Translations under genes and position numbers: made by a program
The notes under the pieces: generated by a model
The model's input: the letters and a program-made list of their open reading frames with translations, nothing else
Databases searched by the model: none
What the model was told of the DNA's origin: nothing
DNA from: Phyllosticta citribraziliensis
Taxonomy: Eukaryota
Direction of reading: 5' to 3'
DNA: 64,000 nt
Assembly: GCF_038025025.1 (NCBI RefSeq)
Contig: NW_027117338.1
Location: forward strand, 1,488,001 to 1,552,000
Shown here: positions 1 through 64,000 of the stretch, one piece after another
Layout: each line of letters begins with the position of its first letter
Numbering within the stretch: position 1 is the stretch's first letter

Positions 1-178
1 CCGCGTACTGACCCCGTCCGCGTCATCCGCCAGGCGTTCCCATTCTTATTCCGTGCAACCTTTCTTTGGACAGTCGGGTATCCTGCCGACGGTGCTGGCG
101 CATTTGAGAGGAGGTGAGAGAAGCCCTTCTTGCTTCTGCCATGTTGATACGGATCTGACCTATCGAATGCACTTAGCC

Positions 179-2190
179 ATGGGAGACGAACATCCAAGAT
201 CGGAACCACCGCCGCCCGCGGAGACTTTGTCTGAAGAGCCAACGTCCGAAGCGTCGACGTCCCAAGACTCGACGTCCCAAAAGTCATGGACCGAAGAATC
301 AACGTCTGAAAGATCATTGTCCGAAGAGGAAGAGGACTTGCCAAATGTGCCTGCACTCAGCGATGATGAAATCAAAGCCAATGTCGCGGAAGAGTCGCAC
401 CGCGTCGGATGGCCTCGACTGATTCCACTGCCCTGCTGCTTCTTCGATAAATCAGGTGAACAGAACTTTTGGAACTCGTGTAAGGTGCCAACGGTTGAGG
501 GCGTCCTCCTATCAGTCTCAATCAGCAACTTCGACGTGGAAGCTGGTGGGTACACCATCTGTAATGGAAGACAGAACCAAGCTTCCGTCATGACCCTCCT
601 TGTGCGCGTGCACGGCTGCGCAAAGGATGACGGCGGATCTTGGAGCGAAGCAGTCGTACAAATTGCTCGCCTGTTGCCGACCATGGCCTTGGGGGATGAA
701 GCGGTGACGGCTGTCGAGATATGCGAAGCGGGATGGCCGCTGCTGGCACCCATTGAGCACAAAGACCATGTGCTTGACATGTGGGAGAGCGTGCTAGCCC
801 CCGCTGTCCTGAAAATCTTGGATCAGCCGCCGAGCATACTGTGGTGGAACATCAGTCTGGCGCGCTTCGCCTCTTTCGCTTCTGTAACTCCCGGGCCGGT
901 GACACTGATCATCACAGCCTTTGATGCGGCAGATGAGCAGTGGGAACTGAAGTTTTTGCCGCAGATAAAGGCGACAATGAAGGAGATGTGCTGCGGTGTT
1001 AAAGATGTCTCGCTGTGGCAGGTACAGAGATTGCACAATCCTCAACTTGATATCACGCAGAACCTGTTTCCAGACTCCTGGAGAACGGAACAGTGGATGC
1101 TCATCGGTGATGGGATTGCTGCCAAGGGAGAGAAGAATCTGAAGGGGACAGTTGGCGGAGTGGTGAAACTGCAAGCGGCCAGCGGCGAAAAGACTGATTA
1201 TATTCTCACGAGCCTTTGTGCTGTCGGTGACAGGAGATTATTTTCAGGTTAAGGAAACATAAGCTTAGGGGAAGCTTCAGACCACTAACCCGGTTAACAG
1301 CACTTCTGCCCAAAGCCCGCTCCAAACGACCGCAGTCGCACTGTTTTGCTGAACAGCCGTCGCCATTTGCTGTCAAGGTCCCGGCCGATGCGGACACGAC
1401 TGTTGCGCTGAAAGACAATCGCGCCGAATTCCTTCAGCAAAACCTGGAAATCGTCAAGAAGAATTCTGAAAGGCTTTTTGCCAGTCACGCCGACCCAGAG
1501 GAGCGCGCCATGACTGTATTAAAGACGCTCCAAGAACAGAAAGTACGCTGCCAGCAAACAAAAGCCAGAGTCGAGGAATACCGGAAACTGCCCGCCGGCA
1601 CCGTCAAAGCCACGTCCGGCTTTCATGTCCATTCAGACGAGGCGGGCAAGTTGTTTCAGCTTCAGTGGGCGCTGGTCAACATCGACCCCGCGCGCAAGTA
1701 TCTCCCTTTCGTCTTCAACAGAGATAGACCCCGCCAAAACGTTCATCTCGAAGGCCCGTTCGGTCTGCCGCCCTGGGCCACGTCCAACGTCCATCGCTTC
1801 AGGGCGCCCAGCCGCGACATTGACGCGGTCGTCAAGCTCGGTCGAGTGACAGGGTGGTCCACGGGACGACTCAACCATGCACCCGTGTTCTGCAGAAACG
1901 ACCCCAGGCTCGACAAAGTCGACAACTCAGTCTATTGCTGCTACGAGGTTCTCCCGCTTTTTGGTGCCAGTGGCTGGCTTGGCAAGTTTGCTGACTGCGG
2001 CGACTGTGGGTCGGTGATCAAGAACCAGAGCGATGGCAGTTGGATTGGTTTGATCATCGGAGCGCACCCGTCTGGTTGGGCTCTTATGGCTCCGATTGAC
2101 ATGGTCTTGAAGAGTATTGAGGACGTCACGGGTCAGAAGGTGGTTGAGCCGAAACCTGTGGAAGCTCTTGACGGACGGGACGCTGTGTAG
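179..2190 (+). CDS. Fungal Ssy5-like trypsin-fold protease homolog, copy A (catalytic residues degenerate); exons ~179-1247 and 1301-2190
   Basis: ORFs 53..1252 and 1510..2190 join in frame across a 53-nt intron (GTTAAG at 1248, CTAAC branch, CAG at 1300). Motifs GTVGG, ILTSLCAV, QWALV, KLGRVTGWSTG, FADCGDCGS follow the order typical of this fungal trypsin-like family. Start could be ATG 167 or 179. Confidence 0.7.
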
Positions 2191-2206
2191 TCGTCGTTGG
2201 GCGATG

Positions 2207-2356
2207 GGCTTGGTGCAAGGTAGAGCTTGTGAATGCTATTCGTTGCCTTTTCCTATGATTTGCTTTGTGGATACACTTGAATGCCCCAGGGTACCGTGGA
2301 TTACGGTAGCTTGAATGCTTCTGTCGATTGCCTGTTGAAGCGGATGAAAACTCCTT
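2207..2356 (+). repeat. Degenerate 33-bp-unit array between the convergent 3' ends of copies A and B
   Basis: Core-like words at 2231 (gaatgctat), 2279 (gaatgcccc), 2313 (gaatgcttc), 2346 (gaaaactcc), spacing 48/34/33; preceded by ggcttggtgcaagg, which resembles the class I TIR. Confidence 0.45.
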
Positions 2357-2397
2357 ATCTACCTCCAACTTGATTTTGTATATTCGACATACACGGC

Positions 2398-4531
2398 TCA
2401 CTCCAGGGGCACCGGATCCACCACCTCTTCCCCCGTAACGCTCTCAATGCTGTGCATGACCGCCGCTATGGGCGTCATGAGCGCCCACCCCATGCAATGA
2501 GAACCGAACAGAAGTCCCACCCATGCCCCGGTGTAAAAGTCCTTCACGACCGAACCCGAATCCCCGCCAAATGCAAACGGTAGCGGAATCTGCCTGGAGT
2601 CTTCCGGCGTCTCCTCCGCGTAGCGATCAAAAACTTGAAGGCACTCGACAACGGTGCCGTACCTGTCGTGCCAGTCCCCGACTTGATCATCTTTCGCCAG
2701 AGACCTGTAAAAGCACGGCGCCGCGCCCAGTAGTCCGCACGTCCACCCCGTCATGCGTCCAAGCTTGACGACGTTTTGCGACAACTGTGCGTGACGAGAC
2801 CACTTTTGATCCTGGTTGTTTGCCCAGGCTGGAATTTCGAAGTCCCGTTGGACCCCCGGTATCCTCGAGAGAGCGAAGAAAGGCCGGGGCAATTCACTGA
2901 GGAGCCTCTCTGGGTCCACCTCGACGAGGGCCCACTCGAGGGCAAACTTCTTGTCCTCCAAGGCGAGGTGCTGGAAGCCCGACGTGGCGCGCACTGTGCC
3001 CGAAGGGAGCTCGGAGATTTCCACGACCTGAGATATCACCTCCTCGCACCGTGCTATCCCTCTTTTATACCTCTCCACTTCCCTTTTGGCCAACTCGTTC
3101 CCCATGTCCGCCCTGTCGACGCAAGACGGGTGGCCATCATAGCGGACGTGGACTCTCGTGTGCCAATCCTGGATGCTCTTGTTGAGGCGTTTGAGATCGG
3201 CCCTGGATTCGAACGTCGACGGAACTTTTACCGGGTAGGCGATGGAACCCCGGGGCAGACAAATCGATTGCAGTGGAGCTGGTTCGAGATCTATTCGTTT
3301 GTTAGCTCGGCTGACTGATGTCTGGTTGCAACAATGAATGACTGCTCCCTAAGCGCAACTGCGACAGCAAACGAATACTCCCAAACTGTGACTGCAGTAG
3401 TGAATGAATGCTCCTAAAGCGCAACTGCAACAGCAAACAAACACTCCTAAACTCACTTGCAGTGGCAAAGGAACACTCCATAAGCGCAACAGTGGCAGTA
3501 AACGAATACTCCCAAACTGTAATTGCAGTAGCGAATAAATGCTCCCTATACGTAATTGTGACAGCAAATGAATACTCCCAAACTGTAACTACAGCAGCAA
3601 ATGGATGCTCCCTGAGCGCACTCGCATTGCCAGGAGGGAGGACGGTAGGGCATGCTCACTTACTTTGTTGGAGTCCAGGTGTCTTAATGGCTTGAAAGCT
3701 CGTCAGAATGTGAGGACTCGTATCCCCATTATGCTTGGATCTGAGATGGATCAATCCACCCGCAGTGCCAGCGCCATTCTCTTCTCCTGCCGCTCCAATT
3801 CCGTCTCCTACTGACATGACATCACCCCACAAGTGATCATCAAGTTTTGTCGAGTCAGGATCCTCGCGTCCCAGGCCGTCGACCTTCAGCATCTGCCAAA
3901 TGGCCAGTCGACACCGCGTCCCATCCAGAGCGCTCACGATGTCCGCGCGAGCGTTGCTCCAGCCCGAATCGAGAACGTTTGCGGCCTCGATCAGCACCGT
4001 CAGGAAGCGGTCAGAGGAACACACCGAAGAAAAACGGACGAGCTGGAGGCTCTGCCAGAGCATGGACCGACGCTCCAAAATGTCCATCACTCTCGGTGCA
4101 AGCTTGTTCGCCCAGATGTCCACGGCCGCATCCTCGGGCTCGGCGGGCAGCAGTCGAGGATAGCCACGCTCGACCATCTCGACGTGGATCTGAACGTTGT
4201 CGACCAAGAAGTTTTGAAGGCCGCGCACGATACGTAGGACCGCGTTGCGCCAAGAAGCCTTCCCAGAGCCCTTGTTGTGAGCTTCGATGCGGAACATTGG
4301 AACCGTGGAAGAGGTTCCAGCCGTACGCTGGCGAACAAGAGCGAAGCGGTGAACCTCGACTGATTGCGCAACAAGGATGTCGTGAACGATTCCATCTGCC
4401 TCCTCCCAATCCTTCTCTTCTTGACGGTTGCAGGCTCTGAACGAAGAAGGCAATGGCTGCAGAACAGGCCACCCAACACGGTAAGTTTCTTCAACAATGT
4501 GCTGATCCACCTCTTCATCAGTACTTGCCAT
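2398..4531 (-). CDS. Fungal Ssy5-like trypsin-fold protease homolog, copy B; exons 4531-3664 and 3290-2398
   Basis: ORFs 3656..4600 and 2398..3105 join in frame across a 373-nt intron (GTAAGT at 3663, GCTAAC branch, TAG at 3291), same phase and position as the copy A intron. Motifs EETYRVGWP, GTAGG, ILTSFQAI, EWALV, KLGRMTGWTCG, GGDSGS. Confidence 0.72.
3333..3631 (+). repeat. Tandem array of nine 33-bp units (core GAATRCTCC) inside the copy B intron
   Basis: Cores start at 3340, 3373, 3406, 3439, 3471, 3504, 3537, 3570, 3603 (period 33, one 32). Confidence 0.92.
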
Positions 4532-4570
4532 TCTGGGCTGAGGAGGGGGCCTTGGCCGAAGGTGAGGATC

Positions 4571-4690
4571 CGAGGCCTGGTAGCAAAAGTCGTGGCACAC
4601 GATCCTAAGGTTATGCGGATCAGGGCGTGAATGCTCCCGATGACTGTTCTCTTAGACTCTTGAATGCTCCTAGACGCGTACTCTAGTCTA
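4571..4690 (+). mobile_element. Class I TIR element, left end plus two 33-bp units (no right TIR seen)
   Basis: cgaggcctggtagcaaaagtcgtggcacacg (4571-4601) matches 46147-46177 at 30/31; gaatgctcc at 4629 and 4662. Confidence 0.7.
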
Positions 4691-5620
4691 GAATGGTCTG
4701 AATGTTCGTTATTGGAAAGCGCGCCGGCATGTGGAGAGGGAGTAGTAGTAATTTTGCTTGTAGGCGGGAGGGGCGAGCTTTATAAGGGCTGAGTAGCCCC
4801 GCGGATGGCAGTTTTGACCAGGAAGCGAGGAGCGCGTTGAACCGTGGAATCACAGACTTCTCAGCATCGCCTCCAATCAACAATGCCATTTTCTGTTGAG
4901 TCTGTTTGTTTGTGGAAGCGCATTCAAATGGAAGGGCCTCATGGCGCCCATTGAAGCCGTCTTGTTATGGACGTCGACAAGCAAGACCAAGTTTGGGGGC
5001 AAAGGGGGAGCGTTCACTTCAACGAGTACTTTCCAGGAAGCACTCAAGCCACCGTATCCAGAGTACGGAGGAGGCGATGTTGGATGGTCGACTGAAGAGT
5101 GGAAACGTGCGTGAAAGAGAATCCGTAAAAGCAGGCACCTGTCTGTCCATCAGCCTGTGCCATTTCCCACTGCCATCAGAACAAATCACTTCCGAGCGAA
5201 AAGAGACCCACCAAGCACAAGAAACTCAGAGTCCCATAGATACAAACATACCACGGTACGATACCAAGCCATGCCCTGACCATGCAGTGATCTACTACGA
5301 ACTACTACTGCTTATTCCACTGATTTAGCTTGACTACATACATCCCATCCCGCGTCCCATCTGACGGTCTGGTGGCTGACCTGTGATCCGCAGTCCCTTG
5401 CCTTTCCCATTCATACCGATTGATTGATTGATTCCCATGCAACGAGTAACCTGTCCATGTCCTTAAACCCTGGTTAACCCGTGAAAGACTAATGTGCCTG
5501 AACGCTCGACGCAAACGAAAAAGAAAGAAGTGATACATGCCACGTAAGGAGTCATGGTAAAAGAAGATGATGCTTCTGCAACGCAACGAGAGACCCCATT
5601 GGGGCAACAGCCATGTTGGC

Positions 5621-8132
5621 CTATGCCGATGGCGCAGCACTGCTGCCGCCACCGTTGTTGTCGCCTCCCCCGCTTCCGGCTCCATCTTGGGCCGGCCTGC
5701 TTACTAGGGTCGGTGCAATCCTTCTCTTCTTTGGCTCTGGCTGTTTATCCGATCCGCTCTCGGTGTCGCCCTCCCTCTTCAGATTCCGAGATGATTCGTC
5801 TTCGGCCTTGTCTTCCGTACCCTCTTTCCTGGCAGCCGGTACAGCTGGCGCTGCAGCAGGAGGCGGCGGAGCGACGCTACTTCCACTCACCGAGTTGGCA
5901 GCGCTGGCGTTGGCAGTGCCGGGCATGGGCGTGTGGGGAGGCGTCCACATGGGCATCGACCCAGAGGGATTTGCTGCCGCGACACCGGGAACGGCACTGA
6001 TGGAAGGAGTCTGATTGCTGAGCGCCACGTTGGGATCTGGGCCGGGTGCAAACGACGACTGTGTTGCAATCGAGGAGCATGACATTGAACGAGCGGGGCT
6101 AGCCGGTCGAGCAGGCGCGAATGATGCTGGTGATGCGGGGAATGTCGTGCCAGATTGCGAAGGTTGCTTGGCCATGGGCACAGTGGCTTGTGTTGGTGTT
6201 GGGGTAGGCGTTGATTGGTTCGAGGTAGCCGCGGCGATGTTGATGGAAGTTGGCTGTTGGTGCTTGGCTGGTCCGGGATGCACTTGTCCAAGTTCGCCGG
6301 GCTGGAATGTGAGGCACGAGCAGAATCCATCCGAAGAGGTCATGAGAAGCGTGTGGCCGTCATTGGTCCTACAAACAAGTCAGAAAATACTCCCAAGCGA
6401 GAGTCAAAACCACTTACCATGTAAGATCGGTAAACGTGGCGAAGTGCAGATTGCTGACAATACACAGCGGCTTCTGCTGTTGTGTATCGTAAATGTGGAC
6501 GGCGTCCTGGGTAGCTACGGCGTAAATCATGCGATAGGGCAAGCTGAACGCCGCAGTGGGCCCTGCCGGCACAGGTGATGCGGCTGCACCGGACGATGAA
6601 TCAGGCCGGGGCGAAGCAGCCGCGGCGCTTGGAGACGGCGATGGCACACTCGTAAATGGAGGTGGATCCATCGACGACGTGGAGATGGCCTTGGACTGCT
6701 GCATCACAGGCTCCGGGAGGGCCGGGATCTCATCTTCGGCTGAGGATGTGTCGATTGTAATGTGTTTGGTGGGCGGAGGCGATTCTCGCAGCGTGTAGTA
6801 CACGGGGGAACACTTGACAGCAACTGAAGGTTTCTTGTGGCCTGGTAGGTACGCGATTGGAGGCTTGTTCAGGCCTGCTCGCGTGTAAATGTAAACAGTG
6901 TTGATAATGTCGTCGGACGTTTTGGCGGCATCCGAGCTTGACGGGTGCGAGGTCTTGTACTGTCCGGCGGGAGTGAACAACAAGCTTCCGTCCGGAGCAA
7001 AGGTTAGTCGCCGGAAGAAGGAGGTCAATGTCTCATTGGCGTAGATGTTGGCGTTGCGCACAGACAGCCCGGCGTGGATATTTGGTGATGTTGAAGGCAT
7101 CACGGCAGGTAGCGGCATGGAAGAAGGCGCGGGGGATGCCGATCGCCGCGAGGACCCAAATGAAGATCTTCGACTGTGAGATGTGGGAGGATTCATTGGC
7201 AAAGCAAGCGATGCAGGAGTTCCGGGAGCTGAAGGGCCGGGCGAGCTCGCTGTTGGATTCGGGGTATCTGCCACAAACGAGGCGCGGGAGCCAAAATCCG
7301 GTGGAGCAGGACTGCTGGAAGAGATGCGGCGTGCTGGCAAGTCCATTTTGGTGACCTTGTTGTGCTGCGCCAGGGAGAATTGCCCATCCTTGGTTTTTAA
7401 TGTGTAGATATGGACCGAACGGTCGGAGGACTGCGTAGCCACGAACTCGTTCAGAGGATCCCAGGCCACGCCTTGGACGTAATGGCTGTGCTCAGCAATT
7501 TGGCGGACGACCTGACCTGTACGCATGTTAGAGAGGCTCCATCTTTCATGCTCGATATTCGTACCATTCTGAGAATTGTAGATTCGGGCAATGTTGTCCA
7601 TGCTCCCCGTTATGAAAAACGACCCGTCGGGAGACCACGCCAGGTCGTAAATCTCCGAGCCCAGGGAGCGGCACATGTGCTTCACCCTCCATGTCTCTTT
7701 ATCTTCCAGGCCCTCTTCTCCAAATGTGCCCGAAGTCTGCACCTCCGAGGGGACCCAGAGCAAGACGTTTCCATCGTCGCCTGCGCTGCCCAGCAGCTCG
7801 CCTAGGTTGTGTGTCAGAACGGATGGGATGTGGACGACGGGACGGGTGATTCGTACCTCGGGGACACCAGCGAACGACATTGACGGCTTGGGTGTGCTTG
7901 ACCAAGGTGGAGAGGTAGTTTACTTTGCGGTCTTCGCCAGAGCCTTCAATCTTCCAGAGCTGGGCGAGATTGTTAGCGGTGGAGGCATTGCGAATGGTTG
8001 CATTCAGCTTACCCGAACATTGTTGTCACCGCCAGCGGTTGCGAGACGGCCCTTTCCGTGCGGCTCGAAGTGGGCTGAATAGATGGCGGCATTGTCGTTG
8101 TGCCATGAGACGAGCAGTGGAGCAGCCTTCAT
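5621..8132 (-). CDS. CAC2: Chromatin assembly factor 1 subunit B (WD40; Cac2/p60), multi-exon
   Basis: N-terminus MKAAPLLVSWHNDNAAIYSAHFEPHGKGRLATAGGDNNVR; WD repeats with IYDLAWSPD, HYVQGVAWDP, FFRRLTFAPDG, NLHFATFTDLTW; C-terminal KKRRIAPTLV. Confidence 0.92.
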
Positions 8133-8651
8133 GTTGGCCGAGGAGGTGGGGAGAGGAAAGAGGTTGGACGGATCAAGAGCAGCAGAGGCAGGCTGGAGCC
8201 CGCAGGTGACGAGGGTGAGAAGCAAGGAGACGAGGTGTTGCGCGGAGAATAGTGAGCAAGGTAAGTACAGTACCGGGGTAGCACTGTAGAACGGGACCGT
8301 GGGCCAACGGGCAGAGAGCTAGGTCGGCGGATCAGGAGCAGGCGAGACTGGACGACGCATCAATGAAGGTGACACGGAGCCGGCTGAAACGAGGCTGGAG
8401 GGTGGTGGTGGTTGGCAATGGAACAGAAAGCAAACCAAAGGCCGATGGTGATGGCGCGGTGGACTGGCCGTGGACTGGACGGACGCGAAGCTTGGATTAA
8501 GTTGGCCCGGGTCGGGTTGGGGTCAGTCAGCACCCACTTCACCTCGACCACACGCGTCTGTCCCATTTGCTTGCTGCATCCGGCATTATTTCCGAAACTC
8601 TCTTTCGACAGTCAGCACCACCGTTACATTCTACCAACATTACTTTCTCTC

Positions 8652-11600
8652 TCACACGTCCACCTCGACCGCCTCGGTCAGGCTTATGCTTGTTCCTGCC
8701 GAGCCTGCTTGCAGCTTCTGAGCCTGAACCACGCCTCCCGACGATCCTGCGCTCCCCCGTCCCAGCACCTTGACCCCCTCGATTACCGCGCCCGAGTTGT
8801 ATCCAAAACTGCCCGATGTCGACAGCCGCTGCCCATCGAAATTGAATTGAATCTCGCTCGTCGTCGCCTGCTCAATCGACTCGCCGTCGTCCAGATACAG
8901 ACTCCCCGTCGCCTTGCCATCCAGCCCAGGCGCAATGATCAACGTGAAGTTTTGTCGCCGCAGCTCTGCTGTCGTGTTGGCCGATTTCACACGCAGCGGG
9001 ATGATGCTGCCGCCCCGAATGTGCAGCGGTATCGACGTGTAAGGCACTTGGGTAAGCAAAACGTACGATCCGTTCCCTCGCACGGCAGCGCCTGTCCAAA
9101 AGTCGTAGAAAATGTCGTTTGGCAGGTACATGGACACGCTGGTGCTGTCCTCGTCCGTCACAGGGCTGACCAGCAGCGAGTCGCCGTAAAAGTACTGCAG
9201 GTCGATCGCAAAGGTATTGACGTCTTCAGGGTACAAAAAGTACAGCGGGTTGATGGACGGAATCCCCGTCACCGTCTGTCGGTGAAGAGCAGTGTAGTAA
9301 TAGTCAAGCAGGCGATACCTCGCGTCGATGGCCGTCTTCGCGGCTTCTGCGACCAGCGGCCAACGGTAGAATTCCTGCGGAATCGACTCGTCGCTGTTGT
9401 GGTTCTAGCATTCCGTCAGCTCCCTGTCCACGCCTCACTCGACAAAGAAACTCACCCTGTAAAAAGGCGAAAACGCTCCCAGCGTGGCCCAACGTGCGCA
9501 CAGCGTCTCCGTCGTGTTGCCGTTGAAACCGCAAACGTCCGAGCCCACCATTGGAACCTGAAACAATGCAGCAAATTGCAGCAGCTCGGCGATTGAGATT
9601 CTGTACCAGAACCACCCGGAGTAGTTGTCTCCGAGCCAGTGCCCGACGTCCCTTCCTGCGCCAGCAAAGGTGCTCCGCGTGATGACCAGGGGTCGTTTGC
9701 CGGGCCTGCGATTCAGCATCGCCGTCCTGCTTGCCGTCGACATCATCGTGCCGTAGAGGTTATGCGCGTCGTACTCGGTGACGCCGTTGTAGTGAACCAC
9801 GTCGGTGAAGATTGTCAGATTCGAAAGCGCGCCAGCTACGTTGTTGATGCGGTACGGTGGATTCAGCAAATCGCGGAAACGATATCCAGTCTGTGGTCCC
9901 CGGTCTCGCTCCATCAACATCCTAATCTGCTTTCGCGACCTTGGCTGGAAATCCGATGGAAATCCGGGAATAGGTCTGCCAGAATTCTCACGCACTGCCG
10001 GAGGATCCGGAGGCGACCTGTTCTGTCGGGCAAAGCCGTAGGGGTCCTGGCATGGGTATGTACAGAAGTTGGATGCTTCGTTCATGTCGATCCACAGGGC
10101 ATCAATGTCGACACCGCTCTCGGCACTGAAGAAGCGCAGAAACTCGCCGTTCCAATAGTCGGTCACGTTCGGGTGAAACCAATCTGGGAAGACGGCTGGG
10201 CCTGGCCACACTACGCCGACAAAGTAATCCCCTCCTTGTTCTTTAAGAAAGACGTCTGCGGCAGCCCCGTTGTCGTAGGCAGTGTTGTTCTTGTAGGCGA
10301 CTGCGGGATCCACCATCATGATGTAGTGCTGCTGATGCGCGTGCAGATAGTCGACCAGCTCTCGCACCTTGTCCAAGGGGAATCTTCGAGGATCCAACGT
10401 GAACACCTTGCGGTAATCCATGTAATCAATGTCCGTCCACATGGTCTCCAGAGGGATGCCCGCCTGGGAGTAGTTGGCAATCGCTTCTGCCACATCGTAC
10501 ACATCGCGGTACCCGTATCTACAGTTGTGGAAGCCCAGGCTCCAGTAGCTGTGCATGGCGGGGAGACCAACCACCCCAGCGTACTGTTGGCTGACTTCCC
10601 TAGGCGATGGACCCGCGAGGAAGTAAAGATCAACGATCCCGCCCAGCGTGTTGTACTCCAGATACTGGCTTCCAGCGCTGTCTTTGTTGATCTTGATGTC
10701 CATGCCGTTGGAGTTGAGGAGAAAAACGCCATGCGTGCCCGAGCTTCCACGGTGGTCAAAGTACACCGGGTGATTTCCGTACAGATTGGTCCCTGGAAGA
10801 ACATTGGGAGCATCCCGACTCCATAGAGTGCGGATGTAATTAGTAGTATTAAGACGAACTGCAGGTCAAATCAGCTGTTAAGCCTTCATCGGATTTCCGG
10901 ACGTTCAAGACTCACAAGGATCTGTGTGCTCTCCCAACCCGTACAGGTACGGATTGTCTGGGAGTCGTGTTCGCAGGCGCAGATATTGCGTTTGAAAGAT
11001 TAGGTTGTACCCCGAAGTGTCGAAGAGGGTTTCGTTTGAGCCCTTGCGGACGACTTTAAACCAGAACGGACTTTGCTGGATTTGGAATTGAATGTTGGAG
11101 TCCGCAGGTGCCACAGAGGCATTACTTGAAGGCCGCGATACGACCGTCTCAGGCACTTGGTAAACATTTTCTGATGTGTCGAATATTTTGACATGCAGAC
11201 GGTCCGCTGTGTATTGTCAGCCCCTGCTACCAATCTGCCCGCTGAAATGAACGACTGCTCCTTAAGCGCAACTGTAGCAGCGAATGAACGCTCCCTAGAT
11301 GCACTCGCATTGCCTGAAAGTCTCATTTCTTTCGACACCACTGTGTCCGCCCAAGGACTGTTTCAATCTCAAGCCTTCCGGCCATTTCCGAGGCACTGCG
11401 CCGGGCTCCAAGACATCCAAGCAGAATTGCCATGTTTTTTGCAAAGTGCACCAAACAGGCGCGAACTGACATCCGACCAATTCAAGAAGGTGACGACAAG
11501 AAAAGCCTGGCGTGCGCCAATGCTTACTTACCGGTTTGGTATTCTACACGCAGTTTCAGTTCTGTCAGATCCCGGCCGTAGGTGTTGCACGCGGTTCCGG

Positions 11601-11814
11601 CAAGCCTCAAGTCAGCCGTCAAGCTAGAGCCGCGATCCTGGACATTTGACGCCGTGTATCCGGGGCAGCTGTCAATAGGCAAGGCGATGGGCCTCCGCTG
11701 GCCGGGGATGAATGGCGGATTCGGCGGGGGTGATGTCGGGCTCTGCGGTTCTGGAGTCGTGTAGCACGACGAAAAGAAGAAGCAGCAGGCCAGCAAAAGC
11801 CGCTCCCGAATCAT
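8652..11814 (-). CDS. Secreted glycoside hydrolase family 31 alpha-glucosidase, multi-exon
   Basis: Signal-peptide-like N-terminus; GH31 motifs [11 protein letters not shown] (nucleophile), HWLGDN (acid/base), [20 protein letters not shown]. First intron is 11531-11207 (325 nt). Confidence 0.95.
11246..11345 (+). mobile_element. Class II element remnant (two 33-bp units plus right TIR) in GH31 intron 1
   Basis: Cores at 11253 and 11286; start and end match the first and last units of the 3333-3631 array (ctgctccYtaagcgcaactg; gcactcgcattgcc); followed by gtctcatttctttcgacaccactgtg, the class II right TIR. Confidence 0.75.
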
Positions 11815-13248
11815 GGTCGTGGGTAGCGTTGGTTCCTGTGGCGGTGTGCCCGGTTTGGTGGCTGGCTGGCTGGCTGGCTACTTCGTCGACGACAACAACA
11901 ACAATGATAACGAGTGCGACATGTCAAACATGGGGAGCAAACGAAACAAAACCAAGCATATCCAAACCCAGAGTCAAGCGTCTTTATAGGCAATGAAGAA
12001 GCTCCCCAGCACAGCCCGGCCAGCGCCAGCCAGCCCGGCCAGCCAACCCGCAGGCCCGCTCGCACGCCTCCGCCGAACCAACAACACTACGACGTGTTTG
12101 CTGCCGGCCGATGCGTTTCACAGGTTCGCGCGCTCGCATCATCTCCGCAACCAAAACACGACATGGCCTGCCTGCGACCCTGCCTGACCGCCTCCTCCCC
12201 GCACGGTAGCTCTCTCGTCATCCCGCACCATCTAGGACGCGCCTTGGCTCCCATTTCCCCTTGTCTTTCTCTTTTCTCTCTCCTTGTCTCTCCCCAAAAA
12301 GTAAATCCTCTCCTCTTTTGGGCTTGCGACCTCATGGCCGCCATGTGCAACCCCTCTTTGTCTCGTTTCGTCGATGCGGGTGCGATGCCGCGGCCCGCCC
12401 GCTCCCCAAAGACGAGCCTCTACAGATCGCGGCTGATGTGCTTCCTTGTATTGATTCTAGTCGTCAAGTCCCACTGCTTGTAGTAGTGCGCCGCCTCTGG
12501 CGTTTGTTCAAGAGACCCGTCATATTTCTGTCGAAAAGGCGGCGGCCATGTGATGCTTTGGTGGAAGCCATCCGGCATTTTTCGGATAATTTTCCCAGTT
12601 CTTGACCACGCGGCTGCTTGGGCACAATATGGGGTGATGAGATCTGTGATGAGCGACTGGATGGACGTTAGCAGCATGTGAATTTTGTGCTTCCCCTGAC
12701 TCTGGGGTTGGGGTAAGAGCTGGGGATCCTTGCGGGCAGAGAAGGGAGAAGCAACGGTTCAAGGGACAGGCGTTGTGCGGGTTGCGCAAGTCGACGAATG
12801 CCGCCACGGAATGCGCTTCTGCCGCATGCGCTGAACTTCGCACGCTACAGATACATGAACATGTACCTAGGCGCAGGTAGTAGAGCTGCCCATCTGAGGC
12901 GGGGTTGACAATAGTCGCTGCCCATCGCATCGCGCTTCAATAACTCAAAAAATGCTTCTTTTGCATTGACATGGATGGATGGATTCGCTAGGACATGACG
13001 TCACATGAAGATCGATCGTCACCCCGCCTCACTTCACTTCGTCCAGCAACAGCGCAAATGTCCAGTATGACCACAGATACATGTCTGTCGACCGTCGACG
13101 CTGTTCCCATTGAAATTGTAGTGCTCGCCGTCATGCTGAGCTAGCTATTTGAGCTATAGCATCCTCCACGGCAAGGTCCTGCTTCCAGATTCGTTCCCTG
13201 AGCCAGCTGCTCACTTGTCTCTAACCGCTCGTTGCAACTCCAATCCAC

Positions 13249-14461
13249 CTAATCCATCTTGAGCTCGATCTGCTCCATGCCCGACTTTCCAGCGAAACCG
13301 AAGCCCTGCTGGCGGTAAAAGAGCTGAATGCTGTCGCGACGGGTTTTGTCGAAGTCGAGGCCGGCGTCACGGCAGTCGTCGATGAAGACAACTTCTTCCA
13401 GTTCGGTGAAATGCTGGAAGGAAGTGCTGTCGACAACGAAGTTGCCGAGGCGCAAAACCTTGACGGAAAAGCTGTGCATCGGGGTGGCGCTGCCAGCGCG
13501 GACCGCATTGCGCGCGTATGCCATGCTTAGATGGTCAAGATACTCGCCATAGCCACTCACGTGGTGCAACATTCCCTTTCCGTCCTGGCCACTTCGCAAA
13601 GGTCAGCTGGTGCTATTATGTGAAGAGCAAAATACTCACTGGTACTTGTCACCAGGGTTGCCCGCAAGCTTCCAGTGCTTGCCGATGCGAGCGAAGGGGG
13701 TACCATCCTCGGCGCGAGTGATGGGGTGAAGGAGCATTCCAAGCTCGAGGACGCGAAGATGGTTGTTGCGCCAGGCCGTCTCCCAGATGATGGACTGGAA
13801 AGACTCGGTCATGCCGTAGATGCACAGCGAGTCGAGGTTGCGGAAGACAGTCAAGTGTTTGAGGTCGTCATGGGTGAAGTATTCGGGGTGAGGAGCATCG
13901 TTCTCGCGGTCCTCAGCATCGGGGACGAACACGTTCAGGGAGAGCTGCGTGATGTCGGGGTTGACCACGGGCCAGATCTCCTTGGAGAAAGGCAGATCAG
14001 ACTCCCACCTGCGAGTGTTAACATTCCCCTCTGTTGAACATTCGGGTCACTTACTTCAGCGAAGTCAGTCCGAACATCTTGGCCAGAACACCCTTGATCT
14101 TGCGGACCGCCAGGGTCCACTCAAGCTCGTGCTTCTTAAGGACATCGTTGTTGGCGGCAGCATCGCTGTGGGAACGGGAACGCGTCAAGTCGCCAGTGCG
14201 GACCGAGCCGGTATCGACAGGGACTTGGGGCTCGAGCTTGCCAAACCTGTCCTCGATCTTGTCGACGTCTTCGTGACTGTAGATCCAGGGACCGACGATC
14301 ACGAATTCCGTCGCGGTTGCGAGGTTCTCCTTTTCCTTTCCGGTCAGGAGGTCGTCGACGCGACGAATGACGCGCTCCAAGGAGCAGGTCTTGTCCACCT
14401 CGCCCGCGACGGCGCCGGTGAGGATGATGATGCGGTCGGCATCGTTGTGAACGGGCGTCAT
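13249..14461 (-). CDS. Hypothetical protein, about three exons
   Basis: ORFs 14051..14500, 13636..13968 and 13249..13599 are separated by GT-AG introns (donors GTAAGT ~14054, GTGAGT ~13639) and look coding; no family recognised. Confidence 0.6.
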
Positions 14462-15535
14462 GGCGGCTTTCAGGGGGTGGGTGGATGAATAGTAATTCAA
14501 GGGGTGAATAGGATTGTTGAGCGCCGAGATGCCTGTCGATAGACAATCTCAAAGCTCAGTGGGGAGGGTGGTGGTTGTAGAAAGTCGAAGATCGTGGCGC
14601 GGCTTTGAAGTCATTGACCACAATGAGGTTCGCTTAGCAGGCGCGCCTTCCTTCAGTACAGGTGGGCAGTATCCAGGCGGCATAGGGGCGCGACTTCCGT
14701 CGCAAACTCAGGCTGCTTAACTAGAATGCATTTCTGCTTAGAAGTCACATGCGCAACTGCGCCAGGCGCAATCACAAAGTGATTTCTGTATCTGGCATTG
14801 CACAAGTGTTAAATTTTGGTGACTGCCATGCCACATGCACTACGTCTAACAGTCAGTCCTACTAGTCAGGTTTCCTCTTTGGGGCCTGAGTAACATACAA
14901 CATAGGGGGTCTACTAAGGAGGCTCCATGCGCGTTCACACTTGTCGCTGTTGCAGGCTGACTGCGAAAATCATGTTTGCTTGTATAGCGCCCATTTGTCG
15001 TCGGTCTCCACGCCCTAGATTGGACTTGTCAGTGTTTCTGAAGCAGGACTGAATGAGGCAGCAAAAATTGCTGTAGTTATTGCCTTGGAGATAGTGCAGC
15101 TTGACTTGACGAGCGCAAACACAGTTCCAAACTCGCAATCAACCTAGAGAACAGCGTGGATTGGAAGCAAAGCTTGAATGTGGCGCACCGTCTTTTGCAG
15201 CAAAACACGCCAAATACCCTGAAGCCAGCAATTTCCATTTGCAACGAACGATATGGGGAATCTCAAACGCTCTGCTGCTTGTATAAAAACAGGATATTAT
15301 GCAAGAATTGTCGAATACGCAGGTACAGCGGGCGGGTCCAGCCGGCCCATCGCGAGATAAAGACCAAATGTTCTGCCACTGATTGCTTGAAGACGCGTCT
15401 GAAGACATCGGATGCAGATCAGAGCAACGGCAAAGTCCGAGCTCGCTGGCCGAGCCAAAGACCCAGCTCTGCATGTGCAAATGAAAGATCGGGTTGTCGG
15501 TGCAGCCTCAATTCGTGCCGAAACGGAAGCGCTCC

Positions 15536-16342
15536 CTACCCCGTCCACACCGGCGGCCCAGGTGGATCATATCGTTCCGGGATTGGATACCAGATGTTTA
15601 TTTTGATCCCCGGATCGTCGACCTTGTAGGCACCCGGGATGGCGACTTTTGGGCCAGGGTTTCCGGTACCGCCGCCCGTGACTCGAACCTGCGCGCAGCC
15701 GACGTAGAACTGTGCCCCATTGTCCTGGCTTGCCTGGTGGAGAGATATTTGCTCCGCGCGGATGAGGTATTCGCCGTCGGGCGTAGACTTGGGAATGGTA
15801 GCATTGAGCATCTTCGAATCTAGAGAAATCGTCAGAAGAATGTTGGAGGGCTTTCGGCCACGAATGAAGGATGCGCACTCATGCCAGGCCAGTCCATTTG
15901 GTGCTCCGTAATGTTCGCTTGCGACGCAAAGATCTTGAACCAAACGTCCCCATCCCCAGCGAAATCCGCCGCATTTACGCCATCTGGCGCTCTGGCCATG
16001 TAGACCTGGAAGGGGCCGGGATGCGTCATTGCTTGTGACGCTTGGAATGCGATCTCTTCGCCAGCCTGCACCTCTTTCGTGCTGGTCCTGTTGGGTGGAT
16101 TTGCTTCATTGCAGCGAAGCGCAGCAGAGTTGACGTCGCCTTTCACGGGCGATTGTCCGTAATGGTCGTCGACTAGCCGCACAAACTCCCACTCGCCGCT
16201 GGGCTGCCCTTGTGTGACGAGTACTGGATAGTTCCCTGATCTTGTCATCAGCGTTTGGTCCGTCGGCCTCGTCTTTGGATGGCTTACAGTGTGCAGTGCC
16301 TACGCTGCAAGCAGCAAGGAATGAAATGAGTGTGTACTTCAT
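15536..16342 (-). CDS. AA9 (GH61) lytic polysaccharide monooxygenase
   Basis: Signal peptide followed by His1 (spliced H-W-N-Y-P), second His in [36 protein letters not shown]-terminal PPGPPVW. Confidence 0.93.
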
Positions 16343-17685
16343 CACGACCGCGGCAATGACAGACGAAATGAACGGATGGAGAGAGCCCAGAACTTCCCTT
16401 GTCTTTCATTTCCCGAGCCATTGTTATATATTAAAGGGCTTGGTGTTACTTGCGCCTGCGAGTTCTCTCACATCTTTGCATCAATCTCCTGGGGTAATGC
16501 ATATACTCAACAGCAATCCGAGAGGTGGTGTGACGAGACGGAAACTTGGCTGCGCCATGACGTCGAATCATACATGCCGTGTGCATAATTCGAAAAAGGC
16601 CCTGGCGACTAGTCAGGGCCAAAGGTGCCCTGGCGCCCTCTTTTGAGATTTTGATACCCAGTTTGGGAAACGTGACAGCTTCCCTGGTCCTGCACTCTTT
16701 AATGCACACAGCCTAAGCCTGGCCACGACTTGGACCTGCGCCCTCGCGAATCTTATCTCCTCGGCCGCGTGGCAGTTGCAAACGCTGAGAGTAGTTTTAG
16801 GCTGAAGGGAAAACGCCGACAAGCGAGTGAATGGTCTTTCGGCGATTCTAGACCGCACCACTGATTCTCTTGACCTCTTGATTAGTAGCGTCTTGCAATT
16901 CGGCCCAGGAAAGCTGAGGCAGACGAGAGGATACTAGCTGAGAGCTACTGGAGGGGACGCCGATCTTTGCTTACTACAAGACAAGTGTCGGTATGTCGGC
17001 GGTTATCTTTCAGAGAGAAGCTGTCTTCATGCTTGATTGATCAGGGAAAGAACGGTGATTGAGTATCAGATCACCGAAATGAGGCGTCACGAAACTGCGA
17101 GAGAGGACAAACTCGGCGAGCTCTTCATGGAGATGGGGGACCTTGCAGTGGTACAGTGGCGGTGCGGCGGCAGCGCAGCGGGGCGGGTTGACGAAGCCCC
17201 AGGTTGCGCAAGGCGTCGATCCTCAGTGTGGATATGGATCTGTGGAATGTACATGGCCAGAGATGTCGGCGTCGGCAGGTCAATGTCTCCGATGATTTTG
17301 CAAACCATCCAGTTGGTTCGCCGAATGCCTGCGCAGCTCTTACAAATTGAGTGACAAACTGTGGAGAAGGTGGCTTGAAAGGTTGAGACTAGCCCAGAAA
17401 CTATGTAGGGCGGTCTCGCAGCATGAGCATTGACGTTCATGGAAGGATTGGTTGCCCAGAAGAGATGGGTGAAGTAGTTCTGTAACTCGCAAATGTCACA
17501 GCTCGAGTGGCTGGTGAGCGAAGCGGAATCCGGGCGAATGAGGAGATCTGGGAAAGGGCGGCGAAATTGAAGTGAAGGCAGACTACAGATGAGCGCTGCA
17601 AAATGGTTTGGGCGTGTCGAGCGAGTGGGTGTTGAGAACGACGATGGAACGGCGAGGAGCGAAGTCTGAGGACCAGAGGAGGTTC

Positions 17686-17926
17686 CAAGGCTTAGTAGTA
17701 GCAAAAGTCGTGGCACACACAACCCAGCCGATCACTACTTGATGCTTGAACGCTCCCCGTTAGTCACAGTCATAGCGCAAGAATGCTCCCCATTACTTAC
17801 AGTTACAGCGCACGAATGCTCCCTATCGGTCATTCAATACGTAGGTAGAGTAAATGAATGAATGCGCCCTCGTAGGCGTGACCAATTCTCTGCTCTTATT
17901 GTGTGCCACGACTTTTGTGACCGAGC
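17686..17926 (+). mobile_element. Class I TIR element (MITE-like) with four GAATGCTCC units
   Basis: Perfect 17-bp inverted repeat caaaagtcgtggcacac (17702-17718) / gtgtgccacgacttttg (17901-17917); cores at 17748, 17781, 17814, 17860. Confidence 0.85.
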
Positions 17927-18441
17927 GCTTATTCTTTTCACAACCTGATTGGCTAGTGATTCTGACCAATCGCTGCCCCCAAAAGACGGCCACGACAATC
18001 CGGATTCACCTGGACTGCCTGAGCAACACCCATTGCATCACGCTGTCTGGGACCTCAGGTCTATTGTTCAGAGCCGCTTGCAACTTGAGACCCTACGATA
18101 CTGAATCCAATCCAATTCCGCACAGCCTTGGCGACCACAAGCGGACGCCGGATCCACGAAAACAATCGAATCGCTCACGTCAACAAAGAGGCTCAGGACC
18201 AATGTGCCGTGACTTCTTCAATTGAAAGACTCGACGTTTGTGTACCCATGAGTCTTTATTCAAGAGGTACGATGATAAAATGCTGTAAGAGTCGGTTGAT
18301 TCTTCCGCACAGCAGTCCTGCTGCATTTCCATAGCTGACATGGTTGTCAAGTTTCTTCACAAGCTCCCTTGGCTGCTCTCCAGCTTCAAATCCCGAACAA
18401 TCGTCTTTAAATACGACAAGCGCAACAGTTTACTGTATCTC

Positions 18442-19334
18442 ATGGCCGAAATTCGGGGCAAAGAGCGGCGAGTGGGTACTGGCTTCAAATGTCCCAAAGA
18501 TTACGTTTGGCTTAAAAAGGGCGACCCATACATGACGCGCCATTGGTAGCCTCCCCAACTCAGGCACCGTTGCGACACCCGCTAACAAATTCATGCAGCC
18601 GAGAAATTACCTTGGCAGGGGGCAAGACCCTCTTCACAAAAATCGATGCCAAAGAGCGGCCGGTCGGTCTATACTTGCCGCAGCAAGTCTATGAGGTAGT
18701 CAAGACCGCCGATGCCTCGACAAAGGAAAAGCGCCAGGCCGCCACGAAGAGAAAAGATGCACTTACTCTTGAAAAGGCACGCGTTGCTTTGAACAAGTCC
18801 TTCCCTGCGATGCCCAAGGAAGACGAGGAAGCTGTACTAACTCGCGCATGGAAGAAGAGCAGCGGACGCGTTGGTCGAACTGAGACAATTTCCATGGAAG
18901 TCAAAGTCAAGCTAGGCGTGACTGCGCACGCGCGGCATGCGTATACCGAATACGACGAGCTCCTCAAGCAAGGTTTCACGCAAAAGGTGGCTAGAGAAAA
19001 GATCAAGACTGACGTTGAGGATATTGTGTCAAAATGGCAGGGGATGTCTCACATGTCCAAGGGGATGATCAGGGACTCTGAAGGAGAAGAATTGTCAGAA
19101 TATTCGGATTCGGATCCGTCAGCCGAAGCCACATCAATTACCAGGACCTTGAGGAAGAGGACGACAGCCATGAAGAAGACGACCGAGAATCTGACCTCTG
19201 AGAATGCCGCTACAGAGACCAGAAGTCGGAAGAAGGCAGCAAGGCCAGCCAAGCGCGCGGGTAAGGCGGTTGTGCCGAAGAGAAAATCAAACACAAAGAA
19301 AGCGTCAAAAGGCTCAAGACCAAAGAAAAGGTGA
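18442..19334 (+). CDS. DUF2293-family protein with basic C-terminal tail
   Basis: Two exons (intron ~18546-18598); SGRVGRT...TAHARHAYTEYDELL...AREKI...IVSKW pattern characteristic of DUF2293. Confidence 0.8.
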
Positions 19335-19649
19335 AAGACGGTAAAGACAACTGTTAGATTTAGACTCCTAGAAGGTCCCAGGAAGGATTAATGATGTTCC
19401 CAAGCAAAGCGCAGTGTCGCAACAACCTATCAGCTTTCACCATTCTATTGTACAAGCCAGGTCGTGCAGTCGTTGAAAAGACCTGGTGAACCCGCGGGGT
19501 ATCTCGATATTTTGGCCTAAGCAATTAACGCCTGTTCCCTCCGAGCTAACGCCAACCTCATCCAATGAAAGGGAAAATGCAGAGAGCTTTTGACCTTGAG
19601 TCCCTCCCGAATGAATGCTCATGAGCAGACAATTAAAAATAAGATGCTC

Positions 19650-20936
19650 TCATCTTTCCATCTTCGCGGCCCGCGACAAGAGCCTGATGTTGCTCAGAAA
19701 CGTCTTGACCACCTCCTCGTAGCAAGCCTCTGGGGAGTTGTTCATCGTAAGCAAGCCTTGGTGGATCAATGCACCTGTGTCGATTTCAACTTCTAGCTCG
19801 TGCACCTTCTCGCCAATGCCGTCGTCCTTCTTGACCTGTGTCAGGTCAATCTGGGTGTGCTGGTGCTTGTAGCTAAGGCGGTCCTTGAGGCGCGCCACCT
19901 CGTCCTTGGCTTCCAGAAGACTGACTTCCTCGGGAATCTCCAATTCAATATTGACGCTAATGCGGCAGTCGAATGGCTCGCGGGGGGAGTGTATGTCGAG
20001 ATCGGCCACTCGGCACTTCAAGATGCGCGCCTTCATCTTGTGGGTAACTTGGTCCCGCGTAATTCGTACGCGAGGCTTGCGGTGATGTCCTTTGGCATAT
20101 ATGTATGGCTGCACCGAAGGTGGCAGGGCTGCCAGGTCGGCATCTTCTGCATGGTAGAATGTGTCCTTCTCCCGCAAGTGTTCGTACCGCATTTTGGGAC
20201 GATTCGACTTGTGGCTGTCGGCCAACGACTTGTTCAAAAAGTCGTTCAGGAATTTGTGTTGTTGCTGCAGAAGGTGTCAATTTGAGGCTCCGCTAAGAGG
20301 ATGCGTGGTACATACTTCGCTCATAAAACTCCGGAAAGACAGGCGCTCGGGTGGGATGGCAAGGACGGCCTGGCTGGCGATTGGGTATGAGACGCGATCG
20401 TTGGTTTCCTTGCTGACGAGGATTCCCAGCTTGCCCTCGACCTCGAGCTTGACGCCGTAGTTTGCGCCGTACGGATTGTTGCCGTGAAGATCCTCGCGCA
20501 TCACAACATTGTTCCAGAGAAAGTCGCACACCTGACGCGTTATTTCGTCATAGGGCGCAATGTTGGTGAGACTGGGCTCCAATTCTGAAAACTCCTGCGG
20601 AGGCACGGGGATGGGCTTGGGCAGGGCGTGGGATAGACTTTGTGTTTGCTGAACCGGCGGCGGGACATTGTCTACGGCGGTTGGCTGCTTTGGCTCGGTG
20701 CGCGTTAGAGACGACCAGTCGAAGCGCTTGGCCCAGTTCGGAATTTCTTTTCGCATGGTCGCCTGTCGGTGCAGCTGCGGTGACGCCTGAGGGACGGGCG
20801 ACGTTTTGGAAGCTTGCGAGGGCGCCGTGGACGAAGGCGTCTGCGATAGGACTGAAGCCGCAGAAGCTTGACGGCCGCTTTTGGGGGTCTTGGGAGGCAA
20901 GTCCCCCTCGTCGTTTAAGACTGTCCGAATGTCCAT
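19650..20936 (-). CDS. CET1: mRNA capping enzyme beta subunit (RNA 5'-triphosphatase, CYTH fold)
   Basis: LEVEGKLG, RVRITRD, DCRISVNIE, RLKDRLSY, QIDLTQV, HELEVE tunnel motifs; one intron near 20310-20268. Confidence 0.92.
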
Positions 20937-21460
20937 TGCAGCGATCAATACGAGACAGGGGTTCTGGTCGATGTGGGCTCTGAAGCGTCGACAAGGGACG
21001 TATGCTGGTGTGTGAGGCGGCGAAAGGTGAGGGCGCTCGGCGGAGCTCCGCTGTGCTGCTGGCGATGGTGGCGCGACGCGGGAGCGACTTGGTTCGAAGG
21101 CGCGGTGGATGCGCAGAGGATCAACAATGGCGCCTACAAGGCCGGTCTCTGGTGAGCACGACGCTCGTCGGCGACAAGGTTGGCGGCCACATGAAGCTGT
21201 AGAGCAGGCCTGGATTATACCTTACCTTCGACCGACGGAGCGCTGGCGGCAGCTGGTCACGTAAGCGGTGCGGCCTCACATGCCTGCCTGGCGGCGGCTT
21301 GGCGCAAGTCGAGCTTCCAACCGCGAGAGCTCCCCCATCATCATCACCAACACATCCTCCCTCTCGCACCTGCACTCGCCCCATCCCCACGATCCACTTC
21401 ATGACGGCCGTCTCCCACCCGCGCACGCCCGTCTCGACCCAACCCTCAGAACGCTCCATT

Positions 21461-24400
21461 ATGGGAGGTTTGACCTCGGCCGCAGGCCTCGTCGGCTTCC
21501 TGTCCGAGCCGGACAACGACCTCAGGTCCTTCGCTCTCCATCGATTAAACCAGGAAATCGATCTGCTGTGGCCGGAAATCGCTGGCTCTGTTGGTCAAAT
21601 GTAAGCACTGCCCTGCCGCGTTGTTCGCGTCGAGGACGCCCTGTTTGATGAGCTGAGGCTTGGATGATGCAACCTCCATCAACACCCGCCACTGCGCGGA
21701 CCTTCACCTTTCTGATGGCAACCACGGGGGACATCGATGCTAACAAACCTCCTTCGACAGAGAAGCTCTTTATGAGGATGAATCCTTTCCCGAGCGAGAG
21801 CTTGCTGCTCTGGTGGCCGCCAAGGTCTACTATCAGCTCCAAGAGTACAACGAGAGCATGGTGTTCGCGTTGGGAGCAGGAAAGTTGTTCAGCATAGACA
21901 ATGCCGGCGAATTCGAGGACACGATAGTCGGTATGTCAACTTGAGACTCGCTGATGGATTACGCTGATTGCACCTCACATCAGCTAAATGTGTTGACACC
22001 TACATCGCCCTGTCCGCCATGCACAACCCGCCGGCCCCTGCAAGCACAGCGAACCAGCCACCACCACAGCTTACCACCGCCTTTCCGGCAAACGCAAATG
22101 GCAGCGCCAGCACCGCCGCGAGCATGACGTCCCCGACGACGCCATTCTCGCAATCGACCCTCCCATCCAAATCGCTCCTCTCCCGGGAGGACTCGTCTCC
22201 GTTTGATCCATCACTCCCAGGCGGTGGAAACGCAGGCACCCCCGGAGCACATCCTTCTCCGTTGGCTCTTCCCCGTCCGGTTCAAAAGAACCTCCAGGCG
22301 GTGATCCGGAGGCTTTTTGAGAGCTGCTACCAAGTTGGCGCATACCAGCAGGTGGTTGGCATCTCGATCGAGGCTAGGAATCTCGACGTTCTCAGAGAGA
22401 CGATTTTGAGGGCAAGCCAAGACGAGAAGAGCCAGGGCAAAAAGTCGACAAGTGGTGCCCCGGGCAAGAGTGAGGAGCTCATGGAATACATTCTGGACAT
22501 TTGCATGAATGTCGTTCAAGAACGGGGTCTCAGGAATGAGGTACACAACCCCGTCTCAAATAGATTTCATTCAGCTGACATGCCATCGCGTAGATTCTGA
22601 GGCTCATCCTCGACCTGCTCAACGACCTGCCGAATCCCGACTACTTCGCGATCGCCAAATGCGTCGTCTACCTCAATCAGCACTCGATGGCTTCGAACAT
22701 GCTCAGGCACCTGGTTGAGCGTGGTGACGCTCACTCGCTGGCTGTGGCATATCAAATTTCTTTCGACTTATACGACAACAGCACCCAGGAGTTCCTCTCC
22801 AGGGTTATCGAAGAGCTGCCGGATACCGAAGAGAAGAAGGACGACGCTGGATCACAAGCTACGGCGAACGGTGATGCCATGCAAACCGACTCGGCTGAGG
22901 GTACGCGGGAAACTGATGAGCTGCTAGCCAACGCCGAGAGCACACACACGGCAACGATTCCCTCTCGTACAAAGCCAAAGCCTGCCTCGGAAGATGAAAC
23001 GAAGGCCTTCGCGTCAATTCGTCGCATCCTCCAGGGAACCAAGTCAATTGAGCTCAATTTGGAATTCCTATACCGCAACAACCACGCGGATCGTAACGTT
23101 TTGAACAAGATTCGGGACAGCTTGGAAGCGCGGAACTCCATCTTCCACACCGCTGTGACGTTTTCGAACGCCTTCATGAACTCGGGAACCACGAACGACG
23201 GCTTCTTTCGGGACAACTTGGACTGGCTCCAAAAAGCGGTAAACTGGTCGAAATTCACGGCCACTGCGGCGCTCGGCGTCATCCACCGAGGCAACATCAC
23301 ACAGGGCCAGAGGCTGCTTGACCCTTATTTGCCCAAGGAAACCCACGTCGCAGGCTCTGCGTACAGCCAAGGAGGTTCGCTCTATGCTCTCGGCTTGATT
23401 TACAGCAACCATGGCACCGACGTGCTGGAATACCTTTCCACCCAGTTCAAGAAAGCTACCGAGGAAGTTGTCCAGCACGGCGGCGCTCTCGGCCTGGGCG
23501 TCGCTGGTATGGCCACCGGCAATGAAGAAATCTACGAGTCTTTGAAGACTGTGCTTTACACTGATTCTGCAATCAACGGCGAGGCCGTTGGTCTTGCCAT
23601 GGGACTTGTCATGTTGGGCACCGGAAACATCAAGGCACTTGAAGATATGATTCAGTATGCTCACGACACCCAACACGAGAAAATTGTGCGGGGTCTCGCA
23701 TTGGGCATGGCTCTCATCATGTATGGTCGTCAGGAGGCTGCTGACGAGCTCATCAACGGATTGTTGGAGGACCCTGACCCAACACTGAGGTACGGTGGCA
23801 TCATGACCATCGCGCTTGCATACTGCGGAACGAGCAGCAACAAGGCCGTCCGCAAGTTGCTCCATGTGGCTGTCAGCGACGTCAGTGACGATGTGCGCAG
23901 AGTGGCTGTCATGAGCTTGGGCTTTGTCCTTTTCCGCAAGCCTGGCGCCGTCCCTCGCATGGTTGAACTTCTCGCCGAATCTTACAACCCACATGTGCGT
24001 TACGGAGCCACCATGGCGCTGGGTATTGCCTGCGCTGGCACTGGCTTGGATGAGGCCATCGATCTCCTGGAACCCATGATGAAAGACTCGACGGACTTTG
24101 TTCGCCAAGGTGCTCTCATTTCCTTGTCGATGATCATGGTGCAACAGAACGAAGCCATGAACCCCAAGGTTGGCACGGTGCGCAAGACTCTCCAAAAGGT
24201 CATTAGCGACCGCCACGAGGATGCAATGGCGAAGTTTGGATGCGCCCTCGCTCTTGGTATCATAGATGCCGGCGGTCGCAACTGCACTATTGGCCTCCAG
24301 ACGCAGACTGGTAACCTCAACATGACGGCCATAGTCGGAATGGCTGTCTTTACCCAGTACTGGTACTGGTTCCCGCTGACCCATTTCTTGTCCCTCAGCT

Positions 24401-25216
24401 TCACGCCGACCGCCATCATCGGTGTGGACCAAGATCTCGAGATACCGAGCTTCAAATTTCACAGCGCAACAAGGCCAAGCATGTTCGATTACCCGCCGGA
24501 GGCCGAAGTGAAGACTGAAGAGGTGCCCGAAAAGGTGAAGACTGCTGTGCTCTCCACAACAGCACAGGCCAAGCGCCGGAAAATGGTCAAGGAGAGGCAG
24601 CAGAGAAGGGAAAGCATGGATGTTGACCAAACTCCCACCACCCCCAAGGTCTCGACTGCCGATGATGACAGGATGGACACGGATGAGGAGCCCAAGAAGG
24701 ACGAGAAGGGCGAGAAGGCTGAGGGTGAAAAGGAAAGCACACCTGCGGCCGAAGGTTCAAAGAAAAAGGTGGAGAAGGAGAAGGTTGGTTACGAGCTCGA
24801 AAACATGTCGAGGGTCCTCCCAGCGCAGCTCAAGTACATCAGCTTCCCCGGTGAACGCTACGTTCCGGTCAAGAAGGTTAGTTTCCATCTCCACTACCGT
24901 CCAGAAAAAGCTAACGCCGCAGTAGCCCACGGGTGGTGTCATCCTCGTCACGGACACAAAGCCTGACGAGCCCAAAGATCTCCTGCAACTGGAGCTTAAG
25001 CAGGCCGCGGCAACACCGGCTCCTGGGGCTCCAGGCCACACCTTGGAGGATCGCGTCAACCAAGCCTACGCTGAGCGTGATGCTGGCAACTCTCACACCA
25101 CAGGTGCTGCCGAGGCGGCGGGCGTCCTGACTGCCGTTGACGAAGATGAAGAGAATGGGGAGGAAGCAAGCGCACCAAGGGACTTTGAGTACTTTTCGGA
25201 GAACGACGAAGAGTAG
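21461..25216 (+). CDS. RPN2: 26S proteasome regulatory subunit Rpn2, multi-exon
   Basis: MGGLTSAAGLVGFL start; PC repeats (NWSKFTATAALGVIH, SYNPHVRYG, DAGGRN, QYWYWFP); LENMSRVLPAQ; last exon ends DFEYFSENDEE* at 25216. Confidence 0.96.
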
Positions 25217-26210
25217 ATACTCCACTCCTGCGCCCACCTTGCTTCCCTTCGTTTCTTCTTCCATCGGTCGGCGATATGAGCTGATGCCAACACTAGCTCA
25301 AGTTGTGGTTCGGTCAGTTCATCAACTTGCGCGCCTGCCCCACCTAGCACATCCGGAGCTGGGACCAACTGAACCGCAAGGCTATGCATTCTGCTTTGGT
25401 TGGAAGATATATTTTCTGCCTCGTCTGAAGATGAGGTTGGTACCGAGGGTGAGGTCTAGCGTCATGCTGGTGGTTATCTGGTCTGGGTTCTTCGGTTTCG
25501 GTTTCAGCATCTGGATGGGCGTAATGCTGGGATAGGAGTGTCGGATGGACAAGTCAGCAAAGGCTGGCTGTAAGTATACACCGGTGGAAAACAATAGAAG
25601 AGAAGGTCCCCGTGTCTCACCAGCAGGCCATTTCGTACCTGCACTCGACCAAAGGCAGATGTACTTTTAGCGGCTGCTCGCCTTTTTTCCAAACGAAGAC
25701 TTCAATTAAATCGTTCCACTGTTCAATCGACGTGGCTGGCTTTGTGGCCACAGCGAATACTGAGAACTCTTTGCCAGGGTCGACCGGTCTGCCTCTGTTT
25801 TTGAGCGGGTGGGTGGTGGTAAGCTTGCGCACCACTGATTCAGATTGTGGCAGCTGATCGGACAAAGGAACAGACTTCGGAGCCCCATTATAGAAGAAAC
25901 ATTCTCTCGGTTTTTCTATCGCACCCAGTGATCACTAAGGCCAAAGCCCTTTTTTTGCGATTGAAAGAAGACGAAGCAACCCCAGACAACCACCTCAACA
26001 AGAGCAAATCTTGGCCGGGTCTTGGTCTGCCGTCGAAATAAGCTTAGCCAAGCTCAAGTCCGTTCACTGTGGCTCTAAAAGTACTATTGCTTAAACAGCG
26101 CGCAGCCAGCTTGATAGATAGCAGCCCACCGCCAGGATCCCTGGCATGGAAACTGCTCGACGGTACTTCGGTCCCCCGTGGTTCGAAGTATTTTGCGATC
26201 CGTATCAGGC

Positions 26211-26427
26211 CACAGTGGGTGTCGAAAGAAATGAGACCTCCACGATCTGTCTGCAGCAGTAAATGATTTCCTCCCACGCGAAACTTTGGTGGCATATGAA
26301 TACTCCCAAAGCGCAGGTGTAGCAGCGAATGAATGCTCCTTGAGGGTGATCAGAGGAGGAGTGAATGAATGCTCCCTAGACGCACTCATATGGACAGTAG
26401 GTCTAATTTCTTTCGGCATCCACTGTG
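26211..26427 (+). mobile_element. Class II TIR element (CAC...GTG ends) with 3-5 units
   Basis: TIRs cacagtgggtgtcgaaagaaatgagacct (26211-26239) and aggtctaatttctttcggcatccactgtg (26399-26427), 26/29 complementary; cores at 26265 (degenerate), 26298, 26331, 26367; flanked by aggc on both sides. Confidence 0.85.
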
Positions 26428-27338
26428 AGGCCATCATCAAGACATGGCAACCTGGGCAAGATGGAGTTTCTGGCGATAGGCCTGGATTTGGTACGACGGA
26501 GGCATCAAAGCCCAAAATCCCATCTCAACAGGATCGACCAACAGCCAGGTTTTGCTGCCCGGCTCTTTCTGTATCCGCCGGCGTATTGCATCAGATTGCT
26601 TTGGTTGGTTATCAACCCCGTCTTATCAAAACTTCCGCTTTCGCCTCCGCGTCTCGCGATAGCGCAAGTACCCACTCTTTGGCCGCAGATATACCTTATT
26701 TCATGGTTTCACCATTAGGCCTCTCTTTACCATCGCCTGACTTGGTGGAATCAAATATCAAAAACCTACCTTGGAAGGCTCAAAAGCCAACTGTTGCGCT
26801 GGTCTTGCGCCACTCGATACGATGCTCATTGCTGTTCCAAAAACGGATAGGTCTCCACACTCACCCCGCTCTGCAATGCAAATGAGTGGAGATGGTCCAA
26901 ACATGTCCAGCCTGGAGATTCGGCGCACCATGTATGATGTCCTGAGGAATCAGTCACGTATTGATATCATACCATGATACCAGTCGTTGTATCTTATCAC
27001 GTCGCCGCCGCTCATACCGCACACTGCGCCACAGTTTGAGAATCGTTGTTAACACCAGCCTATCAAGTGCAGGCCGTTCCCATCCATCCCGCGAGAAAGA
27101 AGATCGACCTCGAGGGTTCCACAAAGACAAGCCGGGGAGGTTACATAAAGATCGCCTTCCTGTTCCGATGCATTTGCGGCTTCACCACCCGCCTCTATTC
27201 TTGTGTATGCTTTTCCGTCGGGCCACGAGCAGCAAAACAACGTCACTGTCTGAGAACCACCAGGGCTCTACCGTGAGAGGCATAATATACTGCAGCGTCT
27301 CGCTCATGCTGAGCTGAGTGGTCCAACTCATCATCACA

Positions 27339-29932
27339 ATGGGAACATCTCCCCCTTTTTTCGAACCGAGTGTCGGCTATGGCCTCATTGTTGGCATGGG
27401 CGCCGCCTTCGCCATTGGCATGTCTCTACTTTCCTGGGGCTTGTCCAGATACATGGCTGAGGTACAAACGTCTGAAATGTACATGACTGCCAAACATTCG
27501 GTGAAGACGGGACTAGTAGCTACAGCGGTTGTTTCCTCTTGGACAATTGCGGCAACACTGCTCAGTTCAACCACTGGTGAGGAAAACTACTGCTTCTAAT
27601 TAGCATTACACTGACGATTTTCCGCTTCCAGATGGGTTCCTCTACGGTGTCAGTGGTCCATTTTGGTATGGCGCTGGCGCAACCTTCCAGATATTCATGT
27701 TCTCTCTGGCTGGTACGTTCTCTCCTGAGATTTGGGAAGCTTGTACTAATCGAAGAAGCCATCGAATTGAAGAGGAAAGCACCTCGAGCGCATACGTTTC
27801 TGGAAGTCGTCAAGAAGAGATATGGGCCAGCTGGTCACATTACTCTGATGAGCTACAGTCTGATCTTCCAGATATTTACGACAGTGAATCTGCTTGTTGG
27901 CGGGAGCACCCTTTTCAGCTCCATGACGGGCATGAATCGTGATGCGGCTTGTTTTCTTTTCCCGATTGGAGTTTTGATCTACACTTTGTTTGGAGGTACT
28001 GCAAACCACTCTCAACTGTTCTCTGTGGCCACGCTGACTGAAAGTCGAAGGTATCAAAGCCACATTTCTCACAGATTGGGTGAGTTATCAATGGCCCGTC
28101 ACAGCAGGTATCGAAAGAAATGAGGCTTCCTTGGTGTAGCTGCTGTCGTGAACGACTGCTTCCTGAGCGCACCTGCTGCAGCGCATGACAGCTCCCTACA
28201 TGCAGCTGCAGTACTACGAGGTCGCATTCCTTTTGATGTCTCCTGTGTCGTTTAAAAAGAAAACAGCTGACATCGCAAGGCCCACACCGTCATCATTTAC
28301 ATTGTCATGATCATCACCGTCTTTGCCGTCTACACGTCTTCCTCGACCATTGGCTCTCCGGATCGGATGTGGGAGCTGCTGCACGAAGCAGCCAGGCTGC
28401 ACCCTGTGGAAGGCAACGAATCCGGAAGCTACCTCACCATGACGTCGCAAAATGGCGGCTTCATTGGGCTGATCTTTGCGGGAGCGTCGTTCGCTTCGTG
28501 CGTCGACTCGCAACTCTTTCAAAAGGCCATCGCAGCAGACCCAGCAGCCACATTTCCCGGATACATGCTTGGCGGCCTTTGCTGGTTTACGATTCCGTTT
28601 GTATTGGCGACGACATTTGGCCTCGCCGCTGCGGGGACTGAGCATTTGCCCATCTTTCCGACGTATCCAAACCGCATGACAGATGCGGAAGTGAGTGCTG
28701 GCATGGCGATGCCGTACGCGGCTTATGCGATCATGGGCAAAGGCGGAGTCGCAGCTTGTCTGGTTTTGGGATTCATGGCCGTCACCTCCGCGGTAAGTCA
28801 ACACAGCTCTTCGGGTCCGACGAAACTGACAAACTCCTAAGATGTCTTCCGAAACTGTAGCCACCGCTGCCCTTGGAACCTACGATATTTACAAAGCCTA
28901 CTTCAATCCGAAAGCCAACAGTAAGCAGCTTGTTCGCTGCGCCGACGTCATCGTAATAGTCTTCGGTATCGTCGTCTCCTGCATATCCGTGGCGTTCAAT
29001 CACGCCGGCTTCAGCGTCAACTACCTGATCACCTCCATCGGCATTTTCGTGGATAGCGCCATTATACCCATGGCGTGTACCATCATGTGGAAAAAGCAGT
29101 CGCTCTTGGCCGTCATAGTCGCACCCCTCGCCTCGACCTGTGCTGCCGCCGCCGCCTGGTTTCTCACGGCCCACAAGTACTACGGCGCCGTAACTATCGC
29201 TTCGACATCTGAGCCGATCCCACTGGTTGCCGGGAACATAATGAGTATCTGCGGCCCGGCAATTTTGACGCCATTGCTCACCTACGTGTTCGGCCCTGAT
29301 GACTTTGACTGGGCCAAATTCAAGGAGATCAAAAGCGACGTCGGCGCTCTGGAGGACCTGCGGCGCGGAGGAGAGGAGGAGGACCTAGCCATCGACGTCA
29401 ATGCGGCGCCCGGGCACGGCGAGGAGCACGACGAGGAAAGCAAAGAGGCCGAAGAGGAGCGTGATGCGCGTCTGTTGCGTGCCCGTACAAAAGCAGGTTG
29501 GTGTTGTGCCGTGCTGTGTCTTAGCTTCTGCATTCTGTGGCCCATTCCGATGTATGGCTCTCACTATGGTACGTACATCCGCCATCTATTTCCTACGAGT
29601 ACTTCCTTCGCCAGGGAATCCCACTAACACTCCACCTTGCAGTCTTCTCGAAACCTTTCTTCCGTGGCTGGATTGTTGTGGTCTTCCTTTGGGCATTTTT
29701 TGCTGCCATCACCATCACCTGCTATCCCATCTGGGAAGGCCGCGCCTCAATCGCACGCTTTTTCAAGTACGCAACGGGCCGGGCGCGTCGCCAGCCGACA
29801 GGCAGTGATGGTGCTACTGGGACTGCTTTCGTTGTGCAGGGCGTGGTGCCCCCTTCTATTGAGCGTAGCAGTGGTAATCATAGTCGAGAAGGTGGCGAGA
29901 AGGGGGCGGAGGCAAAGGTTGTTGGAGGATAG
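27339..29932 (+). CDS. Urea/polyamine active transporter, sodium:solute symporter family (Dur3-like), multi-exon
   Basis: SVKTGLVATAVVSSWT, YGVSGPFWYGAGA (spliced), ELKRKAPRAHTFLEVV, GSYLTMTS, FQKAIAADP, MAVTSAMSSE, WPIPMYGS; many hydrophobic helices. Confidence 0.92.
28100..28247 (+). mobile_element. Class II TIR element inside the Dur3-like intron (28080-28279)
   Basis: Left cacagcaggtatcgaaagaaatgagg, right aggtcgcattccttttgatgtctcctgtg; cores at 28154 and 28187 (33 apart); flanks ccgt / tcgt. Confidence 0.72.
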
Positions 29933-30091
29933 GCAGAGATTACTATTTTGGCTTGAGAGTTCAATGTCGAGCATGTTCAGACCATAATCCTTTTCTTAAT
30001 TAGTCTCAGATGGCATTGGTAAGCTTTGAAAATGAACAAGCGAGCACGAACCATGCATCAGAAATTGACTATCATATCATCATGAAAAGAA

Positions 30092-30176
30092 CAGCATTCG
30101 GAGCATTCAAGATCCTGTACGTTGGAATACTCAGGAGCATTCAACCATGTGAGTCGTTGCGACAGGGAGCATTCGA
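30092..30176 (-). repeat. Three-unit array of the same core on the minus strand
   Basis: ggagcattc at 30100, 30134, 30166 (spacing 34, 32), between the convergent Dur3-like and TFA2 3' ends. Confidence 0.75.
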
Positions 30177-30435
30177 GCTCCAAGTCGTTTGCGAGCCTTC
30201 ACTCACGCCCTGAAGAACGCGTAAGGCATTAAAGGGAAGACTGGAGTGGGTTTTGTGCTTTAGCATCTCAAAATCGTTGACCATATGTAAATCCAAAACG
30301 CCGCGCTAAAACATGCAAATGCAGCGAACCCCTGCCCAGTCCGATGTTGCAAGGCCGACCCGTATACGAGTTGTTTGGCGGGGTATCTTTATGTAAGAGG
30401 TGACCTCGATATGTTTAAATCAAAAAGCCCCGAGC

Positions 30436-31266
30436 TCATTTTTTCTTGTCGGAATAGTCTCTGAAAACGTTCAGCATGTGAGTGTTGGACGTCTTCATGC
30501 CCTTCCTAGGGGCCTTCTTCTTCTTCTGCTTGTTTCCTGCGGCCGCCGGTTTGACTTCTTTGGGCGCGCTGACTGGCTTCAATCCGGCCGCCTCCAACCT
30601 CGAGCGCATATCATCCGGGTTCGCAGGCAGCGGGATGCTCAAGAACATCTGCTTGAATTCGTCGTCGACATGGTGCGCCAAACTGGGGTCGTTTTGCCAG
30701 ACGAGTAGGGGTTGACCGGTCTTTTGGTTGCGCGTGACGAGAATTTCGCCTTTCTTGTCGAGTTCATTGATGGCGTCGACAGCACCCGGCCATCCATCCT
30801 TTAACTCAGCGACCCTTATCCCGACACTGCTGCTTTGCCGTTGGAGGAGCCCCTTAAGCTCATCTGCGGTCCTGACATTGTGCGGCGGTCGGTAGCGGAA
30901 GCTGCCCTTGCCGTTGAAGCCCTTGGGATCGTACTCGACCTTGGGATGGCCGCGCATGATGTTGAACAGTGCAATCCAATCACGGCCACCTTTTTCAGCC
31001 GGGCGAGGCTTTGCACCTTCCTCTTGCACCTGTATAGACAAGTGGCTGAAGACGTCTTCAAATGCCAAAGCCTTGTCCTTCTCCTTGAGGTATTCCAGCG
31101 CAAAGGTGACGCGAGTGACCATCTGAAAGCCAGAGTGTGTGTTCTCGGGCTGAGAGTAGACGGGCGTGCCCTCGACAGGACGTGGACGTTTCTTGCCGGC
31201 CTGAGAAGAAGCCGACGGCGTGGGCGAGGGCGCGCTGGTCGCGCTGGAGGCTTTGAGGAAGGACAT
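30436..31266 (-). CDS. TFA2: Transcription initiation factor TFIIE beta subunit
   Basis: VYSQP, FALEYLK, FRYRPPHNVR, GIRVAELKDGWP, VDDEFKQMF, SNTHM motifs; ATG at 31266. Confidence 0.93.
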   Translation of the reverse strand: MSFLKASSATSAPSPTPSASSQAGKKRPRPVEGTPVYSQPENTHSGFQMVTRVTFALEYLKEKDKALAFEDVFSHLSIQVQEEGAKPRPAEKGGRDWIALFNIMRGHPKVEYDPKGFNGKGSFRYRPPHNVRTADELKGLLQRQSSSVGIRVAELKDGWPGAVDAINELDKKGEILVTRNQKTGQPLLVWQNDPSLAHHVDDEFKQMFLSIPLPANPDDMRSRLEAAGLKPVSAPKEVKPAAAGNKQKKKKAPRKGMKTSNTHMLNVFRDYSDKKK

Positions 31267-31824
31267 GGTGGCGGAGACTCTGTGCCAGCAGCGACAGAGG
31301 ATGAAGGGCGCAGCTCGAGGATGGGCTGGATTCGTCGCTGGCGACCCGGGATAGCGCAAAGGGCGGTCGGGAATGAGCGTTGTCTTAGCGCGAAGGTGCA
31401 GTGTCGAGGATGGGCAGAAGATTCTGGGTTGAAGGCGGAGGAGGTTGTGACAAGCGCGCACACACGAGATGCGGCTCAAGGATGGACTGGAATGCGGCTG
31501 GAGTGACGGGTGCGGGCCTGTGCTGCGGCCTTATCGGTGAAACTCCGGGCCGGTGGTGGACAGCACGGCAGCGCGCCAAGAGGCAAGAGCTCCAGAGCGC
31601 GCTTCCGTGTTCTGGTTGCAGCTCGCCCGCGTCTCTTCGCCGTCACCTTCAAAGAACATCTCCAGTCGTCCGTCCTTTCGCGCCCTTCGACAGCTGCACA
31701 CCCGTCGGTCCTTGTCGGCCGCGCTGTTGTCGTCCTTCCTTCTGTGGCGCTTTCCTTCTTTACTTTCTACCCCGGCGACTAGCTACTATGCGCTAGCTGA
31801 TTTCACCTCACGGAAACCTGAACC

Positions 31825-34800
31825 ATGGCGACCGCGGCCATTGACACGGCCTACATCGCCGCCTCTTACTCGATACCCGAGCCGACTCTCCAGACCTTGC
31901 TTGATGCGCCCACCGTCGAGCTTGTCCAGCAGCTGCTCTCTCACATCGAGGCCAAGGCGAAGGAGTTTGACGAGCTCAAGGCCGAAAAGCTTCGTTCTGA
32001 TGTCGAGCTCGAAAATGCTGTGAGGACCGGTGATAATCGGGCAAGGGCCCTCAAGGCCTCGGTCGACAAGGGCTTGAAGGATGTGGAGGAGCTTCGCAGG
32101 AAGTTGAACGAAGAAGGCACGTTCAATTGGTCTACACTTCCCGCCGCCTTAACTAATTAGGATTTTTTGTTTGTAGAAAACGCTCGCTCTACCCTCGAGT
32201 CCGAGTTGCAGAACCTCAAGTCATCATCTTCAAATTCCTCCAGCGAAACCGAAGTCCTCCGAAACCGCGTGTCCCAATTGGAAACGTCCAATCGCGAAAC
32301 TCTGGCGCTCCTGGAAGCAAAGACTACGGCCCACGACAAGCTCGCCGAAGAACTCTCCACGCAACATCAAAAGATTGTCGCCCTGCGGCGCGAAATCTCG
32401 GAGCTTGAGGACAAGAACCAGGCTGCCCAAAATGCGGCCACCAGCACCAAGTTTCGACAGCAGTCTCTGCAACAGGAAATTGATCTTCTGAAAAAGAACA
32501 ATGAGTGGTACGAATCGGAACTGCAGACCAAGAACGCCGAATACTCCAAATATCGCAAGGAAAAAAGCGCGAAGATTTCGGAGCTCCAGCGGATGTACGA
32601 CGACGCAAACGAGACAATCGAGTCGCTCCGTCGCACCGAGGCTGCGCTCCGGAGCCGGGTTGACGAAGTGAACCAAAAGGCGGAAGATTCCCTCAACAGG
32701 ATCCAACAACTGCAAGATGCTGCTGCCAAGGCTGAGGAATCCTTCCGCATTGAGCTGGACAGCGCTCGCCGGTTGGCCGATCTCCAGAAACAGAGCGCGG
32801 ACACGGCACGCGCTCGCCTTCAGGATGTCCAATCCTCTTTCGACAAGATCAAGGAAGATGCTGCGGAAGAATTGGGTCAAATGCAAGCCGAGCTCGAGAC
32901 TGAACGTTCAGAGAAAGAAATGTCTCTGCAGAGGATCGGGGAGCTCGAAGAACAGATTGAGAAGCTTGAGTCGGATTTGGCTTCACGTCCGCAGAATACT
33001 GTCACCGTCAGCGGGACTCCCAGACGTGCCATCAATGGTTTGGGCGCCATCGCGACACCTGTCCGTGGCGGCTCTCCGTCATTTGGCACGCCTGGCTACG
33101 CTACGCCATCTCGAGCCAAGGGAGGACTGACCTTTACGCAGCTCTACTCGGAGCACGCGCAAACCAAGGCTGAGTTGGAAGCTGAGCGTCGCCGCAATGC
33201 CAAGCTGACCCAGTCCATCGACGAGATGATCCAAGATCTGGAGGCCAAGCAACCTGAAATTGAGGAGCTCAGGGTTGGACATCAGCGTCTGGAACAAAAT
33301 GTTGTGGAAATATCCGAACTTCTCGAGGACGCCAACAGGGAACGCGATGCGGCAAGGAAGGAAGCGCGCAAGGCTTCCGGCGAGGTGGAAGGCCTTAACC
33401 GCGAGGGCAACATGCTCCGGCAGCAGATGCAGGACCTTAGTCAGCAGGTCAAGGCCTTGCTTTTCGAGCTGACTGTCCGCGATCAAGGCATGGAGGCCCT
33501 CAGCGCAGCTGACCAAGCCCAATTCGAGCAGATTGTTCGTGGCGAATTAGAACATCAAGAGGGGGCCACAGACACCAGCCGCTACATTACCGAACGTCTC
33601 ACGCTTTTCAGGAACATCGAAGAGCTCCAGGAACAAAACAGCAAGCTCCTCAGGTTGACGCGCGAGCTGGGAGAAATCATGGAAGGAGAAGAAGCCAAGG
33701 CCAAGGAGAATCAAACAGTCAAGGACCGTGAAGAACTTGAAGAGCTCAGGCGCAAGGTTGGACGCTATGAGGACGAGCTCAAGACGCTCAACACTGTCGC
33801 CGAGAGCTATCAGCGGGAGAGGGACATGTTCCGCCGGATGGTAACTCACCGCGGAAACATACCAGCTGGAGCCGACATTCAGTCAATCTTTGGACAATCA
33901 GTTGGACCATCGACCCCACCGGCCGGTAGCTTTTCGCAAAGCGTCGGTCCTGGCACTGTTCCCCAGCAAGATCTCTCAGAATACGCCAAACTACTCAAGG
34001 ACCTGCAAACCCAGTTTGACGCCTTCCGCCAGGAGTCTGTCACCGATCGCACCATGATCAAGGAACAGGCTGATCGACTCGCCAAAGAAAAGAGCGACTT
34101 GCAAATCGAAATAAACCGAAACAGCTCCCAACTTGCTCTCGCACAGGAGAGATATGAGCTTCTCCAAGCAAACTTCAATCAATTGCGCAACGAAAACGCG
34201 GAGTTGCAAAAGAGGTCGCAGAATCTGGCCGAGACATCAGCCAAACAAGATTTGAAGACTGCGCAGGTTGCAGAAGAACTCTTCGAGTCCAAGTCTCAAG
34301 TTGAAGGCCTGCGGCATGAGGCCGCCAATTTGAAGGCCGAAAAGGAGCTCTGGAAGAGCATCGAGGCTCGTCTTACAGAGGACAACCGCGCCCTGAGCGA
34401 CGAGCGCACCCGGCTGAACAAGATGATCGCAGACCTTCAAAATCTGCAGAACGAACGCGAGCTTTCCGATTCCGAGAACCGCCGCCGCCTGCAGAGCCGC
34501 ATCGACACCTTGGAGTCGGAGCTTCAGGCTGTGAAACGCAAGCTTGATGACGAGGTCGAAGACGGCAAACGCACTGCTCTTCGCCGCGAATACGAATCTG
34601 AACAGAACAGGACGAGAATTGACGACCTTGTCAAGAGCCTCAGCAATACCAGAGAAGAGCTGGTGGCTGCCAAGACGCAACGCGATCAGCTCCAAGCACG
34701 GGTCGACGAGCTCCGAATCGAACTCCGCAACGCGGAAGAGAAAGCTGTGGCTTTGCAACCACGGCCCACTCCTCGCCATGAGAGCTCTGCGCAGGATGGT

Positions 34801-37800
34801 GGGGCTGAGGAGGTCGATTCTGGTGAACTCACGCGCGAGCAGGAACTGGCTGTGGAGGTTGCTGATCTCAAGCGCGACCTTGAGATTGCCCGTAACGAGC
34901 TCGAGGCCGCCAGGAATGACGTGGAGCAGTATAAGGCAATTAGCCAGTCCAGTGAAGAAGAACTGCGGAGCCTTGGTGAGGCCCAAGAAATGTATCGCGA
35001 AGAGATGGACAAGTCTCTCGAGGAGAAGGATGCCAAGATTAGGGACTTGGAGCAACGCGTGGAGGAGATTTCGAACGAGCTCGCTACAACCAACACCGAT
35101 CTGTCCAATGTTCGCAGCAGTCATGAACAGGACATGGCTCGCCTCAACGAAAAAAAGACTATCCTCGAGGGCGAAGTCTCCCGCCTCAAGGACGAGAGTG
35201 AGCGCTACCAGGAAACTGCCAAACTTTGCCAAGAAGATCTCAAGGCTCAAGCTCGCATTGCCCAAAACGCTCAACAAAACTACGAGGTTGAGCTCATCAA
35301 GCATGCCGAGGCTTCCCAGAACCTGCAGAAGGTCCGCACTGAATACAATGAGCTCAAGGAAGAAGTCGGCGAGCTCAAGTCCGAGGCTCAAGCTGCTAAG
35401 ACCGCACTCGAATCTAACAAAGATAGTTGGGAGGAAACCAAAACCAGGTACGAACGTGAGCTCGTGGATCTGAGGACGCGTCGTGAGGAGGTCAACGACC
35501 AAAATCGGAGACTGCACCAACAACTGGAAACCGTCAGCGCACAAATCTCTGCACTCAAGCAGAGCCGCGCTTCCTTGGGCGGCGAACAGGCCGACGCTGG
35601 CGCCACACCGCCTCCGGACACGGAAAATCTGCAGGAGGTCATTCGCTACCTTCGTCGCGAAAAGGAGATTGTCGACGTCCAGTACGAGCTTTCCATGCAA
35701 GAGGCCAAGCGTTACAAGCAGCAGCTTGATCATACCCAGGCTCAACTTGACCAGACTCGTGAGAAGCTCAACCAGGAACGCCAAAACCTTCTTGAGAAGG
35801 AGCAGTCCAACATTTCGCACAGCAAGCTCATGGAGACGATCAATGAACTCAACCTCTTCCGCGAGAGCAGCGTTACCCTCCGCAACGAGGCTCGCCAGGC
35901 CCAAGCTCAATTGGCTGAAAAGGTTAAGGAGGTTGAAAATTTGATGGCCCAGATTGAGCCGCTGCAGACGAGGGTGCGCGAGCTGGAAAGCGATGTCGAA
36001 TTCAAGGCTGGTGAGCTTGAAAAGCTGCAGGAGGACCGCGACCGCTGGCAAAAGCGCACTCAAAACATCTTGCAAAAGTACGACCGCGTTGACCCCGAAG
36101 AGCTGGCCGAGATGAAGAACAAGATTGAGACGTTGCAAACAGAGAAGGATCAGGCGGTCGCTGAGACTGAACCTTTGCAGACACAGATTCAGGAGCTCCA
36201 AACGCAGATTTCTGGGTTTGAGGAGCAGATTGAACAAGCGAAGAAGGACGTTGCTGAGACTACAAGGAAAGAGGCCGAGCAGAGTTTTGAGGAGCGCAAG
36301 GCCAAGATGGTGGATCAGTTCAAGGAGCAGGTCAGGAAGCTGCGGCAACAGGCGAGAGACAGGGACCAAGACCACAACCAGCAGATCCAGAACGTCACTC
36401 AAGAACGCGATCAGGCAATGCAAGAACTCGCCACAGTTAAGGAGGAGCTCGAGTCCACGAAAGCAGCCAGGGACGAGGCCGTTGCCACTGCTGAACAGGC
36501 CAAAGACAACGACAAGTCACAAGACGCAGAGGAAGGCCAGGTTGATGAATCTGGTGTTCCAAGCCCTGAGGTCGCTCTGCTCGAAGCGCGGGCGAATGCT
36601 GCCGAGGCAAAGGCTGCCGAGGAGGCTGCTAGGGCTGCTGAACTTCAAAGCCTGGTTGAGTCCTTGCAGGCCCGGGTGCAAGAACTTGAGGCGCAAATCG
36701 TAAGTACAGGGCTGGTCTTCAACATTCAATGGCTAACGCGCCACAGGGCACTCTTCAATCACAACAGTCAACTCTCGAAGCGCAGCAGTCGAGTCTCCAA
36801 TCCCAACAGTCGAAAGTGCAAGAGCTGGAGGCTCAAGTCGTAAGTTTACTCACGCTTGTAGCGACAAGTAGGCTGACCATGGTCCAGGGCAATCTTCAGC
36901 AGCAATTGGATGCTGCCAACAACGAAGTCTCTCAACTCAAACAGACTGCAACTGCCCAAGCTTCATCGGAAGAAGCCAATGCCGAGACCCTCGAAGCCTT
37001 GGAGAAGGCCAAATCGGATCTTGTTGTCGCGCAGCAGGAGGTTGAGGCTCTCCGGGCAGCATCGGCAACCGCCACAGAGGGTGGCGCGGACGACGTCGCC
37101 GCTCGAATCTCTGCCATCCAAAAGGATGCCGAGGAGAGGATCGCTGCGGCGGAAGCCAAGTTCAAGGCTCGGGCAGACCAAATGAAGGGCACACTCACCA
37201 CCAAGCTAAGGGAAAGTAAGGCTGCCATGGTGGCTGAGAACGAGGAGAAGATTGCCAAGACCAAGGCCGAGCATGAAGAGGAGATGAGAAAGTTGAAGGA
37301 GGAGCACCAGGCCGAGATTCAGCGCATCAAATCCCAACACCAGCAGCAGATGGAACGTATCCAAAGCGAACAATCGTCTTCGACTCCTGCTGCCGTTGCG
37401 CCTGAGAACGACGCTTCCAGCGCAACTCCTGTCAAGATTGAAATCCCTCCGACGGAGGCTACCCCCAAGGTACGCCTTGAAGACTTGTCCGATGGCGAAA
37501 TTCGGGCGTTCTTGACTAGCAACGCAACCGTCAAGAGCATTCTCTCCAACAACGTTAAGAAGAAACTCGCGGCCGAACTCGAGGCAAAGACCAAGGAACT
37601 CGCCGAAGCTCATGAAAAGGAACTTGAAGAGCTGAAGAAGAAGGGCGAGCAGGCCAAGGAATCTGCCGTCACCATGATGGAGAAGCGTCAGGCTCTAAAG
37701 GTCAACATGGCGCAGAACAAGGAACGCACCTCTGCGGCGAAGGTCGAAATTGTCAAGAAGGCAGCAGAAGAAACGCCGCAGAAACCAGTCGTGGAGGTCT

Positions 37801-38747
37801 GGGAGGTTGCAAAGGATGCCAAAGCAGCCCCTGTGCAGCCACAGCAGCCTGCTGCACAAACAGCGGCTCCATCTCCACAGCCCGCTGCCACTCCTCAAGC
37901 TACTCCTCAGCAGCAGCAGCAGCAGCAGCCGGTCCAGCCGGTCCAGCCGATCCAGCCGATCCAGCAACAAGCACCGCAGCAGAACCAACAAGTCTCGTCG
38001 CCCGTACAGCCCCAAGGGCAGCCGCCTGGTCAATCTCAAGCGCCGCGCGGCTCGTTTGGTCAACCTGGAGGTGCAGTTCAGCAAAGTCAAGGTCAGCAGC
38101 GTCCACAAGCCGCCCTGAACCAATTTCAAAATCAGCAAGGCCAGCCTGTGCCCGGGAATCCTTTTGGCACCGGCATTCCACGCCCCGGTAGCGCCATGGG
38201 CGGTCCCATGGGCGGTCCCATAGGCAATCAATTCCGACCAAACTCGCCGTTTGGCCAGCAGCAAATGGGACAGATGGGGCAGATGGGACAAATGGGACAA
38301 GGGCTGCCGACTCCTCCTTTCCAAAATCAGCAGCAAGCAGGAATTCCAAATAGACCACCGCAAGGACAGCCCCCGGGTGCTGGGACTGGCCCGCAGGCGC
38401 TGCGCAACATTATCGGTCAAGGTGGCACCGGCATTCCACGTGGCGGCGGCATCCCGAGGCCAGGTGGGCGTGGTGGTGGCCAAGCTGGTAATGGGCCAAA
38501 CCAGCAGACCGGCGGCCAGCAAGGCCCTGGCAGTCAGCGAGGCAGGGGTGGCGGTCACGGTAGGGGCCGAGGAGGAGGAAATCAAGGTCAAGGCCAAAGT
38601 GGTGATGGCGGTCCTGGTGCCGGAAGGGGAATGAATGCCAGCGCGAGACAATTCGTCCCCAACAAGCGGCCGAGAGACGATGCAGGCACAGATGGAGATG
38701 GTGGCGGTCCCAAGAGGGCGAGAGGGGGCGGTAATGCTGGATCGTGA
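31825..38747 (+). CDS. MLP1: Nuclear basket coiled-coil protein Mlp1/Tpr, multi-exon
   Basis: About 2200 aa coiled coil; LFRNIEELQEQN, AQQNYEVELIKHA, YLRREKEIVD, ELNLFRESSVTLRNE, ILQKYDRVDP; Q/G/RGG-rich tail. Confidence 0.92.
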
Positions 38748-40573
38748 GTGCCAGATGATGCGAGGTTGGGGTTTTGCCAACTCTACTTTTTTTTGCTTGA
38801 CGTTGCTAGTTTCTAAAAATTTGCTTTTCGTTGGCGACGCTGAAGTCGAGCAAGCGGTCATTTCGTTGCTACCGGACACAAGGCGCACACCACAGGGCAC
38901 AGGGGGTTTTGATCAAGTCTGGCATTCCACCACAGGAGCTGGTGGACTTTTCACTTTTCACACGAGCCTTGTATCATTTCAAAATAGACGGAAGTCGGCA
39001 ATTTCAAGCCAATAACGATTGGTCCAAAAGGTGCATATTGACTTGCATGGTCAACAGTCTAACCGGGCGAGGCTGTGAAGAACCTCGGGTTGCATCCGAC
39101 AAGGCTGAGTCTCAGGCTAACGCCTACAGTGGCAAAACGCCGATTTGCGCGTGACGGCTGTTGTCAGCACTCAGCATTGACACGACGATTCTGTGGCTGT
39201 CTGCACATGAGGTTTTCCACAACTTGGACGAGCAGTGACGTCAAAATGCAACCCCCGACAGGAATGGTCACCGAATCTCCGTCCGACCAAAAGACCATGC
39301 AGCCCGACTCGACTTTGTCGCCCAGGGAACCCTCCCCAACACAACTCTTCCCATTCGATCAGCTTGTCTTGCCAAGCAAAGAACGCGCGTCGGTTAGTAC
39401 CGGGCTACGCTGCATTTCGTCTCGGAAAGCTTGCAGATGCATTTTGGGTTTTGGAGGGGAACGCGAAGTACAGTACAACAGCGTGCCAACAGCAAAAACT
39501 GCTGACCAAATTCCAGTTTGTCTCCTTGCAGCTCCAACGTCTCGAGACCCAGCCTCTGTGCGCGGTTAGTGTAGCGTGACAGGTAGGCAGAAGCCAAGGC
39601 ACAGTCGACAGACGCGGGGAACAAAGTCGACGCCAACCCAGCGCAAGGTACAACCTTTCATGCGCGTAACACGGCGGGACGGGCAGAGGGCAGCTCAAGC
39701 AAGCCCGGGTAGCTAAACCGAGCCGAAACCCACGACCTCCCCGTCTCTTGTCCTGTGCCCATTCTGCCCTTTTTTCAATGGCGCCTCCGTCTGCTTGACC
39801 CAGTCCGCCACTATCCCGCGCGCTTCCTATGACGTATGCCAATGGCTACGGAGCAGCATCCGCCGGCCGTCTCTCGGATTGGCGCTGTCGTTGTTTGTGG
39901 GGAAGCTGGGATGCGCTCATCGTGTCATCCATGAGGGTGGCCAAGGAAGTTCACTTGGGTCAGGACCGTGAGAGGGAAGCAGCATGAAGTTGAGGCCCGG
40001 CATATCGGGAGGCTGGATTCCTGCATGTCTGATTGCGTGTTGAAGACTGTTGGAGGTGAGGTAAGGTCAGAATAAGCTGCAGATAGCTCCTCCAGTCGAG
40101 AAATGCACTGCCGCCATAGTAGGCAGATGCTGGGTGCGGGTGCGGGTGCGGCTGGCTGACGGCGGGGGTTAGGGACGCGTTTCAAAGCGGATATATTTCT
40201 AATGTGCTTGGTAGATCGTTCTCCACTCCGCTCTCTCATCAACCTGCTTACTTGCGCTCCACCGCTGTGGTCAGGCTGCGTTGTCCGTGGGTTGGTTAGC
40301 TTTGGTCGCATGTCTTAGGCGACGTCAACCCAACTTCATACCCAAACTACCTGACCTCACCACCCATCCCCTCCGCAAACCACATCCTTCCCCGACCTGG
40401 TCTCTTACCTGCTCTATTCGACAACCTAACAGCATCTTGCATCTTTCCGGTGGATCCCACGGCTGTCTATCCTTACGCGTAATCACCGAAACATAATCCG
40501 ACCTATCATCCTCTATCTAGTCCGCATTCAGTAGCATACCCTACCACTCTGCGACGTCTACAATCCAGGCGCA

Positions 40574-41242
40574 ATGTCGACGGCAGTACGTATATTACAT
40601 CCCTACCGTTTCCGCCCACGCGCTTCCCTTCTTCTCCCATCCCTCCAAATCTTTCATTCACTCATCCGTTCCTGCCTTCCGAGATGTCCGGGGTTGCCCG
40701 GGAGGGGAGCAGTCGCGTTCGACTACACACTCATTCACTGCACCATGTTGCGGCGTTATTGACATGCTGCTCTAGGAAGACTGCCTCCTCATCCTCATCG
40801 CCATCTTTCTCCCTCCACTCGTCGTCCTGATCAAGCGAGGCTGTGGCCTGAATTTCTGCCTCAACATCCTGTTGACGCTGCTGGGTTGGATACCCGGAAT
40901 TCTGCGTAAGTCTTTCGCACTGAATCGAGCGCCGTCTCCCGCATTATTTCCATCCCTCTTCGCCCCTATCATCATTTTCGATGCGCAAGCGAATGCGCCA
41001 AGTGTGCTTCTCCGACTCGCACTTCGCGCGCAATTTGCGCCACCAGCGGGCCATGTCTCGACAGTTTCACAGACTAACGCAAGTCTCTTGCAGATGCCTG
41101 GCTCATCATCGCGACGTCGCCGCGCCGACGCGTCGTCTACCGAAGCACGAACTACCCAACGACGTACGGCGGCCCCGGCTACCAAAGATACCACCGGCGC
41201 ACTTACTCGGCGTCGCGGCCACGGCGGCGATATTACTACTGA
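40574..41242 (+). CDS. Pmp3/UPF0057 small proteolipid membrane protein, three exons, Arg/Tyr-rich tail
   Basis: Spliced MSTA|EDCLLILIAIFLPPLVVLIKRGCGLNFCLNILLTLLGWIPGILH|AWLII...RRRYYY*; introns 40586-40775 and ~40907-41093. Confidence 0.85.
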
Positions 41243-42280
41243 GCTGGAGATGAGGTCGGAGTTGAAGACGGCCTCTCCGGTGTCTGTGGCAAAGAAGAGG
41301 GATTACCTGGGAGTGCGGAGGTTGATGCCCTGCGTGGTATGACCTTTCATTGATGGCGACTCGTTGTACGATGCAAGCGGAGTCGGACGACGACATTGTA
41401 TGTGTATTTTTTCAGATCCATTTCCTGCGTTGGGTGCTCAGGGGTCGTGGAGAATAAGGGGCCACTTTCGACATTGTGCTTTCACGTCGAAGCGGGGTAT
41501 GGGCCAAACGACAGCATCTCTTTAACCCATCGTGTGGGCGCGCTGCCGACGGGGCTGGTGGAGCTTTCGTGGAAGGGTGAACATAAATATCCCCGGCGGG
41601 TCGAATACCCCAATGCTTTGTTTGGGCGGAATGAGGTTAGTCAAATTTCTGCTTCTCTGCGGTCAGGGGGGTTGGGAATGGAAAGTTGCCCGACCCTCAA
41701 GAAGCAGACTTGGATGCATGTTCTGGTCTTTCATTTGGTGTTCTCGGTGTTTCTAGTCTTCTTGCGCCTGTGCATGTCGAGCCTGTACACGACGATTGTG
41801 ACGAGTAGAGGAGGAATCTACACATAAAACATGCAAGCATTTGCTAAAATTGAAGTAAACGAGTGACATGAGTGGATTTGGGTAATTACTTTGTCTGACC
41901 GCGCTCACTGACCGACCAAGGTGTTGAACGCAAGTGGTGGTCAATAAAGATCAAACCAACGGAGCATCTCCGCCGCCTCGCGGTTGCTGTTTGCGAGGTT
42001 CGCGAACCTAGGATTCATGATACTTCTCGAAGCAAGCCCTACTCGATCGACTCATGAAGCTTGGTGTCGTCCATACAAACCTCATGAACCAGTTCAGTTG
42101 ACAACCACGAACCAGTCAATGACCTCGACCACTTCCAAAGTTGCCTCTCAAAGTCGTTTAGACTTCGCTTACCTTGTAGGACCATTGACAATGAGCAACA
42201 CGGCGTCGAAGACCCCTAACCCCCTGAACCGTTCTCACCAATTCATAACCCAAAAGTCGCAGGATCCCTGTATCAAAAAC

Positions 42281-42406
42281 GGGGGTGTGGCGCAATGGTA
42301 GCGCGTCAGATTCCAGCAATATCTTCATTTAGGACCACACAAAAGGCCTGTTGAAGACAATATTGGAAGTTCCTGAAGGCTATGCGTTCAAATCGCATCA
42401 TCCTCA
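42281..42406 (+). tRNA. tRNA-Trp (CCA) with ~54-nt intron
   Basis: Acceptor stem GGGGGTG/CATCCTC, D arm GCGC-AATGGTA-GCGC, anticodon loop TT-CCA-G, T arm ATGCG-TTCAAAT-CGCAT, T-rich terminator. Confidence 0.88.
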
Positions 42407-43353
42407 ACCCTTTCTTTTGCTTTTTTATGTCGGCGAAGTGGAGCGGAGTATGGGGAAGGCACAAGGTTTGTCTGGACCGCAGGACTATTGTTTTGTTCGC
42501 GATGCCTTTTTTGTTGGGTAGCCGTGTGCGGCGAGACTAGATCTCTGCGGAATGGCCGGCTGTCGGGCCCACCGCCGCACCCACGCGCCTTTACGTCGCA
42601 TACGCTTTGCCGCTTCGGACGCTGTTCTGAGGTGTCGGCGCGGTGGGTCGTCGGTCGATCGGTCTGTTTGTCGGGCAGATGAGCGGGGTTCAGTTCGGCA
42701 TTCTGATTGTTGCGACGAAGGACGGTTCCCGCGAAAGACTTGGACGGGGGCGGAGAGATCGAGAGATTTGATGTGACCACGGAGCCACAGAGCCTTATAC
42801 ACCGGCCGAATCAACAGGGGATGGAAAAGTGGTGACGTGCGAGGTAGCGGCAGTAGAAATGGACAACGATAGCGCTGGGCTGGGATCTGATGCAAGGGAT
42901 TTGTTCCACATGAAGACACTTTACTGAGTCAGCTTCGGCATGCGAGTACGCCGGAACGTCTCTTCATTGCTTTAGTACCGTTCCCCATGCTCTACTTGAA
43001 GAATTATTGGCAGCCAGATTAAAGCAGCTATCCGAGTCAGACAGTGATGGTTTCGACTGTCTCGCTCCGTCTTTGTTCGAATCTTGGAGATTCATTGGAA
43101 GCTGCATTTTTTGGTCTCGTAAACTGTGGCTCCACCCCTGCCTAATGTGGAGCTCTAACCCTCAATTGTCGAAAAACTCAGCCCCTGGTGATGCCAGATA
43201 CTCTGAATTGCAGTCAACAGGCCACTGAATATCTTGTTGATCCCCGGAACTCGGATTTCGGGATGCTAGGGCGCTTGAGAGCTCTGGGCTTACTGAGAAA
43301 TGCTTCAACATTAACTATATGTAACTAAAAAACATCACCGTCAATTATGAAAT

Positions 43354-43470
43354 GGGGGTGTGGCGCAACGGTAGCGCGTCAGATTCCAGAGCCTCCGTGC
43401 AGAATCATTCTTGGTGTTCTCGGTTACTGGAACTTCCTGAAGGTTGAGCGTTCAAATCGCTCCATCCTCA
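43354..43470 (+). tRNA. tRNA-Trp (CCA) with ~45-nt intron
   Basis: Same exon sequence as 42281 with compensatory T-stem GAGCG/CGCTC; unrelated intron; TTTT terminator. Confidence 0.88.
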
Positions 43471-43487
43471 TCACCTTTTGTCACCTC

Positions 43488-45454
43488 GTCCCCTAGATCG
43501 GCAAACCTTTTGGGGCCACTTTTGGGGCCAAAGGAGATCCTTTCTAGCGGCTCAATATAATACCTCGAGTGGCACCCAATAGCCGCCCTTTCAAGCTGCC
43601 CCTGTTCACTTCTGGACAGTTTCACAGTGAACAATGTTTCGCGTGTCTTTCGGCGTCAGCAGATCCCTAAACGATCTATGAGAAGGCACAGAAGCTGCAC
43701 AGGGCTGGGAGTGAGACAAAGACGACTTTACTTTTGTTTGTTGCACAAGGGGTGTTCCGTGCATTCTCAACCTTTGATCAAGAGCTCGATAAAACAAGGG
43801 CAACTGCGGCAAAGACGCGCCTCATTACGAAGAACCTCGTCCTATGCAAATCCGTTCTCTGTCTGGGATGAAAGGCTTTGGGAGTTTGAGATTGGGAGTG
43901 GTGAGAGAGAGCGGCGGCTTTGGCATTATTATCGGTCGGCGAGGCGGTTGGGGATTTCCTTGCCGACAATCGGCATGCCGAGCTGACTGCGTCTGCTTCG
44001 ACCAGCGGTATCCGCCCGTTATCCAACACACTTCCGTCGCAACATTCGAGAGCTTCTTGCGTTCACTTCGACTGGAACCCGGAAATCGCCAATGAGCTCT
44101 CTACTGGATTTTCCTCGCCACTTCCCAACTCTTTGCCTTCGCACTGTGAACACGACATGACCACGCGTCGCTCGTCAAAATATCTGCTCCGAACGGCCTT
44201 TTTTCCATTCGATCGTTTTCGCTCCGAGTGAAACAGATGGTAGTAGTCGTTGTAGAGCTTGGAAAAATTGCGCAGCTTCGACAGAAGTCGAACACGTCGA
44301 AGGAAGCTATCGGATTTGTCCAGGATGAGAAGCCAAACATCCGCCCAGCAGATGACGCTACTTGCTTGGAATTCATCCGCACGATCAACTTGCAAGAGTG
44401 TCGTTGATTCTCTTATGAGGACACCTGGTACTGCGGTTGGAGCCAAGGAGCAGTGGTCCATCGCACAACCATGGTTACATCGTGTCGAGGGCGCTTTCAT
44501 TCACTGTACTGTACATCTAGCTGAGCATCTGCAATTCCTTTTGGGGCCCACCGTACTGCCCAACAGCAGTGGCGCCAGAAAGGGAAATCAACGTTAAGAC
44601 AAGAAGAAAGCAATTGATTACGCGCCCGTTTTGACATTCCCAGTCTTTAATCAAGGCAATTGCCCATGTCTCTCGCAGTGGCCGATACAAGGAGCATCCA
44701 GTCGAGCATCCTGGCATGCCTATGGGTTCGAGGAAGAGTGCAGAAACAATTCGTGCGAGGAATCTTTCTAGAAAACAGGGTTTTCGAGCTGCCAGATGGC
44801 GAGAGTGATGTCACAGCCTGACTCCCCGATAATCTCCCTGATCTTTGGAGCGACTGTAGTCTTCCAGCGCGCGTTGTCCACGTCCAAGACCTCAATGAGG
44901 GCCGTCACCTCCCGATGGTCAAACTCCAAGGAACCGAAATAGACCAACTGCAGGGTCTGCCAGATCATCCTACTCTCCTTCAGAATTCGTAGAATCGCGG
45001 GCTTGAGCGAGCTTTTCCACACTCCGATCGCCGGATGTCCGGCCTCGAGAATCTGCATCTGAGGGAACTGGCACTCATCGATTTCGATGTGCAGTCTTGG
45101 ATCGTTACGGTCAAGTTGGAGCTCCTGCACCAGACAGGCAATGGCGTCGTGCCAGTGGTTGCTTCCCTTGACGCTGGTGAAGGCAGTGATGGCGAGCATC
45201 ACCACTGGTTCGATGTTGTCGTTGTTCCGCGTGCGTCGCTCCCCGATGTCGTACGTCATGAAACCCAATTTGGAACGAAGTTTTTCGATAGATCCGGAAA
45301 TACTGCATTTTTCCTTGTAATTCATTTTGAGCGATGGTGCAAACGGGAAGGTTTTTTTGAAGGTCGTGGGGAGAGGCAATAGTTTCGGCCATCCTATGCG
45401 ATAAGACTCCTCCTCAATGCTGGCTTTGACTTCGCACTCGCTGAGTTGCTCCAT
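43488..45454 (-). pseudogene. Disrupted third copy (C) of the Ssy5-like trypsin-fold family
   Basis: EESYRIGWPKLLPLP N-terminus intact to a stop at 44768; later fragments in shifting frames retain MPGCSTG, AISGFQ (cf. ATSGFQ), LVEAD, VKLSR and FADLGD (43505-43488). Confidence 0.75.
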
Positions 45455-46146
45455 CCTTCGTCCAGCGCTTGTTCTGGAAGAGCGAGAAAATTGAAAGTGG
45501 TGTATGGACGGTTGGCGTGGAAGGCCTATGTGTGCTCGGTCTCTGGAAAATATGTCGCAGGGGTTTACGCGTGTCGATATCGTGGATTTGGTGCCGATGG
45601 AACGGTGACAAAGAATGGCAACACGAGATTACTGTGGTTAGTTGTCTTATACATACTCGGGGGTTGGTGTTGAACCACATATATCAGCATTTTTTTGAGC
45701 GAGAGGAACCGATGGTCAACACGGTCAACCACCAGTCTTTGAACCTTGGAACCCTCGCTCGAATACGTAACAGAGCCACCCTCTACCGAATTTTGTGAAA
45801 GAGACGTCAAAATGAATCCATGGGCACCTTTTCCAAAACTAATCACCCCAGTGGTCAGCGCCATCAATGGTATACATGTATGCGGGAGTGTTGTGATATT
45901 TGCTTTCGAATTTGAAGGGTGTTGTTGTGTGTCATACATATAATGCCTCGCACAAATATGAGATACATAAGATGAGTGAGGCAATGAAAGGAGAAAGGAG
46001 ACAAACAGAAACGTGTCAGACTGCCTTTATGCTTGTCTATCTGGTTGAACCATTTTTCCACACGCCAATGTACGTCCCGAGAAGGAGAATCGAGGAAAAT
46101 AATCGATAGCGCCAGATCCCACACTGTTGGAACTTTCGTGAGAGAA

Positions 46147-46283
46147 CGAGGCTTGGTAGCAAAAGTCGTGGCACACGCAACCTCTGAATCACTACAGTGG
46201 ACGCTTGAATGCTCCCTGATGGACGTGACTGGTTCCCTACCTGCTCTTGTCTTTTGTGTCACGAACTTTCCGACCAAGCCCCG
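46147..46283 (+). mobile_element. Class I TIR element with a single clear unit
   Basis: Left cgaggcttggtagcaaaagtcgtggcacac, right tgtgtcacgaactttccgaccaagccccg; gaatgctccc at 46207; internal sequence colinear with the 17.7-kb copy. Confidence 0.8.
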
Positions 46284-46316
46284 GAAACATTCGTGTGCTC
46301 GTCATCATTGTCGTCA

Positions 46317-47724
46317 TCATGGACTCTGGTTGCCCAAACCCTCGGCCCACGTCTTGACACGCCCCCTGAGCTCCGCCATCGCGCCAATCTCGAGCCAAAA
46401 GTGTCCTGCACCTTCGATCTCATGCCATGCAAAGCGCGAATGCTTGCACGGCGGAGCGACAGGAGCGGCAGGTTCATCTATCTGGCCCTGCTGCTGGTCC
46501 GCCTCGGCTTTGGATTCAGTGGACAGCTTGCCGCACCACGCACGCAGACGCTTGGAGCCCGTAAAACCATCGCTGGCGCCGAAGAGGACGAGGGCAGGAT
46601 GCGTCGTGAGCGGGTTGGTTGATGGGGAGCAGCAAGACGGAGAGGAGGAGAAGAACGAGAGGGAGAGGGAAAGAGACGAGAGGGCGAGGGATGGTGCGAT
46701 GAGGAACGAGAGCGGGGGCAGGAGAGGAGAGATGAGGAGATAGGCGGGAGAGATGGCGAGCCGTCCAGAGGCTGGGAGGGGCGGTGGAGGCGCTTCGTCG
46801 TCCTTGTCCGGAGTTGCTGTGTTCTCATGCTGGCGGTGATGCCGCGGCGCTTGAAAGGAACTGCGCAACTCCTTTCCCCAACTCTGTGGGCGGCGCAAGT
46901 CCAGGCTCAGACTCCGCCGCCCATTGGCGCCCGCGTCCTGGCTCTTTCGCTTGCCGCTCCCCGCCGTAGCAGCAGCATCGCTCTCGTAGCCACCGATGGT
47001 GACCGGGCTCTTGCGTCGACTCTCGAAAGTCGCTCTTGGACTCGTGGGGCTGAGGTGCTGCTGCTTTTTCGAGGCCTCATGTTGCTCCACAAGCTCCTCA
47101 ATTGTGCGGGCTGCGAGACTGCTGGCGAGCTGGTGTATGATGCTTGCGGCCTGGCTTGTGGGCGTAGACTGAAAGGGAGCGAGGAGAGAGTCTATGGGAG
47201 GGAGGCGCGTGACGATAAGAGAGCCATAGGAGTAGCCACCAAAGACGACATGGATTGGATGTCCGCTCACGTCTTGTGTTCGCGAAGCTGTTGTGGAAGA
47301 TGCCCCCGGAAGCTTCAAGGCGTGCATGTAGCAGACCAATGCGCCTGCAAACGACATGTAGTCTACTAGCTCAGGCTTTCCAGTCCAGCTCGTGCGGCCG
47401 CTTGAGTTGTGTGCACCCCTGCTTTCCATTAGACCATGGTCTACAAGTGTTGCGGGATTCCTGCCTGAAGTTGAATGTCCCCACAACATATCCTTGGGCC
47501 AGCAACTCAGCGCCCACATTTTCAACAATGGGATCATCGAAGCCTCCGCCCAGTACTGCGTAAGGGTGCGCGAGAATGGCAACTTTGCGCGTCCATTCTG
47601 CGCCCGAATCAAGGTCCAGGTCGACGAGACTCGCCGGGTGGTGGATGCGACAATCGAGCGGCGTGCTGTCGTGGAGAGACGGGATTCGAAAGCTGTAAGC
47701 TACTGGTAGGAGTTGGGAGCCCAT
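46317..47724 (-). CDS. Alpha/beta hydrolase fold protein
   Basis: AHPYAVLGG, FNFR|GA, TSWTGKPE, nucleophile elbow GYSYG, FGASDGF, GAGHFW; one 46-nt intron 47464-47419. Confidence 0.85.
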
Positions 47725-48117
47725 GGCTGGGTTCCCGTGCGTCTCGAGAACTCAGGGCATGCCGTGTTGGTGGACGTGTTGGCTTTGGAAACTTTTGTGC
47801 GGTTGTAGAGTGTTGGGGAACATGGAGAGTTGAGTCCATCCCCCGATGCCGCGGGGCATGGTGACGTAGCTCGCAAGCACCATATTTTGCGAGGTGGTCC
47901 AAATGTGGCAGAAAGACAAAAAAAAAGAGCTGCCAATGAATGAATGCCTTCATATATCTCACATCATTGAAAGCTCTCAACGTAAACCAATGTGGTTGCC
48001 TCGCGCGCTGTTAGTTCCGCGTATCGCGGACGTTCTCCGCAGTCCTTCCTCCAGACGTCAAACCATCGCCATCACCAAACTTTTACCTCCCAGACCACAA
48101 CCACCGCATCGGCAAAG

Positions 48118-48623
48118 ATGGCATCAGCCGCGGAGACAGTGCAGCCACCGCGCGACCTGCCTGCAATGACAAACGCGCAAGCAATGCCCTTTCTCTCGCA
48201 ATTCGTCGGGCGCAACCTGCGCATCCATGTCTCCGACGGCCGCATGTTCATCGGCCAGATGCGATGTACAGACAAGGTAACTATCCATAAATCCACATAT
48301 CTGAACTCTCTCCTACAGTCCACTATCAAACCATGTAGCTAACCGATGGACTTCCGCCCGCACAGGACCGCAACACCATTCTCGCGCAGACCCATGAGTA
48401 CCGGCAGCCCAGCGCGCACGCCCTCCGCGACGCCCTCTCTTCCCCGGAAGCCGCCTCCTCCGCCTCGCTCTCGAACCCATCGTCCGCCGCCTCTGTCAAG
48501 CTGCAAATGACGAGCCGCTTTGTCGGCCTCGTTGTCGTGCCTGGCCAGTACATTACCAAAATCGAGTACGAGCAGAGCATGTACGCGCCCGAGCCGGAGT
48601 TCCCCGAGGCGCCTGAGGCGTGA
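48118..48623 (+). CDS. LSM-domain protein, Mak31/Naa38 (NatC auxiliary subunit)-like
   Basis: LRIHVSDGRMFIGQMRCTDK|DRNTIL...RFVGLVVVPGQYITKIE; one intron ~48277-48365. Confidence 0.85.
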
Positions 48624-49434
48624 AAAAGAAACGATCAAAGCTCGAAGCTGTGTCTGTGTCTTGTCAGACTTCCGTCGTTTCCGGGCAGGAAAGATGGGAA
48701 GAGTGGATCGTGGTTGCTGGCGCTTTATGCGAGTCACAATAGCCACGGGTTGGGCAATGAAAGAGACTGTTGCGGAATGCAGGTCCTAGTGGCGGCTAGT
48801 CTCCGTGAGATACATTGGACCTTGTCGGTGTCAAGCAGCCAACATAGCAGCCGAAGGAAGGCAGGGGTCAAAGTACGTGGTGGTTCGATGACCTGCCGTA
48901 CTCGTAAAATCATTCCAAGAGGTCTTCTAGGCTGATGGATTGCTTGCACTTGGAGGGTCCAGGTGATGTAGTCATGATTCCGTCAAATTGGACTGGGTAG
49001 GAGAATGTTGGGCATTCGATAGGGACAGCAAGTCTGGACCATCATCCAAACGTGGAAGAGTCCACTGGAGCAATCTCAAAGACAAGGACTTCAGAAATTA
49101 CCACGCGAGTTTCGTAGCAGCCGTGTGAATTAAGAGCAGTTGAGGTGTATAATTACAATCAAGAAAAGCGGTATTCCGTATAACTCGATAGCCCAACCTG
49201 AGTTTTTTATGCAGTGCCTCCAACCGTCCAACAGCCAAAGAAACTATGACTCAAAACGCTCTAACCAACCCGATGCCGCTTCGAAGCCAAAAACGGAAGG
49301 AAAGATCAAATGAAAAGGGAGGGGAAATCTAGGACCGTACCTACGCCGCGCTGAATCAAGATGTGCTTGACAAAAGGAAAAATCGGGAATGGATGACGGG
49401 GCAGCTGGAGGCGCATCTCAGCAGTGGAGGCAGA

Positions 49435-52400
49435 TCACTCAATCCACAACAACCACTTGACAGCCCGGCCAGCACCCTTGCCCACGCCCAACACACCCCT
49501 GACCACGACGACGACGAGCCAGACCCACCACATGATGCCGAGCACCATCCACTCGAGCATGACCCATCCGGCACGTCGCACCCACCGAAAGCGACGCCTG
49601 CGGGCACGGCCCATGGCCTCTATGCGGTCTACAATCGCCTTGACGGCGAGAGTCGCCTCGGATCCAACCTCGCGCAAAAACGCGTCGGCATTGTCGGCGC
49701 AGTTGTGGCACCGCGGCGTCAGCTTGTCTCCGATTTCAATCTGGAGCGCCTCGCAACGGCGCCGCAACTCGGCTGCGCGGTATCGCGCGAACGAGTCGGT
49801 GGCCGCGAGAAGGGCTTCGTTGTTACGGGCGAGGCTCGAGGCGAGGATCCGGGCCGCGAGAACGTGCTCTTCGCTGGCTGGGAGTGGGTATAGTGGAGCG
49901 TTGTCGGCTATGGCAGCGGCGTTTTGAAGGAAGCGGGGAGGAGGGTCTTGGATTTGGTGGGCGCGGCGGCCAAGCTCGGCCGCTTTGATGCCGGAACAGA
50001 GGAGGAGCGCGCGCACTCGAGCGATTTCGGTGCGAGTCGTAAAAGAAGATGCTTTAGAGAGGCCGCCAGATGTTCTGCGTGGGTTGTCGAGAGCTTGGTT
50101 GGAGATGCTCCACTGACGATGTCCAATCGTAGGTCGGGTACCGTTGGCTGACGTTGTGGTCTTGACTGATAGCCCTGTGGGAGGCAGGTGGCCTGTCCTT
50201 CCGACTCCGCCGGGAACTTCGAGGAGCGCGTTGATGTGATGCCGGGCCGCGGATGGAGAGCGGGATCGTAACTCTGGATCTGCAGAATGAGCACGAAGGA
50301 ATCTTTCACGTGTTTCCTCGGGGATGTCACCTGGGGACGAAGACCGTGAGCTGATTTTACCAAGATCAAGCCGTGGGGGAGCAAGACGATCAAAACGAGT
50401 TGGCCGTCGGCGATGACCATCGAGTTTATCGTCTTCCCTGTCAGACTTGTCTCCTTGGGATTGCGAGTTGGCAGATTTGAAGGTCGGCAGGTCCATGTGG
50501 TATTTAGACTTGCTGTCTGACGCATCCGACATGGCACCGGTGTCTGTTGTTGTGCGAGATACCGGCTTTGGCCGGCTCAAGACCACTGTTCTGGACATGT
50601 CATCATCCGAATCACTGGTAGAAGAGTGGTCGCCGTCGCTGGAAGAATCGCTGTCTTCTGGGGGCTTGTCCTTTTTGAAGACAAAGTGTCCCACTTTTGA
50701 GCCTTCTTGTCGGACACCCTTGAAAAATCTTGTAACAGCAGATCCGGGATCCTTCTCCTTTGCTTCCTTCCGCTTGCCATCTTTGAGCTCAAAACTGGAG
50801 ACGCTATGGATGCTGTCTGTCGTTTTGCGAGTGTTTAACAACGGCTTGGAATTTGATCGATGGAGCTGCTCGACGCTGAGTCGTCCTGGATCAGTTTGGT
50901 CTCCGCTGATTGGCCTGCTGTGTGTGCTTTCAGAAAGAATGTCCGAGGGAATCGATTTGTGCTTGGCAGCGCTAGTATCAGTGCGGAAGAAAGGTAGTTT
51001 CGATCTTCGATGAGGCTTCTGGTCGGGAGACGCAAGTCCACTTGGTGACGAGTTGCGGTCCAAACTGAGGGTTTGAGATATTGGCGTCAACGGTGCTGAA
51101 GACTCGAAAGACGGCCGCTGCTCCAGCATTGGGTTCTCAGCTGCTGATTTGAGGCGCGTCGTGGCCTGTTGTGCGGCAGTCTTTTCACTGCGCTGATCTT
51201 GTTCATGCTCATGGGCAGTCCTTACGCGCCGAGCTGCCTGGCCAGTGCCCCATCTGTCTGGAGAGCTGAAATTTGGAGAAGACTGGCTGTCCTGTTTTGC
51301 CTCATTTTCAATCATGGACTGCAAATGGCGCTCGAGTGGACCAATGTTCTCCCCTTGCGAAGGACGTCGCCACGCCGCCCTCTTGCGCACATCTCGATCG
51401 TCATCAGAAGATGAGAGACCAGAAGAGCTGTTAGAGCGCGATCTGATCCAGCCAAGCTTCCTCCCACGATCTTGGCTCTCATCACGATCCCGATGGAGAA
51501 AATGGCGCTTTTTCCTGCCACGGGCGCTCCCGTTGTCGCTGGTGTCCGTTGTTCTATAGTCGGAAACGTGGCCTGTCGACGACTGTCTATCCAGGCTGGT
51601 TCTTGCAAAGTCTCGACTGATGCGAGCCTTTTGTAAGCTTGCTCTTGGTTCAGGGAACAACCTGTTGCCATGCCTGTCTTCTATCAGCATCTTGTGGCTA
51701 TCCTGTTCCATCCACACTGCGTCTGCTAGAAATTCAGACGGTAGAGTGAACCAGTCCATTCGCGGCCTAGGTGTCTTTCCAAGCAGGATGCTAGCCTTTT
51801 TGCCATCCTCAGATAATTTCTGTGGCAAGGCAGCGAGGCCATTCCGTTCAAACGGTGGTAAAAGCACGTTCTCGGCGCGACGATATCCATTCTCTTGAGA
51901 AGCCTCTTCCACATCGTCGATCCACTCTCGCACCCTGTCTGAATCTTCAAATTCGTGCACGTCTGGGTTCAAGGCATGGCGCTCACGTGCCCTCAACTTC
52001 CTGTTGCGGATAAACTGAAGCGGATTGTATCGTCGACCAAGTTGATTCGAACCAGACCGTAAGGAATTCGGTTTCAGCTCGACAATCGCAGTCCCAGGAA
52101 TGCTAGATGCGCTCAAGGAGGCACTAGTTGACTCGGCGGGATTCAAAGGCGGCAGAAATTGCAACAGCCGACGGTATTCGCAGGAGAGTTCGATGTAGGT
52201 GCGCGCTTTTGCTGCTCGTGCAAGCGTTGCATCTGAGAAGGTGTAGTTGTTGTGGATACCGGTGGTTGGGTCCATGACAGTGCCTGGGGTCGAGACGGAC
52301 ACATGGCGCGAGGGCGGAGTGCCAATTCTGCTTCCGTTTGGTGACATGTTCCGAGAGATTCGGCGCGGATGCTGCAGCGCTTGCTTGAGACTTCCTCCCA

Positions 52401-53208
52401 TGTTATAGTTTGCAAAGCTTCCCTGCATAGGAGTATTTTGAATCGAGAATCCAGCGGAGGTTGTCCTACGGCCACTCCCAAGAGATGGGGCAGGGAGCTG
52501 TCCGGCACTAAACTGCCTCCGTCGGCTCTCGTTCAGACTGAGGGCCATGTTGACAATCTGGAAGGGGTCGATGCCAGAGCTGGAGCTGTGTTGCTCTTGA
52601 CTTTCGCCAGGCAGGTCGAAATTGACCCCCAGACCCTTAGCCTCCCGAGCAGTGCCTTGCCTACCATCCCCACCGGCATGTATTTCTTGAGAATCATCGG
52701 GTGAGACTGTACTCGGCTCGCCACTGGACGAAGGAAAGCTTCTCGGCGAGGAACTGCGACTGTGATGCCCGGGAGAGCTCTCGTACGACCCTGGACTTTT
52801 GCTTTTGCGCCGCTTTTCTACAAAAAGCTTGTCCTTTTCGCCAGAGCGACCATGTCTCTTGCGCATGAGCGAGTCGACTCCAGGAAGGATGGGCTCAAGC
52901 AAGAACCCTCCAGATCTTCGGGGCGAGCGCTTCCTGCGGGTGCGCTCTTGGATAGAGGCGAGGTCGGCACCCAACAGCCCCTGTTCGCGCGTGCGACCAT
53001 TTGCATGGCTTTCTTCGGTCCTGTCCTCCGAAAGTATGGAGCGCAGAGGGCTTTTTCTTCCCTTGGAGACCCCAGACTCGGTATGCTCAACAATGAGGGC
53101 TGAGCGTCTGGAGTGCAGAGTGGCCGAGGAACCGGGTGAGGGTTGCGACGAGGTGGAGCGTCGTAGTTCGCTAGAGGGAGTGGAGCTGGCCGAGGCCATG
53201 TTCGGCAT
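49435..53208 (-). CDS. Conserved fungal protein, probably Mtc4-like, with C-terminal transmembrane segment
   Basis: 1257-aa uninterrupted ORF; YNPLQFIRNRKLR motif recalled from Mtc4-like proteins; C-terminal WVMLEWMVLGIMWWVWLVVVV. Confidence 0.7.
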   Translation of the reverse strand: MPNMASASSTPSSELRRSTSSQPSPGSSATLHSRRSALIVEHTESGVSKGRKSPLRSILSEDRTEESHANGRTREQGLLGADLASIQERTRRKRSPRRSGGFLLEPILPGVDSLMRKRHGRSGEKDKLFVEKRRKSKSPGSYESSPGHHSRSSSPRSFPSSSGEPSTVSPDDSQEIHAGGDGRQGTAREAKGLGVNFDLPGESQEQHSSSSGIDPFQIVNMALSLNESRRRQFSAGQLPAPSLGSGRRTTSAGFSIQNTPMQGSFANYNMGGSLKQALQHPRRISRNMSPNGSRIGTPPSRHVSVSTPGTVMDPTTGIHNNYTFSDATLARAAKARTYIELSCEYRRLLQFLPPLNPAESTSASLSASSIPGTAIVELKPNSLRSGSNQLGRRYNPLQFIRNRKLRARERHALNPDVHEFEDSDRVREWIDDVEEASQENGYRRAENVLLPPFERNGLAALPQKLSEDGKKASILLGKTPRPRMDWFTLPSEFLADAVWMEQDSHKMLIEDRHGNRLFPEPRASLQKARISRDFARTSLDRQSSTGHVSDYRTTDTSDNGSARGRKKRHFLHRDRDESQDRGRKLGWIRSRSNSSSGLSSSDDDRDVRKRAAWRRPSQGENIGPLERHLQSMIENEAKQDSQSSPNFSSPDRWGTGQAARRVRTAHEHEQDQRSEKTAAQQATTRLKSAAENPMLEQRPSFESSAPLTPISQTLSLDRNSSPSGLASPDQKPHRRSKLPFFRTDTSAAKHKSIPSDILSESTHSRPISGDQTDPGRLSVEQLHRSNSKPLLNTRKTTDSIHSVSSFELKDGKRKEAKEKDPGSAVTRFFKGVRQEGSKVGHFVFKKDKPPEDSDSSSDGDHSSTSDSDDDMSRTVVLSRPKPVSRTTTDTGAMSDASDSKSKYHMDLPTFKSANSQSQGDKSDREDDKLDGHRRRPTRFDRLAPPRLDLGKISSRSSSPGDIPEETRERFLRAHSADPELRSRSPSAARHHINALLEVPGGVGRTGHLPPTGLSVKTTTSANGTRPTIGHRQWSISNQALDNPRRTSGGLSKASSFTTRTEIARVRALLLCSGIKAAELGRRAHQIQDPPPRFLQNAAAIADNAPLYPLPASEEHVLAARILASSLARNNEALLAATDSFARYRAAELRRRCEALQIEIGDKLTPRCHNCADNADAFLREVGSEATLAVKAIVDRIEAMGRARRRRFRWVRRAGWVMLEWMVLGIMWWVWLVVVVVRGVLGVGKGAGRAVKWLLWIE

Positions 53209-53567
53209 GCTACCGCAGGGTCGCGGTAGATGGGTGATGGCAGACGAGCATATCTAGCGCGCAGTAGTGGGCGGAGGAGAAGTCGCGGTGAGCGAGGACT
53301 GGAGTTGTGGAGAGGTCGCCAGGTCGGCGCAAATGAGAGCAGTGGCAGCGCAGCGGGGGGGTTGACCCATGAAGTGCATGTGGCCGGGGGTGAGGGAAAC
53401 CTGGTCAAGCTCGGCGCTGAAGTCATCAAGCGATCCCGACCCACGCGCACATCACCGGATGGGCCATCGATCAACACGCGCAATTTCTATTCTTTGCTTC
53501 GCTCCTCTGCAACTGTCCGCGACACTGACATCAACCGTTACGACACGACAATGCTTGTTCACCCGCC

Positions 53568-55793
53568 ATGTCTCTCTTCGGTGGTCCGCAGCCACCTCCA
53601 ACCTCTCCCCCAAGCGCCCAGCTAGCTACTTTCGCGTCCTCGCCGCCGCCGCACCCTTCGTCCGAGCCTGCCACCGCACCAGCTCTGTCGATTGAGCACC
53701 ACGTCGAAGACGGCTCCGACGACGAATTCGACGACGACGAACGCCCAAACAAATTTTCTGGAAACGTCTCAGCCTGGAAACGACATGCCGCAAACGAGCT
53801 CGATCTTCAATCTGCGCTCTCGCACCTCGCAGCCGACGACATTTCTCGGCACCTCTACATCGCCCATACACTTCGGTCACACTTCCAAAGATCTTCAACA
53901 ACCAGTATCAAGCCATACCAGAGCAAAAGCCGATGGGGTGGGGCAAAGGCGCAAGAGAACAATTGGGCTCCACCAAGGAAATGGACTGCATGGCCTTTGG
54001 AACCCAGCGAAGTTCCTCGAAAATGGGAGCGGTTTGGAGAAGTCCCTGAGATCGACCCGGAAGACGAATTCACAATCCGCGAGGAGGGCTTTGTGAAGAG
54101 CAAACCCAGCAGAGATCTGGAAGAGTTGGTTTTGAGCGTCGTGCTGCGCAAGGCAAAAGAACAGTGGAACAGCCGGGAGGAAGAACGCAAACCAAGGCGA
54201 AGAAAGAAACGCATCATACCGCAGAGAAGGAATCCAAACGACAAGAAAAAGGATGCGAGCGCTCAGGAAATAGAAGATTTTGATTCATCCGATGACGAAG
54301 ATCGACAACAATCGCGGAGGCGGGGACCAGGGAACACAGTATCGGAGTCTTCGTCAAATCTGCAAGGTACAAGAGACCACCATTCAGCGCAAGGCAACAT
54401 CAGGCCTGTAGTGACTGCAGATGACGGTGCGGCGCAACGCATCATCCAGCCCTCCATGCGTTCCCTTCTTAACAATCTGGATTCTCTACTTGCTGCCTTA
54501 CATCGTTCAAGGCAGAACCATATCGATGGCGTCAGCGGCACCGCTACCAAAACTTCAGGCTCCAAGAAACGAAAAGCTGCGGATGCTGATGCTGAACCTG
54601 AGTCTCAGCCTCAGCCTCTTCTAAAGCGACCCCGCGGTCGGCCCCCGAAAGTAAAGGCATTGGAACCATCTGAATCCTCGCCTGCTCCAATTCCAGACGG
54701 ACCAGATGAGCAAGACATAGGCTCCGTGAAGAAACCCATGGGTCGCCCAAATCAATTCAAAAATCGCCGGCGTCCTGGCGAATCCTACTACATGATGCAC
54801 AAGCGCCTTCGGGCTGAGGAAAAGGCTGAGGAAAAGGCTGAAAAGGCTGAAAAAGCTGCTGAAGCTGCTCAAGCTGCTGCTAGCAACTGCACACCTGTTC
54901 GCGAAGAACCTCCAACCCCTGAGAATCAAACCCGCCGTTCTTCGACTTTCTCAGGTCTGGGCGACGTGTCCGCTGCAGGTGATGGGACTGAAAAGGCGTC
55001 TCACATTTCCGGGTCTCGCACTTTCGGCCTTCGAGACTGGAGCGAGGTACTGGGAACTGCTACATTGATCGGCGCATTCAAGCCGTCTGTCGTTCAACGT
55101 GCTGCACAACGCTGCGCCAACATCTTCAACGAAGGGATGAAATTCCGCACCCTCGAGGAAAAAAATGCGCTCGGGAATGACGCAGGAGAGGTCGTCCAGT
55201 ACGTTCCCGGCTGCGTATTACCGCCACTATTCGATCAGTCTAGCGATGTTGAAGCTAGAGTGCAGCCTACCGAGGCCACAGATGTTGAGGTGTCCGACAA
55301 TGAAGACGATACCCGAGGAGAGGAGGATGAGACCAGGCCTCTTTGGGATGGCATCTCCAAGAATTGCCCGCATGCATCATGCGAGCGTCATAGCATCCCT
55401 TTCCATGATGTTAAGCAGCTACGGTTGCATGTGAGCATGAAACATGGCTACAAGCTGACATCAAAGGCGAGCGTATCCAGAAGCAAGGCTCCTTCATCCT
55501 TGACAAAATCACAGACCCTGTTGAACCAAAGAGCGGCGCATTTTGAAATGGAGGGTGCGGTACACAACGATGGCTTTTTGAAGCCGATAGAACGTCGCTC
55601 TGGCTGGCGGGGTCCGGACACGGCGCAGCGAGAAAATCGGAAGCATGGGAAATGTTCTGAAAGCAGGAGCCGCAATACCAACAGGATCGCAGAGCAGATG
55701 GCTGGAAGCGAGGATTCGGGAGTGGAAGAGACTGATTGGAAGCCAGGAAAACACGGAGTGGATGGGGACGATGGAGAGGATGATACTGATTGA
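53568..55793 (+). CDS. Rrn9-domain protein (RNA polymerase I upstream activation factor-like) with AT-hook and C2H2-like motif
   Basis: RPNKFSG, DISRHLYIAH, WAPPRKWTAWPL, KRPRGRPPK, RDWSEVLG, CPHASC...HVSMKH, GAVHNDGFL. Confidence 0.8.
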   Translation: MSLFGGPQPPPTSPPSAQLATFASSPPPHPSSEPATAPALSIEHHVEDGSDDEFDDDERPNKFSGNVSAWKRHAANELDLQSALSHLAADDISRHLYIAHTLRSHFQRSSTTSIKPYQSKSRWGGAKAQENNWAPPRKWTAWPLEPSEVPRKWERFGEVPEIDPEDEFTIREEGFVKSKPSRDLEELVLSVVLRKAKEQWNSREEERKPRRRKKRIIPQRRNPNDKKKDASAQEIEDFDSSDDEDRQQSRRRGPGNTVSESSSNLQGTRDHHSAQGNIRPVVTADDGAAQRIIQPSMRSLLNNLDSLLAALHRSRQNHIDGVSGTATKTSGSKKRKAADADAEPESQPQPLLKRPRGRPPKVKALEPSESSPAPIPDGPDEQDIGSVKKPMGRPNQFKNRRRPGESYYMMHKRLRAEEKAEEKAEKAEKAAEAAQAAASNCTPVREEPPTPENQTRRSSTFSGLGDVSAAGDGTEKASHISGSRTFGLRDWSEVLGTATLIGAFKPSVVQRAAQRCANIFNEGMKFRTLEEKNALGNDAGEVVQYVPGCVLPPLFDQSSDVEARVQPTEATDVEVSDNEDDTRGEEDETRPLWDGISKNCPHASCERHSIPFHDVKQLRLHVSMKHGYKLTSKASVSRSKAPSSLTKSQTLLNQRAAHFEMEGAVHNDGFLKPIERRSGWRGPDTAQRENRKHGKCSESRSRNTNRIAEQMAGSEDSGVEETDWKPGKHGVDGDDGEDDTD

Positions 55794-56225
55794 AGCGGGA
55801 CTGGATGTCAAAGGCGATTTCGAAGCGTACTAGCGAGTCTTCATGACCGATTTCAGACAAGAATCTCGACCAAGTTGACTATGTAAATGCTTGATTCAAG
55901 CCGAGTTCAGTTGTTGCGGTGGTCGTGAGGTTCAAGTTGAGAAGGAGGCGAGGGCTCAGCCAATCGGAGCCTTGGACGCGGCCTACGTCGTGGTAGGCGC
56001 AACGTATCTGCTGAATTCAACCCAGTTGCTGAGATTACTCTCGACCTTCCAACTCCATCACTGCGCGTCCTCCTAAGCTTGACAGTGTTTGGTTTCGCAC
56101 CTTGGAGCTCAATCATTCCCGTTGTTGTTGTTCGGGGTCACGTGAGCGCGCGCGAACCTGATAGTCGCCGTCGCGACCGTCGGAGATCCACAAAACATCG
56201 ACCTCAATGACAACACAACATCCAC

Positions 56226-59200
56226 ATGGAAGACCTTCTGGCCGGACTTAATGACGCGCAGAAATGTGCTGTGTCAAGCCCGGCCTCCGTACTCCAAGTA
56301 CTGGCCCCACCTGGCTCCGGCAAGACAAAGACCCTCACAGCACGCGTCGCGTATCTCCTGGGCCAACGTAACATCAAACCATGGAACATCATCGTCTGTA
56401 CCTTCACGATCAAGGCCGCCCGAGAGATGAAGGATCGCATCCGCGGTCTGGTTGGCGACGGGACCGAGCAAAAGTTGATTCTTGGAACTTTTCACTCTGT
56501 TGCGCGACGATTTCTTGTCTACTACGGTCACCACATTGGCATCGAGAAGGGCTTTGGAATAGCTGACAGCTCTGACACCTTGGCCATTCTGAAGCGTATT
56601 ATCAAACGGCGACAATACTCGACAGAACCCGGAGTTGCCCGGTCCAGGATTTCTGGACTAAAAGCCAAGAGTATCAGCTGCGACCAAAACGCAGCTGCAA
56701 ACAAGAGCGTGGAGCAGCAGGAATTTGCGGCAATCTACACAGAGTACGAGGAAACCTTGAAAGGGTCCAACCTCGTCGACTACGATGACCTACTCCTTCG
56801 TTCGCTGGACCTTTTGCGATATCGCCCCGAGTGTGTCTCCAACATTGAGGCTGTACTCATCGACGAATTCCAAGACACCAATCATGTTCAGTATGAGCTG
56901 ATGCGCTTGATGGCGCAGTACAAGAGGAACATCACCATCGTTGGTGATCCTGATCAGAGCATTTACGGCTTTAGATCTGCGGAGATCAAGAACCTGAAGA
57001 AGATGCAGACGCAATACCCAGAGACAACTGTAGTGATTCTAGAGGAAAACTACCGCTCTGGTGGTGCCATCTTGCAGTCTGCTCAGAATGTCATTGAACA
57101 AGATTCTAGCCGACCGGCCAAAGCTTTGTTCCCCACTCACTGTGTGGGGGAAATTCCAGTCCTTCGACGACTGCCATCTGCAGCTGTTGAGGCTCAATGG
57201 ATTTTGACTGAAATCCAACGAACGCGGCTACTGACAGGAGGTCTGATCTCATTCTCGGACTTCGCGATTCTTTTACGCTCTGCTGCGTTGTCCAGACACA
57301 TTGAATCCGCCCTCGGAAAAGCTGGTGTTCCATATCGCATGGTTGGCGGATTGAGGTTTTTTGACAGGATGGAGGTAAAGATTGTCCTGGACTATCTCAG
57401 GGTCATTGCCAAGCCAGACCACAATGACGCTCTGGTACGGGTCATCAACGTGCCGCCTCGAAAAGTTGGAGAGGTGACTGTCAAGTCCCTTTTGAATGAA
57501 GCAGAGGAGGCGAAAGTTCCACTGTGGAGCATCATTCTCAAGGCTGCACAAGGCAACAAAAGACCCAAGACGAAGCTCGCACCTCAGGCGGAAAAAGGAG
57601 TCCAGACGTTTGTGAACATCATCCTGACTTCACAGAAAAAGCTGTCCTCAGCAGAGTCACCCTGTTCCCTTCTCGAACTGGTCAACCACGTCATGAAGAA
57701 GCTTTCTTTTGCTGAGTACATCAAGAAGACGCACCCGGAAGACTTTGAAGGACGCTGGGGCAACGTTGAGGAACTCATCGCACAGGCCTCCGACAATGCC
57801 GCTGAATCAGACGCTTCAGAAGTACCAGATGAGACACTACCCGAACTCGAAGGCGTTGAGCAGCGCAGCTTGTCTTCTGCAGAAGACTCGCTGTCCCGGT
57901 TTTTGGCCAACGTTGCGCTTTCCACAGAGGTCCAGCAAGAAGGCCAAGTCCAGGATCAGGTCACCATTTCCACAATCCACGCTGCCAAAGGTCTAGAATG
58001 GCCTGTTGTATTTGTTCCCGCTGTTTACGAAGGATCCATCCCACATTCCCGAGCTGAAGATCACGATGAAGAGCGTCGTTTACTCTACGTCGCTATGACA
58101 AGGGCTCAAGCACTCCTCTATCTCAGCTGTCCGATTAAAAGTTCCCAGGGCGAAGAAACTACATTGTCTCCATTCCTTTCAGACAAGGCACTGAGCAGCT
58201 CTTTTGGCTGTCGTGGCCCCAGCTTCACCTATACAGCAACACAAAATCTTGCCCGGATTCTGCGCCGGCCTTGTCCAACCATAGCAGAGTGTTCGACGGG
58301 CAGGATATCCGTGGAGCGCGCCGAAGATGATTACTACCCTGACGATGGCAGCGATCCGGACCCGCAGAGCACGACTTGGGACTTTTACAACAGCAAGAAT
58401 GGCCATGTGGTATCCAAACGCCAGCGCATCAACGACTTCATCCCCGTGCCTGAAGCTACTGACGGCGGTGAAGGTGTTGGCAACAGCGTCACAATGAACG
58501 CGGCGACCTCATTTTCAATATCCAACACAAGCATCCCTCTAGGCAGCGCCTCAGGTTTTGTCAGTGCGAGTACGCGTATGCAACAGATGACATCAGAAGC
58601 CGCCGCCGCAGAAGAGGCAGCATCTGCCCAGCGTGCCGAACGCAACCTTCTCCGCACCGTGTCCGCAGAGCGTGCCAAAGAAGACAACATCGGTGGCTCC
58701 TCTTCCGATCATAAGCGCAAGGCTGACCTGTCCAATGGCCCTAATCGCAAACGCCAGTATGGTCGTGCTCCTCCGCCCGGCCAAGGCAGCTTAACGTCGT
58801 TCTTTGGACAGCCCACCGCCGCCAAGGCCGTACGGACAAAAGACGAGCAAGTTGCTGATGCAATTGCGTTTGTGAGGGAAAAGAAGATGCGTACGGCGGC
58901 GGGGGCGATAGACAAGTCAGGAACATGGCTTAACGGCGTAGCAGAGAGGGTGGGCCAGGACCAGGACAAATCTCACCACGCTGCAGCTCTACCCAAGCCT
59001 GTCACTGGACCCAGAAGAAGTGCGACGACAGGCAAGGAGAACCAGCACCTCAAACCCGCCTTCGCTAGGCCGTCCTTCACCTCATCGAACTCCTTCTCGG
59101 CCGCCTCCTCAAAATCTCTCAATGCTCCTGTACCCAATCTCTTGTCCTACAAAGTGCGCACCGAGCCACTGCGCAGTCGTCCGCCTCGCCGCGGTGCCGT

Positions 59201-59759
59201 TGCCGACTTTGCGGCGCAGAACAACAAGGGCCGGCCGTACCCGTTTTACTCGAGTTCTCCGCCGCGAGACATGGCGCAGGGCGAGGCGGAGAACGAGCAC
59301 GTTGAAGCGGCTCAGGAACAACAAGGGGCCATTGGTGATGGTGGGGATGTCGAGTGTGCCGTGTCTGCCGCAGATGCTGCACTCGACGCAGAAGATGACC
59401 TTTTCGATGGTGACCAAGACGATGCCCTCGCGCCACCGCTGCCCTCGTCGCCGCCGCCTCTCCCGATGCCAGAACCAGTGGAGCCCGAGCCACAACCTCC
59501 TCTGTCGCCACCTGCTCTTCATCCCCTCGACCAACAGCAGCCTCTGTCTCTGTCCATGCACACGACCAGCGTCGATAGCGTCAACAACGGCCTGAACCAT
59601 GGCCATGGCCAGGGGTTGGGATCGCGAATGGGATTGGCAGCGCCTGGCGGTCGTCGACCTGGCCGCGCTCTTGGCCTCAGGCGGGATGCTGGTGCTACTG
59701 GCTGGGTTAATCGCCCGTTTGTGAAGCCCACAGTCAAGCCAAGGGGAGGGGGTGCATGA
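56226..59759 (+). CDS. UvrD/Rep-family ATP-dependent DNA helicase (Srs2-like)
   Basis: LNDAQ, APPGSGKT, IDEFQD, VGDPDQSIYGFR, ENYRS, STIHAAKGLEW, EERRLLYVAMTRA; long disordered tail. Confidence 0.93.
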   Translation: MEDLLAGLNDAQKCAVSSPASVLQVLAPPGSGKTKTLTARVAYLLGQRNIKPWNIIVCTFTIKAAREMKDRIRGLVGDGTEQKLILGTFHSVARRFLVYYGHHIGIEKGFGIADSSDTLAILKRIIKRRQYSTEPGVARSRISGLKAKSISCDQNAAANKSVEQQEFAAIYTEYEETLKGSNLVDYDDLLLRSLDLLRYRPECVSNIEAVLIDEFQDTNHVQYELMRLMAQYKRNITIVGDPDQSIYGFRSAEIKNLKKMQTQYPETTVVILEENYRSGGAILQSAQNVIEQDSSRPAKALFPTHCVGEIPVLRRLPSAAVEAQWILTEIQRTRLLTGGLISFSDFAILLRSAALSRHIESALGKAGVPYRMVGGLRFFDRMEVKIVLDYLRVIAKPDHNDALVRVINVPPRKVGEVTVKSLLNEAEEAKVPLWSIILKAAQGNKRPKTKLAPQAEKGVQTFVNIILTSQKKLSSAESPCSLLELVNHVMKKLSFAEYIKKTHPEDFEGRWGNVEELIAQASDNAAESDASEVPDETLPELEGVEQRSLSSAEDSLSRFLANVALSTEVQQEGQVQDQVTISTIHAAKGLEWPVVFVPAVYEGSIPHSRAEDHDEERRLLYVAMTRAQALLYLSCPIKSSQGEETTLSPFLSDKALSSSFGCRGPSFTYTATQNLARILRRPCPTIAECSTGRISVERAEDDYYPDDGSDPDPQSTTWDFYNSKNGHVVSKRQRINDFIPVPEATDGGEGVGNSVTMNAATSFSISNTSIPLGSASGFVSASTRMQQMTSEAAAAEEAASAQRAERNLLRTVSAERAKEDNIGGSSSDHKRKADLSNGPNRKRQYGRAPPPGQGSLTSFFGQPTAAKAVRTKDEQVADAIAFVREKKMRTAAGAIDKSGTWLNGVAERVGQDQDKSHHAAALPKPVTGPRRSATTGKENQHLKPAFARPSFTSSNSFSAASSKSLNAPVPNLLSYKVRTEPLRSRPPRRGAVADFAAQNNKGRPYPFYSSSPPRDMAQGEAENEHVEAAQEQQGAIGDGGDVECAVSAADAALDAEDDLFDGDQDDALAPPLPSSPPPLPMPEPVEPEPQPPLSPPALHPLDQQQPLSLSMHTTSVDSVNNGLNHGHGQGLGSRMGLAAPGGRRPGRALGLRRDAGATGWVNRPFVKPTVKPRGGGA

Positions 59760-60057
59760 GGGAATATGCAAAGGGCCTAATTTACGGGCGTCAGTGAACA
59801 GGTCTAAAGGAGTCGGATGAGCGCAGGGTCGGGACGTAGGAGGGAGAGGGTTGGGTGGGAGAATAAGTACCCGGGTATGCTTCGAGATAAATCGCATCGC
59901 ATTGCATTGAATTGGTTGAACCCGCTGCCTATCTGCCTCCCTGCGGTGCCCGCGCTGCCCGCGTGTCTACATACATGTACCAGATCACACCAGCTCAGCC
60001 GAGATGGCTCAGAGATGCTCGATCTCTGGACTCGAGGCTGTGGTTGTGGTGCCGTCT

Positions 60058-60329
60058 CACAGTGGGGGGTGTCGGAAGAAATTGGACGCGTTCACTGCCA
60101 CTGCTGCGCGTAGGGGCAGCCATCAACATGTACCATTGCAGCGACGCCTAGGGAGCAGTCATCTACCATACCATTTCAGCGACGCCCAAGGAGCAGTCGT
60201 CGGCCATCCCAGCAATGCCCAAGGGGGCAGTAATCCACCATCACAAATGCGATGCGCGCAGGGAGCTATAGTTTGTTGCTGCATTTAGAACCGGGGAATC
60301 TCATTCCATTTCTTTCTACTCACACTGTA
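60058..60329 (-). mobile_element. Class II TIR element with five units in reverse orientation
   Basis: cacagtggggggtgtcggaagaaattgga at 60058 and tccatttctttctactcacactgta ending 60329; ggRgcagt-type cores at 60113, 60152, 60190, 60224, 60262 (spacing 34-39). Confidence 0.7.
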
Positions 60330-60723
60330 CTCCGCTCGAACAAGCCGGTCAGTCCTGCCCTGCCAGAAAGGCCTGCGCCGTGACCCATCCATTCGTGTGT
60401 CTGTCTGTGGTCTGTATACGCTGTACAATCATTCCCACAGCCGCTGTCTGCCGTCTCACTCTGAGAAGTGTGTCGACATCTGACGCGGCCTTCTGTGTCT
60501 TTTCCGTCCGTGAGTCCGAGATTTTGTGTCTTCCTGCGCTGCGATGTGTACATTATCGGATTTGGGACGGCCGCGTCGAAGCAGGTCCTGTGATATACAG
60601 GCTGTCGCTCTCCCCCTTCTACCAGCTCCTGCCAAGCCGACGAAGCGCCGTGATGCAGAGATGGGAAGTTGACTACGCCTTGTGCCCTGCCCTCGCGACG
60701 AAGAGGCGGTCTTCAAATTTCTA

Positions 60724-60880
60724 CGGTCGCAAAAGTCGTGGTGTGGTGCACAGAATCCCAAGGCTCAATACATTGGGGCTCGAATGCTCCCCGATCCTAG
60801 TCCCTTAGGGGCTTGATTACTCCTTGACTGACCCCTCGCCACCTTTGTTGTGTGCCACGTCTTTTACGACCGAGCCTTGG
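60724..60880 (+). mobile_element. Class I TIR element with two units
   Basis: cggtcgcaaaagtcgtgg ... tgtgccacgtcttttacgaccgagccttgg; gaatgctcc at 60782 and gattactcc at 60815 (33 apart). Confidence 0.78.
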
Positions 60881-61024
60881 ACGTTCGAGTTGCCCAGTCG
60901 TGTTGTACATGTGCTTTCTGCGGCAACTCCAGCGCCACGATTGCCGCCATGATGTCGCGTAGCTAGGTAGTCTCGGGTATTTGGTCGTGCTCAATAATAA
61001 TTTGGTGGTGAGCTCGCGCTGAGC

Positions 61025-62621
61025 TCAAGGGCGCAAAAGAGCCTGGATATCGACGCGTTGGTAAAATGAGACGTGGCCGAAGGGCTCCCAGTACTGAGCC
61101 AGCCGGTCGTGCGAGATCATGATGAGTTGCGAGGTGATGAATTCATCTAGTCTTGTTGTCAGCACGCACTCCTCTCGCATCAAAGGCAAACCAATCGGTA
61201 GGGCTGTAGACGGTTGGTGAGCGAGCTGACTTACCGTCTCTGAAGCCCCGCGCAGCAATGTGGCCAACACTGCGCACGACGCGCGCACCGCGAAAGATCT
61301 TCTCGTCGGCGACGCGGATAAAGCCTTCCGGACCAATGTCTGGGGCGATGAAGGTGTACTCGCCGCGCGGGATGTTGGGGTCGCCGGTGAGCTTGACGGC
61401 CTCGACGCGGCCCGAGTAGACTGAGGAGTCGCCATCGTCTTTGACCCCCGTCACGCTGTCCTGGCGCTGGCTCTGCGCGCCGTTCGTGGATGACGCAGTC
61501 GGGGGCCATGAGCTGGTAGACTGCGTCTGGGGAGGCAAGTTGCTGTTTTCCGTGACGGAAGCCAAGTGGCTCTGGGAGCTGGCGAAACTGTCGGTGGAGC
61601 TGACGCTAGGGTTTCGACGGGCGTTGGCAATGGCTCTTTGAGCGCCCGTAGGGAGGGGAGCGGGGTTGTCTGGCTGCATGACGACGAGAAATTCGCAGCC
61701 ATGGCCGGCGTAGTCGCCGCACCAGATGCCTCGCCACGGCTTTTGCGGCGTCGGAGTGTAGACCTCCTCGTCCAAGGTTGCAAATGTCGTCACTTCTTCT
61801 CCCACACGCGTAATGTTGCCTCCAACGTGCGGATGCTGGTGGAACTCCATCCATTTGCGCAGGCGCCATGTCGTCTCACTGATTTCGGACAATTGCAACG
61901 GCTTGAGTCCAGTGCTTCGGAAACGATTGATACTCTCGTTGCGCGTACGCTCGCGGGCAGGGATCGAGGGTGGCGGCCACAGTTTGATTTCGGCAACATC
62001 GTACTTTGGAATGTACGGACGGGAGAGCATGAACATGGAGTTCAGCCCATGGCTCGCTTGACTGGTGTGGACGTTCATCAGGAATTCCTTCTGAAGGCGG
62101 GTGCTGGCAGGGTCGCCATGTGCGTTGGAATAGGCATGGCTATCAAGCTTGATGACCGGGCCGGTCGTGTCGAGACGGACGCGGGGAGCGAAGGTGTGGA
62201 TGATGACTTCGGGATTCCATTCCCATAGCTCGAATGTGTTTTGGCCACGCTCTGCCGTCACAGCATAGCCCTCAATGGCATTATTCTCGTGGTTGTAGCG
62301 GGTGAGCAGCAGCTTGCCCACGTGGGTAGAGTCGGAGAACCAGAGCTTGCGGCGGCACACGAACCAGAAAGGAAAGTGAGTGGTGTAGAGTTGTCGCCAG
62401 CTCGAGGGCGGATGTTGCTGTATGTCGGTGGATGGGGTGTTTTCTTCGACAAACGGTTTCCAAAGGAGATCTTCTCTAGCATGATTACGCAGCAAGCGGC
62501 ATGTCTCGGACGCTCTGGCCAAGTCGACAGGAGACAAGAAGCTGAAAATGTTTTGGATGATTTCGTTTGGAGCTCGGAGCAAAGGAGGAGCTGTATCGTC
62601 TGGAGTAGCGACAACGTCCAT
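61025..62621 (-). CDS. F-box protein with FBXO31-like (cyclin D1-binding/DUF3506-type) C-terminal domain
   Basis: N-terminal F-box LLRAPNEIIQNIFSFLSPVDLARASETCR; WRGIWCGDYAGHGCEFL, EAVKLTGDPNIPRGEYTF; final exon after an intron near 61234-61148. Confidence 0.85.
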
Positions 62622-64000
62622 GGTGATGTCGGAATGCGATTGGCAGAGGTGCGTGAGGTGTACAGGCGGCCCAGGAAGGGCCAGCGGGAGGAGGGGCCGA
62701 CTCGATGGTTTTGTGTGAAGTAGTTACCCTTTTTGGGACGTGCCCAAGAGAGCAAGTGACGAGACAGACCAAAGTAGTACAAGGTCCAACGGCGAGGCGA
62801 TGGCTGGTAGAGGCTTGATGGAGTGGCGCGGCCGACTATATGTTTGGCGATCCGTTTTGGGAGTAGAAGCGGGCGGTCAAGGCTCTTTGGCTAAGCAAAA
62901 CGCTGCCGAAGCATTCATGCAGTATGCAAATGTCTATGGGCGTCTTTTGATGGGCGCACAAACGAACAGATAACGGCCGATCCGATTGGAGGCGGAAAAG
63001 TGTAACCAAGTCGCCAGGTGAGTAGCTATTCAAAAGGGCCGTATTCGGTCGCAGGCGGCTTGTTCATAGAGTGGAGAGCGAAGGTGGGCGGAGATGGCTA
63101 GGACAAGCAGCAGAGGTAGTAGTCGCAATGTCGTCCGGTGATGAGGTGGAGGGCCACGTGAAGGCGATTAGCGGTTAAGGTAGGGTGACGGACGGGAGGC
63201 TGGGATGTGGTGTCTTGGTGATGATGACATGAGGACGACGGGATGAAACTGGCGGCTTGGCCTCCTGCAACCAACTGAATGTGCCCTAGCCACACCACGG
63301 CCACAGGGAACCGAAGTCGATTGCACGTGGGTTAGACATTTTGATTTGGTTCTTTACCAAACAGTTGCATGTGTGTCTGTCGGTACTCCTGGATTCAATC
63401 GTCTGAGTCGAGTTTGGTTGGACAACAGGCGAGTGGCTGACGGGAATTGCGGGTTGCATGTAGCCAACCAGCCGGCGCCTGGGCCAACTATTGCTTGTGT
63501 CCGTTCTACTACAAAGAAGAATATTGCTCAACTGTGTGTGTCGGGAAATCCAGGATAATTTATATTGTGCCGCGATGATTTCATAGGCAAGGGAGCATGA
63601 CGAATATGCAACGAGACGGTGGCCATGGACCCTGTCAGCAGGGCAAGCGGCTGCATGACGTAGACATGGTGCTAGCAAACAGGATTCGATGCGTGGCTCT
63701 AGAAGGCGGACGAAGCTGCTCTGGACGTCGACACGCACTGCGTCTGTAGACATGAGATCAAGATGAGGAGGAGTGTGGGGAGGGTGTTCGCTGGCAGCGG
63801 AGGTACAGGTACAGGTAGCCAGGGAAGCCCCTGCCCACTGTTTATTGCGTCTCGCGCGAGCGCGTACCCTGCGCGCGTCAACACCACGGCTGCGACAGCG
63901 ATAGAAAAGAAATGGAAACAAATGAGTCGCAAACATCGGCAGCCAACCGATGGCGTCGCGTTGGGCAGGCTTCAGCCGAGTTTCGCAGTGGGACAATGGC

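Follow-up and report, generated by a model that had tools for sequence, protein, structure and literature searches.

Small transposons with repeats in their interior have several described precedents. MITEs that carry a tandem-repeat cassette at their centre, with stretches of reduced variability, have already been reported, the examples in PMC3879986 being DTC84 from the clam Donax trunculus, the pearl family of bivalves and the DINE-1-like elements of insects. The elements that we analysed here, in a 64-kb window (the whole stretch of DNA under study), resemble them in being small and non-coding, in having inverted-repeat flanks that act as a “cassette” around a central array with at most a handful of units, in varying in unit number with unit variants at fixed array positions, and in having a segment of reduced variability in each unit. 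Compared with the same description, ours differ in that the units are 33 bp rather than ~160 bp long, Tandem Repeats Finder (TRF) reports no microsatellite beside any array, the copies lack flanking AA, they come from a fungal host, and one unit is found within two unrelated arm pairs. Animal elements of the DTC84/pearl/DINE-1 type are reportedly linked to rolling-circle Helentrons (PMC4067079), whereas the present copies have true terminal inverted repeats (TIRs) and, in two copies, longer flank duplications. Because the microsatellite and the AA are absent, we believe that our elements work like pearl, DTC84 and DINE-1 but are not members of that group.

In CACTA elements, according to PMC2613891, subterminal repeats are cis-determinants bound by TNPA. 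Our elements are like En/Spm and its deletion derivatives, as described there, in that a short motif is reiterated inside the ends and is kept while its surroundings diverge between subfamilies, and the ends of class II (one of the two families defined below) also start with CAC. The CACTA motif works in cis as the target of a DNA-binding protein that the element encodes, a role that is predicted here by analogy. Unlike in CACTA, however, the ends read CACAG, the 3-bp flanks match at 1/3, 0/3 and 0/3 positions, the flank repeat of the only clean case measures 4 (or 8) bp rather than 3, and the units are all direct, evenly spaced and fill the whole interior instead of forming two subterminal blocks in both orientations. 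MITEs of the hAT type have subterminal transposase-binding repeats and an 8-bp duplication. Here too short motifs recur inside the ends, and the copy at 26211 can be read with an 8-bp duplication (7/8), but the other two-armed class II copies match at only 3/8 and 2/8, and the contigs of other copies diverge two bases further out than the 8-bp reading needs. Superfamily membership is at this stage tentative. A Tc1/mariner (mimp-like) origin was also considered for class II, whose ends look alike, but it was rejected because TA flanks are absent.

Fungal MITE families have been described in Epichloe (PMC3227409) and Mycosphaerella graminicola (PMC4522978), and in the available text of these papers they are, like ours, short, abundant, degenerate, located in gene-rich ascomycete regions and grouped by TIR and flank duplication. 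The M. graminicola families have the same TIR with different interiors, whereas here the interior is common and the TIRs differ, and internal tandem arrays are not mentioned for those families in the available text of PMC4522978. Among the literature matches listed, we found no fungal family of this description, which does not prove that it is unpublished (Repbase and Dfam lay outside the scope), and the core 10-mer matched only primers. Vertebrate hypervariable minisatellites are likewise dispersed arrays with locus-specific units and a common short core, some of them intronic, and our arrays share all of these features. Those minisatellites lack bounding TIRs, however, and their core is proposed to be active in recombination rather than in transposition.

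The initial annotation of this DNA had proposed a dispersed system of arrays with a 33-bp period. Our analysis showed that this system is real, as both an enrichment of the core and a spacing peak are present in the window. The core is 9-11 bp long (GAAYRCTCC, then usually C), and 24 bases separate successive cores. In the 64-kb window, GAAYRCTCC has 23 matches against 2.39 expected and GACTGCTCC has six against 0.73 expected, counts that none of 100 shuffles reached in either case. When up to one mismatch is allowed, there are 45 matches against 15.45 in 20 shuffles (maximum 24). The cores are grouped in 11 clusters across the window, and all 11 loci listed earlier are present, with degenerate cores at 2231, 28154 and 60116-60270. 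Beyond these loci there are six isolated cores compared to ~3.1 expected, an excess that is not clear. Among successive same-strand core pairs within 120 bp (n=18), 14 are 32-34 bp apart and 11 are exactly 33 bp apart, which bears out 33 bp as the usual period. The remaining pairs have distances of 32 (one), 34 (two), 36, 38, 46 and 65 bp (one each). Shuffled sequence contains 0.44 successive core pairs of this kind (maximum 3), against the 18 found. TRF found a 33-bp array at 3357-3612 with 7.8 copies and higher-order periods of 66 and 131 bp, as well as a second 33-bp array at 17748-17823. The arrays lie on both strands, as had been claimed, with nine loci on the plus and two on the minus strand, a split that is not significant (two-sided binomial ~0.07). 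Sites of the AbaA/TEC1 type were considered for the core and rejected, as their consensus needs a pyrimidine where the cores have A or G.

All 11 loci could be assigned to two families of non-coding elements of 130-330 bp with TIRs. Class I is represented by seven arms of ~27-35 nt each and class II by five arms of ~31 nt each, together with a newly found weak pair around the array at 60116-60270. The arm searches agree with the proposal that two TIR shells contain one and the same unit; the arm profiles were built from these same arms, so that the sole independent match is the pair at 60058-60087 and 60328-60288 (nhmmer E 0.026 and 1.5). Some loci had been thought to have no visible TIRs, a statement that does not hold for 60058/60328, where weak arms are present, or for the loci at 30100 and 2231, both of which align weakly to the class I left arm. 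Judging from their sequences, the loci seemingly without TIRs are decayed or truncated copies. The arms fold into long stems of 20-30 bp, with z -3.95 at the 26211 copy and z -3.40 at the 17683 copy, and the predicted folding of the array by itself is unremarkable (z -0.45). Class II ends read CACAG...CTGTG, and by eye, in the arm alignment, the inner part of the arm in class II looks like the core together with the sequence on its 5' side, which is what one protein reading both the arm and the units would give.

Class I copies were found at six places. On the plus strand, a degenerate copy with a weak left arm and core-like motifs at 2231, 2279 and 2313 (2216..2345) sits between two convergent genes, its cores having 1-2 mismatches. 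The copy at 4566..4720 (4629 locus; plus strand) has a left arm (E 8.7e-10) and 2-3 units, its right arm was not found, and it lies upstream of a minus-strand gene, ~50 bp from where translation of that gene probably starts. Both arms are present in two further plus-strand copies, one at 17683..17929 (17748 locus) with four units at spacings of 33, 33 and 46, between divergent genes, and one at 60712..60884 (60782 locus) with two units, between convergent genes. The plus-strand copy at 46143..46287 (46207 locus) has a single unit and a flanking direct repeat. A decayed class I-like copy on the minus strand, at 30060..30225 (30100 locus), contains three perfect cores at spacings of 32 and 34, and its array lies in the transcribed 3' UTR of a TFIIE-beta gene, sense to the mRNA; RNA contigs span 30051-31000, after which 29989-30050 is spliced out.

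Among class II copies, the best-kept one is at 26211..26427 (26298 locus; plus strand), with both arms, four units and a flanking direct repeat. The plus-strand array at 3321..3650 (3340 locus) is of class II type, with nine units of 33 bp and no arms, and takes up what appears to be a 373-nt intron (3291-3663) in a gene on the minus strand, as predicted from GTAAGT...CTAAC...AG and an open joined frame of 587 aa. Also on the plus strand, the copy at 11209..11345 (11253 locus), with two units, a well-kept right arm and a left end that has degenerated, lies within the minus-strand intron 11207-11531, which is backed by RNA contigs of runs X1, X2 and X5 (joint 11206>11532, ends CT..AC). The copy at 28100..28247 (28154 locus; plus strand) has two degenerate units and lies in a sodium:solute symporter gene on the plus strand, within an intron of 200 nt (28080-28279), as predicted from a GTGAGT donor after an open frame and an acceptor AG before an open frame resembling membrane helices, both in phase 0. 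Finally, an old copy on the minus strand at 60058..60329 (60152 locus, with its array at 60116-60270) has weak arms and five decayed units whose period has drifted to 35-38 bp, downstream of a UvrD-type helicase gene. The window is fungal and gene-dense. Three copies lie in otherwise short introns and one array in a transcribed 3' UTR, the others being beside gene ends. None of the 11 copies falls in coding sequence. The arrays had been described as never exonic, which needs correction to never in coding sequence, given the transcribed 3' UTR exon at 30100. Transcript evidence came from assembled contigs, which show neither small RNAs, strand nor abundance, and the signal of a codon-usage profile was too weak for exon mapping. 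Coding repeats were rejected as a candidate, as some spacings are not divisible by 3 and a frame that retains the intron at 3663 runs straight into a stop.

At the 26211 copy the flanks match as AGGC (4/4), or at 7/8 positions (P ~4e-4) when the ends are set two bases inward, compared to 3/4 (3/8) at 28100 and 2/4 (2/8) at 60058. For class I, the flanks at 46143/46287 match at 6/6, or 8/10, positions, and no flank repeat was found at the other two copies with two arms. A clean flank duplication is present in only one of three two-armed copies of each class, with an ambiguous length of 4 or 8 bp in class II, which counts against the MITE reading given below. We believe that the elements probably moved by a cut-and-paste route. 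RNA and DNA contigs of three related organisms contain many further copies with unrelated flanks, and every one of four runs, which come from organisms A, B and C, includes 8-32 contigs whose likeness stops precisely at 26211, where the class II arm begins. The core-to-core interval in these copies is 33 bp in 10/10 cases while the spacer letters differ, the ten intervals coming from the nine rows that join two cores among the 12 of 51 rows listed. In organism C, 30112-30161 is replaced by five letters, leaving two cores ~21 bp apart. Joints that exactly skip an element were not seen among the 15 of 127 joints listed.

To compare conservation within the unit, we aligned units within and between loci. 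Pairwise identity is 0.77 for the core and 0.43 for the spacer within loci, and 0.76 and 0.32 between loci, which agrees with the earlier view that the core and period are conserved more than the spacer; as unit anchors were picked on the core, this contrast is inflated. Between class I and class II units, core identity is 0.81 and spacers are at 0.31, around the random level. At 30100 the three cores are identical at 27/27 positions and the intervening spacers barely align. Within a class, the spacers are diverged homologues of one another rather than unique inserts, with 0.64 bits per spacer column in class II units. For this reason a CRISPR-like array of identical repeats and unique spacers was rejected, and direct-repeat families also span whole units. 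Unit number ranges from 1 to 9 per copy. The first unit of three class II copies (3340, 11253 and 28154) has a shared variant core, GACTGCTCC or GACTGCTTC, so arrays of at least two units are older than the insertion. Cores, period and arms decay jointly in old copies: the 26211 copy has arms of 38 and 33 bits and cores with 0-1 mismatch in 3/4 units, while at the 60058 copy the arms score 11 and 5 bits, the cores are decayed and the period is 35-38 bp.

The 33-bp repeats are best read as tandem repeats inside small DNA transposons that have decayed. Elements of this kind are known and do not form a new system. The elements are small and have TIRs, they occur in many copies with unrelated flanks in three organisms, their unit number varies and their unit variants are position-specific. 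Somewhat more confidently than not, we regard the loci as relics of two MITE families with a 33-bp interior array, whose core is a predicted cis-acting site in the transposing lineage and which decayed neutrally after insertion. The array would have moved along with its element and would then have been lengthened or shortened locally by in-register slippage or unequal exchange. In copies that were still transposing, the core would be a cis-acting site for a mobilising protein, which may be a transposase DNA-binding domain or an accessory protein, as for the subterminal repeats of CACTA and hAT. Binding of such a protein would explain why the core is best kept, and the 24 bases between cores would be free to drift. 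Once a copy was inserted, its cores, period and arms would decay neutrally, and in so gene-dense a genome introns, UTRs and spacers would be the only places where copies persist. Some points count against the MITE reading. No autonomous partner or transposase was seen within the 64-kb window, and a unit common to two families with unrelated arms requires related mobilising proteins or an exchange of modules. The units of any one element also all point one way, whereas known subterminal binding sites often occur in both orientations. The anchoring of units on the core and the presence of only four invariant columns in the TRF-registered array (see below) weigh against it as well. A bolder version, which we consider improbable, is that the 33-bp unit makes up a portable array, with sites at even spacing for one sequence-specific DNA-binding protein, that was exchanged between two unrelated MITE shells, so that the array and not the shell is the unit of selection. 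The families may then compete for or share one mobilising or silencing protein, and some arrays, such as the three perfect cores in the TFIIE-beta 3' UTR, may be host-adopted.

Much of the same evidence bears on what the core does. The arrays could be ordinary minisatellites carried by transposable elements, with no binding function, in which the units are young duplicates and the core is partly a product of ascertainment and partly a start of slippage or unequal exchange, as has been proposed for the shared core of classical hypervariable minisatellites. We consider this unlikely, yet several results favour it. The higher-order periods of 66 and 131 bp reflect recent local duplication, and differences between units are rich in transitions (52 vs 27), as in neutral or RIP-like decay. 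In the TRF-registered array, which is independent of our core-picked anchors, columns 1-9 average 7.9 of 9 units compared to 6.1 of 9 for the other columns, but only the four columns of CTCC are invariant and several spacer columns are as good as core columns. A minisatellite would not account well for the identical cores and barely alignable spacers at 30100, for the retention of the core between classes whose spacers are around the random level, or for the exact 33-bp period with different spacer letters in the listed copies of related organisms. Improbable too is the idea that the host co-opted the arrays as phased sites for a fungal DNA-binding protein with a regulatory, chromatin or recombination role, spread by the two MITE families. 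Every locus is in or beside a transcription unit and the core is kept across two shells, and plant MITEs are said to have spread transcription-factor motifs (PMC5950925); in a window this gene-dense, however, nearness of copies to genes is unavoidable. The joint loss of cores, period and arms in old copies, the replacement of the middle of the 30100 array in organism C and the lack of a clear excess of single cores off the loci all argue against such host-level sites.

The transcription of several copies within introns or UTRs, together with arms able to form 20-30 bp stems, might instead suggest a repeat-spacer array that is cut to ~33-nt small RNAs, or TIR hairpins that feed RNA silencing. 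We find this very unlikely, as the spacers are mutually homologous rather than unique acquisitions, the array has no fold of its own, it lies antisense to the host transcript at 3340 and 11253 but sense to it at 28154 and 30100, and no Rfam family overlaps any of the 11 loci, whether at the gathering score or with E as high as 5. A comparison of the variable parts with mycoviruses had been suggested in the initial annotation, and neither arms nor arrays have a real match in the viral contigs scanned: the class I arm matched at four loci, the class II arm at none and two cores 32-34 bp apart at 13, and no match extends past the pattern, which indicates no viral link in that collection. In metagenomes, two exact cores 29-37 bp apart occur at at least 116 loci, a pattern too short for a collection of that size; among the matches listed the spacings are spread over 29-37 with no peak at 33, multi-core loci are unrelated repeats of other periods, and there is no likeness to our elements beyond one 18-nt match. 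The least probable reading of all is that these are introner-like elements, mobile sequences that make new spliceosomal introns. Three of the 11 copies are in introns, which are given as ~44 nt long without the copy, but intron 11207-11531 retains ~190 nt besides its element, the splice sites at 28080 and 28279 lie outside the arms of the copy at 28100-28247, mRNA contigs run through the 30100 copy instead of splicing it out, and the other eight copies are outside introns. Thus, among the three functions first proposed for the unit, transposase-binding internal repeats fit best, and small-RNA processing and host phased sites are not supported.

For annotation, this means that the loci should be treated as relics of transposons and not as a new regulatory or defence system. 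The presence of one unit in two arm pairs is a compact case for the transfer of tandem repeats between transposon families, and such a two-shell unit would also reveal the short motif that is read by the mobilising protein. If the genome-wide density equals the 11 loci found in 64 kb, these elements would rank with the more abundant MITE systems reported from an ascomycete, and they would lengthen the introns and UTRs of many genes and confuse both gene prediction and repeat masking.

The repeat system recognised in the initial annotation is real and abundant. The core motif GAAYRCTCC occurs 23 times in the window against 2.39 expected, a count reached by none of 100 shuffles, while GACTGCTCC gives 6 matches against 0.73 expected, and allowing up to one mismatch in the core gives 45 matches against 15.45 in shuffles. 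Core matches group into 11 clusters, where they had originally been placed. Among 18 successive same-strand core pairs no more than 120 bp apart, 33 bp is the commonest interval in the window (11 pairs, with two at 34 bp and one each at 32, 36, 38, 46 and 65 bp), whereas shuffles contain 0.44 such pairs. Tandem Repeats Finder reported two 33-bp arrays in the window, one at 3357-3612 with 7.8 copies and higher-order periods of 66 and 131 bp, and a second at 17748-17823. Enrichment, clustering and spacing thus all support a dispersed system of cores.

The proposal that the core is better kept than the spacer between cores also held. With the 33-bp units anchored on the core, which inflates the contrast, pairwise identity was 0.77 for core versus 0.43 for spacer within loci, 0.76 versus 0.32 between loci, and 0.81 versus 0.31 between the two element classes. 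In the array registered by Tandem Repeats Finder, columns 1-9 are common to 7.9 of 9 units on average versus 6.1 of 9 elsewhere, with CTCC as the sole invariant stretch, and at locus 30100 three cores are identical and their spacers hardly align. The suggestion of a repeat-spacer array is contradicted, as spacers of one class are homologous to each other: those of class II carry 0.64 bits per column, and repeat families cover whole units, spacers included. Three class II copies start with an identical variant unit, so arrays of at least two units are older than the insertions and were carried along by the element.

Two kinds of terminal inverted repeat arms, as had been described, emerged from searches for direct and inverted repeats, from alignments and from nhmmer profiles. 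Class I arms are ~27-35 nt long and centred on GCAAAAGTCGTGGCACAC (7 arms at 4 loci), and class II arms are ~31 nt long and start with CACAGTGGGTGTCGAAAG (5 arms at 3 loci). The description of some loci as having no visible arms stands for 3340, but not for the array at 60116-60270, which is flanked by a weak, correctly placed class II arm pair (nhmmer profile, E 0.026 and 1.5), nor for loci 30100 and 2231, which give weak alignments with the left arm of class I. As the 3340 array has a first unit and right-hand tail common to class II copies, each of the 11 loci can be placed in one of two families: six of class I (2216, which is locus 2231; 4566; 17683; 30060, reverse, which is locus 30100; 46143; 60712) and five of class II (3321, holding the 3340 array; 11209; 26211; 28100; 60058, reverse). 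Paired arms form long stems (z -3.95 and -3.40), but the array on its own does not fold better than shuffled sequence (z -0.45). By eye in the arm alignment, the inner class II arm GAAATGAGACCTCC (26228-26241 and the matching part of other class II arms) looks like the core plus its 5' flank GAATGAATGCTCC, and the array may have originated by tandem duplication of this segment.

The best-kept class II copy (26211) has AGGC on each side, and with its ends set two bases inward the flanks match at 7/8 (P ~4e-4). In the two further class II copies that have both arms, the flanks match at 3/4 and 2/4 (3/8 and 2/8), so that an hAT-type 8-bp duplication is suggested by the first copy but not by these two. 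One class I copy has a direct flank repeat of 6/6 (8/10); none was found at the remaining two class I copies with both arms. Flank duplications at the elements are therefore likely, their length varying by reading. GTGAG precedes three class I left arms at a similar distance (4562-4566, 46138-46142 and, on the reverse strand, 30217-30221), which may represent an outer portion of the arm, a preferred target or coincidence, and which at 46143 shares bases with the putative flank duplication.

Contigs of four public runs from related organisms, X1 and X2 (organism A), X4 (organism B) and X5 (organism C), were compared with 11001-31000; X1, X2 and X5 are RNA assemblies, because GT..AG joints are present. 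Each run has 8 to 32 contigs that stop matching at 26211, the opening base of the class II arm, and that have unrelated flanks, so multiple copies of this family exist in three or more related organisms. Among the 12 of 51 contig joins listed, nine link two cores through letters of other copies, and all 10 core-to-core intervals from them are exactly 33 bp, with differing spacer letters. In organism C, 30112-30161 in mid-array at 30100 is swapped for five letters, leaving two cores ~21 bp apart, which indicates that array length varies between related species.

According to Pfam, the window is fungal and gene-dense (AA9, GH31, RPN2, TFIIE-beta, Mlp1/TPR, a UvrD-type helicase and an F-box protein). 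The 11253 copy lies inside a minus-strand intron (11207-11531, 325 nt) spliced in X1, X2 and X5; ~190 nt of this intron (11346-11531) is other sequence. The 28154 copy sits within a symporter-gene intron of 200 nt, with splice signals outside the arms and both adjoining exons in phase 0. The 3340 array takes up an apparent intron of 373 nt, predicted from GTAAGT, CTAAC and AG signals and from the open 587-residue frame left by its removal. Minus the insertions, the latter two introns would be ~44 nt each; RNA-proven introns in 11001-31000 are 49-85 nt, except for one of 160 nt (21601-21760) and the 325-nt intron. The 30100 array is found within TFIIE-beta mRNA contigs, in the 3' UTR and in sense orientation, which narrows "never in an exon" to "never in coding sequence". 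A 62-nt intron just downstream in this UTR (29989-30050, minus strand) is spliced in X1 and X2 contigs. The remaining copies lie between gene ends, and arrays run both with and against the host transcript. Elsewhere, two intron-containing tRNA genes (42281-42406 and 43354-43470, plus strand; Rfam tRNA, 49.9 and 49.2 bits) fall within a duplicated stretch (repeat families D7 and D8, 81-95% identity) whose copies are ~1.07 kb apart; neither gene is called by ARAGORN in bacterial mode. The long Mlp1/TPR-like coiled-coil gene shows strong positive AT skew (0.22-0.33 across 32000-38000), and its region holds a 21-bp repeat (36750-36813) and CAG and 9-bp coding repeats (37908-37965).

The closest description is that of bivalve and insect tandem-repeat MITEs, which are reported to carry a central array of variable number with unit variants at fixed positions, one segment that varies less, and flanks forming a cassette (PMC3879986). 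The fungal elements work alike but are not members: they have neither AA flanks nor a microsatellite beside the array, and their unit is one-fifth as long. Subterminal repeats of CACTA elements, to which TNPA binds (PMC2613891), provide a mechanistic model for core binding, although the fungal elements lack CACTA termini and a 3-bp duplication. Mycosphaerella graminicola MITE families are described that share TIRs and differ in their interiors (PMC4522978), whereas here the pattern is reversed, with a common interior and different TIRs. Nothing related appeared among the metagenome matches listed, viral scans found nothing, Rfam had no match at the repeat loci, and a literature search using the core letters found nothing.

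We read the elements as tandem-repeat-containing MITEs, relics with an internal tandem-repeat cassette, and infer core binding, the mode of movement and the partner. The core would be a putative cis-acting site for a mobilising protein and would for that reason be kept in the transposing lineage; a single protein may read both the class II arm and the core, which their resemblance would fit. Array length would shift by in-register slippage or unequal exchange, preserving the period, and after insertion everything would decay. The main rival is a neutral, transposon-borne minisatellite whose core is merely a slippage-prone stretch. Host co-option of the arrays is less likely, as arms, cores and period are lost together in old copies (60058 compared with 26211) and the organism C replacement at 30100 also argues against host-level constraint; small-RNA arrays and introner-like elements are likewise less likely readings. 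For MITEs of this otherwise ordinary kind, one unit common to two unrelated arm pairs is a mildly unusual twist.
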